Part shown: positions 1 to 64,000 of the stretch, in pieces | How positions within the stretch are numbered: position 1 is the first letter of the stretch | Layout: the number at the start of each line of letters is the position of its first letter | From: Escherichia coli | GTDB taxonomy: Bacteria > Pseudomonadota > Gammaproteobacteria > Enterobacterales > Enterobacteriaceae | DNA length: 64,000 nucleotides | NCBI RefSeq assembly: GCF_009931435.1 | Contig: NZ_CP043414.1 | Strand: one strand, 5' to 3' | Position numbers and translations under genes: made by a program | Notes under the pieces: generated by a model | What the model was told of the DNA's origin: nothing | Database searches by the model: none | What the model saw: the letters and a program-made list of their open reading frames with translations, nothing else

Positions 1-581
1 GCATCATCAAACCAAAGCGTGATGGGCAGAATATGGTGTTGATAATTAACGCCGTTCAGCGACTGTTCGATTTCATCTGGCGGTAAAAAGCGATTAGCAT
101 GCGGGCGCTCGTCCACCGCCTGCCACGCCTGATGCAGTTCGGGGAGCGATCCCTGCACCAGCGTGGTAAACGCGACCACGCCTCCGGGGCGCACCACGCG
201 ATACAGCTCGCGAAGTGCCGTGGATAAATTACCGCACCACTGCACCGCGAGATTGCTCCATGCAAGATCGAAGGTTGCAGTCGCTAACGGCAGGGATTCG
301 ATATCTCCCGCCAGATAATGGTCTGCGGCATCCTTCTGGCGTGCCTGAACAAGCATTGGCGGCGAGAGATCTAACGCTGTCACCTGCGCGTGACGTTCCC
401 GCCAGTGGCGACTCATCCAGCCAGGTCCACAACCCGCATCCAGTACGTGGGTGTATTTACGCTGTGGGAGCATTGCCAGTAAGACGTCAGCACTCTGGCG
501 CTGTAGATCCGCATGTTGCTCATAATGTGCGGCTGCCCGACCAAATGCCGCAGCAATGGCTTGTTTATTAACCGTTGCCAT
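1..581 (-). CDS. bioC: malonyl-ACP O-methyltransferase BioC, C-terminus cut by window edge
   Basis: Minus-strand ATG at 579-581 reads [38 protein letters not shown], open to position 1; start lies 11 nt downstream of bioF stop. Confidence 0.9.
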
Positions 582-1722
582 GCAGCACCTCCAGCAGACG
601 GTCGATATCCTGCATTTCATGCGCGGCGGTTAGCGTTAAGCGCAGTCGCGCAGTACCAGCGGGTACGGTTGGCGGGCGAATCGCCGTGACCCAGCAGCCT
701 TGCTGGCGCAGTTTTTCTGCCAGTTGTAACGCACGGCTGTTATCACCGACAATCAATGGCTGGATGGCGCTGTATGAATCAGCAAGCGTAAACGGCAAAT
801 CCTGTACTCCGGCACGAAAACGCGTAATGAGTGCCGCCAGTTTTTCGCGCCGTGCATCACCCTCATCACTGCGAATGACCGCCAGCGACGCACGTAATGC
901 CTGCGCCTGAGCGGGCGGCATACTGGTGCTGTAAATAAGATGGCGGGCAAATTGCAGTAGATAATCCGCCACCGTATCGGAGCAAAGCACCGCTGCCCCG
1001 CTGACGCCAAATCCTTTGCCAAAAGTCACCACCAGAAGTTCCGGTTTCACCTGCTGTTGCCAGCAGCTACCGCGCCCCTGTTCACCGATCACGCCCGTGC
1101 CGTGGGCATCGTCGACCATCAACCAGCCGTTGTGCTGTTGCGTTACCTGCTGGATTTCCGCCAGTGGCGCACTATCGCCGTCCATGCTGAACACGCCTTC
1201 TGTCACCACCAGTTGCTGCCCCGGACAGGGGGAAGCAAGCAGTCGCGCCAGATGAGCGACATCGTTATGGGTAAAACGGCGAAGCTGCGACGGGCTTAAA
1301 CTGGCAGCTTCCAGCAATGAGGCGTGACTCAGCCGATCGGCAACAATACGGTCCTCTTTCGCCGTCATCGCGGTAATGACTGCCTGGTTAGCGGCAAAAC
1401 CAGAGATAAACAGCAGTGCCCGCGAATAGCCCAGCCACTCGGCCAGTTCTTCTTCCAGCGCCTGATGCGCCACGCTATAACCGCTGACGTGACCGGAACC
1501 GCCGCTACCGACGCCAAATTGCTCCGCACCCTGCTTCCATGCACGGATGATGTGCGGATGATGACTTAAACCTAAATAATCGTTACTGGAAAAGTTCAGA
1601 TACTGGCATTCATCCGCCACCAGCCAGCGTCCGGCCCCTTGCGCCACCGGATAACGGCGACGCAGGGCATCGGCAGCACGCCGCGCATCGAGCGCCGCGT
1701 TGATTTTCTCCTGCCAGCTCAT
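568..1722 (-). CDS. bioF: 8-amino-7-oxononanoate synthase
   Basis: 384 aa ORF, PLP aminotransferase class II signature, length matches K-12 BioF, 4-nt overlap with bioB. Confidence 0.95.
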
Positions 1723-2759
1723 AGTGCTGCCGCGTTGTAATATTCGTCGGTGTCCGGGGTCATCAGCGCCTGTTCAAGACGTTGCTGTTGTTCGTTATCG
1801 CCCGCCAGCACTGCGGTTTGCTGCGGATTTAACCCCAGTTTGCGGAACAGTTGCAGGTCTTTATCTTCTTCCGGATTCGGCGTGGTCAGCAATTTGCAAC
1901 CGTAGAAAATCGAGTTTGCGCCAGCCATAAAGCACATCGCCTGAGTCTGTTCGTTCATCTGCTCGCGTCCGGCAGAAAGGCGCACGTAAGAGGTCGGCAT
2001 CATGATCCGCGCGACTGCAATAGTGCGAATAAAATCAAAGGCATCGACATCATCGTTATCTGCCAGTGGAGTGCCTTTCACCTTCACCAGCATGTTGATT
2101 GGTACGCTTTCCGGCGGCGTCGGCAGGTTTGCCAGTTGCAGCAATAATCCAGCGCGATCTTTTACCGTTTCGCCTAAACCTACAATGCCACCTGAACAGA
2201 CTTTGATCCCGGCATCACGCACTTTTTCCAGCGTGTCGAGACGTTCCTGATAAGTGCGTGTGGTGATGATATTGCCGTAAAACTCCGGCGAGGTGTCGAG
2301 GTTGTGGTTGTAGTAATCCAGCCCGGCATTCGCAAGGCGCTGCGCCTGAGATTCACTCAACGTGCCCAGCGTCATACACGCCTCCAGGCCCATCGCTTTT
2401 ACCCCCTGCACCATCTGTTCCAGGTACGGCATGTCGCGTTCGTGGGGATTCTTCCACGCCGCGCCCATACAGAAACGTGTCGATCCCGCCGCTTTCGCTT
2501 TTCGCGCCGACTCCAGCACCTGTTCAACTTCCATCAACCGCTCAGCTTCCAGTCCGGTTTTATAACGCGAGCTTTGCGGGCAGTATTTGCAATCTTCCGG
2601 GCAAGCTCCGGTTTTAATTGACAGCAAAGTACTGACCTGCACCTGACGAGGATCGAAATGCTGACGATGCACCTGCTGCGCTTCAAACAGCAGATCCAGC
2701 AACGGTTTTTCAAATAATTCTGTGACTTGCGACAATGTCCAGCGTGGGCGGTGAGCCAT
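1719..2759 (-). CDS. bioB: biotin synthase (radical SAM)
   Basis: 346 aa ORF with CxxxCxxC radical-SAM motif ([10 protein letters not shown]), divergent from bioA. Confidence 0.95.
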
Positions 2760-2801
2760 GGGGCTTCTCCAAAACGTGTTTTTTGTTGTTAATTCGGTGT
2801 A

Positions 2802-2841
2802 GACTTGTAAACCTAAATCTTTTCAATTTGGTTTACAAGTC
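2802..2841. promoter_or_regulatory. bioO: bio operator (BirA binding site) in divergent bioA/bioBFC promoter region
   Basis: 40-bp dyad: gacttgtaaacc (2802-2813) and ggtttacaagtc (2830-2841) are exact reverse complements. Confidence 0.8.
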
Positions 2842-2845
2842 GATT

Positions 2846-4135
2846 ATGACAACGGACGATCTTGCCTTTGACCAACGCCATATCTGGCACCCATACACAT
2901 CCATGACCTCCCCGCTACCGGTTTATCCGGTGGCGAGCGCCGAAGGTTGCGAGCTGATTTTGTCTGACGGCAGACGCCTGATTGACGGTATGTCGTCCTG
3001 GTGGGCGGCAATCCACGGCTACAATCACCCGCAGCTCAATGCGGCAATGAAGTCGCAAATTGATGCCATGTCGCATGTGATGTTTGGCGGTATCACCCAT
3101 GCGCCCGCTGTCGAGCTGTGCCGCAAACTGGTGGCAATGACGCCGCAACCGCTGGAATGCGTTTTTCTCGCGGACTCCGGCTCCGTAGCGGTGGAAGTGG
3201 CGATGAAAATGGCGTTGCAGTACTGGCAAGCCAAAGGCGAAGCGCGCCAGCGTTTTCTGACCTTCCGCAATGGTTATCATGGCGATACCTTTGGCGCGAT
3301 GTCGGTGTGCGATCCAGACAACTCAATGCACAGCCTGTGGAAAGGCTATCTGCCAGAAAACCTGTTTGCTCCCGCGCCGCAAAGCCGCATGGATGGCGAA
3401 TGGGATGAACGCGATATGGTGGGCTTCGCACGTCTGATGGCGGCGCATCGTCATGAAATCGCGGCGGTGATCATTGAACCGATTGTTCAGGGCGCTGGCG
3501 GAATGCGCATGTACCATCCGGAATGGTTAAAACGAATCCGCAAAATGTGCGATCGTGAAGGTATCTTGCTGATTGCTGACGAGATAGCCACCGGTTTTGG
3601 TCGTACCGGCAAACTGTTTGCCTGCGAACATGCGGGGATCGCGCCGGACATTTTGTGCCTCGGTAAAGCCTTAACCGGCGGCACGATGACCCTTTCCGCC
3701 ACGCTCACCACGCGCGAGGTTGCGGAAACCATCAGTAACGGTGAAGCTGGCTGCTTTATGCATGGGCCTACTTTTATGGGCAATCCACTGGCCTGCGCGG
3801 CAGCAAACGCCAGCCTGGCCATTATCGAATCTGGCGACTGGCAGCAGCAGGTAGCGACTATTGAAGTACAACTGCGCGAGCAACTGGCTCCTGCCCGTGA
3901 CGCCGAAATGGTTGCCGATGTGCGCGTGCTGGGAGCGATTGGCGTGGTCGAAACCACTCGTCCGGTGAATATGGCAGCGCTGCAAAAATTCTTTGTCGAA
4001 CAGGATGTCTGGATACGACCATTTGGCAAACTGATTTACCTGATGCCGCCCTATATTATTAGCCCGCAACAGTTGCTGCGCCTGACCACAGCGGTTAACC
4101 GCGCGGTACAGGATGAAACATTTTTTTGCCAATAG
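2846..4135 (+). CDS. bioA: adenosylmethionine-8-amino-7-oxononanoate aminotransferase
   Basis: ORF 2735-4135; start placed at internal ATG 2846 ([19 protein letters not shown]) giving 429 aa as in K-12. Confidence 0.93.
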
Positions 4136-4193
4136 CGGGAAGTCAGCGTGAGGGTTTCTGGCTACACTTTCTGCAAACTAGAAAGGAGGGTTC

Positions 4194-4670
4194 ATGAAAC
4201 TCATCAGTAATGATTTACGCGATGGCGATAAGCTGCCGCATCGTCATGTCTTTAACGGCATGGGTTACGATGGCGATAATATTTCACCGCATCTGGCATG
4301 GGATGATGTTCCTGCGGGAACCAAAAGTTTTGTCGTCACCTGCTACGACCCGGATGCGCCAACCGGCTCCGGCTGGTGGCACTGGGTAGTTGTTAATTTA
4401 CCCGCTGATACCCGCGTATTACCGCAAGGGTTTGGATCTGGTCTGGTAGCAATGCCAGACGGCGTTTTGCAGACGCGTACCGACTTTGGTAAAACCGGGT
4501 ACGATGGTGCAGCGCCGCCGAAAGGCGAAACCCATCGCTACATTTTTACCGTTCACGCGCTGGATGTAGAACGTATTGATGTCGATGAAGGTGCCAGCGG
4601 CGCGATGGTCGGGTTTAACGTTCATTTCCACTCTCTGGCAAGCGCCTCGATTACTGCGATGTTTAGTTAA
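4194..4670 (+). CDS. ybhB: PEBP-family protein YbhB
   Basis: 158 aa ORF, AGGAGG Shine-Dalgarno 7 nt upstream, PEBP-like sequence. Confidence 0.9.
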   Translation: MKLISNDLRDGDKLPHRHVFNGMGYDGDNISPHLAWDDVPAGTKSFVVTCYDPDAPTGSGWWHWVVVNLPADTRVLPQGFGSGLVAMPDGVLQTRTDFGKTGYDGAAPPKGETHRYIFTVHALDVERIDVDEGASGAMVGFNVHFHSLASASITAMFS

Positions 4671-4821
4671 TCACTCTGCCAGATGGCGCAATGCCATCTG
4701 GTATCACTTAAAGGTATTAAAAACAACTTTTTGTCTTTTTACCTTCCCGTTTCGCTCAAGTTAGTATAAAAAAGCAGGCTTCAACGGATTCATTTTTCTA
4801 TTTCATAGCCCGGAGCAACCT

Positions 4822-6105
4822 GTGAACACATTTTCAGTTTCCCGTCTGGCGCTGGCATTGGCTTTTGGCGTGACGCTGACCGCCTGTAGCTCAACACCGC
4901 CCGATCAACGTCCTTCTGATCAAACCGCGCCTGGTACCTCTTCTCGCCCGATTCTGTCGGCAAAAGAAGCGCAGAATTTCGATGCTCAACACTATTTTGC
5001 GTCCCTGACGCCAGGTGCTGCAGCGTGGAATCCTTCCCCGATTACTCTGCCTGCACAACCTGACTTTGTTGTCGGTCCGGCGGGTACTCCGGGTGTAACG
5101 CATACCACGATTCAGGCGGCGGTAGATGCGGCAATTATCAAGCGTACCAATAAGCGCCAGTATATTGCCGTGATGCCTGGTGAATATCAGGGAACGGTGT
5201 ATGTCCCTGCCGCTCCGGGTGGAATTACCGTTTATGGTACAGGTGAAAAACCGATTGATGTGAAGATTGGGCTTTCCCTTGATGGGGGCATGAGCCCTGC
5301 CGACTGGCGTCACGATGTCAATCCGCGCGGCAAATACATGCCCGGTAAACCGGCATGGTATATGTACGATAGCTGCCAGAGCAAACGCAGCGACAGTATC
5401 GGCGTTCTCTGCTCTGCGGTCTTCTGGTCACAAAACAATGGCCTGCAACTGCAAAACCTGACCATCGAAAACACGCTGGGTGATAGCGTAGATGCGGGTA
5501 ACCATCCGGCGGTGGCACTGCGTACTGATGGCGATAAAGTGCAGATCAACAACGTCAACATTCTCGGTCGTCAGAATACCTTCTTTGTGACCAACAGCGG
5601 TGTACAGAACCGTCTGGAAACCAATCGTCAACCACGTACGCTGGTGACGAATAGCTATATTGAAGGGGATGTGGATATCGTTTCTGGTCGCGGCGCAGTG
5701 GTGTTCGATAATACCGAATTCCGCGTGGTGAACTCCCGTACCCAGCAAGAAGCGTATGTGTTTGCACCGGCTACGCTGTCTAACATCTATTACGGTTTCC
5801 TCGCCGTAAACAGCCGCTTCAATGCTTCCGGTGATGGCGTGGCGCAACTGGGCCGCTCGCTGGATGTTGATGCCAATACCAACGGTCAGGTGGTGATCCG
5901 TGATAGCGCCATCAACGAAGGTTTTAACACGGCTAAACCGTGGGCCGATGCGGTGATTTCCAATCGTCCGTTTGCGGGTAATACTGGCAACGTTGATGAT
6001 AACGACGAAGTACAGCGTAATCTGAATGACACTAACTACAACCGCATGTGGGAATACAATAACCGCGGCGTGGGTAGCAAAGTGGTTGCAGAGGCGAAGA
6101 AGTAA
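4822..6105 (+). CDS. ybhC: outer-membrane lipoprotein YbhC (pectinesterase-fold acyl-CoA thioesterase)
   Basis: 427 aa ORF with GTG start and lipoprotein signal peptide ending in lipobox LTAC. Confidence 0.9.
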   Translation: MNTFSVSRLALALAFGVTLTACSSTPPDQRPSDQTAPGTSSRPILSAKEAQNFDAQHYFASLTPGAAAWNPSPITLPAQPDFVVGPAGTPGVTHTTIQAAVDAAIIKRTNKRQYIAVMPGEYQGTVYVPAAPGGITVYGTGEKPIDVKIGLSLDGGMSPADWRHDVNPRGKYMPGKPAWYMYDSCQSKRSDSIGVLCSAVFWSQNNGLQLQNLTIENTLGDSVDAGNHPAVALRTDGDKVQINNVNILGRQNTFFVTNSGVQNRLETNRQPRTLVTNSYIEGDVDIVSGRGAVVFDNTEFRVVNSRTQQEAYVFAPATLSNIYYGFLAVNSRFNASGDGVAQLGRSLDVDANTNGQVVIRDSAINEGFNTAKPWADAVISNRPFAGNTGNVDDNDEVQRNLNDTNYNRMWEYNNRGVGSKVVAEAKK

Positions 6106-6119
6106 AAGCGATTAACTTT

Positions 6120-6322
<203 letters not shown>

Positions 6323-6337
6323 TTCACATGGCGCTTT

Positions 6338-8599
6338 TTACATCTGACGGTTTTTATTGAAGTTAATCAAACTACCCGCCTTGATAATCTCGCGCTCTTC
6401 AGCAGTCAGACTTTCCATATAGAGCGTAATCTCTGTTACCGGCGCATCTTCATGGATCACATAACCTTTAAACGTCGTCCCCGGATTATCCAGCGCCGCT
6501 TTAATGCCAGGGATGTAAATGTAATCGCCCACTTCAAAGTTCGGTGCTTCCGCCATTTGCAGCGGTAACATCCCCCAGTTGATGACGTTAGAACGGTAGC
6601 GTTTAGTCGCGTATTCCTCGGCAATATTCGCCAGACCGCCAATCACACGCTGGCAACTCGCCGCCTGCTCACGCGCAGAACCATCGCCTGGTTTCACCGC
6701 ATAGACCATGCTGCCAATTTCAGTTTGCAGCGGATCAATATGCTCCTGACCAGCAATCTGCTTAATGCGCGCAAACACCTCTGTCAGCTCGCTGACATTG
6801 CCCGCCAGACGCTGATTTTCCAGCTCGGCAGTCGCTTTACTTCTGCCAACATAGCCCGGATCACGGCGTAACAGGGTAAACTCCGCCAAACCAATCGGAT
6901 TTGAACGATAAGAAGAGGTTTCACCGGAAGGAATCAATTCGTCGGTGGTGGTCACTTCGTCGAGGATCTTCGAGCACACTTTGAGGACGATATTGTCAGT
7001 CAGCGCCCCCAATTCCGGCCAGTCTTTGATGTTCGGTCCGTAGATCAGCGATTGCTGGGTCGCCCCTTTCACAAAGCCCTGATAGACGCGATTTTTATAC
7101 GGCGTGACATCGAAGGCATACTCCGGCACGATGTCCCAGCAGTCCAATTCACTTGCAGAGGTTAAATAACCACCGTTTGCGGCTGTTGCAGCGATAGAAC
7201 GGGCATCCATCAACGCCACCGCTGACATCTGACCGTTGGCTGGCTTAGAGCCTTCGCGATTCGGGAAGTTACGCGTGGTGTGGCGAATACTCAAACCGTT
7301 GTTGATTGGCGTGTCGCCCGCGCCAAAGCATGGGCCGCAGAACGCGGTTCTGATGATTGCGCCTGCGCCAATCAAATCTGCTACCACGCCTTTTTTGGCT
7401 AAATCCATAAACACCGGCTGTGATGATGGATAAACCGCCAGCGAGAAGGTGTCATTGCCACAGGATTGACCGCGCAGCGCATTAGCTGCAGCGATAACGT
7501 TTTCATAGTTACCGCCAGAACAGCCCGCGATAATCCCCTGCTGCACTTTCAGGCGACCATTTTCGACTTTATCCAGCAATGAGAGTTTGGCTTTCCCGTG
7601 CGCCACGCGCTCGGACTCAATTTCAATCTCACGCAGAATGTCAGTCAGGTTCTGGTTCAGCATGTCGATTTCATACACGTTGCTCGGGTGGAACGGCAGC
7701 GCAATCATTGGTTTGATGGCACTCAAATCAACGCTGATGCAGCCATCGTAGTACGCCATCGGTTGAGGGTTAAGCTGACAATAATCCTGGCCGCGACCGT
7801 GCAGCGCCAGCCAGTTATGGACTTCTTCATCAGTTTGCCAGACAGAACTTAAACAGGTCGTTTCAGTGGTCATAACGTCAACGCTGTTACGGAAATCGGT
7901 AGAGAGCGCCGCAACACCGGGACCTACGAATTCCATCACTTTGTTTTTGACGTAGCCGTTTTTGAACACGGCACCAATGATAGCCAGCGCCACATCCTGC
8001 GGCCCCACATACGGCGCAGGTTTTCCGGTCAAATGCACCGCAACAACTCCCGGATAGTCGATATCCCAGGTGTCATTAAGCAGCTGTTTTACCAACTCAC
8101 CGCCACCCTCACCGACTGCCATTGTCCCTAATGCACCGTAACGGGTGTGGCTGTCTGACCCGAGGATCATTTTGCCGCCTCCTGCCATCATCTCACGCAT
8201 ATATTGATGGATGACCGCAATATGTGGAGGCACAAAAATACCGCCATAACGCTGCGCTGCCGATAAACCAAAAACATGGTCATCACCGTTAATGGTGCCG
8301 CCGACGGCGCAGAGTGAGTTATGGCAGTTGGTCAGCACATACGGCAGCGGGAAACGTTCCATACCGGACGCTTTAGCGGTCTGTACAATACCAACAAAGG
8401 TAATATCGTGAGAGGCTAATGAATCAAACTTAATTTTAAGTTTGTCCATATTTCCGGACGTATTATGAGAAGAGAGAATAGACCAGGCAATAGTGCCTTT
8501 TTTGGCTTCTTCTTTTTTAATTTCGCCGCTGAAATGTTCTTCGGCAATTATTTCGTTATTACTGGCGAGAAACACGCCTTTTTCAGATAACTTGATCAT
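6338..8599 (-). CDS. ybhJ: aconitase-family protein YbhJ
   Basis: ORF 6338-8623 (761 aa); start placed at Met9 ([10 protein letters not shown]) giving 753 aa as in K-12. Confidence 0.88.
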
Positions 8600-8654
8600 C
8601 AAATGCTCCAGATATCTGCGCACCGTTAAGTGCGCAGAAAGATAATAAATGGAT

Positions 8655-8779
8655 ATACTCTAAATAATTCGAGTTGCAGGAAGGCGGCAAGCGAGTGAAT
8701 CCCCAGGAGCTTACATAAGTAAGTGACTGGGGTGAGCGAACGCAGACGCAGCACATGCAACTTGAAGTATGACGAGTAT
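8655..8779. repeat. ERIC (IRU) element between ybhI and ybhJ
   Basis: Contains gtgaatccccaggagcttacat and aagtaagtgactggggtgagcg, the two ERIC primer core sequences. Confidence 0.75.
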
Positions 8780-8781
8780 AT

Positions 8782-10215
8782 TTACAGCATGTTCCAGCCG
8801 ATCAGCATATTCCACCACCACACGCCGAGGGTGATATGTACCAGGAAGGTTAATATCGTCAGTACCGCACCGACCAACCACCAGGATTTAATATCGTTAT
8901 AGCCTACGCCGAAGATGACCGGACCTGCCGCACCGCCATAGTGAGTAACCATGCCGCCATAGGAGTTGGAGAAAAGCAGCGCCAGCGCAGTTAACATTAA
9001 CGGTGCGCCGGAGACGTTCGCCAGCATGGCAAATACCGGTAACATGGCAACGATATAGGCACTACCGGAAGCAAAGAAATAACGCACGATGATGCTAAGG
9101 AAAATAATAACGAAGAAAGCTACGTTACCATGGCCGTCAAATGCCAGGTTATTTTTAAAGACTTCAGCTAACCATTCGAAGAATTTAACTTTCGATAATA
9201 AGGAGCTTAAGCCGATAATACCGCCGTACCAGATTAAGGTATTCCAGCCGCCTTTATTTTTCACCACGTCTTCCCAGGTAACGATCCCCAGCAGCAGCAT
9301 GGTCGCCATAACAACGATTGCCACAGTGGATTCATCTACCCCGAGCGTTTTACTGAAAATCCAGCCCAACAGCGCCAGCACAAAGACACCGAGCAGCATT
9401 TTTTCGCGGATTTTCATCGGCCCCAGTTCAGCAAGGCCCGCTTTGGCGATGGTTTTGTTATCCACTTTCTTAATTTCTGGCGGATACATGGTGTAAATCA
9501 CCAGCGGAGTGACCAGCAGCATAATGATGCCCGGCAATCCAGCAGCCAGCGCCCATCCACCCCAACTAATTTGTAGGTGCAGAATATCATTGATCATTTT
9601 CAGCGCCAGAATGTTCCCCGCCATTGCGGTAAAGAACATATAGCTGGTGGTTTTAGTGACCATGTAAATGGACATCATCAGGTAATGTCCAACACGACGT
9701 GGGCTTTTTTCAGGTTCTGACCCCAAAGCCACCGCCACGCTGTTGATGATCGGTAACACAATGCCGCCCGCACGCGCGGTGTTAGACGGTGTTGCCGGAG
9801 CCAGTACCAGATCGAGGAATACCGTAACGTAACCCAGCCCCAGGGTAGTGCTACCAATTTTGCCAATCAATAAATAGGCAATACGTTTACCTAACCCTGT
9901 GGTCACAAATGCGGCGCTTAAGGTAAACGCCGAGAACACCAGCCAGGTGGTACCTGAAGAGTAACCGCTTAATACGGCGGTAGTCTTAAATGCACCATCG
10001 GATAAATTACCGACCACCACCATTGAGGCAGCAACGGCAATTAACAGTACGACAGGTTCCGGGAAAGGCTTGATAACCAGCCCGACGATTGCTGCCAGGT
10101 AAATACCAAAAAGCACCCACGCCAGTTCGCTTAATCCTGCCGGAGCTGGCATAAAGCCAATAATACATGGGATCGCTAATATCAGAATTAGCTTCCATAA
10201 CGATTTTTTATTCAT
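8782..10215 (-). CDS. ybhI: DASS-family anion transporter YbhI
   Basis: 477 aa polytopic membrane protein ORF. Confidence 0.9.
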   Translation of the reverse strand: MNKKSLWKLILILAIPCIIGFMPAPAGLSELAWVLFGIYLAAIVGLVIKPFPEPVVLLIAVAASMVVVGNLSDGAFKTTAVLSGYSSGTTWLVFSAFTLSAAFVTTGLGKRIAYLLIGKIGSTTLGLGYVTVFLDLVLAPATPSNTARAGGIVLPIINSVAVALGSEPEKSPRRVGHYLMMSIYMVTKTTSYMFFTAMAGNILALKMINDILHLQISWGGWALAAGLPGIIMLLVTPLVIYTMYPPEIKKVDNKTIAKAGLAELGPMKIREKMLLGVFVLALLGWIFSKTLGVDESTVAIVVMATMLLLGIVTWEDVVKNKGGWNTLIWYGGIIGLSSLLSKVKFFEWLAEVFKNNLAFDGHGNVAFFVIIFLSIIVRYFFASGSAYIVAMLPVFAMLANVSGAPLMLTALALLFSNSYGGMVTHYGGAAGPVIFGVGYNDIKSWWLVGAVLTILTFLVHITLGVWWWNMLIGWNML

Positions 10216-10289
10216 TTAAAATCCTGTTCTTTCTGTATGACTTATACAGAAGTCCTTTGTTAATTGCCCTTATCACGACAACGACCTTT

Positions 10290-11342
10290 TCAGGGAAGAT
10301 AAACTTCACCGGAAAATATTTTTCTGGTCGTCCGAATAACAGATGCGCGTAAGGTTGTGGCATCCTGACCTTCATTGCTTAAATGAACGTCGAGCGCACC
10401 ACTGGGATGTTCAATATTGATATTGCCATATCCTACAGAAGGGACGATTTGTCGGGTGACGGTGCCTTCCAATGCACAGCTACTGGAAATGGCAATAGCA
10501 CCGGTTATCGCCAGCGCACGATGGCAGGAGTGCGGCATAAAATAACGCACATTAATTGCCCCGCCTTTCTGCGCAGGAGAAATAAGCACAGGTTTAGGGA
10601 TAACCATATTACTGACATCACCTAAGCCCATTGCTTTACCCGCTTGTAGGCGGATAGATTCAATGCGGGCTAATAATGTTTTGTCGGCATCCAGTTCCGC
10701 CGGTAATTCATAGCCTGTTTTACCCAAATAATCAGCCGGAATAATGACGACTGGCATCGCCATATCGATACAGGTCACTGGAACATCGTCAAAATAATCA
10801 ATCTGATTATCAGTCGGGAAGACTTTTCCGGTTTTTGTTCCGGCGGCATTCAGGAAAGTGAGCGCAACCGGTGCGGCAGTACCCGGTACGCCGTCAATTC
10901 TGGCGTTACCCTCGTACTCGACAACACCATTTGGCGTTTGCACATCAGCTTCGATGAACGTACCCGTATTGACGTTGCGGATACATACGCGGGTAACTGG
11001 CGAAGTCGCTGCAATCAAACCATTTTCAATAGCAAATGCCCCAACGCCAGACAGCATATTGCCGCAGTTAGGCGTGGTATCGACACGTTGCTCATGGACG
11101 ATAACTTGAGCAAACAGATAATCGACATCAGCACGCGGATCGCTGGAACGGCTAATTATGGCGACTTTACTGGTCAGTGGATTACCGCCGCCAATACCGT
11201 CAATTTCCAGATCGTTACCGGAACCCATAATTGCCATCAATATTTTATCGCGCTGCGTTTGATCTTCGGGTAGATGTTCCGCTAACAGGAACGCGCCCCT
11301 CGAGGTTCCACCTCGCATCATCACGCAGGGTATTTTTTTCAT
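10290..11342 (-). CDS. ybhH: PrpF/AcnD-accessory family isomerase YbhH
   Basis: 350 aa ORF, first gene of ybhHIJ, divergent from ybhD. Confidence 0.9.
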   Translation of the reverse strand: MKKIPCVMMRGGTSRGAFLLAEHLPEDQTQRDKILMAIMGSGNDLEIDGIGGGNPLTSKVAIISRSSDPRADVDYLFAQVIVHEQRVDTTPNCGNMLSGVGAFAIENGLIAATSPVTRVCIRNVNTGTFIEADVQTPNGVVEYEGNARIDGVPGTAAPVALTFLNAAGTKTGKVFPTDNQIDYFDDVPVTCIDMAMPVVIIPADYLGKTGYELPAELDADKTLLARIESIRLQAGKAMGLGDVSNMVIPKPVLISPAQKGGAINVRYFMPHSCHRALAITGAIAISSSCALEGTVTRQIVPSVGYGNINIEHPSGALDVHLSNEGQDATTLRASVIRTTRKIFSGEVYLP

Positions 11343-11525
11343 AATAATGCCCTCAATTTAAAAACATAACTTATTGCGATATGGTTACATTAAGGGCAAA
11401 GCATCTCTAATGACTTTAGCTCAACGATTAATAACATTTTTTCATTAATTTAAGTTGGCTAAATGCAGTTAAAATTTTTAACGGCCTGTCATCCAAAATC
11501 GTCGCATCCATTTTTCGGAGTAATA

Positions 11526-12479
11526 ATGAAGCATGAATTATCAAGTATGAAGGCATTTGTCATACTGGCAGAGTCCAGTTCATTTAACAATGCTGCTAAA
11601 TTACTCAATATTACGCAACCTGCATTAACGCGAAGAATAAAAAAAATGGAAGAGGATTTACATATTCAACTATTTGAGCGTACAACTCGCAAGGTTATGT
11701 TAACAAAAGCAGGAAAAAGGTTGCTCCCGGAGGCGCGGGAATTAATAAAGAAATTCGATGAAACGCTTTTTAATATTCGTGATATGAATGCTTATCATCG
11801 TGGTATGGTGACGTTAGCGTGTATTCCGACCGCAGTATTTTATTTTTTACCACTGGCAATCGGTAAATTTAATGAGCTGTATCCCAATATTAAAGTGCGG
11901 ATTCTGGAACAAGGCACGAATAATTGCATGGAATCGGTGCTGTGTAACGAATCAGACTTTGGCATAAACATGAACAACGTCACAAATTCATCCATTGATT
12001 TTACCCCACTGGTCAACGAGCCGTTTGTGCTGGCCTGTCGGCGTGACCATCCATTGGCCAAAAAGCAGCTTGTAGAATGGCAGGAGTTAGTAGGTTACAA
12101 AATGATTGGCGTACGCTCCTCCAGCGGCAACCGACTTTTGATAGAACAACAGCTGGCCGACAAGCCCTGGAAGCTGGACTGGTTTTACGAAGTGCGTCAT
12201 CTTTCGACGTCATTAGGACTGGTGGAGGCGGGACTGGGGATTTCGGCGCTTCCTGGTCTGGCAATGCCCCATGCACCCTATTCTTCGATTATTGGTATCC
12301 CGCTGGTGGAACCGGTTATACGTCGGACATTGGGGATTATTCGCCGCAAAGATGCCGTGCTTTCTCCGGCAGCAGAACGCTTTTTTGCCTTGCTGATTAA
12401 TTTGTGGACTGACGATAAAGACAACTTGTGGACCAATATCGTCGAACGCCAAAGACATGCGTTACAGGAAATGGGGTAA
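11526..12479 (+). CDS. ybhD: LysR-family transcriptional regulator YbhD
   Basis: ORF 11463-12479; start placed at ATG 11526 (MKHELSSMKAF) giving 317 aa; N-terminal HTH. Confidence 0.88.
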   Translation: MKHELSSMKAFVILAESSSFNNAAKLLNITQPALTRRIKKMEEDLHIQLFERTTRKVMLTKAGKRLLPEARELIKKFDETLFNIRDMNAYHRGMVTLACIPTAVFYFLPLAIGKFNELYPNIKVRILEQGTNNCMESVLCNESDFGINMNNVTNSSIDFTPLVNEPFVLACRRDHPLAKKQLVEWQELVGYKMIGVRSSSGNRLLIEQQLADKPWKLDWFYEVRHLSTSLGLVEAGLGISALPGLAMPHAPYSSIIGIPLVEPVIRRTLGIIRRKDAVLSPAAERFFALLINLWTDDKDNLWTNIVERQRHALQEMG

Positions 12480-12519
12480 TACTCCGGCGCAGGAGATACT
12501 GCGCCGGGTGAATCAGCGG

Positions 12520-13551
<1,032 letters not shown>

Positions 13552-13669
13552 CTAAAATTAGTCGCTTTTGGCGGTGAATGCTGAATTAAAACGCAGAATT
13601 TTGTCCGATAGTGGTATCGGTGTACCATTCGCGCAGACGAAAATTCTTAACCTTAATCTGGAATACGCC

Positions 13670-14488
13670 ATGACCACACGCGTGATTGCACTCGACTTAG
13701 ACGGCACCTTATTGACCCCGAAAAAAACCTTGCTTCCTTCATCGATAGAAGCCCTGGCCCGCGCTCGCGAAGCAGGTTATCAATTAATCATCGTCACGGG
13801 CCGCCATCACGTCGCTATTCATCCTTTTTATCAGGCGCTGGCGCTGGATACACCTGCTATTTGCTGTAATGGCACCTATTTGTATGATTATCATGCAAAA
13901 ACAGTGCTTGAAGCCGATCCAATGCCCGTTAATAAAGCCCTGCAACTCATTGAGATGCTGAATGAACACCACATTCACGGTCTGATGTATGTGGATGATG
14001 CAATGGTCTATGAGCACCCGACCGGGCATGTCATTCGCACGTCTAACTGGGCGCAAACCCTGCCGCCGGAACAGCGTCCGACCTTTACCCAGGTTGCTTC
14101 ACTGGCCGAGACAGCGCAGGAAGTTAACGCAGTATGGAAGTTCGCCCTGACACACGATGACCTGCCGCAATTGCAGCATTTTGGTAAGCATGTTGAACAT
14201 GAATTGGGACTGGAGTGTGAATGGTCCTGGCACGATCAGGTTGATATTGCCCGCGGTGGTAACAGCAAAGGTAAACGCCTGACGAAATGGGTTGAGGCGC
14301 AAGGCTGGTCGATGGAAAACGTTGTCGCATTCGGCGATAATTTTAATGATATCAGTATGCTGGAAGCCGCTGGTACAGGCGTGGCGATGGGCAACGCTGA
14401 TGACGCAGTAAAAGCGCGCGCCAACATTGTGATTGGTGATAACACCACCGACAGCATTGCCCAGTTCATTTATAACCACCTGATTTAA
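13670..14488 (+). CDS. ybhA: HAD-family pyridoxal phosphate phosphatase YbhA
   Basis: ORF 13568-14488; start placed at ATG 13670 (MTTRVIALDLDGTLL, HAD motif I) giving 272 aa. Confidence 0.9.
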   Translation: MTTRVIALDLDGTLLTPKKTLLPSSIEALARAREAGYQLIIVTGRHHVAIHPFYQALALDTPAICCNGTYLYDYHAKTVLEADPMPVNKALQLIEMLNEHHIHGLMYVDDAMVYEHPTGHVIRTSNWAQTLPPEQRPTFTQVASLAETAQEVNAVWKFALTHDDLPQLQHFGKHVEHELGLECEWSWHDQVDIARGGNSKGKRLTKWVEAQGWSMENVVAFGDNFNDISMLEAAGTGVAMGNADDAVKARANIVIGDNTTDSIAQFIYNHLI

Positions 14489-15547
14489 TCAGGCGGTTAT
14501 CGAGACACTTTTAATTTGCGCGTATAGCCACAGGCCAGGTTTGATCGCCAGTTCATCCCTGGCCCACGGGCTTATTCGCGCCCACAGCGTTTTACCGCCG
14601 ACTTCCAGTTCCACTTCCACCTGGCCGTTGTCGTCATAACTATTAACAACTTTTGCCCGCAATACGTTACGAATGCTGGTTTGCTGCGGCGGTTGTAAAA
14701 CCAGCGAGACATCGGAAGCCTGAATGCGGATGCGTAGCGCAGCTTGCAGCGGTTCGTCCAGCTTATTGACCCACAAATGCTGATCGCCCAGCGCCAGTGC
14801 GGTCATCGCGTAATGCGGATGATGTTCCAGTACCGTTACTTTCAGAATGCTGCTTTGTTGCTCTTTCGGCAACCATGGATTCATCACGCTACTGCCCCAG
14901 ACGTCTTCCAGCGCACCGAACGCTTTCACCTGGCCGTTTTCCAGTACCATCACTCGGTCTGCCAGATGGAGGATCTCATCCAGTGAATGACTGACATAGA
15001 GCATCGGAATGTTGATTTCCCGCGTCAACCGTTGCAGATAAGGCAATAGCTCGCGTTTTCGCGGAAGATCCAATGATGCCAGCGGTTCATCCAGTAACAG
15101 CAATTCCGGTGCTGTCAGCAAAGCCCGACCAATCGCCACACGCTGTTTTTCGCCTCCGGACAGGCTGCCCGGTAAACGGTCAAGCAACGGTTCAATGCCT
15201 AAAAGCGCCACCAGCTTATCGAACTGATCGACCATGCTTTTCGCCATGCCGTAGCGCAGATTTCCACGTACTTTGTAATGCGGAAACAGCCGCGCATCCT
15301 GAAACACATAACCAACGCGACGCTTTTCTGGCGAAAGGCAGATCCTTTTTTCGGCGTCATTTAGTACCCGACCATTGAGGACAATCCGCCCTTTTTGTGG
15401 ACGTGTCAGCCCACTGATGGCATTAATCAGCGAGGTTTTTCCGGCACCAGAGACGCCAAAGATAGCAGTGATACCATTGGCGGGCAGCGTTTCATTAATG
15501 GTCAGGCAATGGTTGCCCAACGTCTGGGAAAAATTCAGTTCCAACAT
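14489..15547 (-). CDS. modC: molybdate ABC transporter ATPase
   Basis: 352 aa ORF with Walker [10 protein letters not shown] and ABC signature LSGGEKQR. Confidence 0.95.
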
Positions 15548-15549
15548 GA

Positions 15550-16239
15550 TTAGCGCCCCGCCCGTTCACGGCTGATTCTGGCCAGCCATTCTGAAATCAA
15601 CAGGGAGATCATCGCCAGCGCAATAGAGATAATGCACAGTCTCGCCGCACCACTTTCCCCGCCGGGGGTCTGGATCAGGGTATACATGGCTGAAGGAATG
15701 GTTCGCGTTTCGCCAGGAATGTTAGAAACAAAGGTGATCGTTGCCCCAAACTCACCAAGCGAACGAGCGAATGCCAGTACCGTACCGACGATAATTCCCG
15801 GTAAGGTCAGCGGTAACGTGATAGTAAAGAACACGCGCCAGCGCCCTGCCCCCAATGTTCTTGCGGCCTGTTCCAGTTTGACATCAACCCCTTCCAGCGC
15901 CAGACGAATTGCCCGCACCATCAACGGAAACGACATCACGGCGGCAGCGAGAACCGCACCACGCCAGCTAAAGGCGAAGGTAATGCCAAACCAGTCATAC
16001 AGACGTTCACCGATAAATCCGCGCCGTCCCATCGAAACTAATAACAAGTAACCGACGACCACGGGCGGTAACACCAGCGGTAGATGCAGTACGCTATCGA
16101 GCAGAGCTTTGCCCGGAAATGTGCAACGCACCAGTAACCAGGCAAAAAAGATCCCAAACGGCAGGCTAAACAGCACAGCCAGGGAAGAAACTTTCAGGCT
16201 TAATAAAACCGCCTGCCATTCTGGATCGGTCAGTATCAT
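15550..16239 (-). CDS. modB: molybdate ABC transporter permease
   Basis: 229 aa membrane ORF between modA and modC. Confidence 0.95.
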
Positions 16240-17012
16240 TACTTGGTTGTAAATCCGTAGCGTTTAAAAATTTCCGCAGCCTGCGGTCCCTTCAGATAAT
16301 CATAAAATGCTTTTACTGTCGCATTGTTATGTCCTTCCACAACAGCAACCGGATATTCCACTTTTTTATGTGAATCTTCCGGGAAGGTGGCAACCACTTT
16401 TACCCCTTTGCTGGCAACTGCGTCAGAACCGTAAACAATGCCCAGCGGCGCTTCATTGCGTTCGACCAACGCCAGCGCGCCACGAACATCTTCCGCCGGA
16501 GCCAGTTTCGGGGAGAGCGTATCCCATGCGCCCAGTTTTTGCAGTGCTTCTTTTGCATAAATGCCAGCGGGAACATGTTCCGGATCACCAACCGCCAGGC
16601 GACCGCCATTCAGCAGCGAAGTCCAGTTGGTTTTGCTGTCAATGGAGAAATCTTTCTGCTCGCTGGCTTTCGGTGCTACAACAACCAGGCTATTACCGAG
16701 TAGAGTCTGACGCGAAGCTGTATCGATCGCTTTTTTATTAACTGCATAATCCATCCATTTCTGATCGGCAGAGATAAACAGATCCGCAGGCGCTCCCGCT
16801 TCAATCTGACGGGCGAGAGTAGATGACGAAGCGAAAGAAGAAACCACATCCACGTCTTTCTCTTTTTTATACTGCGTAGCAATGTCCTGCATTGCGTTAG
16901 TCAGTGATGCGGCGGCGAATACCGTGATTTTCCCTTCATCTGCCAGTGCATTGCCAGCAGCAGCGAAAGAGAGTGCCGCCCCGGCAAACAAGTTCAACCA
17001 TTTACGAGCCAT
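16239..17012 (-). CDS. modA: molybdate periplasmic binding protein
   Basis: 257 aa ORF with signal peptide; ATG at 17010-17012. Confidence 0.95.
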   Translation of the reverse strand: MARKWLNLFAGAALSFAAAGNALADEGKITVFAAASLTNAMQDIATQYKKEKDVDVVSSFASSSTLARQIEAGAPADLFISADQKWMDYAVNKKAIDTASRQTLLGNSLVVVAPKASEQKDFSIDSKTNWTSLLNGGRLAVGDPEHVPAGIYAKEALQKLGAWDTLSPKLAPAEDVRGALALVERNEAPLGIVYGSDAVASKGVKVVATFPEDSHKKVEYPVAVVEGHNNATVKAFYDYLKGPQAAEIFKRYGFTTK

Positions 17013-17031
17013 TGGTAACCCCTTAATGTGA

Positions 17032-17055
17032 CGTTATGTAGGCGACAATATAACG
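17032..17055. promoter_or_regulatory. ModE operator at modABC promoter
   Basis: Minus-strand reading cgttatattgtcgcctacataacg matches the remembered ModE site; located 20 nt upstream of modA ATG. Confidence 0.7.
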
Positions 17056-17140
17056 GCAAGTTCAGAATTTTCCCAGCAGTTATTGCTAACCTTTGTGAGG
17101 TTGATGAAAAAAATATCGGCAGGAAAAGCAGGAAGTTGAG

Positions 17141-17170
17141 AAAAAGAAAATGCCCGACTAAGCGGGCATT
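17141..17170 (-). terminator. Rho-independent terminator of acrZ
   Basis: Stem atgcccg / cgggcat with 6-nt loop, followed on the minus strand by TTTTCTTTTT. Confidence 0.6.
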
Positions 17171-17177
17171 CAGAGAA

Positions 17178-17345
<168 letters not shown>

Positions 17346-17455
17346 TCATGAGACTATTCTAACCGCTAAGCACAGAAAAGCACTCCCCTTTTGTGCGGTC
17401 AGCTTTGCGTGGCGTTCGTTTTCCGTCACAATAAGACTTTTGCCAGGACATTGTT

Positions 17456-18244
17456 ATGCAGGCCGAAATCCTTCTCACCCTTAAGCTCCAACAAAAATTA
17501 TTCGCCGACCCGCGCCGCATTTCGTTACTAAAACACATTGCGCTTTCCGGTTCCATTAGCCAGGGAGCGAAAGATGCCGGTATCAGCTATAAAAGCGCCT
17601 GGGATGCCATTAACGAGATGAATCAGTTAAGTGAGCATATTCTGGTTGAGCGCGCAACAGGCGGTAAAGGTGGCGGCGGCGCAGTACTGACCCGCTATGG
17701 TCAGCGACTGATTCAGCTCTATGATTTACTGGCGCAAATCCAGCAAAAAGCCTTTGATGTGTTAAGTGACGATGACGCCTTGCCGCTGAACAGCCTGCTG
17801 GCCGCGATCTCACGTTTTTCACTGCAGACCAGTGCCCGTAACCAGTGGTTTGGCACCATCACCGCCCGCGATCATGATGACATTCAACAACATGTTGATG
17901 TCTTACTGGCCGATGGCAAAACACGCCTTAAAGTCGCGATTACCGCACAAAGTGGCGCACGTCTGGGACTGGATGAAGGCAAAGAAGTGTTGATTCTGCT
18001 GAAAGCGCCGTGGGTGAACATTACTCAGGATGACACTGTCGCCCAGGGTGCCGACAACCAATTGCCGGGCATTATTCGTCATATAGAGCGCGGTGCAGAA
18101 CAGTGCGAAGTATTAATGGCGTTACCTGACGGGCAAACTCTGTGCGCCACGGTGCCGATAAATGAAGCAGCTTCTCTTGAACAAGGGCAGAATGCCACGG
18201 CTTACTTTAACGCCGACAGCGTGATTATCGCTACGCTTTGCTAA
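17456..18244 (+). CDS. modE: molybdate-responsive transcriptional regulator
   Basis: 262 aa ORF divergent from acrZ/modABC. Confidence 0.95.
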   Translation: MQAEILLTLKLQQKLFADPRRISLLKHIALSGSISQGAKDAGISYKSAWDAINEMNQLSEHILVERATGGKGGGGAVLTRYGQRLIQLYDLLAQIQQKAFDVLSDDDALPLNSLLAAISRFSLQTSARNQWFGTITARDHDDIQQHVDVLLADGKTRLKVAITAQSGARLGLDEGKEVLILLKAPWVNITQDDTVAQGADNQLPGIIRHIERGAEQCEVLMALPDGQTLCATVPINEAASLEQGQNATAYFNADSVIIATLC

Positions 18245-18311
18245 GCGTGTTGACAATTTGTTATGAAACACGTATCCCTGTCAGTAATCGCTGCAAAAAA
18301 TGGGATATAAA

Positions 18312-19784
18312 ATGTCATCGTTGCAAATTTTGCAAGGCACGTTTCGTCTTAGCGACACAAAAACGCTGCAATTGTCTCAGCTAACGTTAAACGCGGGTGA
18401 TAGTTGGGCGTTTGTCGGTTCGAATGGAAGCGGGAAGTCGGCGCTGGCCCGCGCGCTGGCGGGGGAACTTCCGTTTTTGAAAGGTGAACGACAAAGTCAG
18501 TTTTCCCACATCACTCGTCTCTCCTTCGAGCAATTGCAAAAGCTCGTCAGCGACGAATGGCAACGGAATAACACCGATATGCTCGGCCCTGGCGAAGATG
18601 ACACCGGACGCACTACGGCTGAAATCATTCAGGATGAAATTAAGGATGCACAGCGTTGTGCGCAGTTGGCGCAGCAGTTCGGCATTACCGCCCTTCTCGA
18701 CCGACGCTTTAAATACCTTTCCACTGGCGAGACGCGAAAAACCCTGCTGTGTCAGGCGCTGATGTCGGAGCCAGACTTGTTGATTCTTGATGAGCCGTTC
18801 GATGGCCTGGATGTTGCCTCACGTCAGCAGCTGGCTGAGCGACTCGCCTCGTTACATCAGTCCGGTATTACCCTGGTACTGGTGCTCAATCGCTTCGATG
18901 AGATCCCGGAATTTGTCCAGTTTGCTGGCGTGCTGGCGGATTGCACGTTAGCGGAAACTGGTGCTAAAGAGGAACTGCTGCAACAGGCACTTGTCGCGCA
19001 ACTGGCGCATAGCGAGCGGCTAGAAGGTGTACAACTGCCGGAGCCGGATGTACCTTCAGCACGTCACGCCTTACCCGCCAACGAACCGCGCATTGTGCTG
19101 AACAATGGCGTGGTTTCTTATAACGATCGCCCCATTCTTAATAACCTTAGCTGGCAGGTGAATCCAGGCGAACACTGGCAAATTGTCGGGCCAAATGGCG
19201 CGGGAAAATCGACGCTATTAAGCCTGATTACAGGCGATCATCCGCAAGGTTACAGCAACGATTTAACACTTTTCGGCCGACGTCGCGGCAGCGGCGAAAC
19301 CATCTGGGACATCAAAAAGCATATCGGTTACGTCAGCAGTAGTTTGCATCTGGATTACCGGGTCAGCACTACCGTGCGTAATGTGATCCTTTCTGGCTAT
19401 TTTGATTCGATTGGCATTTATCAGGCCGTTTCAGATCGCCAGCAAAAACTGGTGCAGCAGTGGCTGGATATTCTCGGCATTGATAAACGCACGGCTGACG
19501 CGCCTTACCATAGTCTTTCCTGGGGACAGCAACGTCTGGCGCTGATCGTCCGCGCGCTGGTGAAACATCCGACGTTGCTTATTCTCGATGAACCACTACA
19601 GGGGCTTGATCCGCTCAATCGCCAGCTTATCCGCCGGTTTGTTGATGTGCTGATTAGCGAAGGTGAAACGCAATTGTTGTTTGTTTCGCACCACGCCGAA
19701 GATGCGCCTGCCTGTATTACCCATCGTCTTGAGTTCGTGCCGGACGGTGAACTCTATCGCTATGTGCTGACAAAAATAAACTGA
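18312..19784 (+). CDS. modF: ABC-type ATPase ModF (two ABC domains)
   Basis: ORF 18300-19784; start placed at Met5 (MSSLQILQG) giving 490 aa; two Walker A motifs. Confidence 0.9.
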   Translation: MSSLQILQGTFRLSDTKTLQLSQLTLNAGDSWAFVGSNGSGKSALARALAGELPFLKGERQSQFSHITRLSFEQLQKLVSDEWQRNNTDMLGPGEDDTGRTTAEIIQDEIKDAQRCAQLAQQFGITALLDRRFKYLSTGETRKTLLCQALMSEPDLLILDEPFDGLDVASRQQLAERLASLHQSGITLVLVLNRFDEIPEFVQFAGVLADCTLAETGAKEELLQQALVAQLAHSERLEGVQLPEPDVPSARHALPANEPRIVLNNGVVSYNDRPILNNLSWQVNPGEHWQIVGPNGAGKSTLLSLITGDHPQGYSNDLTLFGRRRGSGETIWDIKKHIGYVSSSLHLDYRVSTTVRNVILSGYFDSIGIYQAVSDRQQKLVQQWLDILGIDKRTADAPYHSLSWGQQRLALIVRALVKHPTLLILDEPLQGLDPLNRQLIRRFVDVLISEGETQLLFVSHHAEDAPACITHRLEFVPDGELYRYVLTKIN

Positions 19785-19800
19785 GTCGGTAATGCTGACT

Positions 19801-19836
19801 GTACCGGAGGCGGCCTAAGCGCCCTCTCCGGCCTAC
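19801..19836. repeat. REP-like palindromic element downstream of modF
   Basis: ccggaggcggcc...gccctctccggcctac resembles REP. Confidence 0.45.
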
Positions 19837-19952
19837 AGTTCGACGCATCCAGGCATGAAACCGCGTCTTTTTTTTCAGATAAAAAGCGCAATCATTCATA
19901 AAGCCGCTGTTTTATAATCACTTAATCGCGCATAAAAAACGGCTAAATTCTT

Positions 19953-19968
19953 GTGTAAACGATTCCAC
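19953..19968. promoter_or_regulatory. gal external operator OE (GalR/GalS)
   Basis: gtgtaaacgattccac upstream of galE. Confidence 0.65.
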
Positions 19969-19971
19969 TAA

Positions 19972-19993
19972 TTTATTCCATGTCACACTTTTC
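19972..19993. promoter_or_regulatory. CRP site of gal P1/P2 region
   Basis: tttattccatgtcacacttttc adjacent to the tatgctatggtt -10 elements (20004-20014). Confidence 0.55.
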
Positions 19994-20046
19994 GCATCTT
20001 TGTTATGCTATGGTTATTTCATACCATAAGCCTAATGGAGCGAATT

Positions 20047-21063
20047 ATGAGAGTTCTGGTTACCGGTGGTAGCGGTTACATTGGAAGTCATACCTGTGTG
20101 CAATTACTGCAAAACGGTCATGATGTCATCATTCTTGATAACCTCTGTAACAGTAAGCGCAGCGTACTGCCTGTTATCGAGCGTTTAGGCGGCAAACATC
20201 CAACGTTTGTTGAAGGCGATATCCGTAACGAAGCGTTGATGACCGAGATCCTGCACGATCACGCTATCGACACCGTGATCCACTTCGCCGGGCTAAAAGC
20301 CGTTGGCGAATCGGTACAAAAACCGCTGGAATATTACGACAACAATGTCAACGGCACCCTGCGCCTGATTAGCGCCATGCGCGCCGCTAACGTCAAAAAC
20401 TTTATTTTTAGCTCCTCCGCCACCGTTTATGGCGATCAGCCCAAAATTCCATATGTTGAAAGCTTCCCGACCGGCACACCGCAAAGCCCTTACGGCAAAA
20501 GCAAGCTGATGGTGGAACAGATCCTCACCGATCTGCAAAAAGCCCAGCCGGACTGGAGCATTGCCCTGCTGCGCTATTTCAACCCGGTTGGCGCGCATCC
20601 GTCGGGCGATATGGGCGAAGATCCGCAAGGTATTCCGAATAACCTGATGCCATACATCGCCCAGGTTGCTGTAGGCCGTCGCGACTCGCTGGCGATTTTT
20701 GGTAACGATTATCCGACCGAAGACGGTACTGGCGTGCGCGATTACATCCACGTAATGGATCTGGCGGACGGTCACGTCGTGGCGATGGAAAAACTGGCGA
20801 ACAAGCCAGGCGTACACATCTACAACCTCGGCGCTGGCGTGGGCAGCAGCGTGCTGGACGTGGTTAATGCCTTCAGCAAAGCCTGCGGCAAACCGGTTAA
20901 TTATCATTTTGCACCGCGTCGCGAGGGCGACCTTCCGGCCTACTGGGCGGACGCCAGCAAAGCCGACCGTGAACTGAACTGGCGCGTAACGCGCACACTC
21001 GATGAAATGGCGCAGGACACCTGGCACTGGCAGTCACGCCATCCACAGGGATATCCCGATTAA
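20047..21063 (+). CDS. galE: UDP-glucose 4-epimerase
   Basis: ORF 20005-21063; start placed at ATG 20047 (MRVLVTGGSGYIGSH, Rossmann motif) giving 338 aa. Confidence 0.95.
   Translation: MRVLVTGGSGYIGSHTCVQLLQNGHDVIILDNLCNSKRSVLPVIERLGGKHPTFVEGDIRNEALMTEILHDHAIDTVIHFAGLKAVGESVQKPLEYYDNNVNGTLRLISAMRAANVKNFIFSSSATVYGDQPKIPYVESFPTGTPQSPYGKSKLMVEQILTDLQKAQPDWSIALLRYFNPVGAHPSGDMGEDPQGIPNNLMPYIAQVAVGRRDSLAIFGNDYPTEDGTGVRDYIHVMDLADGHVVAMEKLANKPGVHIYNLGAGVGSSVLDVVNAFSKACGKPVNYHFAPRREGDLPAYWADASKADRELNWRVTRTLDEMAQDTWHWQSRHPQGYPD
20066..20081. promoter_or_regulatory. gal internal operator OI inside galE
   Basis: gtggtagcggttacat within the first codons of galE. Confidence 0.6.
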
Positions 21064-21072
21064 GGAACGACC

Positions 21073-22119
21073 ATGACGCAATTTAATCCCGTTGATCATC
21101 CACATCGCCGCTACAACCCGCTCACCGGGCAATGGATTCTGGTTTCACCGCACCGCGCTAAGCGCCCCTGGCAGGGGGCGCAGGAAACGCCAGCCAAACA
21201 GGTGTTACCTGCGCACGATCCAGATTGCTTCCTCTGCGCAGGTAATGTGCGGGTGACAGGCGATAAAAACCCCGATTACACCGGGACTTACGTTTTCACT
21301 AATGACTTTGCGGCCTTGATGTCTGACACGCCAGATGCGCCAGAAAGCAACGATCCTTTGATGCGTTGTCAGAGCGCGCGCGGTACCAGCCGGGTGATCT
21401 GCTTTTCACCGGATCACAGTAAAACGCTGCCAGAACTGAGCGTTGCGGCATTGACGGAAATCGTCAAAACCTGGCAGGAGCAAACCGCAGAACTGGGGAA
21501 AACATACCCGTGGGTGCAGGTCTTTGAAAACAAAGGCGCGGCGATGGGCTGCTCTAACCCGCATCCGCACGGACAGATTTGGGCAAATAGCTTCCTGCCT
21601 AACGAAGCTGAGCGCGAAGACCGCCTGCAAAAAGAATATTTCGCCGGGCAGAAATCACCAATGCTGGTGGATTATGTTCAGCGCGAGCTGGCAGACGGTA
21701 GCCGTACCGTTGTCGAAACCGAACACTGGTTAGCCGTTGTGCCTTACTGGGCTGCCTGGCCGTTCGAAACGCTACTGCTGCCCAAAGCCCACGTTTTGCG
21801 GATCACCGATTTGACCGACGCCCAGCGCAGCGATTTGGCGCTGGCGTTGAAAAAGCTGACCAGTCGTTATGACAACCTCTTCCAGTGCTCCTTCCCCTAC
21901 TCTATGGGCTGGCACGGCGCGCCATTTAATGGCGAAGAGAATCAACACTGGCAGCTGCACGCGCACTTTTATCCGCCTCTGTTACGCTCCGCCACCGTAC
22001 GTAAATTTATGGTTGGTTATGAAATGCTGGCAGAGACCCAGCGAGACCTGACCGCAGAACAGGCAGCAGAGCGTTTGCGCGCAGTCAGCGATATCCATTT
22101 TCGCGAATCCGGAGTGTAA
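21073..22119 (+). CDS. galT: galactose-1-phosphate uridylyltransferase
   Basis: 348 aa ORF with HPHGQ active-site motif. Confidence 0.95.
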
Positions 22120-22122
22120 GAA

Positions 22123-23271
22123 ATGAGTCTGAAAGAAAAAACACAATCTCTGTTTGCCAACGCATTTGGCTACCCTGCCACTCACACCATTCAGGCGCCT
22201 GGCCGCGTGAATTTGATTGGTGAACACACCGACTACAACGACGGTTTCGTTCTGCCCTGCGCGATTGATTATCAAACCGTGATCAGTTGTGCACCACGCG
22301 ATGACCGTAAAGTTCGCGTGATGGCAGCCGATTATGAAAATCAGCTTGACGAGTTTTCCCTTGATGCGCCTATTGTCGCACATGAAAACTATCAATGGGC
22401 TAACTACGTCCGTGGCGTAGTGAAACATCTGCAACTGCGTAACAACAACTTTGGCGGTGTGGACATGGTGATCAGCGGCAATGTGCCGCAGGGTGCAGGG
22501 TTAAGTTCTTCCGCTTCACTGGAAGTCGCGGTCGGAACCGTATTGCAGCAACTTTATCATCTGCCGCTGGACGGCGCACAAATCGCACTTAACGGCCAGG
22601 AAGCAGAAAACCAGTTTGTTGGCTGTAACTGTGGGATCATGGATCAGCTGATTTCCGCGCTCGGCAAAAAAGATCATGCCTTGCTGATCGATTGCCGCTC
22701 ACTGGGCACCAAAGCGGTTTCCATGCCGAAAGGTGTGGCTGTCGTCATCATCAACAGTAACTTCAAACGTACCCTGGTTGGCAGCGAATACAACACCCGT
22801 CGTGAACAGTGCGAAACCGGCGCGCGTTTCTTCCAGCAGCCAGCCCTGCGCGATGTCACTATTGAGGAGTTCAACGCTGTTGCACATGAACTGGACCCGA
22901 TCGTGGCGAAACGCGTGCGTCATATCCTGACTGAAAACGCCCGTACCGTTGAAGCAGCCAGCGCACTGGAGCAAGGCGACCTGAAACGTATGGGCGAGTT
23001 GATGGCGGAGTCTCATGCTTCTATGCGCGATGATTTCGAAATCACCGTGCCGCAAATTGACACTCTGGTAGAAATCGTCAAAGCTGTGATTGGCGACAAA
23101 GGTGGCGTACGCATGACTGGCGGCGGATTTGGCGGCTGTATCGTCGCACTGATCCCGGAAGAGCTGGTGCCTGCCGTACAGCAGGCTGTCGCTGAACAAT
23201 ATGAAGCAAAAACAGGTATTAAAGAGACTTTTTACGTTTGTAAACCATCACAAGGAGCAGGACAGTGCTGA
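22123..23271 (+). CDS. galK: galactokinase
   Basis: 382 aa GHMP kinase ORF. Confidence 0.95.
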
Positions 23272-24305
23272 ACGAAACTCCCGCACTGGCACCCGATGGT
23301 CAGCCGTACCGACTGTTAACTTTGCGGAACAACGCAGGGATGGTAGTCACGCTGATGGACTGGGGTGCGACTTTACTTTCCGCCCGTATTCCGCTTTCCG
23401 ATGGCAGCGTCCGCGAGGCGCTGCTTGGCTGCGCCAGCCCGGAATGCTATCAGGATCAGGCCGCGTTTCTGGGGGCCTCTATTGGTCGTTATGCCAACCG
23501 CATCGCCAATAGCCGTTATACCTTTGACGGTGAAACCGTGACGCTTTCGCCAAGTCAGGGCGTTAACCAGCTGCACGGCGGCCCGGAAGGGTTCGACAAA
23601 CGTCGCTGGCAGATTGTAAATCAGAACGATCGTCAGGTGCTATTTGCCCTGAGTTCAGAAGACGGCGATCAAGGCTTTCCGGGGAATCTCGGCGCGACAG
23701 TGCAGTATCGTCTGACCGACGATAACCGTATCTCCATTACTTATCGCGCCACAGTTGATAAACCTTGCCCGGTGAATATGACTAATCACGTCTATTTCAA
23801 CCTCGACGGCGAGCAGTCTGACGTGCGCAATCACAAGTTGCAGATTCTGGCGGACGAATATCTGCCGGTTGATGAAGCCGGTATTCCGCACGACGGTCTG
23901 AAATCTGTCGCCGGAACATCTTTTGATTTCCGCAGCGCCAAAATCATCGCCAGTGAGTTTCTTGCCGACGACGAACAGCGCAAAGTGAAAGGTTACGATC
24001 ATGCGTTCTTGTTACAGGCCAAAGGCGATGGCAAGAAAGTGGCGGCGCATGTCTGGTCAGCAGATGAAAAATTGCAGCTGAAGGTCTACACCACCGCTCC
24101 GGCTCTGCAATTCTACTCCGGCAACTTCCTCGGCGGCACACCGTCGCGGGGAACCGAACCTTACGCCGACTGGCAAGGGCTGGCGTTGGAAAGCGAGTTT
24201 CTGCCGGACAGCCCGAACCACCCTGAATGGCCGCAACCGGACTGTTTCCTGCGTCCTGGCGAAGAGTATTCCAGCCTGACGGAATATCAGTTTATTGCTG
24301 AGTAA
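23265..24305 (+). CDS. galM: aldose 1-epimerase (galactose mutarotase)
   Basis: 346 aa ORF overlapping galK end by 7 nt. Confidence 0.95.
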
Positions 24306-24507
24306 TGTTAAGCCCTCGTCATGAGGGCTTTATCCTCATATTGTTCAAATCACCAGCAAACACCGACATATTTGCAACTCAATATTCACAACAACCTTAC
24401 ACTGCGACACTATTTTCGCTATGGTTATGCGTAAGCATTGCTGTTGCTTCGTCACGGCAATATAATGAGAATTATTATCATTAAAAGATGATTTGAGGAG
24501 TAAGTAT

Positions 24508-25260
24508 ATGGCTGTAACTAAGCTGGTTCTGGTTCGTCATGGCGAAAGTCAGTGGAACAAAGAAAACCGTTTCACCGGTTGGTACGACGTGGATCTGTCT
24601 GAGAAAGGCGTAAGCGAAGCAAAAGCAGCTGGTAAGCTGCTGAAAGAGGAAGGTTACAGCTTTGATTTTGCTTACACCTCTGTGCTGAAACGCGCTATCC
24701 ATACCCTGTGGAATGTGCTGGACGAACTGGATCAGGCATGGCTGCCCGTTGAGAAATCCTGGAAACTGAACGAACGTCACTACGGTGCGTTGCAGGGTCT
24801 GAACAAAGCGGAAACTGCTGAAAAGTATGGCGACGAGCAGGTGAAACAGTGGCGTCGTGGTTTTGCGGTAACTCCGCCGGAACTGACTAAAGATGATGAG
24901 CGTTATCCGGGCCACGATCCACGTTACGCGAAGCTGAGCGAGAAAGAGCTGCCACTGACGGAAAGCCTGGCGCTGACCATTGACCGCGTGATCCCTTACT
25001 GGAATGAAACTATTCTGCCGCGAATGAAGAGCGGTGAGCGCGTGATCATCGCCGCACACGGTAACTCGTTACGTGCGCTGGTGAAATATCTCGATAATAT
25101 GAGCGAAGAAGAGATTCTTGAGCTGAATATCCCGACTGGCGTGCCACTGGTTTATGAATTCGACGAGAATTTCAAACCGCTGAAACGCTATTATCTGGGT
25201 AATGCTGACGAGATCGCGGCGAAAGCAGCGGCCGTTGCTAACCAGGGTAAAGCGAAGTAA
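24508..25260 (+). CDS. gpmA: 2,3-bisphosphoglycerate-dependent phosphoglycerate mutase
   Basis: ORF 24493-25260; start placed at ATG 24508 ([17 protein letters not shown]) giving 250 aa. Confidence 0.95.
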
Positions 25261-25284
25261 ACGTCATTCGCTTAAAAATGAGAA

Positions 25285-25312
25285 AGCCGACTGCAAGTGA
25301 GTCGGCTTTTTT
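25285..25312 (+). terminator. Rho-independent terminator of gpmA
   Basis: 8-bp stem agccgact / agtcggct, 7-nt loop, followed by TTTTTT. Confidence 0.7.
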
Positions 25313-25334
25313 GTTGCTAACAATGGAGCACATT

Positions 25335-25408
25335 GCCTGATGCGACGCTGCGCGTCTTATCAGGCCTACGGTGATTCATCGGATAACCACTGTGACGGCG
25401 CATCCGAC
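25335..25408. repeat. REP/BIME element between gpmA and aroG
   Basis: gcctgatgcgacgctgcgcgtcttatcaggcctac plus inverted partner. Confidence 0.7.
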
Positions 25409-25417
25409 AATTAAACT

Positions 25418-26470
25418 TTACCCGCGACGCGCTTTTACTGCATTCGCCAGTTGACGTAACAGAGCATCGGTATCTTCCCAGCCAATGCAGGCATCGGTGA
25501 TGCTCTTGCCATAGGCCAGCGGTTCCCCACTCTCGAGGCTCTGATTGCCTTCCACCAGATGGCTTTCCACCATCACGCCAATAATGGCCTTTTCGCCACC
25601 GGCAATCTGCTGGCAAACGTCAGCACAAACATCCATCTGCTTTTTGAATTGTTTCGACGAGTTAGCATGGCTGAAATCGATCATCACCTGTGCTGGCAGG
25701 CCTGCTTTGTTCAGCCCTTCTTTCACTTCAGCAACGTGCTTCGCGCTGTAGTTAGGCTCTTTACCACCGCGCAGAATGATATGGCAATCGCCGTTACCGC
25801 TGGTATTCACAATCGCCGAATGCCCCCATTTCGTTACGGACAGGAAGCAGTGCGGCGCACCGGCGGCATTAATGGCATCGATAGCCACTTTAATCGTACC
25901 GTCGGTGCCATTTTTGAAGCCGACCGGACAAGAAAGACCAGACGCCAGTTCGCGGTGCACCTGCGATTCCGTAGTACGTGCGCCAATTGCCCCCCAACTC
26001 ATCAGGTCCGCGAGATATTGTGGGGTGATCATATCGAGAAATTCACCCGCTGCTGGCAAACCGCTGTCGTTAATATCAAGCAGCAATTTACGGGCAATAC
26101 GCAGACCGTCGTTGATCTGGAAGCTGTTATCCATATGCGGATCGTTAATCAGCCCTTTCCAGCCCACCGTGGTACGCGGCTTTTCAAAATAGACGCGCAT
26201 CACGATTTCCAGCTCATCTTGCAGCTCTTCACGCAGCGCCAGCAAGCGAGTGGCATACTCTTTAGCCGCGACGGGATCATGAATAGAACACGGACCAATC
26301 ACCACCAACAGGCGATCATCATTACCTTTCAGGATCTTATGGATCGCTTTTCGGGCATGGGCAACCGTATTCGCGGCATTTTCAGTAGCAGGGAATTTTT
26401 CCAGCAATGCGACAGGAGGAAGTAACTCTTTGATTTCTTTGATTCGTAAATCGTCGTTCTGATAATTCAT
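25418..26470 (-). CDS. aroG: DAHP synthase, Phe-sensitive
   Basis: 350 aa ORF. Confidence 0.95.
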   Translation of the reverse strand: MNYQNDDLRIKEIKELLPPVALLEKFPATENAANTVAHARKAIHKILKGNDDRLLVVIGPCSIHDPVAAKEYATRLLALREELQDELEIVMRVYFEKPRTTVGWKGLINDPHMDNSFQINDGLRIARKLLLDINDSGLPAAGEFLDMITPQYLADLMSWGAIGARTTESQVHRELASGLSCPVGFKNGTDGTIKVAIDAINAAGAPHCFLSVTKWGHSAIVNTSGNGDCHIILRGGKEPNYSAKHVAEVKEGLNKAGLPAQVMIDFSHANSSKQFKKQMDVCADVCQQIAGGEKAIIGVMVESHLVEGNQSLESGEPLAYGKSITDACIGWEDTDALLRQLANAVKARRG

Positions 26471-26540
26471 GTCTGTTCCAGTGTTGCCATACTTATCTTA
26501 GTGAATGCAATACTTCCAATCTATATCTTCCGTCAGAATG

Positions 26541-26558
26541 TGTAAACGGGGTTTTACA
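26541..26558. promoter_or_regulatory. TyrR box upstream of aroG
   Basis: tgtaaacggggttttaca fits TGTAAA-N6-TTTACA. Confidence 0.55.
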
Positions 26559-26785
26559 CTATGAACGGATTAATCCTGGAATTAGCAAGAAAAACGCCAG
26601 ATTGTCGCGAAAAACGAGATCTCTCCTACAATTTCTAACTGTAACTCCTTTGTTTGTTAATTATTTCAAGATTCTCTGCTGGGTATCTTTGCCTGGCTGA
26701 AATCTTAAACCATTGCCTTATATTCACCTGCAAATGCACTGTTGGAAGAGGTTATCCGACATAACGACCATAACAGGAGCATCCT

Positions 26786-27109
26786 ATGAAAATGACAAAA
26801 CTGGCCACACTATTTTTGACTGCCACTCTAAGCCTTGCCAGCGGTGCCGCACTGGCTGCCGATAGCGGAGCGCAAAGCAATAACGGCCAAGCAAACGCCG
26901 CAGCTGATGCGGGCCAGGTAGCCCCTGATGCCCGTGAAAATGTCGCGCCAAATAACGTCGACAATAACGGGGTAAATACCGGTTCTGGCGGCACAATGCT
27001 GCATCCGGATGGTTCTTCAATGAACAATGACGGCATGACCAAAGATGAAGAGCACAAGAACACCATGTGCAAAGATGGTCGCTGCCCGGATATCAATAAA
27101 AAAGTCTAA
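26786..27109 (+). CDS. ybgS: periplasmic protein YbgS, C-terminally truncated allele
   Basis: 107 aa ORF with signal peptide; same frame stays open a further 19 codons (TGDGINNDVDTKTDGTTQ) to TAA at 27164-27166, which would give the 126 aa K-12 length. Confidence 0.8.
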
Positions 27110-27279
27110 ACCGGTGATGGCATCAACAATGATGTCGATACCAAAACCGACGGTACCACGCAGTAAGCCTGCGAAATAGCCAATAATGGGAGAGCGGAGT
27201 CTCTCCCTTTTAATTTTTCCCTTCTAAAAGCAGTATGATGTCATAAAGTTAAGTGAGAATAATTAAGGGATGACTCGTC

Positions 27280-28221
27280 ATGGCGCACTCACACTCACAC
27301 ACTTCCTCACACCTGCCAGAAGATAATAATGCTCGTCGCTTGTTGTATGCTTTCGGCGTGACTGCCGGGTTTATGCTCGTAGAAGTCATTGGTGGTTTTC
27401 TTTCCGGTTCTCTGGCATTGCTGGCCGATGCGGGTCATATGTTGACCGATACTGCCGCCCTGCTTTTCGCCCTACTCGCAGTGCAATTCTCCCGTCGTCC
27501 TCCCACCATTCGCCACACTTTCGGTTGGCTAAGATTGACCACGCTCGCGGCGTTTGTGAATGCCATCGCCCTGGTGGTGATTACTATTTTGATTGTCTGG
27601 GAGGCGATAGAACGCTTCCGCACGCCGCGTCCGGTCGAGGGCGACATGATGATGGCAATTGCCGTGGCTGGGCTACTGGCAAATATACTTTCTTTCTGGT
27701 TACTTCATCACGGCAGCGAAGAGAAAAACCTCAACGTGCGCGCAGCGGCACTGCATGTCCTCGGGGACCTTCTGGGTTCGGTTGGAGCTATTATTGCCGC
27801 GTTGATTATTATCTGGACCGGCTGGACACCTGCTGACCCCATTCTCTCAATACTGGTGTCGCTTCTGGTTCTGCGTAGCGCGTGGCGACTGTTGAAAGAT
27901 AGCGTGAATGAATTACTTGAAGGTGCACCGGTATCGCTGGATATCGCCGAACTGAAGCGTCGTATGTGCCGGGAAATCCCGGAAGTCCGCAATGTGCACC
28001 ATGTGCATGTTTGGATGGTGGGTGAAAAGCCAGTGATGACACTGCATGTACAGGTGATCCCGCCACACGATCACGACGCGTTGTTGGATCAGATCCAACA
28101 TTATCTGATGGATCACTATCAGATTGCACACGCCACCATCCAGATGGAATATCAACCTTGTCATGGGCCAGACTGCCACCTGAATGAAGGGGTGTCTGGC
28201 CATTCACATCATCATCATTAA
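27280..28221 (+). CDS. zitB: Zn(II) efflux transporter, CDF family
   Basis: 313 aa ORF with His-rich termini; 4-nt convergent overlap with pnuC. Confidence 0.93.
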
Positions 28222-28937
28222 TGGGACAGCGCGCGTGAACCTCTTTCGCGTGCGCTGTTGATCCACATCCGGCTGCCGTTGAGGGCAATAAAGGTCAGGA
28301 TGATGTACTCCAGAGACATGGCGTAAACGCCCTGAAGTGCAAAAATAACGACGCTAATCACGTTAATAATCACCCACAATAGCCAGTTTTCCACATACTT
28401 ACGCGTCATCAGAATCATTGCCACGATAGATAACACCATCATGCAGGAATCCCAGAACGGGAAAGCGTCCGGTTGCAGTTCAGGCATCGCAACCTGTAAT
28501 CCTAATGCTTGCATGATCATGACTGCCACGCGGGTCAAAAATGCAAACACCGGATTGATAAATACCGTCATCAGACCAACCGAAACAACGCAAACCGCCA
28601 ACCAGCTGAGCGCCTTCGGCAATGGCAACCAGCGAATTTTCAACTCCGCCTCGTTCTGACTGGTTTGTCGCGACCACGCATACCAACCGTAAATATTCGC
28701 GGCAAAGAAAAACACCTGTAATAGCAGGCTGGCATACAGCTGAATCTGAAAGAAAATAATGCCAAACAAGGTGACGTTGATCAGGCCAAAGAAGTAGTTG
28801 CTGATCTTCTCCAGACTGGCAAGGCCAATACACAGCAACCCGGCGATCGTGCCTACCGCTTCGATCCATGAGAGATCATAACCGCCTGCTCCTATTGGTA
28901 TATGTACCAGGATATTCTGCACACTAAAAAAATCCAT
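28218..28937 (-). CDS. pnuC: nicotinamide riboside transporter
   Basis: 239 aa membrane ORF downstream of nadA. Confidence 0.93.
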
Positions 28938-28974
28938 CTTTCCCCCAAAGCGTAACGTGACGCCTTATTATTAG

Positions 28975-30018
28975 TTATCCACGTAGTGTAGCCGCAAAAT
29001 CCAGCATACGATTGAGCGGCACCAGCGCCTTCTCTCGCAGCTTTTCCTCAACATGAACCTCGTGATTGCTTCCTTCCTGTTCTAATGCCTCTGCGATGGC
29101 CTGAAGGCCATTCATGGCCATCCACGGACAATGCGCGCAGCTGCGGCAGGTTGCGCCCTCACCCGCGGTTGGTGCTTCCAGTAACTCTTTATCTGGCACC
29201 GCCTGCTGCATTTTGTAGAAAATACCCCGATCGGTTGCCACGATAAGTCGCTGATGTGGCAATGTTTTCGCAGCAGCGATCAGTTGACTGGTGGAACCGA
29301 CCGCATCCGCCATATCTACAATAGCTTGCGGTGATTCTGGATGCACCAGTATGGCAGCATCCGGGTATTGTTTTTGCAAGCGGGTTAACGCCTGAGTCTT
29401 AAATTCATCATGCACAATGCAGGCACCCTGCCAGCATAAAATGTCTGCGCCCGTCTGTTTTTGCACGTAACGCCCCAGATGTTTGTCGGGTGCCCAGATG
29501 ATTTTTTCACCCAAACTATCCAGATGATCAATAAGTTCGACGGCAATGCTTGAAGTTACCACCCAATCTGCCCGCGCTTTTACCGCAGCAGAAGTGTTGG
29601 CGTAGACGACGACAGTATGATCGGGATGGGCATCGCAAAATGCGTTAAATTCTTCAACAGGGCAGCCGAGATCCAGTGAACATTCAGCCTGAAGTGTCGG
29701 CATCAGAATTGTTTTTTCCGGACTGAGAATTTTGGCGGTTTCTCCCATAAATCTCACCCCAGCGACTAACAACGTAGAAGCGGGATGCTTTGCACCGAAG
29801 CGCGCCATTTCCAGAGAATCAGAAATACAGCCACCGGTTTCTTCTGCCAGTTGTTGAATTTCGGGATCGGTATAGTAGTGGGCAACCATCACCGCATTAC
29901 GTTCTTTTAGCAGACGTTTTATCTTCTCGCGGTAATACGCTTTTTCATCAATGCTTAACGGCGTCGGCTTCGGGGGGAAAGGATAAATCGCCGCTTCAGG
30001 ATCAAACATCACGCTCAT
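28975..30018 (-). CDS. nadA: quinolinate synthase A
   Basis: 347 aa ORF. Confidence 0.95.
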
Positions 30019-30090
30019 CTTACCATCTCGTTTTACAGGCTTAACATTAAAACCGACATAAGCGTGATATTCGCTATTATCGGCATAATT

Positions 30091-30108
30091 TGTTTTATAT
30101 GCTAAACA
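30091..30108. promoter_or_regulatory. NadR (NAD box) operator upstream of nadA
   Basis: tgttttatatgctaaaca fits TGTTTA-N6-TAAACA. Confidence 0.6.
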
Positions 30109-30264
30109 AGATAGTCGAATGGTGGGGAAAAGTCACTCGAAATACGTATGAGATGACGAATGCCACACTTTGCGTCTTATTCCTCCGACGTAGAGTCGTT
30201 TACGCAGCAAGCGCGGAGTATGTCATCAGGGTCAAGAATTGAAATTGAGAGATGCCTGAATAGC

Positions 30265-30291
30265 AAAAAAGCGCCTTTAGGGCGCTTTTTT
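30265..30291 (-). terminator. duplicated copy of lysQ-distal terminator hairpin
   Basis: aaaaaagcgcc-tttag-ggcgctttttt; identical to the copy at 30421-30447. Confidence 0.55.
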
Positions 30292-30295
30292 ACAT

Positions 30296-30401
30296 TGGTG
30301 GGTCGTGCAGGATGACTCACTTCGCTCGCCCTTCGGGCCGTCGCCGCAAGCGGCTCCGTTGTTTCGCTGCGCTCTACTCGAACCTGCAGCAGGTTCGAAT
30401 C
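30296..30401. repeat. tRNA-Lys-derived remnant
   Basis: Starts with the 3-prime-terminal 17 nt of tRNA-Lys then diverges; ends with an inverted T-arm-like segment gcaggttcgaatc. Confidence 0.6.
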
Positions 30402-30420
30402 TTTGAATATCGCAGATAGC

Positions 30421-30447
30421 AAAAAAGCGCCTTTAGGGCGCTTTTTT
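30421..30447 (-). terminator. Rho-independent terminator after lysQ
   Basis: Hairpin agcgcc-tttag-ggcgct flanked by A and T runs, immediately 3-prime of the last tRNA. Confidence 0.65.
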
Positions 30448-30451
30448 ACAT

Positions 30452-30527
30452 TGGTGGGTCGTGCAGGATTCGAACCTGCGACCAATTGATTAAAAGTCAA
30501 CTGCTCTACCAACTGAGCTAACGACCC
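30452..30527 (-). tRNA. lysQ: tRNA-Lys (UUU)
   Basis: 76-nt exact reverse complement of tRNA-Lys, anticodon loop CTTTTAA, CCA encoded. Confidence 0.95.
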
Positions 30528-30559
30528 CTTGCGGGATTATGCTGCTTTAATCATTCAGG

Positions 30560-30632
30560 ATGGTGGGTCGTGCAGGATGACTCGACTTCGTCTCGCCCTT
30601 CGGGCCGTTGCTGACGCAACGTTATCCTTCAC
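30560..30632. repeat. intergenic spacer repeat of the tRNA operon (tRNA-Lys 3-prime-end-like)
   Basis: tggtgggtcgtgcaggatgactcgacttcgtctcgcccttcgggccgttgctgacgcaacgttatccttcac; near-identical at 31276-31347. Confidence 0.7.
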
Positions 30633-30659
30633 ATTCTCTACCAGTAACCACCTTTAAAT

Positions 30660-30735
30660 TGGTGGGTCGTGCAGGATTCGAACCTGCGACCAATTGATTA
30701 AAAGTCAACTGCTCTACCAACTGAGCTAACGACCC
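30660..30735 (-). tRNA. lysZ: tRNA-Lys (UUU)
   Basis: 76-nt copy identical to lysQ. Confidence 0.95.
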
Positions 30736-30783
30736 ATACGGGTGTTACCTGAATGATTTCTACTCGGGACCAATCTTTAATAT

Positions 30784-30853
30784 TGGTGGATCGTGCAGGA
30801 TGACTCGCTTCGCTCGCCCTACGGGCCGTTGCTGGCGCAACGTTATCCTTCAC
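30784..30853. repeat. intergenic spacer repeat (diverged copy)
   Basis: tggtggatcgtgcaggatgactcgcttcgctcgccctacgggccgttgctggcgcaacgttatccttcac. Confidence 0.65.
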
Positions 30854-30881
30854 GCTTAACATCTGAGTTTGATGTTAAAAC

Positions 30882-30957
30882 TGGTGGGTCGTGCAGGATT
30901 CGAACCTGCGACCAATTGATTAAAAGTCAACTGCTCTACCAACTGAGCTAACGACCC
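30882..30957 (-). tRNA. lysY: tRNA-Lys (UUU)
   Basis: 76-nt copy identical to lysQ. Confidence 0.95.
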
Positions 30958-30960
30958 GAG

Positions 30961-31036
30961 TGGTGGGTGATGACGGGATCGAACCGCCGACCCCCTCCTT
31001 GTAAGGGAGGTGCTCTCCCAGCTGAGCTAATCACCC
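30961..31036 (-). tRNA. valZ: tRNA-Val (UAC)
   Basis: Reverse complement of tRNA-Val, anticodon loop CTTACAA, T-loop GGTTCGATCC. Confidence 0.93.
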
Positions 31037-31086
31037 GATACTGCGCTGGATACTACAAACTACTTCCACCGAACCCACCGCATTAG

Positions 31087-31162
31087 TGGTGGGTCGTGCA
31101 GGATTCGAACCTGCGACCAATTGATTAAAAGTCAACTGCTCTACCAACTGAGCTAACGACCC
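31087..31162 (-). tRNA. lysW: tRNA-Lys (UUU)
   Basis: 76-nt copy identical to lysQ. Confidence 0.95.
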
Positions 31163-31164
31163 GG

Positions 31165-31240
31165 TGGTGGGTGATGACGGGTTCGAACCGCCGACCCCCT
31201 CCTTGTAAGGGAGGTGCTCTCCCAGCTGAGCTAATCACCC
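31165..31240 (-). tRNA. valT: tRNA-Val (UAC), T-loop variant
   Basis: Same as valZ except one base (GGTTCGAACC instead of GGTTCGATCC). Confidence 0.9.
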
Positions 31241-31275
31241 GATACTACGCTGGATACTACAACTAACTAGGTTAG

Positions 31276-31347
31276 TGGTGGGTCGTGCAGGATGACTCGA
31301 CTTCGTCTCGCCCTTCGGGCCGTTGCTGACGCAACGTTATCCTTCAC
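31276..31347. repeat. intergenic spacer repeat of the tRNA operon
   Basis: Near-identical to 30560-30632. Confidence 0.7.
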
Positions 31348-31375
31348 GTTTTACTACCGCTTCCACCTTAGCGAT

Positions 31376-31451
31376 TGGTGGGTCGTGCAGGATTCGAACC
31401 TGCGACCAATTGATTAAAAGTCAACTGCTCTACCAACTGAGCTAACGACCC
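31376..31451 (-). tRNA. lysT: tRNA-Lys (UUU), first gene of operon
   Basis: 76-nt copy identical to lysQ. Confidence 0.95.
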
Positions 31452-31615
31452 ACTTTTTCGTTGCTTTCGGTTTGTTTGATATCCCGTGGCAACGGCGGCA
31501 TATATTACTGATTTCAGACTTGAGCGCAACAAAAATTTCGATGTAGATCACTCAACTGCTTATGATTCGCACGACACGACCAGAAATAATGCAACTTCTG
31601 GTCGTGTGTTATGCA

Positions 31616-32407
31616 TTACATCGCGTTCAGACGTTTTTGCGCCTGTTTTGCGCCATCAGTACCAGGGTATTTACTGATAACCTGCTGGTATACGGCTTTC
31701 GCTTTTGCGGTGTCACCTTTGTCCTGCATGATGACGCCGACTTTAAACATCGCATCTGCAGCCTTCGGTGACTTCGGATAGTTTTTCACTACCGAAGCAA
31801 AATAATACGCCGCATCATCTTTTTTACCCTTGTTGTAGTTTAACTGACCCAGCCAATAATTGGCGTTTGGCAGATAAGTTGAATCAGGGTAATTTTTGAT
31901 GAAATTCTGAAATGCCACCATTGCGTCATCCTGGCGGGATTTATCCTGCACCAGCGCAATAGCTGCATTGTAATCCGTGTTTGCATCACCGCTTTTCACC
32001 GGCGCGCCAGCATTCGCAGTACCAGCATCAGCTGTCGGCGTCGTTGATGCCGCCGCACCGCTTTGATCGCCGCTGGTTGATTGCGCCGCTGCACCACCGC
32101 TGCTGAGGCTATCGATCTGCAACAGGATCTGCTTTTGCCGCTCCACGACCTGATTCAGTTGATACTGATTTTCCTGAATCTGACCACGCAGGGAATCAAT
32201 ATCGGATTGATTATCAGAGAGTTGTTGCTGGAGTTGGGTTAAAAGCTGGCTGTGAGCATTAGAAATACGCTCAAGTTGAGTGACGCGGTCTTCGACCGAG
32301 CCTGAGCCGACACTACTGATTGGTGCCTGAGCAAAAGCGGCCCAGGGGGCCGCTATACCAACCAGTAACGACAGACTCAATAGTTGATGTCTGAAGTTAC
32401 TGCTCAT
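31616..32407 (-). CDS. cpoB: cell division coordinator CpoB (YbgF), TPR protein
   Basis: 263 aa ORF with signal peptide, Gln-rich coiled coil and TPR C-terminus. Confidence 0.93.
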   Translation of the reverse strand: MSSNFRHQLLSLSLLVGIAAPWAAFAQAPISSVGSGSVEDRVTQLERISNAHSQLLTQLQQQLSDNQSDIDSLRGQIQENQYQLNQVVERQKQILLQIDSLSSGGAAAQSTSGDQSGAAASTTPTADAGTANAGAPVKSGDANTDYNAAIALVQDKSRQDDAMVAFQNFIKNYPDSTYLPNANYWLGQLNYNKGKKDDAAYYFASVVKNYPKSPKAADAMFKVGVIMQDKGDTAKAKAVYQQVISKYPGTDGAKQAQKRLNAM

Positions 32408-32416
32408 GCAATTCTC

Positions 32417-32962
<546 letters not shown>

Positions 32963-32972
32963 TTAATTATTA

Positions 32973-34265
32973 TCACAGATACGGCGACCAGGCAGGGAAT
33001 TTGACCTGTCCATCAGTTGCCGGAAGACGCGCTTTGAAACGCCCATCTGTAGAAACCAAATTCAGCACGGATCCCATCCCCTGAGAAGAGCTGTAGATTA
33101 CCATAGTGCCGTTAGGTGCCAGACTTGGCGTTTCATCCAGGAACGTGGACGACAGAACTTGTACGCCTCCCGTTGCCAGATCTTGTTTGGCAATGTGCTG
33201 CTGCCCACCATTGGAGCTGACCATTACCATAAATTTACCGTCGCTGCTGACATCCGCATCCTGGTTCTGCGAACCTTCCCAGGTAATACGTTGTGGCGCA
33301 CCGCCGTTGATATTCACTTTATAAACCTGCGGACGACCGGCCTGGTCAGAAGTAAATGCCAGGTTCTGGCTGTCCGGGAACCAGGTCGGTTCGGTATTGT
33401 TACTGCGACCATCAGTCACCTGGCGGATCTGACCAGAAGCCAAATCCATTACGTACAGGTTCAGGCTACCGGTTTTCGACAAGGCGAATGCCAGTTTGCT
33501 GCCGTCTGGCGAGAATGCTGGTGCACCGTTGTGACGCGGGAATGAAGCCACCTGACGTACAGCACCATTTGCCAGCGTTTGAATAACCAGCGCTGAACGA
33601 CCGCTCTCGAAAGTCACATAGGCCAGTTTAGAACCATCCGGTGACCATGCCGGAGACATCAGCGGCTGCGGAGAACGGTGAACGACAAACTGGTTGTAAC
33701 CGTCATAGTCAGATACGCGCAGTTCATACGGGAACTGACCGCCATTGGTCTGAACAACGTAGGCAATACGGGTACGGAACGCACCTTTAATGCCGGTCAG
33801 TTTTTCAAACACTTCATCACTGGCGGTATGACCAGCATAACGCAGCCACTGCTTGTTCACTTTGTACGAGTTCTGAGCAAGTACAGTACCCGGTGCGCCG
33901 CCAGTGTCAACCAGCTGATAAGCAACATTGTAAGAGCCGTCCGGATTCGGAGTGACCTGGCCGACAACCACAGCGTCAATGCCCAGCGCAGACCATGCTG
34001 CTGGTTGTACTTCCTGTGCACTACCCGGCTGCTGTGGCAGACGAGCGCGATCTAATGGATTAAATTTACCGCTGTTACGCAAGTCAGCAGCAACGATGCC
34101 GCCAATATCTTCAGGTGCTGCACCAGGACCCGCCCACTGGAAAGGAACAACGCCAATAGGACGACCGGAATCTACACCGCTGTCGATCACAATGCGGACT
34201 TCAGCATGCAGAACTGATGCCCACAGTATGAGAAAACCAAATGCTACTCGTAATGCCTGCTTCAT
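32973..34265 (-). CDS. tolB: Tol-Pal system periplasmic protein TolB
   Basis: ORF 431 aa; second Met gives 430 aa; beta-propeller repeats. Confidence 0.95.
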
Positions 34266-34397
34266 CATATCTCCCTTATCTGGACCGATGGCCCACGATA
34301 ATTTAGCAGAATGTTAACAAACTAAAATACACAAAACTACCAGAACCCCGTGGCAACCGGTGTCTGATGTTGACCGTCGGAACAGTCAGCATCGCGA

Positions 34398-35663
34398 TTA
34401 CGGTTTGAAGTCCAATGGCGCGTTTTTGAACACTTCATATACTGCCTGGCTTGGTGGTTTCGGGATCTTCGCAAGTTTAGCTGCTGCCAACGCAGCCTGA
34501 CAAAGTGCGGGATCGCCACCTTCAGGTTTGATATCCAGTAACATACCATCGGGTGCCAGTTTTATGCGCAGCGTACAGGTCTTGCCTGCATAGGACGATG
34601 CGTCATAGAACTTACTTTCGATAGCAGATTTAATCTGCCCGGCATAGTTATTGATATCGGCCCCTGATGCGCCATTGTTTTTAGTATTACCACTCCCGGC
34701 AGGCGAAGCATTGTTCCCTTTCGCCCCTCCCCCCGTTTTCGGTGCATTCTTACCAGAGCTTAGCTCACCGAAAATATCATCTGCCTCTGCGGCCGCTTTT
34801 GCTGCAGCGGCTTTTTCAGCTGCAGCTTTTGCCGCTGCCGCTTTTTTGTCTGCGGCGGCTTTTTCTGCCGCTGCTTTCTTATCAGCTGCTGCCTTTTCAG
34901 CAGCCGCTTTTTCTGCTGCTTTTTTGTCGGCTGCAGCTTTCTCTGCCGCTGCTTTCTTATCAGCTGCTGCCTTTTCAGCAGCCGCTTTCTTCTCAGCTTC
35001 TGCCTTGGTTTTTTCAGCAGCTTCAGTTGCCGCTTTTTTTCTTGCTTCAGCTGCAGCTGCTTCTGCCGCTTCCGCTTTCTTCTTCAGCGCCGCAGCGGCT
35101 GCTTCGGCTTTTTTCTGCGCTTCGGCTGCGGCTTTGGCTGCTTCTGCTTCTGCTTTTTTCTTCGCGTCTGCAGCCGCTTTCTTCGCTGCTTCTTCCGCAG
35201 CTTTTGCATCCGCTTCAGCCTTCGCTTTAGCATCTGCAGCCGCTTTCGCTGCCGCCTCTTCCGCTTGCTTCTGCTTTAACTCGGCCTGTTTTGCGGCTTC
35301 TTCAGCCTGCTTTTTCTGCTCCTGAGCCGCTAACCGCTCTTTCTCAAGTTGCTTCAGGCGTTCCTGTTCAGCCGCTTGTTTCTCACGCAGTTCTTCCGCA
35401 GCCTGCTGTTCCTTCATCTTGCGCTGCTCATCAGAACGCTTCGCGCTTGATTCCTGGCTTTGCATGCGTTTGTACTGCTCAACTACCGCACCTGAATCAA
35501 CCATTACAGCGTCGATGGACGAACCACCGCCGCCTCCGGCTGAAGCTTCTATATTCTCATCGAACGAACTCCAGATCAGCGCCGCAAATAAGATGACATG
35601 CAGCACTGCTGAAATAATTATCGCCCGCTTGAGCTTGTCGTTTTGTTCGGTTGCCTTTGACAC
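34398..35663 (-). CDS. tolA: Tol-Pal system protein TolA
   Basis: 421 aa ORF with long Ala/Lys/Glu-rich helical domain II, which generates the DNA-level repetitiveness at 34740-35300. Confidence 0.95.
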   Translation of the reverse strand: MSKATEQNDKLKRAIIISAVLHVILFAALIWSSFDENIEASAGGGGGSSIDAVMVDSGAVVEQYKRMQSQESSAKRSDEQRKMKEQQAAEELREKQAAEQERLKQLEKERLAAQEQKKQAEEAAKQAELKQKQAEEAAAKAAADAKAKAEADAKAAEEAAKKAAADAKKKAEAEAAKAAAEAQKKAEAAAAALKKKAEAAEAAAAEARKKAATEAAEKTKAEAEKKAAAEKAAADKKAAAEKAAADKKAAEKAAAEKAAADKKAAAEKAAADKKAAAAKAAAEKAAAAKAAAEADDIFGELSSGKNAPKTGGGAKGNNASPAGSGNTKNNGASGADINNYAGQIKSAIESKFYDASSYAGKTCTLRIKLAPDGMLLDIKPEGGDPALCQAALAAAKLAKIPKPPSQAVYEVFKNAPLDFKP

Positions 35664-35727
35664 TCTCGGTTTCCAAAAACTGTTCGCCTGTTACCCGCTC
35701 TCTTTCAAGCAAGGGAAACGCAGATGT

Positions 35728-36156
35728 TTAGATAGGCTGCGTCATTAAACCAACCGATTTCACACCCGCACTATGTAACAAGTTCAGTGCTTTAATTATT
35801 TCATCGTAAGGCACATCTTTTGCGCCACCGATCAGAAAGACCGTTTTCGGGTTGGCCTTGAAACGGCTGGACACTTCCGCCACCACCTGCTCTGGTGGTA
35901 AACGCTCCAGGCGATCTTTCTCAACCACCACGGTGTACTGACCAATACCAGACACTTCAACAATCACTGGCGGATTATCGTTACTGCTCACCGCCTGTGA
36001 TTCAGTAGCGTCTGGCAGATCGACCTCCACGCTCTGGGTGATGATGGGCGCTGTCGCCATAAAGATCAGCAACAGCACCAGCAGTACGTCCAGCAACGGT
36101 ACAATGTTGATTTCGGACTTGAGATCGCGACGACCTCGTCCACGCGCTCTGGCCAT
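35728..36156 (-). CDS. tolR: Tol-Pal system protein TolR
   Basis: 142 aa ORF. Confidence 0.95.
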   Translation of the reverse strand: MARARGRGRRDLKSEINIVPLLDVLLVLLLIFMATAPIITQSVEVDLPDATESQAVSSNDNPPVIVEVSGIGQYTVVVEKDRLERLPPEQVVAEVSSRFKANPKTVFLIGGAKDVPYDEIIKALNLLHSAGVKSVGLMTQPI

Positions 36157-36159
36157 GGC

Positions 36160-37253
<1,094 letters not shown>

Positions 37254-37402
37254 TTTACATCCCGGTAATGCAACAAAAGTTAGAGCTTTTAAACGCTGCT
37301 ACTATACGCGCGCGATTGAGGTTTGGGAATGAGGGCAAGTTAAGGGAGCGTAAAAATTTATGGGCCTGAAGCGGCCCATAAATTTTTAAAGAGAATTCTG
37401 AT

Positions 37403-37696
37403 TTAAAAGAAGAAGAAAATCAGCCCGACAATGAGAACAATATCGGCAAGCAAAGGGCAAAAAATCCCTTGCCAGAGAACCTTCTGCGGACGAAAGCCCA
37501 CGCCGTGAATAACACCAGCACAGACGGCCCACATCAGCAATAAACCATGCCAGATTTCCAGTTCACTGGTCTTCGCGGCGAAACGTGACGGGTCCCAAAA
37601 CATACATCCTGCTAACAGAAGCGCCATCACGAAGGAAAGCGCCCGCAGGGGGCGCTTGTCCATTACCGCATACAAGGTTGCGATAATCTTACTCAT
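37403..37696 (-). CDS. ybgE: small inner membrane protein YbgE
   Basis: 97 aa ORF; start codon overlaps cydX stop. Confidence 0.88.
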   Translation of the reverse strand: MSKIIATLYAVMDKRPLRALSFVMALLLAGCMFWDPSRFAAKTSELEIWHGLLLMWAVCAGVIHGVGFRPQKVLWQGIFCPLLADIVLIVGLIFFFF

Positions 37697-37809
37697 CAGA
37701 TGTCTTCTTGACCGGCTTTGCCTGATTCGACGTGCTCAAGCGCCAGCGCGGTGATTACCCCAAACGAACAGGCAAGAAGCGTTCCCAGAATCCATGCGAA
37801 ATACCACAT
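37696..37809 (-). CDS. cydX: cytochrome bd-I accessory subunit CydX (37 aa)
   Basis: Not in ORF track (<60 aa); minus strand reads MWYFAWILGTLLACSFGVITALALEHVESGKAGQEDI. Confidence 0.9.
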   Translation of the reverse strand: MWYFAWILGTLLACSFGVITALALEHVESGKAGQEDI

Positions 37810-37823
37810 TTTTAGCTCCTTAC

Positions 37824-38963
37824 TTAGTACAGAGAGTGGGTGTTACGTTCAATATCTTCTTTGGTGATACGACCGAACATTTTCCAGTAGCACCAGGCGG
37901 TGTAGAGCAGAATGATCGGTACCAGAACCACCGCAACCCAGGTCATGACGTTAAGCGTCAGCTGGCTGGAAGTTGCATCCCACATTGTCAGACTTGCGTT
38001 CATCATGGTGCTGGACGGCATCACAAACGGGAACATTGCAATACCGGCAGTCAGGATGATGCAGGCCAGCGTCAGGGAGGAGAACACAAACGCCCACGCC
38101 GCTTTATCCATACGTGCAGTCAGAATGGTCAGCAGAGGCAGAACCACACCCAGTACCGGAATAGCCCACAGAATCGGCGTATTGTTGAAGTTCACCAACC
38201 ATGCGCCAGCTTCACGAACCACTTCTTTATTCAGCGGGTTAGATGCCGCGTAATGGTCCATTGTTGATTTCACAACATAACCATCGATACCGTACATCAC
38301 CCATACGCCAGCCAGTGCGAAGCAGACCAGTGTCACCAGTGCCGCCACCTGAGCCGTTGCACGGGTACGCAGGTGCAGTTCGCCCACGGTACGCATCTGC
38401 AGATAGGTTGCGCCCTGAGTAATGATCATCCCTACGCTCACCACGCCAGCCAGCAGGCCGAACGGGTTAAGCAGCTGGAAGAAGTTACCGGTGTAGTACA
38501 GACGCAGATATTCATCCACGTTGAACGGTACGCCCTGCAACAGGTTACCAAACGCCACGCCAATCACCAGCGGCGGAACGAAGCTACCAATGAAGATGCC
38601 CCAGTCCCACATGTTACGCCAGCGGGTTTCTTCAATCTTGGAGCGGTAGTCAAAACCGACCGGACGGAAGAACAGAGACGCCAGCACGAGGATCATCGCC
38701 ACATAGAAGCCGGAGAACGCAGCGGCATAGACCATCGGCCAGGCAGCAAACAGAGCGCCACCCGCAGTGATCAGCCATACCTGGTTACCGTCCCAGTGTG
38801 GTGCGATGGAGTTAATCATAATTCGACGCTCGGTGTCGTTACGACCGAGGAAACGGGTGAGCATGCCCACCCCCATGTCGAAACCGTCAGTGACTGCAAA
38901 ACCAATCAGCAGAACGCCAACCAGCAGCCACCAGATAAAACGCAATACTTCATAATCGATCAT
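37824..38963 (-). CDS. cydB: cytochrome bd-I ubiquinol oxidase subunit II
   Basis: 379 aa membrane ORF. Confidence 0.95.
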   Translation of the reverse strand: MIDYEVLRFIWWLLVGVLLIGFAVTDGFDMGVGMLTRFLGRNDTERRIMINSIAPHWDGNQVWLITAGGALFAAWPMVYAAAFSGFYVAMILVLASLFFRPVGFDYRSKIEETRWRNMWDWGIFIGSFVPPLVIGVAFGNLLQGVPFNVDEYLRLYYTGNFFQLLNPFGLLAGVVSVGMIITQGATYLQMRTVGELHLRTRATAQVAALVTLVCFALAGVWVMYGIDGYVVKSTMDHYAASNPLNKEVVREAGAWLVNFNNTPILWAIPVLGVVLPLLTILTARMDKAAWAFVFSSLTLACIILTAGIAMFPFVMPSSTMMNASLTMWDATSSQLTLNVMTWVAVVLVPIILLYTAWCYWKMFGRITKEDIERNTHSLY

Positions 38964-38978
38964 TTGACGACTCCTGTC

Positions 38979-40547
38979 TTAGCGTGCCGGCTGAGTAGTC
39001 GTGGAAGACTGCTCAAAGTGATAGCGACCGGTTTTCAGGCTGCTTGGGCCGAGGCGTGCAAACTTGAACATCAAGAACAATTCTGCCACCAGGAACAGGG
39101 TATACAGGCCACAAATCAGCACCATCGAGAAGATGAGGTCGCCTGCGGTCAGTGACGAGTTCGCTACAGCTGTCGGCAGCACTTCACCGATAGCCCAAGG
39201 TTGGCGACCATATTCAGCCACGAACCAGCCCGCTTCTACAGCAATCCACGGCAACGGAATACCGTACAATGCAGCGCGCAGCAGCCATTTTTTCTCGCCA
39301 ATACGGTTGCGGATGACACTCCAGAAAGAGAGCGCGATGATTGCCAGCAGCAGGAAGCCACACGCCACCATGATACGGAACGCGAAGTACAGCGGCGCTA
39401 CACGTGGAATGGAGTCTTTGGTTGCCTGTTGAATCTGCGCTTCAGTCGCATCCGCCACGTTTGGCGTGTAGCGTTTCAGCAACAGACCGTAACCGAGGTC
39501 TTTCTTCATGCTATTGAACTGGTCACGAACCGCCTGGTCAGTAGAACCAGAACGCAGTTGCTCGAGCAGAGAGTACGCCTTCATCCCGTTACGGATGCGT
39601 TCTTCATGCTGCACCATCAGCTCTTTCAGGCCGATAACCGGGGTATCCACGGAACGCGTTGCAATGATGCCCAGCGCGTAAGGGATCTGGATCGCAAATT
39701 TGTTCGTCTCCTCTTCCTGATCAGGAATGCCGAACAGAGTAAAGGCAGCAGGTGCAGGTTGCGTTTCCCACTCGGCTTCAATAGCAGCCAGTTTGGTTTT
39801 CTGCACGTCGCCCATTTCATAACCGGATTCATCACCCAGAACAATAACAGACAGAACGGCAGCCATACCGAAGCTGGCAGCGATAGCAAAGGAGCGTTTA
39901 GCAAAGGCGAAGTCACGACCTTTCAGCATATACCATGCGCTGATACCGAGGATGAACATCGCGCCAGTCACATAACCAGACGCTACCGTGTGAACGAATT
40001 TCACCTGAGCAACCGGGTTAAGCACCAGCTCGGAGAAGCTCACCATCTCCATACGCATAGTTTCAAAGTTGAAATCGGATGCGATTGGGTTTTGCATCCA
40101 GCCGTTCGCAACCAGAATCCACAGTGCGGACAGGTTTGAACCAAGCGCCACCAGCCAGGTGACACACATATGCTGAACTTTACCCAGACGATCCCAACCG
40201 AAGAAGAACAGACCTACAAAGGTGGATTCGAGGAAGAAGGCCATCAGACCTTCGATTGCCAGCGGCGCGCCGAAAATATCCCCTACATAGTGGGAATAGT
40301 AAGACCAGTTAGTCCCGAACTGGAACTCCATGGTCAGACCGGTTGCCACACCCAGAGCGAAGTTGATACCAAACAACTTGCCCCAGAACTTGGTCATATC
40401 TTTATAAATCTGTTTGCCGGAAAGGACGTAGACCGTTTCCATAATGGCCAGCAGGAACGCCATACCGAGCGTCAGTGGCACAAAAAGGAAGTGGTACATC
40501 GCGGTCAAGGCAAACTGTAAGCGCGACAGTTCGACTATATCTAACAT
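38979..40547 (-). CDS. cydA: cytochrome bd-I ubiquinol oxidase subunit I
   Basis: ORF 523 aa; second Met gives 522 aa. Confidence 0.95.
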
Positions 40548-40883
40548 CATGACTCCTTGCTCATCGCATGAAGACTCCGAGAGTGAACCCCGTTAGAAAG
40601 GGTCACACGCATGCCCCAATACAAAATTATTTGCTCGCCTCTATCGCTGCCTTTTCCTCAAAAGTGGAAAAGACAATGATAAAAAGTTACAAATATGTTA
40701 ATGAATAAACCAAATTGATCCCGTAATTATATTACGCCGCAAAATCCTTACAATAAACAGGTTTTTATTGAGCAAATTTGCATTTTTCGACAGTGATCAA
40801 TTTATAGCGAAATTGTCACGACCTCACCAATTTGATCTACGACAATTTATCGTGTTTTGCAGATTTTTTTCAAGAATTAAAAA

Positions 40884-40897
40884 TTGATTTATATCAA
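40884..40897. promoter_or_regulatory. FNR-type box in cydAB upstream region
   Basis: ttgatttatatcaa is an exact TTGAT-N4-ATCAA palindrome, about 340 bp upstream of cydA. Confidence 0.5.
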
Positions 40898-41272
40898 AAC
40901 CAATCAAATATGTTAATTATGTATAAACCATAGACCATTGGTAATTTTATTGTTAATTTATTGTGAAATATTTATGTAACACAATTATTACAATAAAAAG
41001 ACATAGATAAAAAACCAGTGTTTTATTTAACAGAATCGCCTTATCAACTTTTTATAATACCAATTGATTAGAGTAGCCAATTTGTTGCTATTTTACATAA
41101 CATATTTTTATCAAAGTTAATTGATTGTTGCCTTTATGAGCATCGCCGTAAGACCGCCATGTTATTGTTTCATTTGTAATAATCACCAATAAGTATCGAT
41201 GAGAGAGATATCGCTTAACAGAGGCGACTGTGTCTGCATGAACACAGGCAACTTTCGCCTGATAAACGAAAA

Positions 41273-42295
41273 ATGAGCGATTTTTGCAAGTTAGTTTTTC
41301 TATTGCCGGGTACGCTGAGCGCCTCGCTTGATTACAATGAGGTTGCTGCCATGGGTCTTGATAATATAGGTTCTGTTGTCAATCGCTTCTCTGGTTGGCC
41401 ATCAAATGATCCTCTAAAAACAGATAACGAATCAATGACATCACCCGTGACTGTGCAGGTAATAAAGTTGATTGCCGCCATCCTTGACCCACATCGGATA
41501 GTCGTTGGTATCGATACACTTTATACAACGCAGCGCAAAACATTTACCTCAGAGGGTCAACAACTCATTGAATCAGCATTGAAAACACTTAATGTGATGA
41601 ATTTAAATAACCTGGAAACAGATCGTGATGAGGAGGGTAACTATCTGGCTTTTGGATATAACGTTGACACTCCTGACAGAATAACCGTTTCTGCTTATAA
41701 TGAAAAAAAACCTTTCTGTTATGGCCAATGTCTTTTAATACAGGATGAAGAACCAGATTTATTTAACCTGGTAAAAATTAAAACCTTTGAAGCCAGGCAT
41801 AATTATGTTTCTAAATTGATGAGCGATCCGGAATTTATGTTTAAATTCAGTTATAGCGCCCAACAAAATAGATTAGAACCTCATCTTCTGGTTCCCACTT
41901 ATTTCCCTCTGAAAACAAACCAACCGGTTACGCTAGAGGATGTACTGATACTTTATCGTTTCTTTAAAATGAATGGCGATTTTAATATATTAACATCAGA
42001 TGAATACATGAGTATCATGACACCTCTGATGAAGTGTGAGCGTAGTATCCACGACCATAACAGGTATGTGACGGGCAAAGATGCTCTTCTTCTGGACAAT
42101 CCTCCGTCTGGTAACCAGATATATTTCCATATTTCCCCTGACGAATCAGCAACACTTGTCCTTTATTTTTCAGACAATAACCTTGAATCCTTCGTCTTTG
42201 AAAATGATATTCCGAGCCAGTATCGACATTTCAAAATGTTTACCAATTTAGCACTAGTTATTGATCAGTTAACCGACGCCAATCAAATACTTTAA
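41273..42295 (+). CDS. hypothetical protein, no recognisable family, low-GC gene
   Basis: 340-codon ORF in about 33 percent GC DNA; no Shine-Dalgarno at first ATG; alternative start ATG 41351 has GAGG 9 nt upstream. Confidence 0.6.
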   Translation: MSDFCKLVFLLPGTLSASLDYNEVAAMGLDNIGSVVNRFSGWPSNDPLKTDNESMTSPVTVQVIKLIAAILDPHRIVVGIDTLYTTQRKTFTSEGQQLIESALKTLNVMNLNNLETDRDEEGNYLAFGYNVDTPDRITVSAYNEKKPFCYGQCLLIQDEEPDLFNLVKIKTFEARHNYVSKLMSDPEFMFKFSYSAQQNRLEPHLLVPTYFPLKTNQPVTLEDVLILYRFFKMNGDFNILTSDEYMSIMTPLMKCERSIHDHNRYVTGKDALLLDNPPSGNQIYFHISPDESATLVLYFSDNNLESFVFENDIPSQYRHFKMFTNLALVIDQLTDANQIL

Positions 42296-42374
42296 TTTTC
42301 TATACAGCCCTGTGTAAAATATTGCTAAACAGTGCCCGGGGTTGATTTTTATTCCTCACGGTGATATTTAAATC

Positions 42375-42797
42375 ATGACACCATCTCAGCTCTCTTTTAA
42401 TACTCTTCCTGTCAATGCAACATGCACTTCAGAGATAACAGTAAACACACAAAAATTCTCTGACATCCTCTACTCAGTGGGGTATTCCCTAAAGGATCTG
42501 GCTTATCTGAGCAGATGTCTGGCATCATTACACCCGACACTCGCCAAAAACATTTATGAAACGGAAAATCTCAGCGATCAAAAATTACTTTATATAGATT
42601 GCCGTAGTACAAATGAAATCAAGATAAATATCTTTTTGGGTCAAAAAAGAGAAGAATTAATCGAAATTAGTTCTGATACAGTCATTTTTTCGATACTGTC
42701 TTCATTGATTGACTCAGTTATTTCTGAACATCGACATCAAATCCCCGTTAACGATTCAAATAATTCTGAACTATTTTATGAGGATTATACTGATTAA
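42375..42797 (+). CDS. hypothetical small acidic protein, no recognisable family
   Basis: 140 aa ORF, same strand, 79 bp downstream of the 340 aa ORF, AT-rich, acidic C-terminus (ELFYEDYTD). Confidence 0.55.
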   Translation: MTPSQLSFNTLPVNATCTSEITVNTQKFSDILYSVGYSLKDLAYLSRCLASLHPTLAKNIYETENLSDQKLLYIDCRSTNEIKINIFLGQKREELIEISSDTVIFSILSSLIDSVISEHRHQIPVNDSNNSELFYEDYTD

Positions 42798-43341
42798 ATC
42801 CACTCTGTACGAACCTGTCCTGCATTTATGCCAGAAGTATTAGAATCTTTGCTTAACGTTACTCATACAGTAGCACCTTCATGTGCCTCTCTTTTTTACG
42901 AAAAATCAAAAGAGCTAACAAAAGTCATTCTTCGCATGAATCATTAATTATTTGTTATTTTCAACATTATTTTTACATTAAGCATATATGAATTGCAGTG
43001 AAATTCGACTTAACTTTTATGAAATGCATTTACTCATGGCTAAAGCCACGTCACAAAAATGCAAATTAGAAGTTGATCACAATTATCTCAATCCATCAAA
43101 TCAAGTTAATTTTAAAAATTTAACATCCATGACATTAGTTGACATAACACGCTGAATTAAAATGAGAATTTAAAAAAACACTTTAAACAATCATTTCCCG
43201 AAAGACATTTTGAAAATAGATCAATTGCAACATTACGGTCAGATAAAGACACTCCTCTGATATTAAACCTGTGCCGTTATGAACGGCCATAAATACGACG
43301 TGTGTAACTTAATTTACTCTCTGTCTTACAAAGGATTACCC

Positions 43342-43791
43342 ATGAAGAAAGCAACACTTGTGATTGGCGTTATTGGCGCGGACTGCCATGCAGTAGGCAA
43401 TAAAGTTCTGGACCGCGTTTTTAGCAACCATGACTTCAGAGTCATTAATCTGGGCGTAATGGTCAGCCAGGACGAATATATTGATGCTGCCATTGAAACT
43501 GGCGCTGACGCGATTGTCGTCTCCTCTATCTATGGGCATGGCGATATCGATTGTCTGGGCATGCGCGAACGCTGCATCGAGCGTGGGCTGGGTAACATCC
43601 TGCTCTATGTGGGCGGTAACCTGGTGGTCGGAAAACATGACTTCGCTGACGTGGAAACCAAGTTCAAAGAGATGGGATTTGATCGCGTCTTTTCCCCAAG
43701 TCATGACTTAGAAGATGTTTGTCAGCTGATGGCCCACGATATCAACCAACGTCATGACGTTGATACTCGCATTCTTGAAGAGGCAATCTGA
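43342..43791 (+). CDS. glutamate mutase sigma subunit (B12-binding subunit)
   Basis: ORF 43279-43791; start placed at ATG 43342 after AAAGGA; [18 protein letters not shown] resembles the clostridial MutS/GlmS cobalamin-binding motif. Confidence 0.88.
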
Positions 43792-45179
43792 TGCAAATCG
43801 TCTCTGTCGATATTGGATCGACGTGGACCAAAGCAGCCCTCTTCACCCGGGAGGGGGACGCGTTAACGTTGGTTAACCACGTTCTGACCCCAACCACCAC
43901 CCATCATCTGGCGAAGGGGTTTTTCTCCAGCCTGGACCAGGTGTTAAACGTAGATGATGCCCTCCCCCTGTTAAACAGTGGTGAGGTTGCATTGAAGTAT
44001 TCCTCCTCTGCCAAAGGTGGGCTGGCGGTTGCCGCAATGGGAATAGTGCCTTCTATCACTCTGGAAACCGCGAAAGTAACCGCTCACTCTGCGGGTGCTA
44101 AAATTGCGCAATATTACGCCTACAAGCTGAACCGCCGTGATATCCAGGCACTGGAAGAAACGCAGCCCGATATTCTCTTGTTCACCGGCGGCACCGACGG
44201 CGGAGAAGAAAGCTACGGACTGAATAACGCCCGTGTGCTGGCAGAATCCAAACTCGACTGCGCCATTATTTATGCCGGAAACCGGGATATTCAGGACAAG
44301 GTGCAGGAGATCCTCGGGCATAAAGACCTGACCATCGTCGACAACGTTCTGCCCGATCTTGACCATCCGAACCCTTTAGCTGCACGCCAGGCTATCTGCG
44401 ACATATTCCTTAAACGCATCGTTAAAGGGAAAGGGCTGGATGTCATTGTTGATAAAACAGGCGAAGAACCAATGCCGACACCATGGACGGTCTTTGAACT
44501 GGTTAAGGCAATCAGTAACGTCGATCACAGCTGGAAAGAGTTCATGCTGATCGACATGGGCGGCGCAACCACCGATGTCTATTCCGCCTGTGCCAACACG
44601 CTCTCGCCCGACACTGTTTTACATGGCGTACCGGAACCCTTCGTAAAACGGACGGTGGAAGGCGATCTGGGAATGCGCGTCTCGGCAATGGTGGTTGGTG
44701 AAAGTGCGAAAGAGTTAGTCAGTGTGAATTTTGCTCAGCAACCCGCACAGTTGGACGCTTTTTATCATTACCTCCGTCATCTAGTCGCTCATCCCGACTA
44801 CTTACCCGCGAATGCAGATGAAAAATATTTCGATACCGTCCTGGCCGGACTGTGTGTGGGTTATGCCACCGAAAGACATGCGGGCACCAAAAAAGAGGTC
44901 TGCACCTGCGTCGGCAATGTCGATTTACAGATGGGACGTGACCTGACAACCGTGCGTAAAGTCGTGGGTTCCGGCGGATGGCTCTCGCGTGCCAGTCAGT
45001 TCGATATGCATCACTGGTTGAAATACCGCGAGTTAAACGACGACGGTAAACGCATTCTCTTACCGACCGAATTTGAATATTACCGCGATTCCCGGGGGCT
45101 ATTACCACTGCTGGCAAACGTCGCCAGAGTCGATCCGCTGGCCGCCGCGCGCACCAGTATTCAATGCTTAACCCTATAA
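43791..45179 (+). CDS. glutamate mutase accessory protein MutL/GlmL-like
   Basis: 462 aa ORF starting [18 protein letters not shown] (ASKHA-like ATPase N-terminus); 1-nt overlap with upstream gene. Confidence 0.85.
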   Translation: MQIVSVDIGSTWTKAALFTREGDALTLVNHVLTPTTTHHLAKGFFSSLDQVLNVDDALPLLNSGEVALKYSSSAKGGLAVAAMGIVPSITLETAKVTAHSAGAKIAQYYAYKLNRRDIQALEETQPDILLFTGGTDGGEESYGLNNARVLAESKLDCAIIYAGNRDIQDKVQEILGHKDLTIVDNVLPDLDHPNPLAARQAICDIFLKRIVKGKGLDVIVDKTGEEPMPTPWTVFELVKAISNVDHSWKEFMLIDMGGATTDVYSACANTLSPDTVLHGVPEPFVKRTVEGDLGMRVSAMVVGESAKELVSVNFAQQPAQLDAFYHYLRHLVAHPDYLPANADEKYFDTVLAGLCVGYATERHAGTKKEVCTCVGNVDLQMGRDLTTVRKVVGSGGWLSRASQFDMHHWLKYRELNDDGKRILLPTEFEYYRDSRGLLPLLANVARVDPLAAARTSIQCLTL

Positions 45180-45197
45180 CAATTAAGGCTGCAATCA

Positions 45198-46643
45198 ATG
45201 GAACTTCGAAATAAGAAATTAACCCATGACGAATTCATGACCGAGCGGCAACAGGTATTGAAAACCTGGGAAACCGGCAAGGATGTTGAAAACTTTGAAG
45301 ATGGCGTTAAATACCAACAAACCATTCCTGAGCATAAACGCTTCTCTCTTGCCCTGCTGAAAGCAGACAAGGAAGGTAAAACCCTTAGCCAACCGCGCGC
45401 AGGCGTGGCGCTGATGGACGAACACATCGAACTACTGAAAACACTACAAGAAGAGTGCGATCTGCTGCCGAGCACTATCGATGCATATACCCGTCTGAAT
45501 CGGTACGAAGAAGCTGCTGTAGGGATTAAAAAATCCATCGAAGCCGGAACCTCTAAACTGAACGGTTTACCGGTAGTTAACCACGGCGTCGCAGCTTGCC
45601 GTCGCCTCACCGAAACTCTGCAAAAACCGCTACAGATCCGCCACGGCACGCCAGATGCGCGTCTGCTGGCTGAAATCTCGATGGCCAGCGGCTTTACCAG
45701 TTATGAAGGCGGCGGCATTTCCTACAATATTCCGTATGCCAAGCGCGTAACGCTGGAAAAATCGATCCGCGACTGGCAGTACTGCGATCGTTTAATGGGG
45801 ATGTACGAAGAACACGGGATCCGCATCAACCGCGAACCGTTTGGCCCACTAACGGGTACGCTGATCCCGCCGTTTATCTCGCACTCTATCGCAATAATCG
45901 AAGGCTTGCTGGCACTGGAACAGGGTGTGAAGTCTATCACCGTTGGTTATGGTCAGGTCGGTAGCCTGACGCAGGATGTTGCGGCGATCCAGTCTCTGCG
46001 GGAACTTGCACACGAATATTTTCAGAGCTATGGCTATACCGACTACGAATTAAGTACCGTGTTTCACCAGTGGATGGGAGGCTTTCCGGAGGACGAATCG
46101 AAAGCGTTCGCCATTATCTCCTGGGGTGCTGCAGTCGCGGGGATGTCTGGTGCTACCAAAGTCATCACCAAAAGTCCGCACGAAGCCTGGGGCATCCCGA
46201 CTGCTGCTGCCAACATTCAGGGGCTAAAAGCCTCCCGCCAGATGCTCAACATGGTCAACGAGCAGAAATTCCCGCCGTGCCCGGCGGTTGAACTAGAAAT
46301 TGAACTGATTAAGAGCGAGGTTCGCGCTGTACTGAACAAAGTGTTCGAACTGGGTAATGGTGATATTGCGCGCGGTACGGTGCTGGCATTTGAAGCGGGC
46401 GTACTGGATGTGCCGTTTGCACCAGCCGCCTGCAACGCGGGCAAAATTCTTCCGGTCCGTGACAACACCGGCGCGATACGCGTACTGGAAGCCGGAGCCG
46501 TTCCATTGCCAAAAGATATTCTCGACCTCCACCACGATTACGTTGCGGAACGCGCGCGCTTTGAAGGACGCCAACCGACATTCCAGATGGTTGTAGATGA
46601 CATCAATGCTGTATCCCACAGTAAATTAATAGGAAGACCATAA
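45198..46643 (+). CDS. glutamate mutase epsilon (catalytic) subunit
   Basis: 481 aa ORF, N-terminus MELRNKKLTHDEFMTERQQVLKTW resembles clostridial GlmE/MutE. Confidence 0.88.
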   Translation: MELRNKKLTHDEFMTERQQVLKTWETGKDVENFEDGVKYQQTIPEHKRFSLALLKADKEGKTLSQPRAGVALMDEHIELLKTLQEECDLLPSTIDAYTRLNRYEEAAVGIKKSIEAGTSKLNGLPVVNHGVAACRRLTETLQKPLQIRHGTPDARLLAEISMASGFTSYEGGGISYNIPYAKRVTLEKSIRDWQYCDRLMGMYEEHGIRINREPFGPLTGTLIPPFISHSIAIIEGLLALEQGVKSITVGYGQVGSLTQDVAAIQSLRELAHEYFQSYGYTDYELSTVFHQWMGGFPEDESKAFAIISWGAAVAGMSGATKVITKSPHEAWGIPTAAANIQGLKASRQMLNMVNEQKFPPCPAVELEIELIKSEVRAVLNKVFELGNGDIARGTVLAFEAGVLDVPFAPAACNAGKILPVRDNTGAIRVLEAGAVPLPKDILDLHHDYVAERARFEGRQPTFQMVVDDINAVSHSKLIGRP

Positions 46644-47884
46644 TGAAAATAAAACAGGCCCTTTTTACCGCTGGCTACTCCTCATTCTATTTCGATGATC
46701 AGCAGGCGATAAAAAACGGAGCGGGTCACGACGGCTTTTTCTACACCGGAGAGCCGGTAACACAGGGGTTTAACGCCGTACGTCAGGCCGGGGAGTGCGT
46801 TTCGGTTCAGTTGATTCTGGAAAACGGTGCGGTCGCCGTAGGTGACTGTGCTGCCGTACAGTATTCCGGGGCAGGCGGTCGCGATCCACTGTTCCTCGCA
46901 GAGCACTTTATTCCGTTCCTCAACGACCATATCAAGCCATTACTGGTAGGCCGCGATGTGGATGCTTTCCTGCCGAATGCCCGTTTCTTCGACAAATTGC
47001 GTATTGACGGCAACTTGCTGCATACCGCCGTACGTTACGGATTATCACAGGCGCTGCTTGATGCTACCGCGCTGGCAACCGGCCGTCTGAAAACTGAAGT
47101 GGTCTGTGATGAATGGCAGTTGCCACGCGTGGCGGAATCCATTCCATTATTTGGTCAGAGCGGCGACGATCGATATATCGCCGTCGATAAGATGATCCTT
47201 AAGGGCATCGACGTGCTGCCCCATGCGCTGATTAATAACGTCGAAGAGAAACTGGGCTTTAAAGGTGAAAAACTGCGCGAATATGTCCGCTGGTTGTCAG
47301 ATCGCATTCTGAGCAAGCGCACCAGCGCACGCTACCACCCTACCCTGCACATCGATGTATACGGCACTATCGGTCTGATCTTCGATATGGATCCGCTTCG
47401 CTGTGCGCAATACATCGCCAGTCTGGAAAAAGAGGCGCAAGGCCTGCCGCTCTACATTGAGGGGCCGGTCGATGCCGGTAACAAGCCCGATCAAATCCGC
47501 CTGCTGACCGCGATTACCAAAGAGCTGACGCGCCTCGGTTCCGGCGTGAAAATCGTGGCCGATGAATGGTGTAACACCTACCAGGATATTGTTGATTTCA
47601 CTGATGCCGCCAGTTGCCACATGGTGCAAATCAAAACCCCGGATCTGGGCAGTATTCACAACATCGTCGATGCAGTTCTTTATTGCAACAGCCACAGCAT
47701 GGAAGCGTACCAGGGCGGCACCTGCAATGAAACTGATGTCAGTGCCCGCACCTGTGTCCACGTCGCCCTTGCTGCTCGCCCCATGCGTATGCTGGTAAAA
47801 CCAGGGATGGGCTTTGACGAAGGCCTCGATATCGTCTTCAACGAAATGAATCGTACTATCGCGCTGTTGCAGGCTAAGGATTAA
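46643..47884 (+). CDS. 3-methylaspartate ammonia-lyase
   Basis: 413 aa ORF, N-terminus MKIKQALFTAGYSSFYFDDQQAIKNGAGHDGFFYTGEPVTQGF is a close match to remembered methylaspartase (enolase superfamily). Confidence 0.88.
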   Translation: MKIKQALFTAGYSSFYFDDQQAIKNGAGHDGFFYTGEPVTQGFNAVRQAGECVSVQLILENGAVAVGDCAAVQYSGAGGRDPLFLAEHFIPFLNDHIKPLLVGRDVDAFLPNARFFDKLRIDGNLLHTAVRYGLSQALLDATALATGRLKTEVVCDEWQLPRVAESIPLFGQSGDDRYIAVDKMILKGIDVLPHALINNVEEKLGFKGEKLREYVRWLSDRILSKRTSARYHPTLHIDVYGTIGLIFDMDPLRCAQYIASLEKEAQGLPLYIEGPVDAGNKPDQIRLLTAITKELTRLGSGVKIVADEWCNTYQDIVDFTDAASCHMVQIKTPDLGSIHNIVDAVLYCNSHSMEAYQGGTCNETDVSARTCVHVALAARPMRMLVKPGMGFDEGLDIVFNEMNRTIALLQAKD

Positions 47885-47887
47885 CAA

Positions 47888-49258
47888 ATGGCTCGTTCTT
47901 TTAAAGTCTTATCGCCAACGGCAATCCTCGGGTATGGATTCCCGGAAGAGAGCTTCCGCAAAGCGATGGCAGAATCGCCCGATCTGATCGCCGTTGATGC
48001 AGGCTCTTCCGATCCTGGCCCCCACTACCTCGGGGCGGGCAAACCGTTTACCGATCGCGCAGGGGTCAAGCGCGATCTGCGCTATATGATCACCGCAGGC
48101 GTGCAAAATAATATACCGGTGGTGATCGGAACGGCCGGCGGTTCTGGTGCCGCTCCACACCTGGAGTGGTGCCGAGAAATAATTCATGAGATTGCCCGGG
48201 AAGAGCACCTCGCGTTCTCGATGGCGCTGATCCCGGCAGACGTTGACAAAGCCATCGTCCACCAGGCGCTGGATAACGGCAAAATCACAGCGCTGGATTT
48301 TGTCCCGCCGTTAACCCACGACGCGATTGACGAAAGTACGTATATCGTCGCGCAAATGGGCATCGAACCCTTCCAGCAGGCGCTGAAAGAAGGCGCGCAA
48401 GTGGTGCTGGGCGGGCGCGCTTACGACCCGGCCTGCTTTGCTGCGCTACCGATCATGCAAGGCTTTGATGAAGGTCTGGCGCTGCATTGTGGGAAAATCC
48501 TTGAATGCGCGGCAATCGCCGCAACGCCCGGCTCAGGCTCTGACTGTGCGATGGGCATCATTGATGACAACGGCTTTACGCTGAAGACATTTAATCCGAA
48601 GCGTAAATTTACCGAAACGTCAGCGGCTGCACACACACTGTATGAGAAATCCGATCCCTACTTCCTGCCAGGACCTGGCGGCGTGTTGAACCTGAAAGGC
48701 TGCACATTTAAAGCGGTCAATGACGGCGAAGTGTACGTCAGCGGTTCTAAGCATGAAGAAACGCCGTATGCCCTGAAACTGGAAGGTGCGCGGCGGGTGG
48801 GCTTCCGCTGTCTGACCATCGCAGGAACGCGCGACCCGATCATGATCGCCGGGATCGATAAAATCATCGATGAAGTCAAAACCAGCGTTTCGCGTAACCT
48901 GTCGCTCGACGATGACAGCATTCGCATCAATTTCCACCTGTACGGCAAAAACGGGGTGATGGGCGACCATGAACCGATGCAAACTGCCGGGCATGAGCTG
49001 GGGATTGTCCTTGATGTAGTTGCACCGACCCAGGATATTGCCAATAGCGTTTGCTCGCTGGTGCGCTCTACCATGCTGCACTACGGCTATGAAAACCGCA
49101 TCGCTACCGCAGGCAACCTGGCGTTCCCGTTCTCCCCTTCTGATATCCAGGGCGGGCCGGTATACGAATTTTCCATATATCACCTGATTGAAGCCAACGA
49201 CGCTCTGCGTTTTGATTTCCATATTGAACAGGTGACGCCAGAAGGAGTTCAGGCATGA
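47888..49258 (+). CDS. conserved protein of unknown function, tentatively DUF1446 / AtuA-like
   Basis: 456 aa ORF 3 nt after the lyase gene; family assignment from memory of an LIAVDAGSSDPGP-type N-terminal pattern. Confidence 0.7.
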   Translation: MARSFKVLSPTAILGYGFPEESFRKAMAESPDLIAVDAGSSDPGPHYLGAGKPFTDRAGVKRDLRYMITAGVQNNIPVVIGTAGGSGAAPHLEWCREIIHEIAREEHLAFSMALIPADVDKAIVHQALDNGKITALDFVPPLTHDAIDESTYIVAQMGIEPFQQALKEGAQVVLGGRAYDPACFAALPIMQGFDEGLALHCGKILECAAIAATPGSGSDCAMGIIDDNGFTLKTFNPKRKFTETSAAAHTLYEKSDPYFLPGPGGVLNLKGCTFKAVNDGEVYVSGSKHEETPYALKLEGARRVGFRCLTIAGTRDPIMIAGIDKIIDEVKTSVSRNLSLDDDSIRINFHLYGKNGVMGDHEPMQTAGHELGIVLDVVAPTQDIANSVCSLVRSTMLHYGYENRIATAGNLAFPFSPSDIQGGPVYEFSIYHLIEANDALRFDFHIEQVTPEGVQA

Positions 49259-49572
49259 AACAGTCAATTGTCTCACTGGCGCAAGTCATTCGTTCGAAAA
49301 ATGCCGGACCTTACGAACTGGTTTTAGATATTTTATTTAAAACGAAAGAAAACTATGAGCGAGTAAAATCATCAGGGCAATTAACCCCAGAACTGATTGC
49401 GCGCTTATATCATGTTGAACCTGACTTTATTCATCGTATTGTCTGGTTTGATCCTTCTAACGCAGTAAAAATTGTCATGCCACGAGATATTATCTCCGGG
49501 AATGTAGGTGACAATGATGTCTATGGCGCACAGCAACATGCACCTTTATTAAATATGAGTTTCGATTTGTAA
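49255..49572 (+). CDS. small conserved protein, tentatively DUF4387-like partner
   Basis: 105 aa ORF overlapping the preceding gene by 4 nt (ATGA coupling). Confidence 0.7.
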   Translation: MKQSIVSLAQVIRSKNAGPYELVLDILFKTKENYERVKSSGQLTPELIARLYHVEPDFIHRIVWFDPSNAVKIVMPRDIISGNVGDNDVYGAQQHAPLLNMSFDL

Positions 49573-49658
49573 AAATCCGAACACTTTTAGCCAACTGACA
49601 TCCCGTCACTTATTGCAGCTCAACACTTCAGCTATTTGTAAGGTTGTTATAGCAGGTA

Positions 49659-49684
49659 GATGCCTGAATCTCTATTCAGGCATC
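49659..49684 (+). other. intra-operon stem-loop (possible attenuator or processing site)
   Basis: 10-bp stem gatgcctgaa / ttcaggcatc with 6-nt loop; no clean U-tract. Confidence 0.3.
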
Positions 49685-49732
49685 CACTTCTCCTGATTCT
49701 GATTTATCGCCGTGCACCTGATGGAGGAAAAA

Positions 49733-51013
49733 ATGAAGAAAATAAGTTTAACCACGATGATTCTTTTGGCGCTGGTACTTGGAATGATTATCGGCGTAGT
49801 GCTCAATAACACTGCTTCACCGGAAACAGCAAAACTCTATGCGCAAGAAATATCGATATTCACGACGATTTTCTTACGACTGATAAAAATGATTATCGCT
49901 CCGTTAGTGGTCTCTACCCTGGTGGTAGGTATTGCTAAAATGGGCGATGCCAAAGCCCTTGGTCGTATTTTTTCTAAAACACTCTTTTTATTTATTTGCG
50001 CCTCATTGCTGTCAATTGCCTTAGGCTTGATAACGGTAAATTTCTTCATGCCAGGCACAGGAATTAATTTTGTTGCACACGGTGCCGAAACCACCGGAGT
50101 GGTCGCGTCAGAACCCTTTACACTAAAAGTATTTATTTCGCATGCTTTCCCCACCAGCATTGTCGATGCCATGGCGCACAATGAAATTTTGCAAATCGTG
50201 GTGTTCTCAATTTTCCTCGGCTGTAGCCTGACGGCGATTGGTGAGAAAGGCAGCGCCATCGTTCACGCCTTAGATTCGCTGGCACATGCCATGTTAAAGC
50301 TCACTGGCTACGTCATGCTCTTCGCTCCCCTGACCGTATTCGCCGCTATTTCAGCATTGATTGCTGAACGAGGACTGGCAGTTATGGTGAGCGCCGGGAT
50401 CTTTATGGGTGAATTTTATTTCACCATGTTATTACTTTGGGTGCTGCTTATCGGTCTGGCCATCGTTTATGTCGGCCCCTGCATCAGACGCCTGACCCGC
50501 GCCCTTTCAGAACCCGCCCTGCTGGCATTTACCACATCCAGTTCTGAAGCTGCTTTTCCGGGAACGCTTGAAAAACTGGAGCAATTTGGCGTTTCCCCCA
50601 AAATTGCCAGCTTTGTCTTACCCATTGGCTACTCATTTAATCTCGTTGGATCAATGGCCTACTGCTCCTTCGCCACAGTTTTCATCGCCCAGGCCTGCAA
50701 TATCCATTTATCCATCGGTGAGCAAATCACCATGCTGTTGATCCTGATGTTGACCTCGAAAGGAATGGCTGGCGTACCACGCGCCTCAATGGTGGTTATC
50801 GCCGCCACGCTCAACCAGTTCAATATTCCGGAAGCGGGGCTGATCTTGCTGATGGGCGTTGATCCGTTCCTTGATATGGGGCGTTCCGCGACAAACGTCA
50901 TGAGCAACGCAATGGGCGCTGCGATGGTGAGTCGGTGGGAAGGCGAACATTTCGGCGAGGGCTGTCGGGGTAAAGCATTAAAACCCAATGAATCGAACGT
51001 TGCTCTGCCCTGA
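49733..51013 (+). CDS. dicarboxylate/amino acid:cation symporter (DAACS, GltP/DctA family)
   Basis: ORF 49712-51013; start placed at ATG 49733 after GGAGG; polytopic membrane protein. Confidence 0.85.
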   Translation: MKKISLTTMILLALVLGMIIGVVLNNTASPETAKLYAQEISIFTTIFLRLIKMIIAPLVVSTLVVGIAKMGDAKALGRIFSKTLFLFICASLLSIALGLITVNFFMPGTGINFVAHGAETTGVVASEPFTLKVFISHAFPTSIVDAMAHNEILQIVVFSIFLGCSLTAIGEKGSAIVHALDSLAHAMLKLTGYVMLFAPLTVFAAISALIAERGLAVMVSAGIFMGEFYFTMLLLWVLLIGLAIVYVGPCIRRLTRALSEPALLAFTTSSSEAAFPGTLEKLEQFGVSPKIASFVLPIGYSFNLVGSMAYCSFATVFIAQACNIHLSIGEQITMLLILMLTSKGMAGVPRASMVVIAATLNQFNIPEAGLILLMGVDPFLDMGRSATNVMSNAMGAAMVSRWEGEHFGEGCRGKALKPNESNVALP

Positions 51014-51120
51014 GGGGGATCTTAAGCAATCAGAAGCCAATGACTACGCATTTTTATAAGCCGGATCATGAAGTTAGACGGCAATTAAGTAACACTAACG
51101 TTTAAGGTGAAAAGTGAAAT

Positions 51121-52773
51121 ATGTCCAAACCATTTATCTGGCAAGAACCGTTTCTACAAAATAAAGACGGTACAGAATATACATTAATTAGCGATCAACA
51201 TATTACAGTAACGGAATTAGACGGCGAAGAAGTAATAAAAATCGCTCCTGAAGCATTAACGCTGCTTGCCCGGCAGGCATTTTATGAAGCCTCTTTTTTC
51301 TTACGTTCCGCTCATTTGCAACAGGTCGCCAGCATTCTTAACGATCCGCAGGCCAGCAGTAATGATAAATACGTTGCGTTGCAGTTATTACGTAATGCTG
51401 AAGTCTCAGCAAAAGGGGTATTACCCAACTGTCAGGATACCGGCACCGCAACTATTGTTGCCAGTAAAGGGCAACAGATATGGACGGGAGGTAACGACGC
51501 TGAAGCCTTAAGCAAAGGCATTTACAGTACTTTCCAGGAAAATAATCTGCGCTTTTCACAAAATGCGCCGCTGGATATGTATACCGAAGTCAATACGCAA
51601 ACCAATCTTCCGGCGCAGATTGATATCAGCGCTGTCGCTGGTAATGAGTACCATTTTCTCTGTGTTAATAAAGGGGGCGGCTCCGCCAATAAAGCCGCAC
51701 TTTATCAGGAAACCAAATCCTTATTGCAACCAGAAAAACTGACCGCATTTTTAATCGACAAAATGAAATCGTTGGGCACGGCCGCCTGCCCGCCCTACCA
51801 CATCGCCTTTGTCGTCGGAGGGCTTTCAGCCGATCAAACCTTAAAAGTTGCCAAGCTGGCCTCTACGAAATATTACGACAATTTGCCCACCAGCGGAAAC
51901 GAGCAGGGACAAGCATTCCGTGATATTGAGCTGGAAAAAGCGTTGCTCGAGGCCAGTCAGCAATTTGGTATTGGTGCGCAATTTGGGGGTAAATATTTCG
52001 CTCATGATATTCGCGTCATTCGTCTGCCGCGTCACGGTGGCTCTTGCCCGATAGCTATGGCGCTCTCCTGTTCTGCCGATCGCAATATCAAAGCAAAAAT
52101 TAACAAGCATGGTATCTGGCTGGAAAAACTCGAACACAATCCGGGGCAATATATTCCAGCCTCACTGCGGGAAGAAAATCACGCGCAACATGTACAGCTG
52201 GATCTAAACCGTCCGTTGCGTGACGTGATGCAGGATCTCGCCAGATTACCGGTAGGTACCCGCGTGTCGTTAAGTGGTCCCATCGTAGTGGCGCGCGATA
52301 TCGCCCACGCAAAAATAAAAGCGCGGCTGGATAGCGGCGAATCGATGCCGGATTACCTGAAGCATCATATTGTCTATTACGCTGGCCCGGCGAAAACACC
52401 GGAGAACATGGCCTGCGGTTCACTGGGTCCAACCACGGGCGGTCGAATGGACGGTTATGTCGAAACCTTCCAGGCGGCTGGCGGCAGTCTGGTAATGTTA
52501 TCGAAAGGTAACCGCAGCCAGCAGGTCACCGATGCCTGTCACAAACATGCAGGCTTCAATCTGGGAAGTATTGGCGGTGCAGCTGCGTTACTGGCGCAAG
52601 AATATGTCAAAAGTCTGCGTTGCCTGGAATACCCGGAGCTGGGTATGGAGGCGGTGTGGATGATGGAAGTGGAAAATCTGCCCGCATTCATCCTGGTTGA
52701 TGATAAAGGCAATAATTTCTTTAGCCAGTTTGAGCAGCAACACCGCTGCGCCAGTTGCCCTGCGGGACATTAA
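51121..52773 (+). CDS. fumD: class I (Fe-S) fumarate hydratase family protein, mesaconase candidate
   Basis: 550 aa ORF, FumA/FumB length and fold; symbol from memory of the O157:H7 cluster. Confidence 0.8.
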
Positions 52774-52782
52774 GGAAAATGA

Positions 52783-53385
52783 ATGGAAGCGCGAATTTCA
52801 ACTGAACGGCATGTGCAGCGCCAACAGAAATTGAAGGAACAGGTCGATACGCGCGTCGCGGCGGCGATAGAGAAAAAAGGGATCTTGATTGTTTTCACCG
52901 GCAACGGCAAAGGGAAATCCACTGCCGCGTTTGGTACTGTGACGCGCGCGGTGGGTCATGGCAAAACGGTGGGGGTTGCGCAGTACATCAAGGGGCAATG
53001 GGACAACGGCGAATACAACCTTCTCCAGCCGCTGGGGGTTGAGTTTCATATTATGGGAACCGGTTTTACCTGGGAGACTCAGAACCGGCAAGCGGATATC
53101 GACGCGGCGAAAGAGGTCTGGTCGGAAAGCAAACGGATGCTGGCTGACAAGCGTTACGACTTAGTGGTGCTTGATGAGCTGACCTATATGCTGGCTTACC
53201 ATTATCTGGACACCGAAGAAGTGATCACTTCTCTGCAAAACCGCCCGGCACAACAAAGTGTCATTGTCACCGGACGCAGTTGCCACAGTCAGATATTAAA
53301 AATGGCGGATACGGTCAGCGAAATCCGCCCCGTCAAACATGCTTTTGATAACGGCATTCAGGCGCAGCCGGGTATCGACTGGTAA
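52783..53385 (+). CDS. cob(I)alamin adenosyltransferase, CobA/BtuR family paralog
   Basis: 200 aa ORF with P-loop IVFTGNGKGKSTAAFG; close to remembered K-12 BtuR. Confidence 0.85.
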   Translation: MEARISTERHVQRQQKLKEQVDTRVAAAIEKKGILIVFTGNGKGKSTAAFGTVTRAVGHGKTVGVAQYIKGQWDNGEYNLLQPLGVEFHIMGTGFTWETQNRQADIDAAKEVWSESKRMLADKRYDLVVLDELTYMLAYHYLDTEEVITSLQNRPAQQSVIVTGRSCHSQILKMADTVSEIRPVKHAFDNGIQAQPGIDW

Positions 53386-53418
53386 TAACTGCGCCTGGCA
53401 TCCAGCCAGGCGCAGGTT

Positions 53419-54324
53419 TTACATCTCCTGCGGTACGACCGATTTCGCCAGCAACCATTCACGAAATTGCTGCAAGTGCGGCGAGTCAGACTTCTCTTCC
53501 TGCCACGTCATAATAAAACGATTACCGGTACGAATAGGCACATCACAGGGAATCACCATATCGCCACTATCCAAATCATGTTGAATAGCGAACCGTGGTA
53601 ACAGCGCCACGCCGAGATTAGAGCGCACGGCGGCAATCAGCATTGAAAGCAAATCGAAACGTGGTCCGTTATTGACCAGCGGACTGCTAACGCCAGATAA
53701 AGCAAACCACTCTTCCCAGCCAGTAATACGGGTGCTTTGATGCAGAAGTGGTAACTCAGTAAGCAGTTCTGCCACTGACAGTTTTTGATCGGACATTGCA
53801 AGCAAACTGCCGCTGCATACCGGCAAAATCTCCTCTTCAAAGAGATATTCTACTTCCGCCCAGGGCGCGCAAAAATTTTCGCGCATAATGACAGCATCGT
53901 ACTCCCGATTAAGAAAATCGCCGTTATTAGCTAAAGAATGAATATTAACAATAATATCGGGATGTAACTTTGTGAATTCATGTAAATTTGGGATTAACCA
54001 GTGGGTACTAAACGTAGGATTAACGGCAAGTTCAATAACCTGAACCGTAGGCTGCCAGGTCATAATCGTATTGGTATCGCGCTCCAATTTATTTAATGTT
54101 TCTTTTACTATCCCCAGGTAATACTTCCCTGCATCATTAAGAAAAATGCGTTTTTTAGAGTGTGAAAATAACGGAGTATGTAAAAATTCCTCCAACGCAC
54201 TTACTTGTCTGAATACTGCACTTTGGGTTAACGCTAACTCCTCTGCCGCTCTGGTATAACTTTCATGACGTGCGACGACCTCAAAAGTCACCAGCAGCTC
54301 CGTTTTAGGTATTTTTCCTCGCAT
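53419..54324 (-). CDS. LysR-family transcriptional regulator
   Basis: 301 aa ORF, N-terminal HTH (ESYTRAAEELALTQSAVFRQVSALEEFL). Confidence 0.85.
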   Translation of the reverse strand: MRGKIPKTELLVTFEVVARHESYTRAAEELALTQSAVFRQVSALEEFLHTPLFSHSKKRIFLNDAGKYYLGIVKETLNKLERDTNTIMTWQPTVQVIELAVNPTFSTHWLIPNLHEFTKLHPDIIVNIHSLANNGDFLNREYDAVIMRENFCAPWAEVEYLFEEEILPVCSGSLLAMSDQKLSVAELLTELPLLHQSTRITGWEEWFALSGVSSPLVNNGPRFDLLSMLIAAVRSNLGVALLPRFAIQHDLDSGDMVIPCDVPIRTGNRFIMTWQEEKSDSPHLQQFREWLLAKSVVPQEM

Positions 54325-54480
54325 AATGCCGTCCCTTAAAAATAGTTTAAACCATCAAAAATACATTACTTATTACGAAGTAATGGTAACCAAAGCAGCA
54401 ATAAATAATTTATAAGAATCATGATTAACATTTATAACCCAGTAAGCCTGGCGTGACAATTATCTTAATCAGATAATAAT

Positions 54481-54509
54481 AATCCGAAAAGCACAGCACC
54501 TTTCGGATT
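54481..54509 (-). terminator. hairpin downstream of the HAL-like gene (weak terminator candidate)
   Basis: Stem atccgaaa / tttcggat with 11-nt loop, followed on the minus strand by ATTATTATTAT. Confidence 0.35.
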
Positions 54510-54594
54510 ATCAGGAATTACATTAAGTGAAAATTATTAAATTGATATCATTTATCATATCTGTGGATATAATGATAAACAATCAACATAGATT

Positions 54595-56265
54595 TTATTT
54601 TTGATTTATAGCATATCCCTCTAAGAATTTTTGCGATGCTTCAATATCCGGGGTAAAGACCCGATCCTGACTGACAAATGGCACGACTTGACGATAAGCG
54701 GTGAACATCGCTTTTGTTGATTTGCCTAACGCCAGCTGTGGATCGGCTTGCAAGCGCAAATCAATCGCCTGGGCAGAATGCATCAGTTCAATGCCATAAA
54801 TGACATTCAAATTATCAACAACCTGTTTCAATCTTCTCGCCGCGTGGTCGTTATTGGCACCCGTATCTTCAATGCCTCCGGCTACCGGTTGAATATCGAA
54901 AGAAACCGGGTTAGCGAGATCGACATTTTCCGCATGCAGCGCAACAAACGGGATATGTAATGAACCGAAGCCATGACCTTTATTACCTGCTGCCGACAGG
55001 AAGCGTGACAAACCGGTAAAGTGATCATCTTCAAGATGCAGCGAGCGGCGCATACTGTTATGTGAAACATGCACTAACGCCACGGTCAGACGCTGGGTGG
55101 CAAGCGCAACCGGTAACGATTCGAAATTCGCCGTCGGGAAGATCCCACCGCTGATTGCCCCATCTTTAACAAAATATTGCGCGACCTGACTGGAGTCCTG
55201 ATACGCTTTGTCTGCATTCAGCACGGTTGCCGGGTTGTCATCGGAACTGTTGATCTGCACGGTAATGGTATCTTCAGCATCGCGCAACGCGCGCATTGCC
55301 TCAGAAATGGTATACACCGTCGTTCTGAACGATAACGGATCCTGCAATGCACGTTTGTCATCCTTATGCCATAAATAAGAACCACTTAACGCATCGCGAA
55401 TCTCTTTAGCGGAATCAGCCAACTGCGGGAAAGGACGCACGGCGATCGACTGCGGCAGTACCGGCGCGACATTGCCATTCAACGCTTCGAGGCTCATGGC
55501 GAAAACCACCGGACTGACATTCAGCACCTGGCGTGCCGACCGTACCGCTTCAATTGCATATGCTGTTCCGACACTGTTGTTCGACAAAATCGCCAGCATA
55601 TCTTTACCCTGCGGGACCAGTGGTTTAAGCCCCACTTTCACCAGCGCATCGCCACCACTCATTTCCACGCCATTAACCCGCGCTTTCCACTCGCCCATCA
55701 TCACCAGACCAACGTGTGAAGCGAGCATAATATCCGCTGCGCCGATACTTCCCCGCGCCGGAATTAACGGCGTAACGCCTCGATTAATAAACTCGGCATA
55801 CAACTCGGCAATATAAGGCTGCGCGCCGGTTTGCCCATGCAACATAGTATTTAAACGTAACACCATTGAGAGACGGGCAAGATAATCCGGCAACATCGGA
55901 CCGACGCCCGCAGAATGGGCGCGCAGCGCGGCAGCATTAAATTTTTTCGATGCGTCAATCACCTCAGGCGTTAAATTTCCTTTGGCATCAAATATGGGCT
56001 GATCTTTATTTAGCCCCACGCCCACGGTTAAGCCATAAACAGGCGTACCTGAATGCGCGGCAGTCATCACCAGATCATAACTTTTTTCCATGCGCTCCAT
56101 GGCGTTCGACGCGATTTTGACGCCGTTATCACCTAATGCAATTGACCAGGCCTGGTCAATAGAGAGATGTTCGCCATCCAGCGTAATGGTTGATTTTGCC
56201 ATCGCGATGGAGCAAACGCTCCAGAGCACAACGGTGACAGTGACTCTGCGTATCAATCCTTTCAT
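54595..56265 (-). CDS. aromatic amino acid lyase (HAL/PAL) fold protein lacking the MIO triad, signal-peptide-like N-terminus
   Basis: 556 aa ORF; conserved GSVGASGDLAPLAH block reads GSIGAADIMLASH (codons checked at 55729-55752); N-terminus MKGLIRRVTVTVVLWSVCSIAMA; AAGGA 6 nt upstream of ATG 56265. Confidence 0.8.
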   Translation of the reverse strand: MKGLIRRVTVTVVLWSVCSIAMAKSTITLDGEHLSIDQAWSIALGDNGVKIASNAMERMEKSYDLVMTAAHSGTPVYGLTVGVGLNKDQPIFDAKGNLTPEVIDASKKFNAAALRAHSAGVGPMLPDYLARLSMVLRLNTMLHGQTGAQPYIAELYAEFINRGVTPLIPARGSIGAADIMLASHVGLVMMGEWKARVNGVEMSGGDALVKVGLKPLVPQGKDMLAILSNNSVGTAYAIEAVRSARQVLNVSPVVFAMSLEALNGNVAPVLPQSIAVRPFPQLADSAKEIRDALSGSYLWHKDDKRALQDPLSFRTTVYTISEAMRALRDAEDTITVQINSSDDNPATVLNADKAYQDSSQVAQYFVKDGAISGGIFPTANFESLPVALATQRLTVALVHVSHNSMRRSLHLEDDHFTGLSRFLSAAGNKGHGFGSLHIPFVALHAENVDLANPVSFDIQPVAGGIEDTGANNDHAARRLKQVVDNLNVIYGIELMHSAQAIDLRLQADPQLALGKSTKAMFTAYRQVVPFVSQDRVFTPDIEASQKFLEGYAINQK

Positions 56266-56315
56266 TGTGTTTCCTTATTTTGATGAGTTTAACAACGGAT
56301 TACTGCAACAACCTC

Positions 56316-57266
56316 TTAATTTGTTTTATCTGTTTTTCCTCGACGGACAATAGTGGCAGCCAGGCGAGCGGCAACCTTCGCGGTCAAATTATCGCGGTCC
56401 AAATCTGGGTTCAGTTCGGCAATATCCGCAGCAATCAACTTCTCGCTACCGGCAATTAAATTCACAATAGCCTCAGCAATATTTAATGGCACGCCTAACG
56501 GCGAAGGCGCAGAAACGCCAGGAGCCTGATAACCCGGTAAGACATCAAGACAAATCGTTAAATAAATGGCGTCACACGCCTGAATATCTGCCGAGAGCGC
56601 ATTAACAATCTCATGCAAACCACGTTCAAATTGCAGAGATTCATCCAGCCAATAACGCACACCAGGACAATCAGCACGATCAAATAACGCCTGAGTGTTG
56701 GCATAACGGCTTATTCCCAGCACGCGATAATGAAACGGTTTGCCATGCTGCGCATTCCACTCCTGCATCTGCCGAAACGGCGTACCCGAATTGGCCTTTT
56801 CCGCCATCCGCAAATCAAAATGCGCGTCAAGGTTGACTATCAGCAGTCGCCGAATATCCGGACGCGACTGCATAATCCCCTGAAATGTTCCCCATGCCAC
56901 TTCATGACCGCCGCCCAGAACGACCGGCAAACTGCCGCGCGCAATTGCCATAGCCACGTTTTCCGCCAGACGGTTTTGTGCGGGTTCCAGCGCGTGGTCT
57001 TCGCTTTGCACGTCACCCATGTCAAAAATAGCGCCTTCATGGAGCACTGGCATATTGCCCAACATGCTGCGTAATGCGCCCGGTCCGCCTGCTGCGCCCG
57101 CTCGCCCACCGTTACGTTGCACCCCGTCATCGACGGCAAAACCAATCAGCGTACTGCCTCCATGACTTTGTTCGGTAAACGGTTTTACATGCTGATGCCA
57201 GCGGGTGCTGACGCCAGTTTCCTGCGAGTCAACACGTCCACTCCATGCCATAAATGTTTGCTTCAT
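56316..57266 (-). CDS. hutG: formimidoylglutamase
   Basis: ORF 56316-57305; start placed at ATG 57264-57266 overlapping hutI stop (TAATG); arginase-fold motifs GGGHE and DAHFD. Confidence 0.85.
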   Translation of the reverse strand: MKQTFMAWSGRVDSQETGVSTRWHQHVKPFTEQSHGGSTLIGFAVDDGVQRNGGRAGAAGGPGALRSMLGNMPVLHEGAIFDMGDVQSEDHALEPAQNRLAENVAMAIARGSLPVVLGGGHEVAWGTFQGIMQSRPDIRRLLIVNLDAHFDLRMAEKANSGTPFRQMQEWNAQHGKPFHYRVLGISRYANTQALFDRADCPGVRYWLDESLQFERGLHEIVNALSADIQACDAIYLTICLDVLPGYQAPGVSAPSPLGVPLNIAEAIVNLIAGSEKLIAADIAELNPDLDRDNLTAKVAARLAATIVRRGKTDKTN

Positions 57267-58477
57267 TACCAACTCCTTTTTCCGCCGACAATCAGCCCCA
57301 GACAAGGCTGATGTCCAAACCAGTAAGCCAGCTCACGCGGATGATTAAGATCCCAAACAGCCATATCCGCCCGTAGTCCCGGCGCAAGTTCACCCCGATC
57401 AACAAGTCCAAGCGCTTTTGCCGCATGACGTGTAACGCCCTGAACGGCTTCCAGCGGGGTCATGTGAAACAGCGTACAGGCCATATTGATCATCAACTGC
57501 AATGACATGTTGGGAGACGTTCCGGGGTTATGATCCGTGGAGATGGCAATCGGCACACCTGCGGCCCGCAGAGCGACAATCGGCGGCAGATGGGTTTCGC
57601 GCAGGAAGTAATAAGCACCGGGAAGCAAAACCGCCACTGTTCCAGCCGCTTTCATGGCGGCGATCCCCGACTCGCTCAGGTACTCCAGATGATCGCAGGA
57701 GAGTGCAGAAAACGCCGCTGCCAGCGCCGCGCCTTGCTGGTCAGAAAGCTGTTCGGCATGCAGTTTTACAGGTAATCCATAGCTTTGCGCTTTACTGAAA
57801 ACGCGCCGTACCTGCTCTGGAGTAAAGGCGATGTTTTCACAAAAAGCATCAACTGCATCAATCAGCCCCTGTTCATGCAACACGCACATCCAGTCGCAAA
57901 GCGCCGTAATGTAATCATCACTGCGCCCGGCAAACTCTGGCGGCAGGCTGTGCGCCCCGAGAAACGTAGACTGAATATGTAACCCGGTAGATTGCTGCAA
58001 GCGGCGGATCACGCGTAAACAACGCGCTTCATCTTCCAGCGTTAAGCCATAACCCGATTTGATTTCAAGCGTACTGACGCCTTCACGTTGCCAGTTTCGC
58101 AGTCGCTGCGCCGCCAGTTCAAACAGCTGTGTTTCGCTGGCTGCCCGCGTGGCATTAACCGTAGATAAGATCCCGCCGCCCGCTCTGGCGATATCTTCAT
58201 AAGCCACGCCTTGCAACCGCATCTCAAACTCGTTCGCCCTCTGGCCGCCATACACCAGATGTGTATGACAATCTACCAGACCGGGTGTCAGCAACTTACC
58301 CTGTAGATCGTGTTCTTCTGTAATATCAGCCGTCAGTTCACGGGGGATCTGCGTGGCCTTCCCAAGCCAGACAATCGAGTCACCGCGGCTGATTAATGCA
58401 CCGTTTTCAATCACCCCCCAATCATTAGCCGAAAGCGTCGTCAGGGTGGTATTTCGCCAGAGCGTAAATGCACTCAT
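57266..58477 (-). CDS. hutI: imidazolonepropionase
   Basis: ORF 57266-58513; start placed at ATG 58477 (MSAFTLWRNTTL) overlapping hutD stop (ATGA); amidohydrolase DCHTHL motif. Confidence 0.85.
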   Translation of the reverse strand: MSAFTLWRNTTLTTLSANDWGVIENGALISRGDSIVWLGKATQIPRELTADITEEHDLQGKLLTPGLVDCHTHLVYGGQRANEFEMRLQGVAYEDIARAGGGILSTVNATRAASETQLFELAAQRLRNWQREGVSTLEIKSGYGLTLEDEARCLRVIRRLQQSTGLHIQSTFLGAHSLPPEFAGRSDDYITALCDWMCVLHEQGLIDAVDAFCENIAFTPEQVRRVFSKAQSYGLPVKLHAEQLSDQQGAALAAAFSALSCDHLEYLSESGIAAMKAAGTVAVLLPGAYYFLRETHLPPIVALRAAGVPIAISTDHNPGTSPNMSLQLMINMACTLFHMTPLEAVQGVTRHAAKALGLVDRGELAPGLRADMAVWDLNHPRELAYWFGHQPCLGLIVGGKRSW

Positions 58478-59064
58478 AAGGATTTTTCCCCTCGTAGATA
58501 ATAAATCCACCAACCCGCCAGCTCGCCGACGGAGACTTTTTGCTGTGGTACGAAACGCCAGGAGTTGCCATCAGGCGCAAACCGCCATAACAACGTATTC
58601 GCCGTTACAAACACCCTGTTCTCGCCGCTTATCCACTCCCCTTCACACAGCGTGAACAGCCCCGCTTGCGCATGCGCCGGAGGGAGCCAGTCAATGACGC
58701 TTTGCACACGACGCATCCCCGCATCGCCTTCCCGCGCCATAATATTCAGATCGCGAACCCCGCCGCCCAGCAGCTGACAATCAGGCATTGCTTCTCCAGG
58801 GAAAATTAAGGCGGGATCGTGACGTTGCAGGTTGATGATCGAATCGGCAAACGTTAGCTTCACCCCTTCCCCGTCGAGGATCGCGAGGCCACGAACCACG
58901 CCAGGCCACGCTGAAAAAGGGCCATCCTGACTGACATTCGCCATACTGATGCGCAACAACCAGTTTTCATCATCGGGCCAGGCAAGCAGCTGTCGGGTAA
59001 ACCCCCCGCCGTTGCGCCACGGTTGCAGCGGCTTATCCATTGCAGAAATCAGCATCGGTTCCAT
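58474..59064 (-). CDS. hutD: HutD-family protein
   Basis: 196 aa ORF with WRNGGGFTRQL, matching the HutD N-terminal signature. Confidence 0.8.
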   Translation of the reverse strand: MEPMLISAMDKPLQPWRNGGGFTRQLLAWPDDENWLLRISMANVSQDGPFSAWPGVVRGLAILDGEGVKLTFADSIINLQRHDPALIFPGEAMPDCQLLGGGVRDLNIMAREGDAGMRRVQSVIDWLPPAHAQAGLFTLCEGEWISGENRVFVTANTLLWRFAPDGNSWRFVPQQKVSVGELAGWWIYYLRGEKSL

Positions 59065-59065
59065 A

Positions 59066-60475
59066 TTAAGACTCGGGATAAATCGTATAAGCAGGAACGC
59101 AGGTGGTGCGTTTGGCCCACGGGTAATAGATAACGGCGGTAATTAACAAGCCGACAATCCAGGAGATATCCGCCCCATCCATCAGGACAGAAATGGGTCC
59201 CTGATACAGTTTTTGATTCAGGAAGGGGATCTGCACCAACACGCCTACGCCATAGCACGTCAAAGCGGTTTTGTTATACGCGCCATAACGCCCTTCCGGG
59301 GTATAAAGCGCTGGAATATCGGTTTTACCTTGTGAGATGAAGTAATAATCGATGAGATTAATGGCACTCCACGGAACAAATACCGTCAACAGTAGCAGAA
59401 CGAAGTTTTTGAAATTATTCAAAAAATCTGCGCTTGCCGCCAGCGCGACGACCATCGACAACAGCACGAACCCTACAACGTAGGCAGCACGAACACGCTG
59501 TGAAACCTGACTGCGATCATTAAAGGCGCTGACGGTCGCCAGAATCGACATAAAGCCACCGTAGGCATTCAAACAGTTCACCGTCAGTTTGCCGCAAACA
59601 ATCACCATATAAATCAGAATGGCGAAGGTGGGTCCGGCTAACTCGCCCATAAAACCAACCTGATCCTTCAGGAAGTTAGCACCACAGGCCGCAACAAGTA
59701 CGCCAAACGTCATGGCACATTGCGCACCAAGCGTGGTTCCCAGAAAGGTGGCAAAGAAGATTGATTTTGCTGGCGTATCAGAGGGTAAATAGCGGGAATA
59801 ATCAGAGGCGTAAGGGGCAAACGTTAATTGCCATCCGGCAGAGAGAGCAATCGTTAATAAAAAGACCGACAGACTAAATGGCTTTTGACCAAATGCCGCA
59901 GCCACATCGTAGTGACCGCTAAGTTGAGTGGCCAGGTAAATAAACCCCAGAATACTTAATATCCCTGCAACACGGCCAACGACGTGAATTAGTTTATAAC
60001 CGACCAATGCGATCATCGCGGTCAGCATGCCGAAAATAATAATTCCGGTCGATGCCGATTCGAAACCAAATATCCGGTTAATCGCCTGACCGGATAATAC
60101 TGTACCCGTCGCGGCAAATCCAAGGTACATAATAATCACCATCAGTAACGGTAGCGCCGCTCCTTTAACGCCAAAGCGGATACGACTGGAGATCATCTGG
60201 GGTAATCCCAGCTTTGCCCCCTGCGACGAGTGCAATGCCATTACTGCACCACCAATAATATTACCGATTAATAAACCAATTATTGCTGACATAGCTTCGG
60301 AGCCAAAAATAATCGCTAACGCGCCGTCCACCACTGCGGTAATTTGTAAGTTAGCACTTAGCCATAAAGTAAACTGACTAGATGGCGCGCCGTGGCGAGC
60401 AGACTCAGGAACGGCGTTAATCGTATTTGATTCTAATACTGGCTTTTTACTGCGGATAGGGCTGCTTGATTCCAT
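59066..60475 (-). CDS. NCS1-family permease (CodB-like)
   Basis: ORF 59066-60520 starts on TTG; start placed at ATG 60475 with AGGAG 8 nt upstream; CodB-like RFGVKGAALP segment. Confidence 0.8.
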   Translation of the reverse strand: MESSSPIRSKKPVLESNTINAVPESARHGAPSSQFTLWLSANLQITAVVDGALAIIFGSEAMSAIIGLLIGNIIGGAVMALHSSQGAKLGLPQMISSRIRFGVKGAALPLLMVIIMYLGFAATGTVLSGQAINRIFGFESASTGIIIFGMLTAMIALVGYKLIHVVGRVAGILSILGFIYLATQLSGHYDVAAAFGQKPFSLSVFLLTIALSAGWQLTFAPYASDYSRYLPSDTPAKSIFFATFLGTTLGAQCAMTFGVLVAACGANFLKDQVGFMGELAGPTFAILIYMVIVCGKLTVNCLNAYGGFMSILATVSAFNDRSQVSQRVRAAYVVGFVLLSMVVALAASADFLNNFKNFVLLLLTVFVPWSAINLIDYYFISQGKTDIPALYTPEGRYGAYNKTALTCYGVGVLVQIPFLNQKLYQGPISVLMDGADISWIVGLLITAVIYYPWAKRTTCVPAYTIYPES

Positions 60476-60638
60476 GAAAAAGTCTCCTGCAAAATGAGAG
60501 GTCATTTTTTGAAACAGCAATAGAGGGTCGGGAGATATTTTTCTCGACGATGTAAAAATATTTTTTGATAATTATTGTTATACAGGCGAATTATTCTCCG
60601 CCTGTATTAGCGCAAATATTAAATGACGGCGTTAATAT

Positions 60639-62336
60639 TTAGCGAATCATCGGTAATTTCAGACCATAGTTTTTGGCACATTCAATTGCCGCTTCATAAC
60701 CCGCATCCGCATGACGCATAACCCCGGACGCACAGTCATTCACCAGCACACGCGCCAGACGTTTTTCGGCTTCTTCGCTACCATCGGCAACAATAACCAT
60801 CCCGGCGTGTTGTGAATACCCCATCCCGACGCCGCCGCCATGATGCAGGGATACCCACGTTGCTCCCCCTGCAGTGTTGAGCAAACCGTTGAGCAACGGC
60901 CAGTCAGAAACCGCATCACTGCCATCAAGCATGCTTTCGGTTTCGCGGTTCGGGCTGGCGACAGAACCGGTATCAAGATGATCGCGCCCAATCACAATCG
61001 GTGCTTTTAGTTCACCGTTGCGCACCATTTCGTTGAATGCCAGCCCCGCCAGGTGACGCTCACCAAGCCCCAGCCAGCAAATACGTGAAGGAAGTCCCTG
61101 GAAGGCAATGCGCTCGCGCGCCATATCCAGCCAGCGATGCGTCAGTACGTTATTGGGGAACAACTCTTTAATTTTGGCATCGGTTTTATAGATATCTTCC
61201 GGGTCGCCAGACAGCGCCACCCAACGGAATGGACCTTTGCCTTCACAAAACATTGGACGAATATAAGCCGGAACAAAGCCCGGGAAATCAAAGGCATTTT
61301 GCAGACCTTCGTTGAAGGCCACCTGGCGGATGTTGTTGCCATAATCGACAACCGGGATCCCCATCGCCTGGAAGTCCAGCATCCCCTGAACATGTGCGAC
61401 GCAGCTCTGTGCCGCTTCTTTTTGCAATCTGGCGTGTTGCTGTGGATCCTGCTGTGCAGCGCGCCATTGTTCTACGCTCCAGCCCATCGGTAGGTAGCCA
61501 TAAACCAGATCGTGAGCGGAAGTCTGGTCGGTTACCAGATCCGGCTTAATCGCCCCCTGATGCGCACGTTTCACCAGCTCAGGAACAATTTCCGCCGCAT
61601 TGCCCAACAGCGCGATTGAAACAGCGTCTTTGCGCTCGGTATGGTATTTAATCAGCGCCAGTGCATCATCAAGATCTTTCGCTTGTTTATCGACATAACG
61701 GGTACGCAGTCGGAAGTCGATGCTACTTTGCTGGCACTCGATATTTAATGAGCACGCCCCCGCCAGAGTCGCCGCCAGCGGTTGTGCGCCACCCATACCA
61801 CCGAGCCCCGCGGTCAGGATCCATTTTCCACTCAGCGAATTGTTGTAGTGCTGACGACCCGCTTCAACAAAGGTTTCGAACGTTCCCTGCACAATGCCCT
61901 GACTACCGATGTAGATCCACGAGCCAGCGGTCATCTGGCCGTACATGAACAGACCTTTACGATCCAGTTCATTGAAATGATCCCAGTTGGCCCATTGCGG
62001 TACCAGGTTAGAGTTGGCAATCAATACGCGCGGCGCATCGGTATGCGTTTTAAACACGCCTACGGGTTTACCGGACTGAACCAGCAGTGACTCATCAGCT
62101 TCCAGATTTTTCAGTGATTCAAGGATCTTGTCAAAACACTCCCAGTTACGTGCCGCACGACCAATACCACCATACACCACCAGATGCTGTGGATTTTCGG
62201 CAACGTCGGGATCAAGGTTGTTCTGCAACATCCGGTAGGCTGCTTCAATTTGCCAGTTTTTGCAGTGCAGCTGCGTACCGTGTGGCGCATGGATTACACG
62301 GCTGGTATCAATACGCGGGTCTGAAGGCTTACTCAT
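60639..62336 (-). CDS. hutU: urocanate hydratase
   Basis: ORF 60639-62435; start placed at ATG 62336 ([12 protein letters not shown]) with AGGAG upstream, 565 aa; long identity runs with remembered HutU ([33 protein letters not shown]). Confidence 0.88.
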
Positions 62337-62402
62337 GAATCTTCTCCTGTTACTTGATAAAATTAAACGCTGTAATCGGTCAGAAAAAACGAACGAATGA
62401 AT

Positions 62403-62419
62403 ATAGAAACGGTTTCTAT
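62403..62419. promoter_or_regulatory. candidate operator palindrome upstream of hutU
   Basis: atagaaac-g-gtttctat, 8-1-8 perfect dyad about 70 bp upstream of hutU start. Confidence 0.3.
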
Positions 62420-62454
62420 AATTCCCGTTTATCATTTTGTATTATTAATTCATT

Positions 62455-62487
62455 TAGTGAATATTGTTTGTCTTGGTATATTCACTA
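62455..62487. promoter_or_regulatory. candidate operator inverted repeat upstream of hutU
   Basis: tagtgaatat-N13-atattcacta, perfect 10-bp arms. Confidence 0.3.
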
Positions 62488-63093
62488 TGAATATAAATTC
62501 AAAACCACCAACGCGTTGTATGCGAATTCAATATGCTTAATTTAACTTGTCGAAAAAGTGATATTGTTGGCAAAATATTTTCTAATTTGAACATATGAAT
62601 ATGATGAGATTGCAAGATGTCAGTAATTTAATTATCTAAGAAATGCGTTAATAACGACCAGATATTAGCGTAACAACAGGTGTTCCGACACCACACAGTG
62701 CGCATAACACAATGATATTTAAAATAAGATCTTCATTATTCGTCATAAAGACATGTTTTATTATCATTAATAATCCATTTGTTTTCATCCCACTTTTGAT
62801 AATTAAAAAACGGCAACAATGGCTAGTTACCCGACGTAAAAATAGGCGTAAAAATAAATCTTAAAATATATCCACTGGAAATTATCATTTTTCATATTTT
62901 ACAATCTGGCGTCGATAACTTACCCCTTTTATAACACCCCCGTTTGTTAATAGTCTTTTTTATCTTGTATTGATCGTCATTGCTGCATACACTACGCGCG
63001 TTTTCTTTCCCTTTTGCTGGCTGCTGACCGGAAAGACAAAATTACCCTCGCAATACAGGGGGTTGATTAACGTCTATATTTCAGGACAGCGTT

Positions 63094-64000
63094 ATGCATC
63101 ATCTTTCAAGGCTTGATAAAGCCTTTCTGCGCAAAGGGATCCAACTTTCCCGCGCCAACAATATTGTTTCATTATGTCGTCCATCAGGAGCCAGTGCCCG
63201 CGTACTGCTGCCGGACGAACTGCCGCTGGAAGAAAAAGCAGTGACACAACTGCTTGATTTTGCAGAAGTGAAGATACCAGGCCATCCAGGTTACGTACGC
63301 CAGACGTGCGCGACGCCAGATTTTCATCCCGGCAATGGCGTCCCCGTTGGCGCGGTGGTGGCCTCAACGCCGGATTTAGTCATTCCCGCCGCCATCGGCA
63401 CCGATATTTCTTGTGGCATGCGGCTGCTGACGACCGGATTAACCCTTGAGCAAGCCGAAGCGAATAAAGAAATAATCACTCAGCGGTTAACACAAGTGTT
63501 ACTGCAGAATGAGCGCGATGTTCCGTTATCCGCACGAGCGTTCACCGCGCTTTTTGATGGCGGACCGGCAGATTGCATGTCGGCCTTGCCATCAGCAGGT
63601 CTCTGGACACGTACAAATATCCCCCGGATGACGCAAGAGATTGACCGCTGCATTGGGCTTAACGAGCATAACAGTCATTCGCGTTATGCCCCCACCTGCC
63701 CTGCTGGCAACGGACCGCGCATTACTCCGCGATCCTTGTCTTGGTACGCCGGGTTCAGGTAATCATTTTATTGAACTTCAGGTCGTTGATAGCGTGGTTG
63801 ATCGCCATGTAGCCTGGCAACAAGGGCTGAAAACAGGCGATATTGTGGTGATGATCCACAGTGGATCGCGAGATGTTGGCTTTTACGTCGGAAGACGCTG
63901 GATGGATCGCGCCCGTGCTGAATGGCCCACCGGACATAAACATCCACAAAGCGGGTTATATGGTCTGGCAGGCGGACTGGCGGAGGAATATCTACAAGCG
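63094..64000 (+). pseudogene. RtcB-family RNA ligase homolog, apparent frameshift, runs off window
   Basis: Frame 1 carries PDFHPGNGVPVGAV and stops at 63762; frame 2 opens at 63632 and carries LGTPGSGNHFIEL and HSGSRDVG; C5 run at 63688-63692 lies in the overlap. Confidence 0.65.

Follow-up and report, generated by a model that had tools for sequence, protein, structure and literature searches.

We lean, on balance, toward reading the ybhD/ybhHIJ locus of Escherichia coli as a normally repressed module for the use of exogenous aconitate, chiefly the plant acid trans-aconitate. The locus lies in a 64,000-nucleotide stretch of contig NZ_CP043414.1 (hereafter the window). In the proposed route, YbhI, a DASS carrier of the CitT/TtdT type, would bring in the tricarboxylate and probably export a C4-dicarboxylate, for example succinate or malate, in return. 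YbhH would then turn trans-aconitate into cis-aconitate by moving its double bond, with Lys and Cys effecting a 1,3-proton transfer as they do elsewhere in the PrpF family, and YbhJ, as an oxygen-labile [4Fe-4S] aconitase of gut-anaerobe type, would convert cis-aconitate to citrate or isocitrate. The citrate would enter the TCA cycle or, anaerobically, pass to citrate lyase, and YbhD would silence the operon as long as the acid is absent. We infer the activities of the E. coli YbhH, YbhI and YbhJ, as well as the inducer and how transport is directed and coupled. An earlier note had suggested a tricarboxylate or dicarboxylate as substrate, which is borne out and can be narrowed to aconitate (trans/cis) as the leading candidate. 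E. coli is not known to grow on aconitate, a point against this reading, and the searchable literature yielded no published link of ybhH, ybhI or ybhJ to it. The earlier note's statement that no substrate had been assigned likewise agrees with our search of that literature, where no assignment was found: the K-12 RefSeq labels still read ‘putative isomerase / putative tricarboxylate transporter / putative hydratase', and the only functional claim made for the YbhD regulon is ‘L-malate utilization related' (PMC9068703). A precedent is the LysR-regulated tarR/tarAB system, which assimilates trans-aconitate (PMC11495376).

Table 1. Genes and sequence features of the ybhD/ybhHIJ locus (window coordinates).
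Feature	Position	Strand	Length	Remarks
ybhJ	6338-8599	minus	753 aa	intact ORF and annotation agree
10-bp stem-loop UCUGCGCACU-UAAC-GGUGCGCAGA	8615-8638	minus		from the RNA fold of 8600-8781
ERIC (enterobacterial repetitive intergenic consensus) element	8653-8781			begins right after the ybhI stop codon
ybhI	8782-10215	minus	477 aa	intact ORF and annotation agree
ybhH	10290-11342	minus	350 aa	intact ORF and annotation agree
ybhD-ybhH divergent control region	11343-11525			holds the candidate YbhD operator
candidate YbhD operator ATTAAT-N11-ATTAAT	11427-11449			motif read from sequence
ybhD	11526-12479	plus	317 aa	divergent from ybhH; ORF and annotation agree

Profile searches placed all four proteins far above curated cut-offs and upheld the families proposed in the earlier note: YbhH belongs to PrpF (554 bits), YbhI to DASS (TIGR00785, 552 bits against a cut-off of 199), YbhJ carries the Pfam Aconitase (296 bits) and Aconitase_C domains and matches NCBIfam NF008503 (1533 bits), and the divergent ybhD, on the plus strand, encodes a LysR HTH and substrate domain. 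A longer ybhD ORF starting at 11463 was rejected, as homolog alignments give it no support. The gaps within ybhHIJ are short (74 and 182 nt) and a scan of the window found no terminator-like site in either, which together with the gene order suggests an operon. Of 5426 complete E. coli genomes, 5315 (~98%) carry at least 80% of the locus, which is flanked by ybhC and pgl in every E. coli record inspected; in the window, bioA-ybhB-ybhC lies on one side and pgl-ybhA-modCBA on the other. The description of the locus as backbone thus stands for the E. coli core but not beyond it: among Enterobacterales the module is patchy and relocated, occupying different chromosomal positions in other genera, and its parts recombine elsewhere with citrate-lyase operons.

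YbhI is a paralog of CitT and TtdT (33% and 34% identity over the full length) and reportedly shares 35.7% identity with the spinach 2-oxoglutarate/malate translocator (PMC9068703); none of the carriers for citrate, tartrate and 2-oxoglutarate/malate is closer to it than the others (33-36%). In Providencia, a YbhI ortholog (65% identity) and a YbhH-like gene (61% identity) follow citCDEFXG, and in Serratia fonticola a YbhI ortholog (65% identity) follows citEFXG-AcnB, so that in both the ortholog sits after citG, in the position of the CitT antiporter in the citCDEFXG-citT operon for anaerobic citrate fermentation in E. coli. The presence of an aconitase or isomerase within a citrate-lyase operon would imply that the imported acid is aconitate or isocitrate, not citrate. 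The E. coli L-tartrate system (ttdR and ttdA-ttdB-ttdT) also combines a divergent LysR gene, an Fe-S hydro-lyase and a DASS antiporter. The cit and ttd enzymes are, however, citrate lyase or a fumarase-type tartrate dehydratase, whereas ybh has an isomerase and an aconitase-type hydratase, and YbhD is only distantly related to TtdR (26% over the HTH region). By analogy with these systems, YbhI may exchange its substrate for succinate.

YbhD is closer to the LysR proteins of the isomerase clusters in Pseudomonas and Dickeya described below (55-59% identity over the full length; Pseudomonas, 55%). The candidate operator is conserved in Edwardsiella tarda, and the orthologous intergenic region of Dickeya holds an identical motif; a sigma-70 consensus scan found no site within 11343-11525. 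Strong up-regulation of ybhH in a ybhD deletion, and a ChIP-exo site, identified YbhD as a repressor of ybhH (PMC9068703). The same study, the only one on YbhD, offers L-malate utilization as the role of the regulon, since the deletion has a growth phenotype in glycerol M9 only with added L-malate, and the resemblance of YbhI to the spinach carrier points the same way. We consider this role highly improbable. Malate catabolism has no place for a PrpF-type allylic isomerase or an aconitase-type hydro-lyase, YbhI is no closer to the malate carrier than to those for citrate and tartrate, and the phenotype fits equally well if malate is the counter-substrate of a de-repressed antiporter. The involvement of L-malate nonetheless counts against the aconitate reading, as does the reported regulation by Nac (PMC9068703), for which that reading does not account.

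YbhH, whose structure has been solved (PDB 6OTV), retains the catalytic Lys (LTSKVA) and Cys (NCGN), and on its sequence is predicted to be a PrpF-family 1,3-allylic isomerase acting on aconitate. Its nearest non-enterobacterial relatives are Pseudomonas proteins (62-63% identity) with the N-terminus MQRIPCVL and the C-terminus SQRLAG. Primers for AI-7-1, AI-16-1, AI-32-1 and AI-41-1 encode QRIPCV(L) and (F/A/L)(R/Q)RLAG (PMC11495376, Table S2), and the AI-32-1 primer is identical at 18/18 bases to the 5' end of the L009 gene. These four enzymes had 88-101% of the aconitate isomerase activity of TarA (PMC11495376, 2024, Table S4), and PrpF-type paralogs ending in VPGDSF had 2-4% in the forward reaction (PMC11495376, Table S4). 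Judged by 6-7 residues at each terminus, rather than by full sequences, the Pseudomonas relatives of YbhH would seem to correspond to the active enzymes. The sole enterobacterial YbhH-like enzyme assayed, AI-79 of Providencia rettgeri (C-terminus GDVYVP), was inactive (PMC11495376); it was truncated by ~9 N-terminal residues, as the primer used begins the construct at RGGTSK. The Pseudomonas locus runs LysR, isomerase, DctA-type carrier, CitMHS citrate:H+ symporter and OprD porin, and the isomerase-transport cluster had no enzyme besides the isomerase in the loci inspected. In Dickeya, citCDEFX and acnB come after LysR and isomerase-MFS.

The database label ‘4-oxalomesaconate tautomerase' for YbhH is probably wrong. 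Were it right, YbhH would isomerize 4-oxalomesaconate (OMA) in a module for gallate/protocatechuate ring-cleavage products, with YbhJ replacing the LigJ/GalB hydratase. YbhH does exceed the cut-off of NCBIfam NF033377, ‘OMA_tautomer' (511.8 against 440 bits), and it matches the OMA delta-isomerase LigU (PDB 6P3J; E = 1.8e-93, 46% identity); LigU/GalD, the (4E)-isomerase of protocatechuate 4,5-cleavage and gallate degradation (PDB 6P3H/J/K), shares its fold and its catalytic Lys/Cys pair with YbhH. The chemistry would also be analogous, as OMA is aconitate with an oxalyl group for one carboxyl. But NF033377 names the Pseudomonas clade with the primer termini of active aconitate isomerases as well, so the model appears over-broad, and identities within the YbhH/aconitate-isomerase clade are 62-69%, as compared to the 46% with LigU. 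As OMA arises inside the cell, through O2-dependent ring cleavage, an importer would have no purpose. The flanks in the window and every orthologous locus inspected lacked a ring-cleavage dioxygenase, a LigJ/GalB hydratase and a LigK/GalC aldolase, and lig or gal pathway genes were found in none of the YbhH neighborhoods inspected. A role in OMA metabolism is accordingly very doubtful.

YbhJ is predicted to be a true [4Fe-4S] aconitase/hydro-lyase of a ‘clostridial/gut-anaerobe' clade. Cys360, Cys421 and Cys424 align with the ligands and catalytic residues of pig aconitase, as do Ser641, Arg643, Arg443, Arg448, His131, Asp149, His151 and Glu246. Among the best 80 genome loci, YbhJ orthologs (65-71% identity, same NCBIfam equivalog) keep all Fe-S and catalytic residues, and those of gut anaerobes occupy the aconitase position in operons or neighbor citrate lyase: the order YbhJ-citrate synthase-IDH is seen in five of these loci, YbhJ-IDH in three, adjacency to citrate synthase in six and adjacency to citDEF in four (L018 has both IDH and citDEF). 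An alignment with 17 orthologs has 375 invariant columns, including all cluster and catalytic residues; the window YbhJ is identical at 362 of them, and 12 of its 13 differences are conservative, the last being a strain-specific S577L. YbhJ differs from classical aconitases at Asp100 (Cys92), Asn258, Asn446 and Ser643.

PrpF-family and aconitase-family proteins are paired elsewhere on other acids, AcnD/PrpF on 2-methylaconitate and Mii/DmdAB on methylitaconate and dimethylmaleate. Both pairs, of the 2-methylcitrate cycle (Shewanella; PMC5690661) and of nicotinate fermentation (Eubacterium barkeri), join an isomerase to an Fe-S (de)hydratase as ybh does, and a module with the same logic of import, double-bond isomerization and Fe-S hydration could serve a different unsaturated acid, such as 2-methylaconitate, homoaconitate, itaconate/citraconate/mesaconate or a dimethylmaleate-type acid, if YbhJ had diverged in specificity from its anaerobe orthologs. 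In favor of this, YbhJ has unusual active-site substitutions, YbhH matches Mii (PDB 3G7K) with 236 bits, and one database names an Edwardsiella ortholog ‘2,3-dimethylmalate dehydratase large subunit'. In a metagenomic locus (L013) the YbhJ ortholog coexists with a second standard aconitase, a paralog of YbhJ, a PrpF protein and an Iso_dh enzyme, and is thus not simply redundant. We nevertheless regard a different acid as unlikely. YbhJ orthologs recur beside citrate synthase, IDH and citrate lyase, and those of YbhI and YbhH beside citrate lyase, a pattern that indicates a citrate/aconitate skeleton; the near-identity of E. coli YbhJ to those orthologs at invariant positions argues against divergence, and the nearest assayed relatives of YbhH isomerize aconitate. 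On the PrpF equivalog model (cut-off 441) YbhH reaches only 183 bits, YbhJ differs from the AcnD and DmdAB partners in being single-chain and in a separate clade (NF008503), and no prp or nicotinate-pathway genes were found in the window flanks.

As the earlier note had recognized, an ERIC element separates ybhI from ybhJ. Its core is an exact 44-nt match at 8695-8738 (0 expected by chance), which we take to be the ERIC1R/ERIC2 primer sequences, between outer inverted arms at 8653-8678 and 8756-8781; its RNA would fold at -62.4 kcal/mol (z = -6.4). ERIC occurs at a median of six places per E. coli genome (megablast). Comparison of the ybhI-ybhJ junction found the element in K-12 and E. albertii and not in Citrobacter or Edwardsiella; the hairpin may be a later, Escherichia-specific insertion that could modulate ybhJ expression. 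The smaller stem-loop (Table 1) lies directly upstream of the ybhJ ribosome-binding site and has no U-tract.

Parting ybhJ from ybhI in this way could also mark the cluster as cryptic or as a decaying relic in E. coli, with YbhJ inactive or serving non-catalytically, for instance in redox or iron sensing. YbhJ has been termed a ‘catalytically inactive paralog', and its deletion is H2O2-sensitive with low NADPH (PMC4054840). Some E. coli carry in-frame ybhJ deletions that remove Cys421 and Cys424 (P0034, 634 aa; also P0029, 648 aa), one Edwardsiella tarda strain has a split ybhI, and S577L falls at an otherwise invariant position. A relic is still improbable, as ~99% of complete E. coli genomes retain the Fe-S ligand segment and every catalytic and ligand residue is present. 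Moreover, comparison of the window with K-12 gives all four genes a dN/dS of 0.013-0.040 (dS 0.13-0.21), indicating sustained purifying selection on ybhD, ybhH, ybhI and ybhJ. Against the aconitate reading, Blank, Green and Guest reportedly found in 2002 that deleting ybhJ left the residual aconitase activity of acnAB mutants unaltered; repression by YbhD could, we assume, account for this and for the ‘inactive' label. That label, the YbhJ substitutions and the inactive AI-79 also weigh against the reading, and YbhJ would be a third aconitase in a cell that already has AcnA and AcnB.

A close parallel to a ybh module for aconitate is tarR/tarA-tarB of Bacillus velezensis FZB42 (PMC11495376), in which a divergent LysR gene likewise accompanies an operon that encodes an importer and, as the first enzyme, a PrpF-superfamily aconitate isomerase; a genome survey in that study lists TarA homologs of ~40% identity in Shigella sonnei, E. 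albertii, E. fergusonii and Edwardsiella tarda. TarB is an MFS protein whereas YbhI is a DASS carrier, TarR activates whereas YbhD represses (PMC9068703), and ybh adds the dedicated aconitase-family YbhJ. The gut organism Acidaminococcus fermentans has a YbhJ ortholog with 67% identity (two loci) and several ‘aconitate hydratase domain' genes that neighbor those for carboxylate carriers. A passage in PMC3035267, citing Hartel and Buckel 1996, describes how this organism ferments trans-aconitate by way of citrate, oxaloacetate and pyruvate, a like route from aconitate through citrate to citrate lyase. The ybh locus is thus a known and ordinary part of E. coli, and what is new is a sharpened, testable hypothesis that it may serve the use of aconitate.

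The four genes are intact and lie as the earlier note had them, ybhHIJ divergent from ybhD, between ybhC and pgl in an arrangement identical to that of K-12. Profile searches bore out the family assigned to each product, every match being far above curated thresholds: Aconitase and Aconitase_C for YbhJ, DASS/Na_sulph_symp for YbhI, PrpF for YbhH, and a LysR helix-turn-helix plus substrate domain for YbhD. Of 5426 complete E. coli genomes, 5315 (~98%) have 80% or more of the locus, in keeping with its description as backbone, and ybhH is covered in 5322 genomes. Beyond Escherichia, the same four-gene module is found at other chromosomal positions in Edwardsiella and in Klebsiella aerogenes, where it adjoins the oad/citS/citAB citrate-fermentation genes. 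In the K. aerogenes locus (L002) the module stands two genes from citAB-oadGAB-citS, and an extra 420-aa DASS/CitMHS-type transporter (6683-7945 of that locus) lies between ybhI and ybhJ. The locus is ordinary in kind, and the gene cluster was already known. The statement that it has no assigned substrate still holds: K-12 RefSeq lists a 'putative isomerase', a 'putative tricarboxylate transporter' and a 'putative hydratase', accessible literature connects none of ybhH, ybhI and ybhJ to aconitate, and ybhJ occurs in PMC13192712 in strain genotypes only.

Features of the ybhD/ybhHIJ locus and its intergenic regions
Feature	Coordinates	Strand	Remarks
REP/BIME-type region	6106-6337		ybhJ-ybhC intergenic
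ybhJ	6338-8599	minus	753 aa, intact
Stem-loop	8615-8638		between ERIC and ybhJ ribosome-binding site
ERIC element	8653-8781		129 nt, starts right after ybhI stop codon
ERIC inverted arms	8653-8678, 8756-8781		26 nt each
ERIC core	8695-8738		44 nt, exact match
ybhI	8782-10215	minus	477 aa, intact
ybhH	10290-11342	minus	350 aa, intact
Candidate YbhD operator	11427-11449		ATTAAT-N11-ATTAAT, by motif reading
ybhD	11526-12479	plus	317 aa, intact

The window allele is unusually divergent from that of K-12 (95.9% DNA identity; dS 0.13-0.21), which points to a rare lineage or to recombination of the segment. Identity to K-12 falls to 90.7% at 7001-7300, and a 357-bp ybhJ segment (6992-7348) is matched at 95% or more in only 7 of 5374 genomes, the rest being at 90-95%. 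The ratio dN/dS between the window and K-12 is 0.013-0.040 across all four genes, indicating purifying selection on each of them and no decay, so it is unlikely that the cluster is an inactive relic.

ERIC/IRU repeats are imperfect palindromes of ~127 bp with a conserved central core, present in multiple copies in transcribed intergenic regions. The element reported between ybhI and ybhJ agrees with this class in length, core, copy number and hairpin: it has inverted arms, its 44-nt core (0 exact matches expected by chance) is identical to the ERIC consensus, the intergenic sequence recurs at ~6 places per E. coli genome, and the RNA folds at -62.4 kcal/mol (z = -6.4). It occupies the same junction in K-12 and E. 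albertii and is missing there in Citrobacter and Edwardsiella, hence a later, Escherichia-specific insertion. Closer to ybhJ is a perfect 10-bp stem-loop with no U-tract, partly conserved in Citrobacter and Edwardsiella, and downstream of ybhJ are two tandem ~100-bp copies of a REP/BIME-type palindromic unit (…GCCGGATAAGGCGTTTACGCCGCATCCGGCACTTATTGTCGGATGCGATGCTGACG…), where a terminator scan detected one hairpin. When 6100-12700 was scanned for sigma-70 promoters and terminators, promoter-like sites were fewer than in shuffled sequence, and the ybhD-ybhH intergenic region had none.

YbhH matches PF04303 over its full length (553.7 bits), and the positions changed in the K66M and C100S structures of LigU correspond to its K59 (LTSKVA) and C93 (NCGN), so that it has both the PrpF fold and the catalytic Lys/Cys pair. 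Its own structure, PDB 6OTV, was deposited as a 'putative isomerase'. The annotated role would be that of a 4-oxalomesaconate (OMA) tautomerase, as YbhH passes NCBIfam NF033377 (511.8 bits, cut-off 440). It is also 46% identical to LigU, which isomerises oxalomesaconate in lignin catabolism and has the same catalytic Lys and Cys. We consider this role unlikely, since no ring-cleavage dioxygenase, LigJ/GalB hydratase or LigK/GalC aldolase lies within 6 kb in E. coli, and OMA-pathway genes are likewise absent from the Klebsiella, Edwardsiella, Pseudomonas, Dickeya and Providencia loci. The nearest relatives beyond Enterobacteriaceae, Pseudomonas and Dickeya proteins of 62-63% identity, have zero aromatic-cleavage genes in their neighbourhoods. 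In Pseudomonas a LysR gene is divergent from an isomerase, a DctA-type carrier, a CitMHS citrate:H+ symporter and an OprD porin; in Dickeya the order is LysR, divergent, then isomerase, MFS transporter and FAA-family hydrolase, followed by citCDEFX and acnB. An isomerase partnered by importers alone must make a product that central metabolism can use directly.

ybhH shares its operon with an importer and lies divergent from a LysR gene, as would be expected of an aconitate isomerase of the TarA/TbrA/Adi1 type, and the same importer-plus-isomerase logic underlies the tarR/tarAB system of trans-aconitate assimilation described in 2024 in Bacillus velezensis (PMC11495376). That study assayed PrpF-family proteins from trans-aconitate-assimilating isolates, and four from Pseudomonas (AI-7-1, AI-16-1, AI-32-1 and AI-41-1) reached 88-101% of the forward-reaction activity of TarA. 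Their published primers (PMC11495376) encode an N-terminal QRIPCV(L) and a C-terminal (F/A/L)(R/Q)RLAG, and in the YbhH-like proteins of Pseudomonas the N-terminus reads MQRIPCVL and the C-terminus SQRLAG; the gene of one such locus (L009) agrees with one primer at 18/18 bases. Weakly active paralogs in the same study have PrpF-type termini, VPGDSF. YbhH is 63% identical to this Pseudomonas clade, whose match to the assayed enzymes is by terminal peptides and not by full sequences. We infer that YbhH belongs to the clade of active aconitate isomerases, and that the HMM extends the OMA label too far. NF033377 ('OMA_tautomer') labels the whole YbhH/Pseudomonas clade as 4-oxalomesaconate tautomerase; its members appear to be aconitate isomerases. 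The sole enterobacterial-type protein assayed, AI-79 of Providencia rettgeri (C-terminus GDVYVP), was inactive (PMC11495376); read from its primers, the construct starts at RGGTSK and lacks ~9 N-terminal residues. A TarA-homolog identity of ~40% in Table S6 of that paper is taken here as that of YbhH, assuming it to be the sole PrpF-family protein in the species concerned. The ybhH named in a P. chlororaphis preprint was set aside, being a paralog of 34% identity.

The regulator travels with the isomerase. YbhD has the make-up of a LysR-type regulator, with an N-terminal HTH_1 domain (PF00126, 74 bits), a C-terminal substrate domain (PF03466, 158 bits), a divergent target and a candidate T-N11-A operator, a motif that recurs exactly in the intergenic region of Dickeya and near-exactly in that of Edwardsiella tarda. 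By full-length identity (55% in Pseudomonas, 59% in Dickeya), YbhD and the regulators of the isomerase clusters are orthologous, and the regulator/isomerase pair is co-conserved in both genera. One dedicated study (PMC9068703) reported a YbhD ChIP-exo site and a strong rise in ybhH expression on deletion of ybhD, which makes YbhD a repressor. The same authors also reported Nac control and a growth phenotype with L-malate, and called the YbhD regulon 'L-malate utilization related' (PMC9068703); we regard a role in L-malate utilisation as unlikely, and exchange of C4-dicarboxylate by YbhI would also account for the malate phenotype.

YbhI belongs to the CitT/TtdT subgroup of the DASS family (TIGR00785, 552 bits against a cut-off of 198.6; PF00939, 647 bits), with end-to-end identities of 33% to CitT and 34% to TtdT. 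CitT is a citrate:succinate antiporter and TtdT a tartrate:succinate antiporter. YbhI is equally related (33-36%) to CitT, TtdT and the plant 2-oxoglutarate/malate translocator, and gene context is more specific. In Providencia rustigianii a YbhI ortholog (65%) directly follows citC-D-E-F-X-G, the position of CitT in E. coli, and the next gene is YbhH-like (61% identity). In Serratia fonticola the genes ahead of the ortholog are citE-F-X-G, then one for a small hydrolase and one for a bona fide AcnB (TIGR00117, 1420 bits). A citrate-lyase operon supplied with an added aconitase or aconitate isomerase and a YbhI-type carrier makes sense if what is imported is aconitate, not citrate. The Snodgrassella neighbourhood was uninformative. 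An Edwardsiella tarda locus (L004, 6483-7915) has ybhI split into ORFs of 230 and 260 aa, probably a pseudogene, given that the 477-aa protein is intact in other strains of the species.

The domains of YbhJ are ordered as in aconitases, with catalytic domains 1-3 (PF00330, 295.8 bits, residues 41-470) ahead of swivel domain 4 (PF00694, 28.4 bits, residues 638-684), and its best PDB sequence match is pig mitochondrial aconitase (E = 6.6e-35). Cys360, Cys421 and Cys424, invariant in 25 orthologs, align with the pig cluster ligands Cys358, Cys421 and Cys424, and His101, His147, Asp165, His167, Glu262, Arg447, Arg452, Ser642 and Arg644 (pig numbering) are kept. The changes are Gln72 to His, Asp100 to Cys, Asn258 to Val, Asn446 to Thr and Ser643 to Ala, with Arg580 left unaligned; the dyad is thus Cys-His, as against Asp100-His101 of aconitases, and a standard PRK07229 aconitase likewise has His at position 72. 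Two candidate relatives of 39% identity (P0268 and P0273) were dropped because they lack the Cys ligands and catalytic motifs.

A HMMER search combined with a scan of 100,044 species genomes placed the closest relatives of YbhJ beyond Enterobacteriaceae in gut anaerobes, at 65-71% identity, among them Enterocloster, Hungatella, Blautia, Butyrivibrio, Megasphaera, Acidaminococcus, many Collinsella and Ellagibacter. They match NF008503 'hydratase', the same NCBIfam equivalog as YbhJ, at 1378 bits. ORFs were called in the best 80 loci, neighbours were clustered, and recurrent ones were named by Pfam and NCBIfam. Contrary to expectation, no PrpF or DASS gene lies beside a YbhJ ortholog in the 77 loci outside Enterobacteriaceae, so citrate synthase, isocitrate dehydrogenase (IDH) and citrate lyase were taken as the informative neighbours. 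The order YbhJ-citrate synthase-IDH occurs in five loci (L020, L022, L036, L037, L093), with gaps of ~15 nt in L022; citrate synthase adjoins the ortholog in L029, L033, L039, L041, L077 and L090; YbhJ-IDH is found in L018, L019 and L078; and citD-citE-citF adjoins it in L018, L023, L031 and L082. Uninformative neighbourhoods were those of P0241 and P0273 (short contigs), of Acidaminococcus fermentans, and of Collinsella, where the gene lies between dnaK/dnaJ/hspR and clpB. Of 375 alignment columns invariant in 17 of these orthologs, the window YbhJ differs at 13 (12 conservative changes and S577L), and all its ligand and catalytic residues agree. A gene set with citrate synthase and IDH is by position the aconitase, and we therefore predict that YbhJ is a genuine aconitase belonging to a separate clade that is still uncharacterised. 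In many gut anaerobes the protein that is probably the aconitase has only the NF008503 name 'hydratase'.

The work of Blank et al. (2002) reportedly showed only that an acnAB strain keeps the same residual aconitase activity when ybhJ is deleted. Citing it, PMC4054840 describes YbhJ as an aconitase paralog without catalytic activity, and reports that ybhJ deletion leads to H2O2 sensitivity and low NADPH. The apparent inactivity in E. coli extracts may plausibly reflect YbhD repression and oxygen lability. Some ybhJ alleles do depart from the conserved form. Codon 577 (6869-6871) is Leu in the window, a strain-specific change at a site that is Ser in K-12, the closest complete genome, E. albertii, Citrobacter, Edwardsiella, Klebsiella and 17/17 context orthologs from anaerobes. 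Other E. coli proteins carry in-frame internal deletions (P0034-P0053, 634 aa; P0029, 648 aa), and the 634-aa form, which lacks ~418-536 with Cys421, Cys424 and an 11-residue motif, should be inactive. The ybhJ segment that encodes Cys421 and Cys424, two of the three cluster ligands, is covered in 5369 genomes, and ~1% of complete genomes are without it.

Traced independently, the three parts converge on aconitate and citrate: the isomerase and regulator through assayed aconitate isomerases and importers of the citrate type, the hydratase through genes in the aconitase position, and the carrier through citrate-lyase operons. This supports the earlier reading of uptake and isomerisation or hydration of a tri- or dicarboxylate, and makes aconitate the most economical choice. 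We lean modestly towards a module for YbhD-controlled import, isomerisation and hydration of aconitate. YbhI would import trans- or cis-aconitate, probably against a C4-dicarboxylate, YbhH would convert trans- to cis-aconitate, YbhJ would hydrate cis-aconitate to citrate or isocitrate, and the acid would relieve YbhD repression. The main rival keeps this logic with a related unsaturated acid other than aconitate. The unusual active-site residues of YbhJ speak for it, as does a metagenome locus (L013, 199-10202) in which a YbhJ ortholog (60% identity) lies beside a standard PRK07229 aconitase, a YbhJ paralog, a 376-aa PrpF protein and an Iso_dh enzyme; with the convergence on aconitate set against these, we judge the rival clearly less likely than aconitate. 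L013 also holds a LysR regulator, and resembles the Acfer_1968-1973 region listed for Acidaminococcus fermentans.

Two speculative rationales can be given for a module that carries its own aconitase. One is that trans-aconitate inhibits aconitase, being cited in PMC13188880 as a classical competitive inhibitor. Alternatively, the enzyme might serve anaerobically with citrate lyase, in a route like that from trans-aconitate via citrate and oxaloacetate to pyruvate, which PMC3035267 gives for Acidaminococcus.

Known systems offer parallels. Set beside tarR/tarAB, ybhDHIJ looks like a functional variant of the trans-aconitate system, with a DASS carrier in place of an MFS one, a repressor in place of an activator, and an added aconitase. 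The ybhD/ybhHIJ architecture mirrors that of E. coli ttdR and ttdABT, and AcnD/PrpF and Mii/DmdAB are precedents for pairing a PrpF-family isomerase with an aconitase-family enzyme. Accessible literature seems to contain neither the aconitate hypothesis nor the idea that the YbhJ clade is an aconitase class so far overlooked.

These genes, in ~98% of E. coli genomes, are some of those still without an assigned function in the best-studied bacterium, and the locus now has a specific, cheaply testable proposed function; if the proposal is wrong, it stays an ordinary uncharacterised organic-acid operon. E. coli is only known to detoxify trans-aconitate by methylation (Tam). Trans-aconitate is an abundant acid of grasses, cane and cereals that inhibits aconitase and, via tricarballylate, is tied to ruminant disease. 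A wider view, which we put forward tentatively and with less confidence than the aconitate module itself, is that YbhJ is a silent third aconitase of E. coli, that its class, uncharacterised, with the Cys-His dyad and annotated only as 'hydratase', is the TCA-branch aconitase of many human-gut Lachnospiraceae, Collinsella and Negativicutes, and that in Enterobacteriaceae it has been joined with an aconitate isomerase and a CitT-like carrier for use of dietary trans-aconitate. If the aconitate hypothesis is right, E. coli metabolic models would gain a carbon source and a third aconitase, the finding would tie in with trans-aconitate, the '4-oxalomesaconate tautomerase' label would be corrected for thousands of proteins, and the gut-anaerobe 'hydratase' would receive its proper name, closing a TCA-branch gap in microbiome reconstructions.

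Follow-up and report, generated by a model that had tools for sequence, protein, structure and literature searches.

A recent nonsense mutation shortens the ybgS product by 19 residues in one clone of Escherichia coli

The ybgS reading frame and the base change

Why the ybgS reading frame closes early is the question raised by this locus. In the window (the whole stretch of 64,000 nucleotides that was analysed), the frame opens with ATG at 26786 and ends ...INKKV before a TAA at 27107-27109, giving a product of 107 amino acids; beyond this stop the frame stays open for 18 more codons, TGDGINNDVDTKTDGTTQ, to another TAA at 27164-27166. The best explanation, and one that we hold with high confidence, is a recent spontaneous C>T change at 27107 that turned codon 108 of ybgS from CAA into TAA. 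The features of the locus are as follows.

25418-26470, minus strand: aroG, the divergent upstream neighbour and a synteny marker, intact (350-aa open reading frame; named aroG at the equivalent place in CFT073 and K-12).
26775-26779, plus strand: Shine-Dalgarno sequence AGGAG, 6 nt 5' of the ybgS ATG, unaltered (read from the sequence).
26786-27109, plus strand: shortened coding sequence of ybgS, made up of 107 codons and the premature TAA (open reading frame list; Pfam PF13985, 175.7 bits).
26786-26857, plus strand: Sec signal peptide of YbgS, 24 codons, followed by residues AD (residues match the YbgS characterised by mass spectrometry, PMC8629258).
27068-27085, plus strand: Cys95...Cys100 (CKDGRC), the disulfide pair, lying 5' of the stop and thus kept (alignment; PMC8629258).
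27107, plus strand: C>T transition, codon 108 CAA (Gln) to TAA (ochre) (comparison with clone-mates, CFT073 and K-12).
27110-27166, plus strand: orphaned 3' end of ybgS, codons 109-126 and the ancestral TAA, now untranslated.
27188-27217, plus strand: intrinsic terminator, GGGAGAGCGGAGTCTCTCCC then TTTTAATTTT, between ybgS and zitB (terminator scan).
27280-28221, plus strand: zitB, the downstream neighbour, intact, 313 aa (open reading frame list and K-12 annotation; the exact protein is also found in lineage-mates).

The gene stands at the orthologous position, the order aroG - ybgS - zitB being the same in the window, K-12 and CFT073. Read through from 26786 to 27166, the frame translates to 126 positions, of which only codon 108 is a stop, and ybgS is 381 nt long (126 aa) both in K-12 (b0753, 784937-785317) and in CFT073. 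The sequence-only reading, which had placed a premature TAA and a distal TAA in this frame and had given 126 residues as the length of K-12 YbgS, was exact in the coordinates, as the open reading frame list and the translation show, and right about the length. Its proposal that CAA had become TAA at codon 108 (Q108*) is borne out by the orthologues, as this codon is CAA in K-12, in CFT073 and in two lineage-mates (GCA_002965045.1 and GCA_021109565.1); the alignment with K-12 and other strains, which it had named as a check, has C where the window has T at 27107. The nonsense call rests on this comparison of orthologues, a chance test being inapplicable: an in-frame stop occupies a position that is a sense codon in the orthologues, and the homologous frame continues past the stop.

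Along a 561-nt alignment the window and CFT073 differ at three positions only, namely A/G at 26890, which is synonymous, T/C at 27107, which makes TAA of CAA, and G/C at 27167, just 3' of the distal stop. The upstream region 26700-26785, including the Shine-Dalgarno sequence, is identical in the two, and the 57 nt 3' of the new stop match the intact alleles of CFT073 and both lineage-mates at every base, with no secondary decay.

The surroundings of ybgS vary in other strains. CFT073 lacks about 548 bp of zitB (L001 3595-3969, equivalent to window 27298-27845), and RefSeq annotates its zitB as a pseudogene without the N-terminus; zitB of the window is intact, with 313 aa. A gpmA-aroG-ybgS-like segment with about 81% identity to window 24495-26966 occurs on two plasmids of Klebsiella pneumoniae, 121 kb and 316 kb in size (NZ_CP079601.1 and NZ_OP378648.1), so that a chromosomal block of the ybgS locus is found there on plasmids.

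Direction, age and distribution of the allele

A look-up of the exact ZitB protein of the window recovered the two lineage-mates, both draft assemblies. GCA_021109565.1 is identical to the window over 17280-30347 (13,068 nt) except at 27107, and GCA_002965045.1 over 24280-30347 (6,068 nt) with the same single exception; both have CAA and a ybgS of 126 aa. As these two clone-mates have CAA and are otherwise identical over 6-13 kb, the TAA at codon 108 is derived and very recent, and arose within one clone. Past the identical stretch, four clustered mismatches (30348, 30375, 30388 and 30412) set the window apart from both drafts. They fall between two copies of a 54-bp repeat (30260-30313 and 30416-30469) beside tRNA-Lys genes, and the number of repeat units past 30469 also differs between GCA_021109565.1 and the window; the mismatches probably reflect repeat or assembly variation, not point mutation.

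Among 5,426 complete RefSeq E. coli genomes the best matches to window 17000-37000 reach 98.4-98.7% identity, and the ybgS allele of the window is 99.5% identical to that of phylogroup B2 strains despite this value over 20 kb. The lineage of the window is thus poorly represented in RefSeq, and absence of the T from RefSeq alone is weak evidence. The T allele was searched for with a 61-mer centred on the changed base, in which one mismatch corresponds to 98.4% identity. The exact 61-mer with T was found in none of the 1,150 complete genomes with a B2-like allele, and a synthetic K-12-like 61-mer with T in none of 4,070 further complete genomes; since the B2-like and K-12-like sets cannot overlap, Q108* is absent from all 5,220 complete E. 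coli genomes assessed. The T allele was not found in the GTDB species representatives either, and JGI metagenome contigs, with only seven copies of ybgS present, all wild-type and too few to be informative, gave no T alleles. Q108* is private to one clone, in which it is fixed. A common natural polymorphism at codon 108 was ruled out, Q108 being conserved in E. coli.

Structural damage to ybgS is rare, with one break among 5,425 complete genomes, caused by an IS903B-family insertion. In this swine strain, Z1324SEC0014 (NZ_CM135183.1, 3587-4831), the element lies at about window position 27029 and the 3' end of ybgS is missing; it is the only one of the 5,425 genomes without contiguous coverage of the ybgS region.

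The likeliest evolutionary reading of Q108* is drift, by which a mutation that was neutral or slightly deleterious became fixed in a sub-clone, since with a single event and no recurrence in the 5,220 genomes, drift of a neutral or mildly deleterious allele is the default. We consider it unlikely that the truncation was positively selected, with loss of YbgS function or of its tail being advantageous in the niche of the clone. A case for selection comes from Salmonella Typhimurium carrying an IncHI2 plasmid, where ybgS belonged to a set of 13 genes hit by mutation in at least 45% of the evolved clones and populations and where its deletion raised competitive fitness (PMC9599605), so that loss of YbgS can be beneficial in some settings. 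In addition, YbgS is abundant in stationary phase (PMC8629258) and its loss could save cost, and the insertion in Z1324SEC0014 provides a second E. coli strain with an interrupted gene. Against selection stand the lack of recurrence of Q108*, the single structural disruption in a gene that is otherwise conserved and intact almost everywhere, and the fact that one event cannot tell selection from drift.

Several other length variants of YbgS were encountered. Variant P0019 (135 aa) has a nine-residue in-frame duplication (ANAAADAGQ) and is encoded on a complete E. coli chromosome, and variant P0021 (134 aa) has an eight-residue duplication at the junction of the signal peptide and the N-terminus. 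Variant P0059, with 28 members in Logan assemblies only, is frameshifted at the A-run, probably through homopolymer error; this variant and P0034, an N-terminal miscall, diverge near residue 107 and were set aside as irrelevant. Finally, a 109-aa partial YbgS identical to that of E. coli (P0017, KAB4450377.1) is filed under Bacteroides thetaiotaomicron on a contig of 1,015 nt, and almost certainly entered that assembly as E. coli contamination.

Support for the base at 27107

The T at 27107 has support that is independent of the assembly in hand, including an assembly made directly from reads. First, a contig from the Logan assembly of run SRR11949430, seen in two samples (L014), is 100% identical to window 16786-30289 (13.5 kb), TAA included, and continues past the TAA through the rest of the locus with no branch at the site. 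Its end falls 30 nt inside the 54-bp repeat beginning at 30260, as expected for Logan assemblies with k=31. Second, the exact 107-aa product is present in four GenBank records (NAQ63223.1, QHQ00478.1, QMP79385.1 and QMS25760.1), whose contigs reach lengths of up to 5.2 Mb; the genomes behind these accessions were not found among the 5,426 complete RefSeq E. coli genomes. The four records and the two SRA runs may represent independent isolates or one strain sequenced repeatedly. The sequence-only reading had proposed checking read support at 27107. The Logan assembly supplies this indirectly: it has T without a branch, as assembled reads and not as raw counts.

A look-up of the 107-aa product, indexed in 41 blocks, had pointed to 21 contigs, but this number was dropped as support for the allele, because the places read, with the exception of L014, end after codon 107 without a stop. 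The strains behind the contigs that end there share only 96.8-98.1% identity with the window. An end exactly at 27106, one base before the changed position, is common to at least 12 contigs from diverse, unrelated E. coli samples (places L003-L012 and L015-L021). They are Logan k=31 contigs and one ENA metagenome scaffold, and they have two different 3' alleles; five of them, each from another sample, measure 18,347-18,366 nt. Ten other truncation lengths in the range 101-115 aa served as controls: eight were absent and two occurred on a single contig each.

From the behaviour of k=31 contigs, the accumulation of ends at 27106 implies that the path either branches at 27107 or has a second predecessor at 27076. 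Several causes were rejected. A repeat was ruled out, as 27062-27150 occurs at a single place per genome even at E<=10. A common polymorphism at codon 108 was rejected because Q108 is conserved. A second copy of the gene, on a plasmid or transposed, that stops at 27106 was ruled out too, the 'plasmid' matches being mislabelled chromosomes or Klebsiella-derived segments with other boundaries. So was a structural variant in complete genomes, the sole split record being the IS903B insertion at about 27029. As a mutational cause, a Dcm site or a hairpin near 27107 was looked for by eye, and neither CCWGG nor a convincing stem was seen. What remains for these contig ends is low-level variation within samples or a systematic sequencing error at the site. 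That position 27107 is recurrently variable, and that the ends at 27106 reflect recurrent Q108* variants, we regard as very unlikely. If the breaks did represent C/T heterogeneity within samples, Q108* would be a change that keeps recurring in cultures or hosts; this would point to a hot spot of mutation or to repeated selection against the YbgS tail, in line with the Salmonella experiments (PMC9599605).

The same contig ends bear on the possibility that the T is a sequencing, polishing or assembly error in a strain that truly has CAA and a 126-aa YbgS: the breaking of assemblies of unrelated strains exactly here could hint at a technical problem specific to the site, the T is a single-base difference from otherwise identical relatives, and no complete RefSeq genome has it. 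All the same, an error is highly improbable, as a separate k-mer assembly of SRR11949430, representing two samples, gives T on an unbranched contig, four GenBank protein records, from contigs as long as 5.2 Mb, have exactly the 107-aa product, and the change, being a substitution that lies outside the A-run, is no homopolymer indel.

The shortened protein and its likely course

We return to the nonsense mutation as the preferred reading, with the question of what the protein loses and keeps. The 107-aa product belongs to the YbgS family (Pfam PF13985, 124 positions), scoring 175.7 bits against a cut-off of 27, but it matches profile positions 1-105 only and does not cover the ...KTDGTTQ tail; the read-through sequence of 126 aa scores 207.9 bits and matches positions 1-124. 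The lost 19 residues (QTGDGINNDVDTKTDGTTQ), a conserved acidic C-terminus, therefore fall within the family model. All orthologues aligned (those of Citrobacter koseri, C. amalonaticus, C. freundii, C. farmeri and Pseudocitrobacter faecalis) reach a common C-terminus, with the tail conserved and KTDGTTQ invariant, and K-12 and B2 alleles differ in the tail by one synonymous change only. Cys95 and Cys100 are invariant in the alignment of orthologues, and both are kept in the truncated YbgS.

In pathogenic E. coli, top-down mass spectrometry detected mature YbgS intact at m/z 10469, with the full tail and with the 24-residue signal peptide removed, and MS/MS pointed to an intramolecular disulfide C71-C76 in mature numbering, i.e. 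C95-C100 in the precursor; the authors describe YbgS as a high-copy conserved host protein, abundant in stationary phase (PMC8629258). Residues 1-30 of the window YbgS are identical to those of the protein for which processing was demonstrated and the disulfide deduced by MS/MS, and cleavage is predicted in the window strain also. For the mature truncated protein, with its predicted 83 residues, the expected mass is about 8,497 Da (about 8.5 kDa), the intact form having about 10,459 Da (about 10.46 kDa), and truncation removes three net negative charges from the predicted mature protein. An AlphaFold2 model built from a shallow alignment has a pLDDT of 44.8, too low to be informative, a PDB sequence search returned no YbgS relative, and no NCBIfam model matches the 107-aa or the 126-aa form; the composition, rich in N, D, G and A, fits a protein that may be largely disordered.

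YbgS has been described as a hub among multi-stress-induced genes, together with osmY, dps and wrbA (PMC9501238), and ybgS is listed in the regulon of Crl, which acts through sigma-S (PMC6469107). Purifying selection acts on the tail across genera, which makes loss of function, whether partial or complete, the most likely effect of the allele on this non-essential, stress-induced protein associated with the sigma-S/Crl regulon.

The likely course of expression can be outlined as follows. Translation would stop normally at the UAA, in the context UAAA, to give a 107-aa precursor. Sec export and removal of the 24-residue signal peptide would then yield an 83-residue periplasmic protein of about 8.5 kDa, which should keep the Cys95-Cys100 disulfide loop and lack the 19-residue tail. 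Among stop codons UAA is the least leaky, and because RF1 and RF2 both recognise it, termination should be efficient and full-length YbgS negligible. The promoter, the ribosome-binding site and the terminator are untouched, and with the upstream region and the Shine-Dalgarno sequence identical to those of CFT073, ybgS is presumably still expressed. A polar effect on zitB or other neighbours is not expected, as a good intrinsic terminator (27188-27207 plus a T-run; seven pairs, five of them G-C, and a T-rich tail in the terminator scan) precedes zitB and only 57 extra nucleotides are left untranslated.

Bypass of the stop by an ochre-suppressor tRNA or by programmed readthrough, with full-length YbgS still made, would agree with the perfectly preserved downstream frame and with a lysT-family tRNA cluster 3.3 kb downstream, classical ochre suppressors being known to arise from this cluster. 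Yet the anticodons in the window are unaltered, UUU in all five tRNA-Lys genes and UAC in both tRNA-Val genes, so that none of the seven tRNAs within the window is a suppressor with a UUA anticodon. The stop is, moreover, the least leaky one, with two release factors acting on it, and an intact tail is expected anyway after so recent a mutation, the only SNP in 13 kb. A stop at codon 108 is not conserved among relatives, neither in the 5,220 E. coli genomes nor in the Citrobacter and Pseudocitrobacter alignment. On this evidence, which for the tRNAs covers the window, bypass can hardly be credited.

The idea that the short form is natural or ancestral and the 126-aa form a read-on extension elsewhere, which the sequence-only reading had named as its own refutation, has nothing in its favour beyond the annotated 107-aa records and can practically be dismissed, because the tail is encoded in all E. 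coli genomes assessed, in K-12, CFT073 and the two clone-mates, and in the full-length orthologues of Citrobacter and Pseudocitrobacter, KTDGTTQ is invariant, the Pfam model reaches the C-terminus, and the full-length mature protein has been seen by mass spectrometry (PMC8629258). The mutation thus marks the 107-aa records in GenBank named 'YbgS-like family protein' as truncated alleles and not a natural short isoform.

Apart from annotation and strain typing, the truncation of ybgS matters little. The SNP at 27107 is a clean marker of the sub-clone, being the only difference from the clone-mates over up to 13 kb, and the strain offers a ready-made natural mutant without the tail, in which the role of this invariant C-terminus of YbgS can be studied. 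The protein is abundant and stress-induced, and its loss is reported to ease plasmid cost in Salmonella (PMC9599605).

The mutation is real, very recent and biologically ordinary, neither surprising nor new in kind. Compared with K-12 YbgS (b0753, Pfam PF13985 'YbgS-like protein'), the window product is 98% identical over residues 1-107 and has in common with it the signal peptide, the CKDGRC motif and synteny, but owing to Q108* it lacks residues 108-126 with the conserved ...TKTDGTTQ C-terminus. Other inactivations of ybgS are the IS903B disruption in Z1324SEC0014 and the mutations in evolved Salmonella ATCC 14028 carrying pJXP9 (PMC9599605); these differ from the present case, the former being an insertion at about 27029 and the latter a product of laboratory evolution, whereas here a point nonsense mutation is found in a natural clone. 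Like ordinary strain-specific nonsense alleles of E. coli, this one consists of a single transition, leaves the downstream frame intact, is derived and is confined to one clone. Unlike ordinary nonsense pseudogenes of E. coli, it removes only 15% of a small secreted stress protein, for which reason GenBank names the 107-aa product an ordinary 'YbgS-like family protein' or 'hypothetical protein', and the function of YbgS may be partly kept.

Follow-up and report, generated by a model that had tools for sequence, protein, structure and literature searches.

Organization of the lysT operon

Seven tRNA genes, five for tRNA-Lys(UUU) and two for tRNA-Val(UAC), lie at 30452-31451 on the minus strand of the window (the whole 64,000-nt stretch of Escherichia coli DNA that was analyzed), where ARAGORN and Rfam agree with the count given in an earlier note made from the sequence alone (Table 1). 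The T-loop of valT has an A where valZ and the valT of K-12 have a U. Within this array only tRNAs and tRNA-linked repeats (TLRs) are found; none of its open reading frames exceeds 111 amino acids or is plausible as a gene, and those that occur are short and overlap tRNA genes or hairpins.

The repeats of the lysT operon are already catalogued, as TLRs and in Rfam as RtT (RF00391), a family to which rttR of the tyrT operon also belongs. The hallmark of a TLR is that it repeats the 3' end of the gene before it, and K-12 has a total of 22 TLRs at 10 loci, with one to five at each (PMC8144298). The module is structured and ranges from ~70 to 125 nt. Four matches to the Rfam covariance model lie in the window, all above the curated gathering cut-off of 45 bits, which the terminal unit exceeds by only 3 bits. 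The internal Lys units are of a short form that has no hairpin A; they score 54-61 bits compared with about 133-137 bits for the tyrT units, and their Rfam alignment takes in part of the upstream genuine tRNA to complete the model.

All four units sit 3' of a tRNA-Lys gene of the operon, and each is closed by the 18-nt tRNA-Lys end TGGTGGGTCGTGCAGGAT, exact at 30296, 30561 and 31276 and with one mismatch at 30784-30801, where the chance expectation of a given 18-mer in the whole stretch is ~4e-8. TLRs of E. coli K-12 were reportedly described by Egan and Landy in 1978 and by Rudd in 1999; like the units in the window, they lie just 3' of a tRNA gene within an operon, end in the last 18-19 nt of the linked tRNA, contain the hairpin core AACGUUGC-N4-GCAACGGCCCGAAGGGCGAG and can form tandem arrays. 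The earlier note had recognized the copies of the tRNA-Lys end, at 17 nt rather than 18, and had placed one at the beginning of each spacer, with divergence thereafter. The copies are real, but they occur in only three of the six spacers (lysT-valT, lysY-lysZ and lysZ-lysQ) and in the trailer, whereas comparison of the remaining inter-tRNA spacers, of 2, 50 and 3 nt, found no copy of the tRNA-Lys end. Between each copy and the downstream tRNA there are 33-48 nt, the copy being the 3' end of a unit of ~100 nt rather than the beginning of a spacer, and homology runs ~50 nt further, as both the repeat families and the RtT matches show.

Table 1. Features of the lysT operon in the window, in order of transcription
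Feature	Positions	Strand	Basis
lysT, tRNA-Lys(UUU), opens the operon	31376..31451	-	ARAGORN; Rfam tRNA 79.2 bits; K-12 alignment
TLR unit 1, short form, lysT-valT spacer	31276..31375	-	RtT 60.6 bits; 100-nt period
Native spacer after unit 1, 35 nt	31241..31275	-	allele comparison
valT, tRNA-Val(UAC)	31165..31240	-	ARAGORN; K-12 alignment
lysW, tRNA-Lys(UUU)	31087..31162	-	ARAGORN
lysW-valZ spacer, 50 nt, empty TLR site	31037..31086	-	K-12 comparison and alleles
valZ, tRNA-Val(UAC)	30961..31036	-	ARAGORN
lysY, tRNA-Lys(UUU)	30882..30957	-	ARAGORN
TLR unit 2, short form, lysY-lysZ spacer	30784..30881	-	RtT 54.2 bits; 98-nt period
lysZ, tRNA-Lys(UUU)	30660..30735	-	ARAGORN
TLR unit 3, short form, lysZ-lysQ spacer	30561..30659	-	RtT 60.6 bits; 99-nt period
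lysQ, tRNA-Lys(UUU), closes the operon	30452..30527	-	ARAGORN
Terminator copy 1, AAAAAAGCGCCCUAAAGGCGCUUUUUU, Rho-independent	30421..30447	-	fold -19.1 kcal/mol, z -6.6; exact motif positions
TLR unit 4, long form, between both terminators	30296..30415	-	RtT 48.0 bits
Terminator copy 2, identical to copy 1	30265..30291	-	repeat search, fold, motif positions
54-nt perfect direct repeat, 156-bp period	30260..30313 (copy A) and 30416..30469 (copy B)		repeat search

In other strains, RefSeq labels the same terminal unit "RtT sRNA". The accompanying wording, "processed from tyrT transcript", is misleading on a lysT terminal unit. The automated annotation marks this unit only, and the internal lysT units carry no label.

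Structure of the units and the duplicated terminator

Each unit is organized around a closing helix that encloses the conserved hairpins B, C and D, to which the long form adds hairpin A. The 3' strand of this helix duplicates the T-stem and acceptor 3' strand of the preceding tRNA and then continues with CCA, and the 5' strand varies along with the tRNA type. In unit 1, a variable 5' part of 28 nt precedes a structured core (31276-31347) made up of the closing strand GUGAAGGAU, hairpins B, C and D and the 18-nt pseudo 3' end at 31276-31293; the corresponding pseudo 3' end of unit 3 is at 30561-30578. Unit 4 contains all four hairpins and ends in a pseudo 3' end at 30296-30313. Its hairpin A, at 30378-30398, joins an inverted half of the T-arm to a direct one (TCGAACCTGC at 30378-30387 and GCAGGTTCGA at 30389-30398), which confirms the remnant with an inverted T-arm piece that had been noted between the repeat copies.

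Predicted folds of the internal units reproduce the closing helix and the hairpins, with z -2.5 for unit 1 (-35.5 kcal/mol), -3.1 for unit 2 and -2.6 for unit 3, and the fold of the terminal unit is no better than that of shuffled sequence (z -1.4). Across 33 aligned units, 91% of positions in the stems pair, compared with 85% in shuffles. Hairpin D shows changes on both sides in four of its five pairs, and its covariation score was matched by none of 500 shuffles. Folds, alignment and covariation thus agree on the conserved hairpin core and closing helix that mark a TLR, and the conserved, covarying stems suggest that the fold is under some constraint.

The terminal unit is flanked by two terminators, as are the RrA, RrB and RrF RNAs. 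The first is the terminator of the operon and has been described as ending both the lysT and the lysV operons (PMC4176162). A promoter/terminator scan found no promoter and missed both genuine terminators because their A-tract pairs with the U-tract, so that no free T-run is left 3' of the stem; they were called from fold and literature instead. Plus-strand "terminators" proposed by the same scan were rejected as the antisense of TLR hairpin B. The direct repeat that surrounds the terminal unit consists of the terminator together with the 18-nt tRNA-Lys end; the period given for it in the earlier note stands, while its size is corrected from 52 to 54 bp. As the terminal unit lies beyond the first terminator, it would be transcribed by read-through only.

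Alignment with K-12 MG1655 places the same succession of terminator, unit and terminator after lysQ, and the duplicated terminator and terminal unit occur again in K-12 after lysV. The lysT operon of K-12 shares the three internal units of the window and has a fourth, for a total of five with the terminal unit, the top per-locus figure of the TLR catalogue. The lysW-valZ spacer measures 149 nt in K-12, including a unit of 99 nt, and 50 nt in the window, and it is because this site is empty that the window holds four units and not five. Since K-12 carries the repeats too, they are ordinary architecture and not a strain-specific event, as the earlier note had itself allowed in naming an identical arrangement in K-12 as the observation that would decide the matter. 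The region is thus shown to be a normal E. coli lysT operon with four TLRs, and the explanation as a whole, including the account of fate, turnover and dispensability given below, is very probable.

Presence and absence of units in E. coli and other genera

The TLR class has been known since 1978; the present analysis adds the species-wide presence/absence alleles of each unit. At least 16 length classes were distinguished among 59 E. coli genomes, a quantile sample of 5,425 in a biased collection, and one sequenced representative per length class stands behind the allele structures. In E. coli, every unit is cleanly present or absent, with the 18-nt repeat as its boundary. Filled and empty spacers measure 135 and 35 nt for lysT-valT, 149 and 50 nt for lysW-valZ, 146 and 48 nt for lysY-lysZ, and 132 and 33 nt for lysZ-lysQ, with trailer alleles of 433, 277 and 589 nt. 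The empty allele matches exactly the sequence found 3' of the pseudo 3' end, so that the native spacer after unit 1 in the window is the complete lysT-valT spacer of E. coli strains without that unit (L007, L008, L010 and L012). Unit counts range from none to six (five sites, with two terminal copies in EC10); about a fifth of the sample (~12 of 59), Nissle and ST131 among them, has no units at all, and the terminator-unit-terminator arrangement is present in ~31 of the 59. The pseudo 3' ends have acquired substitutions between strains. This wide variation in copy number between strains had been missed in the earlier note.

The allele structures suggest a route by which units may turn over. 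Units are probably lost when two 18-nt direct repeats (54-nt repeats in the case of the terminal unit) recombine or when replication slips from one to the other, and terminal units probably multiply in the same way, loss and multiplication together giving rise to the many alleles of E. coli. Although the pattern of alleles is observed, the deletion mechanism is one that we infer from it. The natural alleles that have no unit show that the units are dispensable.

Orthologous loci in other genera bear on the direction of these changes. The cpoB-lysT loci of Citrobacter werkmanii and Pluralibacter have a unit of the lysT-valT type with the same variable 5' part, the same unit types lie beside nadA in C. 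youngae, and the lys operons of Erwinia and Pantoea also contain TLRs. With orthologous units present in Citrobacter and Pluralibacter, the evidence points to a filled ancestral state and to deletion as the source of the empty sites of E. coli. The terminator-unit-terminator arrangement recurs 3' of a Val-Val-Val-Lys operon in Citrobacter sp. R56 and 3' of a tRNA-Lys gene in Enterobacter sp. MGH 24. In many genera, covering at least Enterobacterales, Orbales and Oceanospirillales, the structured module of ~70 nt directly follows 5S rRNA or a tRNA for Lys, Tyr, Pro, Arg or Ser; because the scan of the collection yielded at least 120 loci and many matches in GC-rich genomes are due to chance, this taxonomic range is a minimum from which frequencies were not derived.

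A dispersed relative of the hairpins, not linked to tRNA genes, occurs in Alcanivorax and Pseudomonas and hints at a mobile origin of the module. Candidate origins that were weighed, with none asserted, are T-loop insertion in a tandem tRNA copy, recombination at T-loop microhomology, and an integrase scar.

Alternative readings and possible roles of the units

The alternative that survives best, although it is rather unlikely, is that the units are functional sRNAs or regulatory modules. They might act as tRNA-minihelix mimics that guide or buffer processing by RNase P, RNase E or exonucleases; the compensatory changes in hairpin D and the closing helix extend across the Lys, Tyr, Pro, Arg and Ser copies, orthologous units are kept across genera, and the closing helix with its ...NCCA tail looks like an acceptor/T-arm minihelix. 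Alternatively, the terminal unit might be an sRNA that lies between two terminators and depends on read-through, in the manner of RrA, RrB and RrF. These are TLRs that separate terminator T1 from T2 in rrnA, rrnB and rrnD (Stenum et al. 2021, PMC8144298) and bind Hfq and CsrA in vitro (PMC8144298). They and the terminal unit both close with 18 nt that repeat the 3' end of the gene before them, and the 5S-linked copies of Siccibacter and Brenneria have B and C hairpins like those of the window units. Their linked gene, however, is 5S rRNA rather than tRNA-Lys, and the identical terminators of the window differ from their setting. Moreover, no GGA-loop hairpins are evident in the Lys units of the window, and the 19 TLRs of tRNA operons all score <0.01 as predicted CsrA binders (PMC8144298).

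Published work on transcription and processing of the operon bears on this reading. The internal units are co-transcribed in a single precursor of ~1,100 nt from the lysT promoter, in which RNase P cleavage at the tRNA 5' ends proceeds 3' to 5', leaving the units as long 3' trailers of tRNA-Lys that are then removed by exonucleases (PMC4176162). Northern blots with probes for the lysT-operon spacers show few intermediates in wild-type cells and no stable spacer RNA (PMC4176162). Like TLRs, 3'ETS-leuZ and other tRNA-spacer RNAs are non-tRNA RNAs co-transcribed with tRNAs and freed by processing; 3'ETS-leuZ, however, is short, lacks structure and acts as a sponge for defined sRNAs, whereas TLRs are repeated structured modules. 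The tyrT transcript yields a discrete 171-nt RNA, rtT, and an earlier claim that connected rtT with the stringent response has been withdrawn. This withdrawal, the few intermediates, the strains that lack every unit and the substitutions in the pseudo 3' ends count against a functional RNA.

Considerably less probable is an origin from integrative elements that attach at the T-loop-to-CCA segment of tRNA genes, with the units as their scars or as miniature, non-autonomous remnants; integration scars were one of two origins that the earlier note had proposed. This segment is reported (Williams 2002) to be a common attachment-site position of tyrosine integrases. The identity block of 17-19 nt does run from T-loop to CCA, so that, as at the attachment sites of integrative elements, the direct repeats correspond to the 3' part of a tRNA from the T-loop onward, and what separates a filled from an empty allele is precisely one unit with the direct repeat as boundary. 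Unlike integrative elements, however, the repeats enclose no integrase, other element gene or gene remnant, and the tRNA array has no plausible open reading frame; what lies between them is a single short, conserved hairpin module of ~70 nt behind six different genes, 5S rRNA included, sitting inside a co-transcribed operon, orthologous across genera and with covarying stems. The other proposed origin, decay by gene conversion, is superfluous, as the units belong to the catalogued TLR family (PMC8144298; RF00391).

Identity of the two 54-nt copies might suggest that the 156-bp duplication arose recently and is confined to this strain or lineage. This is refuted by the comparison with K-12, where it follows both lysQ and lysV, and by its presence in over half the sampled E. 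coli, in Citrobacter sp. R56 and in Enterobacter sp. MGH 24, which leaves this reading with almost no credence. Equally negligible, and rejected, is the idea that the units encode short peptides rich in arginine, comparable to the 29-aa Tpr annotated in the tyrT repeat. Of the three internal Lys units, two do have short reading frames in the Tpr frame (e.g. MRQQRPEGRDEV..., with RQRPEGR common to Tpr), but these have only 20-22 codons with TTG starts inside hairpin B, the conserved RNA hairpins by themselves account for the common residues, and variation between units keeps base pairs and not codons.

The normal lysT operon with its TLRs remains the preferred reading. Because copies linked to five or more tRNA types, in many genera, keep the fold, unlike what a neutral by-product would show, a function may nevertheless exist. 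A broader and rather unlikely proposal is that TLRs constitute one widespread family of structured RNA modules, acceptor/T-arm minihelix mimics closing a three-hairpin insert. Selection would maintain the fold, the module would have been templated anew on the 3' ends of 5S rRNA genes and of tRNA genes for Lys, Tyr, Pro, Arg and Ser, and it might have a role in the processing or dosage of the linked RNA. Natural E. coli alleles that lack some or all units would allow this proposal to be tested directly. The presence/absence alleles provide ready-made, precise deletions with which the effect of TLRs on tRNA processing, dosage and fitness may be probed.

A known repeat class within the lysT operon

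The tRNA genes of the lysT operon (Lys, Val, Lys, Val, Lys, Lys and Lys along the direction of transcription, as called by ARAGORN in the window) lie between cpoB upstream and nadA downstream, flanks that are the same in every E. coli genome compared. The 18-mer TGGTGGGTCGTGCAGGAT, which reads antisense to the final 18 nt of tRNA-Lys, recurs in the window outside the five tRNA-Lys genes, against a chance expectation for a given 18-mer of ~4e-8. Each such copy, or pseudo 3' end, closes one unit of a tRNA-linked repeat (TLR): three internal units occupy the lysT-valT, lysY-lysZ and lysZ-lysQ spacers, and a terminal unit lies between two terminators after lysQ.

Features of the window
Feature	Position	Detail
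Seven tRNA genes	30452-31451, minus strand	ARAGORN; all seven confirmed by Rfam
valT	31165-31240	
Perfect direct repeat, 54 nt	30260-30313 and 30416-30469	period 156 bp; repeat search of the window
TGGTGGGTCGTGCAGGAT, exact	30296, 30561, 31276	outside tRNA-Lys genes
TGGTGGGTCGTGCAGGAT, one mismatch	30784	outside tRNA-Lys genes
Inverted T-arm piece	30378-30387 and 30389-30398	TCGAACCTGC facing GCAGGTTCGA
RtT match, unit 1	31276-31444	60.6 bits, Rfam
RtT match, unit 2	30784-30950	54.2 bits, Rfam
RtT match, unit 3	30561-30728	60.6 bits, Rfam
RtT match, terminal unit	30296-30418	48.0 bits, Rfam
Terminator copies	30265-30291 and 30421-30447	each -19.1 kcal/mol, z -6.6
RNA thermometer match	32378-32516, minus strand	full length; RF02782, 142 bits
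92-bp unit, 2.1 copies	6121-6315	97% identity, REP-like palindromes; Rfam naRNA4 match at 6174-6244
Overlapping tandem repeats	34787-35250	15-78 bp, GCTGC/CTTT-rich

All four units score above the curated threshold of 45 for the Rfam family RtT (RF00391). In the Rfam alignments of the internal units, the model fills its 5' half with part of the upstream real tRNA, and true homology extends over the 3' ~70 nt; the terminal unit is labelled "RtT sRNA" by RefSeq in several strains. The repeats belong to an already known class, with descriptions going back to 1978 and a model in Rfam. Egan and Landy first encountered TLRs in 1978, in the form of the 178-bp tyrT repeat; Rudd's 1999 catalogue lists 22 of them, spread over ten K-12 loci with one to five at each, and every copy terminates in 18-19 bp that exactly match the 3' end of its upstream tRNA or rRNA gene (Stenum et al. 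2021, PMC8144298).

The observation made in the earlier note is real, with corrections of detail. The direct repeat with its 156-bp period is present, at 54 nt rather than 52, and the tRNA-Lys end is indeed copied, over 18 nt rather than 17. The copy had been placed at the edge of every spacer, but of the six inter-tRNA spacers only three have it, as does the trailer, and it stands 33-48 nt from the next tRNA; the units, said to diverge from that point, remain homologous for ~50 nt past the copy (repeat families D4-D6).

Several other elements of the window may be recorded here. The T-loop of valT reads GGUUCGAACC, compared with GGUUCGAUCC in the window valZ and in valT of K-12 and two other strains; the difference is one base, and the T-loop position concerned is a variable one. 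The CpoB/ybgF intercistronic RNA thermometer is a known element upstream of cpoB. The GCTGC/CTTT-rich tandem repeats, from their position just past pal and tolB, may belong to tolA, as its repetitive central part.

Anatomy, fold and transcription of the units

On comparison, 37 units sort into two forms. Long-form units, among them the window's terminal unit, are linked to Tyr, Pro and some Lys genes; they consist from 5' to 3' of a closing strand, hairpin A, a GAGCG.AGCGAGA stretch, hairpins B (CGUUGC-N4-GCAACG), C (CCC-GAA-GGG) and D (variable), and a 3' part in which GAGUNAUCC continues into a tRNA-specific 3' strand and then CCA. In hairpin A, one strand is an inverted copy and the other a direct copy of the 5' strand of the T-stem together with part of the T-loop. 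The remnant with an inverted T-arm segment described in the earlier note, a real feature, is thus hairpin A, which the long form regularly holds. The short form, comprising the window's three internal Lys units and Arg units elsewhere, is without hairpin A, its closing strand being joined straight to hairpin B (..GGAU followed by AACGUUGC..).

The closing strand varies with tRNA type (5' strand / 3' strand: Tyr, GGGGAAGGAU / AUCCUUCCCC; Lys of Mixta, GCAGGAUGA / UCAUCCUGC; Pro, AGAGGAUGA / UCAUCCUCU; Arg, GGGAGGAU / AUCCUCCC; Arg of Pseudescherichia, AGGAGGAU / AUCCUCCU, a compensatory pair within one tRNA type). In the internal Lys units GUGAAGGAU stands opposite AUCCUGCAC with one A·G mismatch, kept from E. 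coli to Pluralibacter. Across an alignment of 33 distinct units, in which hairpin C is fixed by the search pattern and hence uninformative, 91% of cells pair versus 85% in shuffles, falling to 21-48% when partners are slid, and none of 500 shuffles reaches the observed covariation score. Both sides have changed in four of the five pairs of hairpin D, one of which occurs as GC 15, CG 8, AU 3, UA 1 and UG 1. Folded as single sequences, the internal units form the closing helix together with hairpins B and C, with D in two of three (z -2.5 to -3.1); the terminal unit, folded in this way, cannot be told from shuffles (z -1.4). The covarying stems suggest that the fold is under constraint.

The operon is read as a single ~1,100-nt transcript from the lysT promoter, from which RNase P removes the terminator first and then cuts the tRNA 5' ends, working in the 3'-to-5' direction; the Lys precursors have long 3' trailers, which are the TLR-bearing spacers, and for these trimming by RNase II and PNPase and then RNase T has been proposed (Agrawal et al. 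2014, PMC4176162). Processing intermediates are surprisingly few in wild type, the spacer-containing species described being those of RNase P mutants (PMC4176162). The internal units would then be transient parts of the precursor, and the terminal unit would be transcribed only if transcription continues past the first terminator, in likeness to the 5S-linked TLRs RrA, RrB and RrF, for which read-through transcription has been shown. The operon terminator is symmetrical (A6-stem-loop-stem-T6), and a simple terminator scan of the window missed both of its copies on both strands; plus-strand scan matches inside the spacers are the antisense of hairpin B.

The main alternative is that the units serve in regulation or processing, as the conserved fold and the dual-terminator setting would allow. 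This reading is weakened by the existence of alleles that lack the unit, by the lack of a stable RNA and by a low CsrA-binding prediction. Modulation of the stringent response by rtT RNA was claimed in 1991 and withdrawn in 1994 (PMC8144298). It is also unlikely that the units encode Tpr-like peptides.

Filled and empty sites in E. coli

Operon length was taken as the spacing between two joined 2-kb flank queries in the complete-genome collection, where both halves lie in one place in 5,407 of 5,426 genomes. In a quantile sample of 59 genomes, length ranges from 953 to 1,532 bp and falls into at least 16 classes: the window's class (1,434 bp) is represented once, that of K-12 (1,532 bp) seven times and a 982-bp class 12 times. 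The last, to which Nissle 1917 and ST131 belong, has seven tRNAs and zero units. Across the classes, one sequenced representative being taken from each, every TLR site is found in two states, with the unit (filled) or without it (empty).

States of the TLR sites, with carriers among 59 genomes by length class (rough shares: the collection is biased and each class is one sequenced representative)
Site	Filled (nt)	Empty (nt)	Unit carriers
lysT-valT spacer	135	35	~40
lysW-valZ spacer	149-150	50-51	~22
lysY-lysZ spacer	146	48	~42
lysZ-lysQ spacer	132	33	~15
Trailer, lysQ to nadA	433	277	~31

In every case parsed, the empty allele is exactly the filled-allele sequence after the pseudo 3' end; the two states of a site thus differ by one unit, delimited by the 18-nt direct repeat. 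In strain EC10 (locus L018) the trailer is 589 nt long and holds two terminal units along with three terminators. Strains also differ in how many tRNA-Lys genes the locus has, from four (O157:H7, L007) to six (GN06758, L010). In E. coli IH5 (NZ_CP168949.1) the cpoB-side and nadA-side flanks lie apart with a single tRNA-Lys under the match, which suggests a rearrangement with its breakpoint inside the operon.

An integration scar would fit the position and length of the repeats and nothing beyond these. A duplication private to the window strain is refuted by K-12. Alignment with K-12 MG1655 and two other strains, a comparison proposed in the earlier note, gives lysQ, terminator, long unit and terminator in the same order, together with all three internal units, so that the arrangement is not private to the strain and the suggestion that it is the operon's normal architecture was right. 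The K-12 lysW-valZ spacer carries an extra 99-nt unit where the window has only 50 nt, bringing the K-12 operon to five RtT matches. A further match lies downstream of K-12 lysV, flanked on both sides by the lysQ-type terminator; the identity of the lysV and lysQ terminators was noted previously (PMC4176162).

Units in other genera and the older state

A scan for the core CRACGRCCCGWAGGGYGA in one genome per species returned at least 120 loci, many of the matches in GC-rich genomes being due to chance. Among the matches listed, the core is followed 40-54 nt on by a 17-19-nt copy of the upstream tRNA 3' end in Citrobacter, Enterobacter, Erwinia, Mixta, Pantoea, Pluralibacter, Pseudescherichia, Siccibacter, Brenneria, Escherichia albertii and Gilliamella, the upstream tRNAs being Lys(UUU), Tyr(GUA), Pro(UGG or CGG), Arg(ACG) and Ser(GGA). 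The terminus of the Siccibacter unit is a 5S rRNA 3' end instead of a tRNA end, and a Moellerella Lys-type unit lies on a 272-bp contig on which no upstream tRNA is visible. RtT matches follow tRNA-Arg(CCG), with partial, decayed end copies, in the Oceanospirillales Neptuniibacter (68.5 bits, locus L042 4262-4380) and Amphritea (66.6 bits, locus L063 1856-1977); the family therefore reaches beyond Enterobacterales.

A dispersed ~74-nt unit, sometimes tandem and not tRNA-linked, was also observed in Alcanivorax sp. 24 (L118-L132), Pseudomonas subflava (L092), Brenneria (L085), Alishewanella (L077) and Aliiglaciecola (L031). It combines TLR hairpins B and C with GGA-loop hairpins (AAAAUUGCCGGGAGCAAUUUU-AACGUUGC-N4-GCGACGGCCCGAAGGGUGA-CCGCCAUGGACGGCGG-UCAU), occupies at least 15 loci with conserved flanks in one Alcanivorax genome, and has no Rfam match at gathering score. 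It resembles a TLR-type module that sits directly upstream of a Brenneria 5S gene (L086).

The lys-operon locus has both cpoB and nadA flanks in C. werkmanii, Erwinia persicina and Pantoea; the two are split over two contigs in Pluralibacter, C. youngae has the nadA flank only, and Pseudescherichia only a short fragment from the cpoB end. In Citrobacter and Pluralibacter, one unit is of lysT-valT type and agrees with E. coli in its variable 5' part (AAUCGYU..GGUGGAA..GGUAGUAAAACGUGAAGGAU), and another, on contigs with the nadA flank only, is of lysY-lysZ type. From these matching units, the filled state predates Escherichia, and deletion is the best reading of the empty E. coli alleles. Loss of a unit would proceed through recombination, or through slippage, between copies of the 18-nt repeat, or of the 54-nt repeat in the case of the terminal unit, and terminal units would be multiplied by the same means. 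Natural alleles without any unit show that the units are dispensable for growth.

Follow-up and report, generated by a model that had tools for sequence, protein, structure and literature searches.

In Escherichia coli K-12 MG1655, the tRNA genes valT (b0744) and valZ (b0746), which encode tRNAVal1, are part of the lysT operon, which is located between cpoB and nadA, has the gene order Lys-Val-Lys-Val-Lys-Lys-Lys, and contains spacers of 2 and 3 nt between the tRNA-Val genes and the tRNA-Lys genes that follow them. The five tRNA-Val(UAC) genes of this strain, valT, valZ, valU, valX, and valY, all read GGTTCGATCC in the T-loop, with U at position 59. This position belongs to the "variable pocket" at the elbow of the D- and T-loops, which is made up of positions 16, 17, 20, 59, and 60. 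U59 is an identity element of E. coli tRNA-Phe, and we know of no modification at position 59 of E. coli tRNAVal1. It has been reported that RNase P processes the lysT polycistron from its 3' end (PMC4176162), and that unmodified tRNAVal(UAC) adopts two conformers, as observed by NMR (PMC13052159).

The window analysed here, a stretch of 64,000 nt of E. coli DNA, contains an operon of the same kind. Between positions 30452 and 31451, the minus strand carries seven tRNA genes according to ARAGORN, five for tRNA-Lys(UUU) and two for tRNA-Val(UAC), all of which were also recovered by Rfam and all of which encode their CCA end (Table 1). The genes are transcribed in the order Lys-Val-Lys-Val-Lys-Lys-Lys with spacers of 135, 2, 50, 3, 146, and 132 nt, and the locus is flanked by cpoB and nadA in syntenic records. 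Location, gene order, and spacers, including the short Val-Lys spacers, are those of K-12, with the exception of one RtT unit, and the gene at 31165-31240 is therefore valT and that at 30961-31036 valZ, the two genes that an earlier note on this DNA had proposed to look up in reference genomes. A GC-rich hairpin with flanking A and T runs directly 3' of lysQ is presumed to be the Rho-independent terminator of the operon, by analogy with the biology of the K-12 operon (PMC4176162). A promoter and terminator scan gave no match to the sigma-70 consensus in 30200-31700, and the same scan also missed the hairpin 3' of lysQ.

Table 1. Features of the lysT operon in the window
Feature	Position	Strand	Evidence
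lysT, tRNA-Lys(UUU), operon gene 1	31376..31451	-	ARAGORN; Rfam; alignment
RtT-like unit in the lysT-valT spacer, ending in a pseudo 3' end of tRNA-Lys	31276..31375	-	Rfam RF00391, 60.6 bits (match 31276-31444, overlapping lysT); spacer sequences
valT, tRNA-Val(UAC), A59 allele; operon gene 2, first Val gene	31165..31240	-	ARAGORN; Rfam tRNA, 66.7 bits; alignment; synteny with K-12 valT and SE11
Variant nucleotide, plus-strand T giving A at tRNA position 59 (unpaired, T-loop); common allele U59	31182	-	Alignment
lysW, tRNA-Lys(UUU), 2 nt 3' of valT	31087..31162	-	ARAGORN; alignment
valZ, tRNA-Val(UAC), common U59 allele, identical to K-12	30961..31036	-	ARAGORN; alignment
lysY, tRNA-Lys(UUU), 3 nt 3' of valZ	30882..30957	-	ARAGORN; alignment
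lysZ, tRNA-Lys(UUU)	30660..30735	-	ARAGORN; alignment
lysQ, tRNA-Lys(UUU), final operon gene	30452..30527	-	ARAGORN; alignment
GC-rich hairpin with flanking A and T runs, directly 3' of lysQ (presumed terminator)	30421..30447	-	Read from sequence

The long spacers of the operon are occupied by RtT-like units. Four such units were found on the minus strand of the window by Rfam RF00391 with scores of 48-60.6 bits (30296-30418, 30561-30728, 30784-30950, and 31276-31444), one of them beyond the hairpin 3' of lysQ, and every one of them closes with a pseudo 3' end of tRNA-Lys (GCACGACCCACCA). The lysW-valZ spacer (31037-31086) is 50 nt long in the window and 149 nt long in both K-12 and SE11, which corresponds to one RtT unit (99 nt) fewer, and its junction lies at a common ...CCCACCA|CTAAT sequence. 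Judging from this junction, the missing unit would fit a deletion by recombination between the 3' end of lysW and the pseudo 3' end of an RtT unit. RtT copy number is variable among strains in every spacer of the operon, and in other strains units are missing from different spacers (35, 33, or 48 nt). Another peculiarity of this region is position 31593, located in a hairpin loop just 3' of the cpoB stop codon, where the window has A on the plus strand and all 13 loci compared, including that of Escherichia sp. E1V33, have G; this base is private to the window.

When the two tRNA-Val genes of the window were aligned, 75 of their 76 bases were found to be equal, and the sole mismatch was at tRNA position 59 in the T-loop, where valT has A (GGTTCGAACC) and valZ has T/U (the K-12 form). 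On the plus strand, this corresponds to T at 31182 in valT and A at 30978 in valZ. The earlier note had called attention to this single-base difference in the T-loop, had described the GATCC form in valZ as canonical, and had stated that the five tRNA-Lys copies do not differ from each other. The alignment bears out the difference and confines it to position 59, U59 is indeed the form of all five K-12 MG1655 genes, and the five tRNA-Lys genes are 100% identical. The difference between valT and valZ is real and recurrent, as the distribution given below shows, and a chance statistic is not applicable to one base.

The substitution lies outside the anticodon, the conserved residues of the T-arm, and the known valine identity elements. 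The anticodon UAC is found at positions 34-36 of valT (ARAGORN places tac at 34, and T34, A35, and C36 were read from the alignment), and the residues of the T-arm, G53-C61, T54, T55/U55, C56, G57, and A58, are unchanged between valT and valZ. The valine identity set has been reported to consist of A35, C36, A73, G20, and G45 together with a regular acceptor helix containing G3-C70 and U4-A69 (PMC9976931); all of these are present in both Val copies, and position 59 is outside this set. With the Rfam model RF00005 (gathering score 29), which was matched over positions 1-71 of 71, the A59 copy scored 66.7 bits and the U59 copy 65.9 bits; the A59 copy scores higher because the consensus of the model at that position is 'a'. 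The variant nucleotide is unpaired and non-conserved. Because position 59 lies beside G20, a minor determinant for valine, in the variable pocket, and serves as an identity element in E. coli tRNA-Phe, A59 may have a subtle kinetic effect. In the literature on U59 in tRNAVal, the A59 variant was not found.

The distribution of A59 in E. coli was determined from 5,426 complete genomes, which gave 5,428 matching records, with the best place reported for each record. The exact 76-nt A59 allele was found in 161 of the 5,428 records (~3%), and the remaining records were at one mismatch. With longer queries that include the gene context, 134 records were exact for valT (98-nt query consisting of the A59 tRNA-Val gene, CC, and the start of lysW) and 23 for valZ (135-nt query). 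Four of the 23 valZ records were inspected, and all four have U59 in valT and A59 in valZ, which is the opposite of the arrangement in the window. A59 in valX was found in at least one genome (13C1065T), and no A59 in the valU context was found among the complete E. coli genomes. In DSM 103246, the only Val gene combines A59 with flanks of the valZ type; the median number of tRNA-Val(UAC) places per genome in the complete E. coli set is 5. The A59 form of valT occurs on at least three operon haplotypes, which differ in spacer SNPs, RtT copy number, and the linked cpoB allele. RefSeq E. coli SE11 has A59 in valT and U59 in valZ, the same arrangement as in the window. Since the same allele is found in valT of SE11 and in 161 of 5,428 records, A59 is a standing polymorphism of E. 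coli and is not peculiar to the window. In the earlier note, the difference was taken for a possible anomaly, and this part of it does not hold; the comparison with reference genomes that it proposed turns up the very same difference, in SE11.

A59 is also found outside of E. coli. Escherichia sp. E1V33, which belongs to a different species and is 94.6% identical to the window, has A59 in valT. When one genome per GTDB species was scanned for the exact pattern of the 3' 50 nt of tRNA-Val(UAC) with A59, 34 stretches were obtained. The carriers include several Citrobacter, Klebsiella oxytoca, K. michiganensis, K. spallanzanii, K. indica, Raoultella, Kluyvera, Pluralibacter, Lonsdalea, Enterobacillus, and others, and in the ~22 non-Escherichia species of Enterobacterales, the gene that bears A59 always stands at the head of a Val-Val-Val-Lys cluster. 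This cluster adjoins gltX, and the A59 gene is therefore the valU orthologue. In Tatumella, all three Val genes of the gltX-adjacent cluster have A59. The presence of A59 in the first gene in ~22 species could be explained by an old arrangement that has been conserved, or A59 could have arisen more than once at this position. Counting the E. coli cases as well, four paralogous Val positions and many genera show the T-to-A change, which points to repeated origin or to spread by gene conversion or recombination.

The scan also returned two contigs with an enterobacterial A59 tRNA-Val that would not be expected in the organisms for which they are named. One, in the assembly of Chryseobacterium sp. 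18061, carries a full gltX-valU-type cluster with Val-Val-Val-Lys spacing of 53/39/4 nt, which is that of Citrobacter sp. 18056 from the same study. The other, in an Acidimicrobiales MAG, carries one variant Val gene only, near the end of the contig. Both contigs have the appearance of contamination or mis-binning in public assemblies.

How the window itself acquired A59 was considered by comparison with its relatives. In the four operon loci most like that of the window (R32_14_1F, 2020CK-00188, MFDS1022581, and N96), which show 2-4 differences per 1,200 nt, valT has U59. However, this says little, because R32_14_1F and N96 are well diverged from the window, the former by 1.1-1.8% over ~50 kb and the latter by 1.6% over 47 kb. 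Furthermore, the segment 31543-31082 of the window is identical to that of Z0117EC0005, a strain with A59. A private recent mutation in the window was dropped as an explanation on account of this identity and of the divergence of the relatives compared. The data would fit acquisition of A59 by mutation and by short-tract recombination equally well. Micro-conversion from the T-loop of the adjacent tRNA-Lys (GGTTCGAATCC) is possible in principle and finds no support, because the Val gene with A59 in other genera is the most distant from the Lys gene. The change from GGTTCGATCC to GGTTCGAACC creates a perfect 10-bp palindrome and removes a GATC Dam site. Quasi-palindrome correction was also considered as a source of A59 and was left as speculation, as the arms are just 5 bp long and have no loop.

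Several observations were made on the relatives and on other parts of the window. Among complete E. coli genomes that span the full 24 kb from 20000 to 44000, none is >98.7% identical to the window and most are 97.2-97.3% identical, and the best long alignments (6698-56424) are 98.2-98.9% identical; the lineage of the window is poorly represented among the 5,426 complete genomes. SNPs relative to R32_14_1F are unevenly spread and reach their highest density in 42000-44000 (104 differences), a pattern suggestive of a recombination mosaic. In N96, a 1-nt deletion and a substitution are found around lysY relative to other strains, and lysY is annotated with 73 nt; possible causes are an error in the assembly and damage to this tRNA-Lys copy. 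An 8.6-kb histidine-utilisation (hut) island (54343-62985), containing hutU, hutI, hutG, and genes for a HAL-family ammonia-lyase and a cytosine-type permease, is absent at the same site in N96 and complete in only 143 of the 5,426 complete E. coli genomes, and its closest copies (99.7%) are in R32_14_1F and 2020CK-00188. A methylaspartate (mesaconate-pathway) cluster is located at ~43300-53400, a position inferred from colinearity with annotated records, between cydA and the gene for a LysR regulator, as in N96 and R32_14_1F; its members are glmS, glmL, glmE, cobO, and the genes for methylaspartate ammonia-lyase, an AtuA-family protein, and fumarate hydratase. Two further RNA elements were detected by Rfam on the minus strand, the CpoB/ybgF intercistronic RNA thermometer (32378-32516, 142 bits, full length) and naRNA4/CssrE (6174-6244, 71.9 bits).

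The distribution of A59 and the integrity of the residues around it are very probably best explained if U59A in valT is a functional, near-neutral, recurrent isodecoder allele that is maintained as a standing polymorphism. The A59 tRNA would be transcribed within the polycistron and then freed by RNase P, and it would be charged by ValRS and used in translation like its U59 twin. It is expected to work like its twin because the cloverleaf, the conserved T-loop residues, the anticodon, and the known valine identity elements are all left intact by U59A. Its recurrence at paralogous Val genes and in different genera would result from repeated origin, or from recombination or gene conversion, and the copies in these genomes have not been homogenised by gene conversion.

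It could be argued that A59 in the window is a sequencing or assembly artefact, in which a base was miscalled or a variant was misplaced among near-identical repeats. The operon is highly repetitive, its two 76-nt Val genes being repeats at a distance of ~200 bp, and valT has U59 in all four of the operon loci most similar to that of the window. However, such an artefact would have to recreate the same substitution in the same gene as is found in a sister species and in 134 complete E. coli assemblies that are independent of each other, the identity of 31543-31082 to the A59 strain Z0117EC0005 speaks against it, and misplacement among repeats would still require reads that bear A59. An artefact is thus very improbable. 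We give even less credence to the idea that A59 marks a tRNA gene that is defective or in decay and is tolerated thanks to the presence of at least four other tRNA-Val(UAC) genes. A mildly impaired copy might survive in view of this redundancy, as there are five Val(UAC) genes per genome (median of 5 places), but the lone change is at an unpaired, non-conserved position and is towards the commonest base of the tRNA family consensus, so that the tRNA model score rises with A59. Moreover, a defective tRNA is hard to square with Tatumella, where each of the three Val genes in the valU cluster has A59, and the allele has been kept across genera without further changes piling up.

An explanation that we regard as unlikely, albeit less so than these two, is that A59 has been recurrently selected as an isodecoder that is robust in folding, as it would break a competing helix between 43-49 and 56-62, which contains a G46-U59 wobble, and would thereby favour the cloverleaf. 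In secondary-structure predictions with ViennaRNA, the minimum free energy (MFE) structure of the unmodified U59 transcript is not a cloverleaf (-34.6 kcal/mol, with a T-stem probability of 0.013), whereas the MFE structure of the A59 transcript is the cloverleaf (-32.1 kcal/mol, with a T-stem probability of 0.65); neither C59 nor G59 rescued the cloverleaf. On the basis of these predictions, the competing helix may be the second conformer of unmodified tRNAVal(UAC) seen by NMR. Such energy models, however, take no account of Mg2+, tertiary contacts, co-transcriptional folding, or modifications. The location of A59 would also fit selection for a copy that folds robustly: in the ~22 species of other genera, it is invariably the leading gene of the valU cluster that has A59, and in E. 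coli valT, the first Val gene of the lysT operon, accounts for most cases (134 records versus 23 for valZ). Since RNase P acts from 3' to 5', the first Val gene of a polycistron would be freed last, and this is where A59 could matter most. If true, selection against misfolding would explain why A59 turns up independently at three E. coli genes (valT, valZ, and valX) and at the valU orthologues of other genera, as well as its preference for the first Val gene, which has the longest wait for RNase P. Nevertheless, the first-gene pattern may represent a few old events inherited by related species, and the valZ and valX cases in E. coli break a strict positional rule. In addition, ~97% of E. coli genomes, including that of K-12, have only U59 and are fine.

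With the near-neutral isodecoder allele as the most probable explanation, A59 valT is an ordinary natural allele that is already documented in public genomes, and the base difference between valT and valZ represents a genuine, widespread allele that is neither an error nor a new feature. Annotators should therefore not "correct" an A59 valT to the K-12 sequence. The allele also provides a natural U59A form of E. coli tRNAVal(UAC), a well-studied molecule, with which a possible role of G46-U59 in the alternative conformer of the unmodified transcript could be probed.

Compared with the known systems, the operon of the window has the layout of that of K-12, with which valZ is identical (76/76) and valT is identical at 75 of 76 bases, the difference being U59 in K-12 and A59 in the window; the window also lacks the 99-nt RtT unit that K-12 has in the lysW-valZ spacer. 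The identical 76-nt A59 allele is found in valT of SE11 (NC_011415, ECSE_RS04185) and of ~133 other complete E. coli genomes, and SE11 has U59 in valZ as the window does. However, the spacer haplotypes of SE11 and the window differ (CTAACATAG...TATT against CTAACCTAG...TATC), as do their RtT unit counts, and thus the A59 allele is present on different backgrounds. The valU orthologue of Citrobacter, the Klebsiella oxytoca group, Raoultella, Kluyvera, Pluralibacter, and others has the same 3' 50 nt with A59, and there, too, one A59 gene is located beside U59 copies in a tandem Val cluster followed by tRNA-Lys, but this locus is the gltX-adjacent valU-valX-valY-lysV cluster, unlike the lysT operon of the window. 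Variation among bacterial isodecoders is usually small and has been little studied. As in tRNA isodecoder genes generally, the two tRNA-Val genes of the window share the same anticodon and differ in the tRNA body.

Follow-up and report, generated by a model that had tools for sequence, protein, structure and literature searches.

What occupies the region upstream of cydA in this Escherichia coli genome, where K-12 carries mngRAB, and how did it come to lie there? From its first base to position 40922 the window, i.e. the whole analysed stretch of 64,000 nucleotides, is collinear with K-12 (NC_000913.3, 771086-812102) at 96.5% identity, so that the K-12 gene order which the first-pass annotation had seen up to cydA holds. 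cydA is the last core gene collinear with K-12 and forms the left anchor of a variable interval. However, the K-12 match does not end at 40548, since strongly diverged homology (62–86% per 100 nt) extends across the cyd promoter region as far as about 40922. Upstream of cydAB, identity to K-12 is 79–80% across about 375 nt before fading out, whereas the B2 type is 90% identical across 642 nt and shares the sequence up to 41186; the segment from -100 to -400 is 91% identical in another Escherichia species. The K-12 cyd promoter region is 71.5% identical to that of the window, with Salmonella equally distant. The odd version of this region is that of K-12, not that of the window.

The presence of 23.5 kb of non-K-12 DNA beside cydA could be confirmed. 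The gene content described earlier, consisting of a small islet, a methylaspartate operon, a LysR gene, a hut-like operon and an RtcB-like gene, was found in full (Table 1), and tblastn searches of the window with MngR, MngA, MngB and SucD gave no match. The accessory DNA lies at the site of mngRAB in K-12, which itself lacks the block; about 2.6% of complete E. coli genomes carry the full form.

Table 1. Features of the variable interval and its left anchor in the window.
Feature	Coordinates	Strand	Basis
cydA	38979..40550	-	ORF; 100% identical to CydA query; RefSeq name in related genome
cydAB upstream regulatory region, island-type	40551..41186		Alignments to K-12, B2 type and another Escherichia species
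hypA, orphan, 314 aa	41351..42295	+	Longest ORF start 41273; AT-rich
hypB, orphan, 140 aa	42375..42797	+	AT-rich
glmS-glmL-glmE, B12-dependent glutamate (methylaspartate) mutase and reactivase	43279..46643	+	All three above NCBIfam equivalog cut-offs
Methylaspartate ammonia-lyase (mal)	46643..47884	+	TIGR01502, 544 bits (cut-off 286)
AtuA-family (DUF1446) and DUF4387 proteins	47888..49572	+	RefSeq names; Pfam families in orthologous loci
Dicarboxylate/amino acid:cation symporter, GltP/DctA-like	49712..51013	+	NCBIfam matches below equivalog cut-offs
Class I fumarate hydratase FumD (mesaconase)	51121..52773	+	NF011921, 1276 bits (cut-off 1060)
cobO, cob(I)yrinic acid a,c-diamide adenosyltransferase	52783..53385	+	NF004637, 295 bits (cut-off 185)
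LysR-family regulator	53419..54324	-	GcvA-like match below cut-off
Aromatic-lyase-family enzyme, 556 aa	54595..56265	-	277 bits (hutH cut-off 539)
hutG (formimidoylglutamase), hutI (imidazolonepropionase), HutD/Ves-family protein	56316..59064	-	NCBIfam; RefSeq names
NCS1-family permease	59066..60520	-	NCS1 subfamily match below cut-off
hutU, urocanate hydratase	60639..62435	-	TIGR01228, 934 bits (cut-off 375)
AT-rich intergenic region between divergent hutU and rtcB	62436..63093		37% GC
RtcB-family gene, 5' part, cut by window end	63094..64000	+	phrog_1075; family profile below cut-off

Since the window ends inside rtcB, its own right junction has to be deduced from relatives. Its three closest relatives are 2020CK-00188 (99.3% identity over the block), R32_14_1F (99.8%, hut part) and IAI39; in each of them sdhX-sucD comes immediately after RtcB and the interval lacks mngRAB, which places the probable end of the island about 490 nt past base 64000. 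On the question raised earlier of whether mngRAB lies just past the window in the same genome, these relatives thus point to sucD instead. The RtcB gene of related genomes encodes 465 aa, its stop codon lying inside an A-run complementary to the sdhX terminator. In the window the gene is frameshifted (C5 for C4 at 63689-63693) and reaches a stop at 63762. B2-type genomes and another Escherichia species still carry fragments of the hutU/rtcB intergenic region.

The base composition is mosaic, as previously stated, with 34–37% GC at 40.5–43.5 kb, 37% at 62–63 kb and 50–57% in the operons; the latter are richer in GC than the AT-rich margins, but not than the core (mean 52%). Outliers in GC3 or codon usage within the block are restricted to hypA (z = -3.6), hypB (z = -4.2), the DUF4387 gene and rtcB, whereas the mal and hut genes stay inside about 2 SD of the core. 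hypA matched nothing in Pfam, NCBIfam, PADLOC or PHROG, and hypB no protein family. Homologues of the fast-evolving hypA are confined to Escherichia (98, 88 and 63% identity), the most distant one adjoining cydA in another species of the genus, while hypB shows 88–90% identity between E. coli lineages compared to 97–99% for neighbouring genes.

Within the methylaspartate cluster, FumD is 98% identical to E. coli FumD protein clusters, and its O157 orthologue has been biochemically characterised as a mesaconase by Kronen & Berg 2015 (PMC4682846), who name the symporter GltP and list the function of the DUF1446 protein as unknown. CobO is the predicted supplier of the adenosyl-B12 cofactor. The LysR gene is convergent with cobO, with an 18-nt inverted repeat between them (53382-53422).

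In the hut-like operon, HutG reaches 288 bits (cut-off 229) and HutI 452 bits (cut-off 298), and HutU, above the cut-off for urocanate hydratase, stays below those of thiourocanate hydratase (670/930) and S-methyl thiourocanate hydratase (671/880). The label of the operon needs revision because the lyase cannot be a canonical histidine ammonia-lyase. At the position of the GASGD motif of histidine ammonia-lyase (HAL) it carries GSIGAAD and therewith lacks the Ala-Ser-Gly triad from which the MIO cofactor is formed. Its best solved relative is ergothionase (6s7j, 295 bits, compared to 168 bits for P. putida HAL), and Ile438, aligned with ergothionase Lys384, matches none of the residues of characterised enzymes at this position (Lys, Asn, Gln). 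The N-terminus resembles a signal peptide (MKGLIRRVTVTVVLWSVCSIAMA), with a Shine-Dalgarno sequence upstream of Met1. Characterised MIO-less lyases all require a trimethylammonium leaving group (10.64898/2026.04.22.720169). Judged from its sequence, the enzyme is probably a histidine-betaine trimethylammonia-lyase rather than a histidine ammonia-lyase, and the operon would probably turn histidine betaine into glutamate. The adjacent permease is a candidate importer of urocanate or betaine; on an unrelated contig (L017) an 85%-identical permease lies directly beside an 85%-identical lyase.

Alternatively, the operon could serve ordinary histidine utilisation with a divergent but genuine histidine ammonia-lyase. 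HutU, HutI and HutG exceed the curated cut-offs for canonical enzymes, and the lyase gene is named hutH in one RefSeq record. Moreover, gut anaerobes are known to ferment histidine by combining hut genes with the methylaspartate pathway (10.64898/2026.06.22.733842). The missing triad, the leaving group needed by the MIO-less members, the closer relation to ergothionase, a score below the hutH cut-off, the export signal-like N-terminus and the absence of a hutC repressor gene make this reading unlikely, although it retains some weight.

If the lyase indeed acts on betaines, a predicted periplasmic reaction would release urocanate and trimethylamine from a histidine betaine, most likely hercynine, and urocanate might then be taken up via the NCS1 permease. 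HutU, HutI and HutG, whose family assignments lie above curated cut-offs, would convert urocanate to glutamate and formamide. From glutamate, the B12-dependent mutase, methylaspartase and FumD would lead via mesaconate to (S)-citramalate. The intact island thus probably encodes a single continuous route from histidine betaine to (S)-citramalate.

Across genomes, the sucD-cydA interval is polymorphic, and at least seven different gene contents occur between the same anchors. The boundary on the sucD side lies directly past the sdhX terminator in each of the seven arrangements that were compared; the seven aligned genomes are identical through its T-run and diverge right after. The interval can be pictured as a cydA-side slot, which would be empty or hold a TPR-protein gene or the island, and a sucD-side slot, which would hold mngRAB or be empty. 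Counts were taken from 5,426 complete E. coli genomes, those per arrangement partly by subtraction, which may hide a rare combination of hut and mng: mngRAB is present in 3,864, the TPR module in 1,105, rtcB in 289 (abutting sucD in 156) and the full hut operon in 143, while a further 837 hold only a 133-nt remnant of the 3' end of the lyase gene. Hence mngRAB is itself a variable cassette. The window displays the fullest arrangement, comprising the two orphan genes, the methylaspartate/FumD cluster, LysR, the hut-like operon and RtcB, and shares it with IAI39 and about 143 of these genomes.

These data argue, with considerable confidence, that an old, non-mobile metabolic island, reaching from the cydAB promoter to the sdhX/sucD terminator, survives here in its most complete form, and that the block is not a recent insertion. 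A mobile island recently gained by horizontal transfer, which integrated upstream of cydA, replaced mngRAB and has its mobility genes outside the window or lost, could explain the patchy occurrence of the full form, the AT-rich margins, the atypical codon usage of hypA, hypB and rtcB, and a FumD phylogeny that is not wholly congruent with the species tree. However, checks of genes, gaps, tRNAs and repeats in the window agreed with the earlier report of no integrase, transposase or flanking tRNA: no tRNA follows position 31451, significant flanking repeats and Rfam matches were not found, and the intergenic gaps measure at most 722 nt, leaving no space for an integrase or transposase. The three near-identical genomes end the island at the sdhX terminator, followed by sucD and no integrase, and neither border carries a tRNA. 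The catabolic genes are core-like in codon usage and diverged about as much as flanking core genes: from glmS to lysR, identity to O157, IAI39 and 98224 is 97.3–99.4%, compared to 95.7–98.3% for the latter. Furthermore, locus and orientation are the same in E. whittamii, E. fergusonii and Salmonella diarizonae, and the sole plasmid-borne copy lies in a frameshift-ridden chimeric assembly which also contains sucD. Recent transfer is thus largely refuted and highly improbable.

A further possibility is that the O157-type island, with the methylaspartate cluster and LysR, is original, and that the lineage of the window gained the hut-like operon and rtcB afterwards by insertion. The short form is about six times as common as the long one, and in strain 98224 the mal cluster and rtcB occur with neither hut nor any remnant of the lyase gene. 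In O157, however, the 666-bp spacer between LysR and sucD consists of four collinear fragments of a window-type lyase gene, rtcB and their flanks (26778-27185, 27528-27589, 36671-36727 and 36903-37041 on the window-type locus L001), corresponding to deletions of 342, 9,081 and 175 bp. As the second (lyase) and third (rtcB) fragments are internal and in the right order and orientation, insertion cannot yield this spacer, and for O157 itself the proposed order is refuted. Remnants of hutU or hut intergenic sequence with differing breakpoints occur in E. whittamii, the B2 type and a further Escherichia species. This order of events has a very slight chance overall, although it may apply to the 98224 type. 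The insertion into a K-12-like ancestor implied by the first-pass annotation is not supported either, because mngRAB is variable, the O157 arrangement derives from the window form, the methylaspartate genes adjoin sucD in E. fergusonii and Salmonella diarizonae too, and the deviating cyd promoter region is that of K-12. Finally, a chimeric join in the source assembly has a negligible probability and is refuted: chimeric assemblies of the region do exist (NZ_CP195869.1), but nothing was found to support one here, and 142 complete genomes produced by independent projects, IAI39 among them, carry this 23.4-kb arrangement without a break.

For the old resident island, collinear fragments of lyase, hutU, glmS and rtcB identify four types, namely O157:H7, B2, E. 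whittamii and another Escherichia species, as independent deletion derivatives of the window-type arrangement, as read from their sequences. In E. whittamii the breakpoints differ, and what is left of the lyase gene, hutU and rtcB measures 315, 134 and 115 nt, respectively; in the B2 type, glmS, hutU and the hutU-rtcB spacer persist as weak collinear fragments; and an Escherichia genome with 89% core identity joins hypB at window position 42548 to 62525. In K-12-type genomes no island remnants were found. In E. fergusonii the mal cluster adjoins sucD; in S. enterica diarizonae it is flanked by a cyd promoter remnant and by sucD. The location of the cluster on the sucD side of mng in E. fergusonii and on the cydA side in E. 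coli 98224 requires rearrangement or independent acquisitions. Moreover, Citrobacter FumD (87%) is closer than the E. fergusonii enzyme (82%), indicating some horizontal exchange. In the preferred reading the alleles are inherited vertically, homologous recombination within the strongly conserved sdh-suc and cyd-tol flanks probably exchanged them, and internal deletions have demonstrably eroded them; the window and IAI39 retain every module and lack mngRAB.

Comparison with known systems revealed that IAI39 (NC_011750.1, ECIAI39_RS03485-RS03575) carries the same genes as the window, arranged and oriented identically between cydA and sucD. Two hypothetical genes come first, then glmS-L-E, mal, AtuA, DUF4387, symporter, fumD, cobO and LysR, followed by lyase, hutG, hutI, hutD, permease, hutU and RtcB. 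The hut part is 96.2% identical overall, ranging from 85.9–94.7% between the LysR-lyase spacer and hutD to about 99% for ncs1 and hutU, and RtcB is intact in IAI39 but frameshifted in the window. The O157:H7 cluster (PMC4682846) contains the same genes from glmS to LysR (97.6–99.3% identity; hypA/hypB 90–92%) at the same chromosomal position and with the same left junction, but lacks the hut-like operon and RtcB apart from the four spacer fragments. Its report leaves chromosomal position, hut genes and deletion scars undiscussed, and the words 'histidine' and 'cydA' appear nowhere in the text.

Swoo_3913 of Shewanella woodyi is a histidine betaine trimethylammonia-lyase, and SO_3057 and SO_3299 of S. 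oneidensis are trimethylammonia-lyases (10.1101/2025.08.13.670108; 10.64898/2026.04.22.720169). Like the window lyase, these enzymes belong to the same family, lack Ala-Ser-Gly, are nearest to T. denticola ergothionase by structure or sequence, carry an N-terminal export signal (signal-like in the window) and replace ergothionase Lys384 by a neutral residue. This discriminating residue is Asn or Gln in Shewanella and Ile in the window lyase, and the Shewanella homologues found are only 54–56% identical to it. While the Shewanella lyases are coupled to periplasmic flavocytochrome c reductases in anaerobic respiration, the window lyase would be coupled to a permease and cytoplasmic HutU/I/G, and it adjoins the methylaspartate pathway.

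The classical hut operons of Klebsiella, Salmonella and Pseudomonas share HutU, HutI, HutG (formimidoylglutamase route) and a HutD-family protein with the window, which differs in an NCS1 transporter, the lack of a MIO-capable HutH and of HutC, and another chromosomal position; in Salmonella the hut genes lie near gal-bio. With tRNA-associated genomic and pathogenicity islands of E. coli the block has in common strain variability, an AT-rich margin and some atypical codon usage. However, it has no integrase, tRNA, attachment site or direct repeats, and its borders, unlike theirs, are a promoter region and a terminator common to all alleles.

The core part of the window is covered by a single collinear alignment to K-12 MG1655 with 96.5% identity, which is interrupted solely at the repeated lysT-valT tRNA array, and K-12 homology is absent past its end (see table of positions). 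The synteny break beyond cydA, as described in the first-pass annotation, is therefore real, although its edge is less sharp than cydA itself, since weakened K-12 homology persists for about 375 nt upstream of the gene. K-12 MngR, MngA and MngB as well as SucD yielded no matches when used as tblastn queries against the window, which bears out the absence of mng and suc genes. All genes named for the block were recovered by ORF calls and family searches, and the mosaic composition is likewise observed, with a GC content of 34-37% at 40.5-43.5 kb, 37% at 62-63 kb and 50-57% elsewhere. Strain-variable accessory DNA does occupy the mng position. However, it can not be described as K-12 plus an insert, since the locus is polymorphic with seven arrangements.

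Positions of the features discussed, in window coordinates unless another sequence is named
Feature	Position	Strand	Remark
Stretch collinear with K-12	1-40922		K-12 MG1655 771086-812102
Nearest tRNA gene	31376-31451		
cydA	38979-40550	-	
Diverged cyd upstream region	40620-40925		-100 to -400
End of K-12 homology	~40922		
End of B2-type homology	41186		
26-nt repeat pair	40900 and 42279		
hypA	41351-42295	+	orphan gene
hypB	42375-42797	+	orphan gene
Type G fusion	42548 to 62525		
Stretch diverged in IAI39	54325-59064		IAI39 (L005) 15726-20456
Lyase gene	54595-56265	-	556 aa
rtcB	63094 to beyond 64000		
C5 run in rtcB	63689-63693		C4 in relatives
Premature rtcB stop	63762		
K-12-specific stretch	K-12 (L004) 8613-9085		473 nt
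Divergent orphan genes	L021 9880-11068		Escherichia species, core DNA 89% identical
E. fergusonii locus	CP099328.1 (L018), 1-13785		
LysR-RtcB spacer of strain 98224	98224 (L003) 19986-20120		136-nt element, 83% identical to window 8645-8780 (core)

The right junction was checked in the three closest genomes. Strain 2020CK-00188 is 99.3% identical to the block over all 23,453 bases and R32_14_1F matches its hut part at 99.8%; in both, as in IAI39, sucD follows within about 100 nt after RtcB and mngRAB is missing from the interval. In 2020CK-00188, 23,940 bp separate the cydA start codon from sdhX; judged from relatives, about 490 nt of the island would therefore extend past base 64000 in the window's own genome. 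Positions 30260-64000 are 99.3% identical to 2020CK-00188, and the best match to positions 1-25000 among 5,426 complete E. coli genomes reaches just 98.1%, most being at 96.3%. The window comes from an E. coli lineage of which few genomes have been sampled and whose relationship to the nearest sequenced relatives is mosaic.

The cydA-sucD locus is a hotspot, in which constant flanking core genes enclose seven alternative contents (see table of arrangements). Among the 5,426 complete E. coli genomes, mngRAB is present in 3,864, the TPR module in 1,105 and the island, at 95% identity or more, in about 1,136. The full hut operon is found in 143 genomes and 837 further ones hold only 133 nt from the 3' end of the lyase gene; rtcB occurs in 289, directly adjoining sucD in 156. 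This polymorphism accords with previous reports that the presence of mngAB and mngR varies within phylogroup B2, where they are restricted to ST131 (PMC9836092), and that the methylaspartate cluster is found in about one quarter of E. coli (PMC4682846).

Gene contents between cydA and sucD; numbers of complete E. coli genomes are estimates by subtraction from module counts, not a cross-tabulation
Type	Example	Content	Estimated genomes
A	K-12	mngB-mngA-mngR	~3,175
B	O157:H7	two orphan genes, methylaspartate cluster, LysR	837
C	strain 98224	type B content, RtcB, mngBAR	~146
D	window, IAI39	type B content, hut-like operon, RtcB, without mng	143
E	FDAARGOS_1267, NU14	TPR-protein gene only	~562
F	AVS0093	TPR gene, mngBAR	~543
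G	Escherichia-like genome, core 89% identical	hypA, unrelated 258-aa gene	

The order of the modules differs between species. E. fergusonii carries the methylaspartate cluster between mngR and sucD, without cobO, orphan genes, hut or rtcB, and strain 98224 shows the reverse order, its cluster being located between cydA and mngB. The LysR-RtcB spacer of 98224 contains a 136-nt element related to core DNA of the window, whose size would fit an intergenic repeat of the ERIC type.

Both borders of the locus are fixed. On the sucD side, seven aligned genomes, which represent the K-12, O157, window and B2 types and E. whittamii, are alike through the T-run of the sdhX terminator and diverge directly past it; the stop codon of window-type rtcB sits in an A-run complementary to this T-run. 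On the cydA side, the border lies in the cyd upstream region, where homology to K-12 stops about 375 nt upstream of the start codon and B2-type homology reaches further. A 26-nt repeat pair considered as an island border was rejected, because it coincides with no allele border and B2-type homology continues beyond it. Between -100 and -400 of cyd, two deeply diverged versions exist within E. coli. One is shared, at 88-94% identity, by the window and by B2, ST131-like and type G genomes; K-12 is only 71.5% identical to the window, about as far as Salmonella (70.8%), with short conserved blocks, next to cydAB coding sequences that are about 97.5% identical. The upstream version correlates with the gene content adjoining cydA, and the two versions could alter the regulation of cytochrome bd-I between lineages. 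The K-12 spacer between mngB and cydA holds no island remnants at E ≤ 1e-3. It includes a K-12-specific stretch between mngB and the shared cyd promoter region, in which REP-like palindromic units were seen by eye in the alignment and which has no similarity to island sequence.

The direction of change can be read from deletion scars. In O157:H7, the 666-bp spacer between LysR and sucD is fully explained by four collinear pieces of window-type sequence: the LysR-lyase spacer with the last 138 nt of the lyase gene, 62 nt internal to the lyase gene, 57 nt internal to rtcB, and the last 42 nt of rtcB together with sdhX. The implied deletions amount to 342, 9,081 and 175 bp. Deletion is the sole process able to leave internal gene fragments in the correct order. 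Further scars are found in E. whittamii, where the lyase gene, hutU and rtcB survive as pieces of 315, 134 and 115 nt, respectively, in B2-type genomes, where glmS, hutU (5' end) and the spacer between hutU and rtcB are still matched weakly but in collinear order (E 1e-7 to 1e-12), and in type G, where hypB is fused directly to DNA near the far end of the island. Since the breakpoints of these scars and of that in O157 differ, the long allele has been shortened independently at least four times, in at least three species. K-12 is not the ancestral state at this locus; the undeleted form is represented by the long allele, of which the O157 island is a decayed copy, and this may help to explain why no physiological role is known for the O157 cluster.

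Recent arrival on a mobile element finds little in the block to build on. No integrase or recombinase gene is present in the block or, in related complete genomes, between RtcB and sucD, all ORFs in 40551-64000 are assigned with a largest gap of 722 nt, and the nearest tRNA gene lies 9 kb off across the tol and cyd operons with none beyond it, in agreement with the first-pass annotation, which had reported neither integrase, transposase nor flanking tRNA. A scan of 40000-64000 with Rfam at gathering thresholds gave no match, and flanking direct or inverted repeats are limited to short pairs at chance level. Composition gives a mixed picture: hypA, hypB and rtcB are outliers in codon usage and DUF4387 is one in GC3, and the 15 other island genes, mal and hut genes included, fall within about 2 SD of 27 core ORFs. 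From glmS to lysR the window is 97.3-99.4% identical to O157, IAI39 and 98224 (97.6-99.3% to O157 alone), and the flanking tol and cyd genes are 95.7-98.3% identical in the same comparison. A putative plasmid-borne copy (NZ_CP195869.1, 'plasmid pFXCREC043-3') joins the methylaspartate cluster and sucD and sucC fragments to conjugation genes; frameshifts affect almost all of its genes, and it was rejected as a chimeric, unpolished assembly.

Outside of E. coli, orthologous methylaspartate clusters share 80-94% protein identity. In S. enterica subsp. diarizonae the cluster is situated between a recognisable remnant of the cyd promoter and sucD, in E. fergusonii it adjoins sucD on the sucD side of mngR-mngA, and in Citrobacter amalonaticus the right flank is different. 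The differing position relative to mng, in combination with FumD of E. fergusonii (82%) being more distant than that of Citrobacter (87%), implies that some exchange or rearrangement took place. Within the island, identity between the window and IAI39 drops to 85.9-94.7% from the LysR-lyase spacer through hutD, whereas the flanking LysR, ncs1 (encoding the NCS1-family permease) and hutU are about 99% identical, a contrast suggesting that recombination brought in this tract from a divergent allele. Overall, these results mark the block as a long-established resident allele undergoing piecemeal loss and not as a mobile element, and alleles appear to be exchanged by homologous recombination in the conserved flanks.

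The two orphan genes hypA and hypB gave no family match in PADLOC, PHROG, Pfam or NCBIfam, and HypA, when modelled from an alignment of 7 sequences, reached a mean pLDDT of 47, too low for a fold search. Both genes are restricted to Escherichia and evolve much faster than adjacent genes, with 88-93% identity within E. coli, their proteins being 63% identical in an Escherichia species with 89% identical core DNA. They stay beside cydA even where the remaining island is deleted. At the opposite end, rtcB contains one C more than in R32_14_1F, IAI39 and 98224; the resulting frameshift leaves 222 of 465 residues. Either rtcB is a pseudogene in this strain, or the extra C is a sequencing error in a homopolymer.

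Within the hut-like operon, HutU, HutI and HutG are canonical, scoring 934, 452 and 288 bits against cut-offs of 375, 298 and 229 bits, respectively, and HutU scores as urocanase and not as thiourocanate hydratase. A HutC repressor is absent: 40551-64000 contains no GntR-family gene, and the sole regulator is of the LysR type. The gene annotated as HAL/PAL/TAL ammonia-lyase, in contrast, is by its sequence not a histidine ammonia-lyase. Its product scores far below the hutH cut-off (TIGR01225, 277 versus 539), reads GSIGAAD where HAL has the MIO-forming GASGD (Ala-Ser-Gly), and is closest among solved structures to Treponema denticola ergothionase (6s7j, 295 bits, E = 1.4e-86), with Pseudomonas putida HAL at 168 bits. 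The Ala-Ser-Gly motif is missing in 19 of 19 aligned homologs. The aromatic-lyase family domain (PF00221) is on record for homologs.

MIO-deficient lyases have been reported to strip trimethylamine from histidine betaines. In ergothionase Lys384 binds the thiolate; the corresponding position is Asn in the histidine betaine lyase Swoo_3913 and Gln in the N-pi-methyl histidine betaine lyase SO_3299, and the Shewanella enzymes are periplasmic (10.1101/2025.08.13.670108, 10.64898/2026.04.22.720169). In the window protein, Ile438 aligns with Lys384, so that the ergothionase-specific lysine is absent, and Glu466 matches the Glu located 28 residues further on, with the same spacing in Swoo_3913 (Asn439, Glu467). 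The N-terminus, MKGLIRRVTVTVVLWSVCSIAMA, is signal peptide-like and its start codon is preceded by a good Shine-Dalgarno sequence; a similar extension is present in all Gram-negative homologs and lacking in the Enterococcus homolog. The enzyme thus probably releases trimethylamine from a histidine betaine. As the downstream hydratase scores as urocanase, the simplest prediction is that urocanate is formed and that hercynine is the substrate. The permease is linked to the lyase by an unrelated contig, in which a lyase and an NCS1 permease, each 85% identical to its counterpart here, are direct neighbours.

A Turicimonas homolog located beside a flavocytochrome c gene was considered as support for a genuine histidine ammonia-lyase; this argument was dropped, because the MIO motif is absent and the Shewanella preprints show that such clusters use betaines. 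The closest lyases outside Escherichia, in an Enterococcus locus and on the contig that carries P0008, are not accompanied by hut genes and are uninformative on the substrate, and an exact-protein lookup of the E. marmotae lyase for its context found no record.

Gene content suggests how the parts of the locus could be connected. The putatively periplasmic lyase would convert histidine betaine to urocanate and trimethylamine, urocanate would be taken up into the cell and converted to glutamate by HutU, HutI and HutG, and the B12-dependent methylaspartate pathway would lead from glutamate to mesaconate and citramalate. The wider proposal, plausible but somewhat short of probable, is that about 2.6% of complete E. 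coli genomes, including IAI39, as well as E. marmotae carry a route without a description in the papers searched, in which a secreted MIO-deficient lyase, HutU/I/G and the methylaspartate pathway act on dietary or fungal hercynine. The intact allele would unite a predicted histidine-betaine lyase, Hut enzymes and the methylaspartate pathway and thereby bear on microbial trimethylamine production. If true, such Enterobacteriaceae would be a source of gut trimethylamine from histidine betaine, and the so far purposeless glutamate-fermentation cluster of O157 would gain an upstream substrate that O157 lost by deletion. The literature searched contained no account of the O157 deletion scars as evidence of remnants, of the two-slot structure of the cydA-sucD locus, or of an MIO-deficient lyase coupled to Hut and methylaspartate enzymes; a search for hut genes in E. 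coli phylogroups and for an O-island name of the cluster found nothing either.

The synteny break as such is ordinary, a strain-variable metabolic island at a chromosomal hotspot, since its arrangement has been in public reference genomes since IAI39 and its best-known half has been characterised in O157:H7 and published. In this half, glmS, glmE, methylaspartate ammonia-lyase and the class I fumarase FumD stand together, all above the NCBIfam equivalog cut-offs, and CobA and a LysR regulator are included as in the Enterobacteriaceae methylaspartate/FumD cluster (PMC4682846). FumD of O157 has been measured to be a true mesaconase (PMC4682846), and the same activity is predicted for the window protein from this ortholog, FumD of the window being 98% identical to that of E. 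coli FumD clusters. Histidine fermentation through hut genes combined with the methylaspartate pathway is established for gut anaerobes, in work that used E. coli as the non-metabolising control (10.64898/2026.06.22.733842). The methylaspartate part of the window corresponds to the cluster of Kronen and Berg, with glutamate mutase and its reactivase, methylaspartase, FumD, CobA and LysR (PMC4682846).
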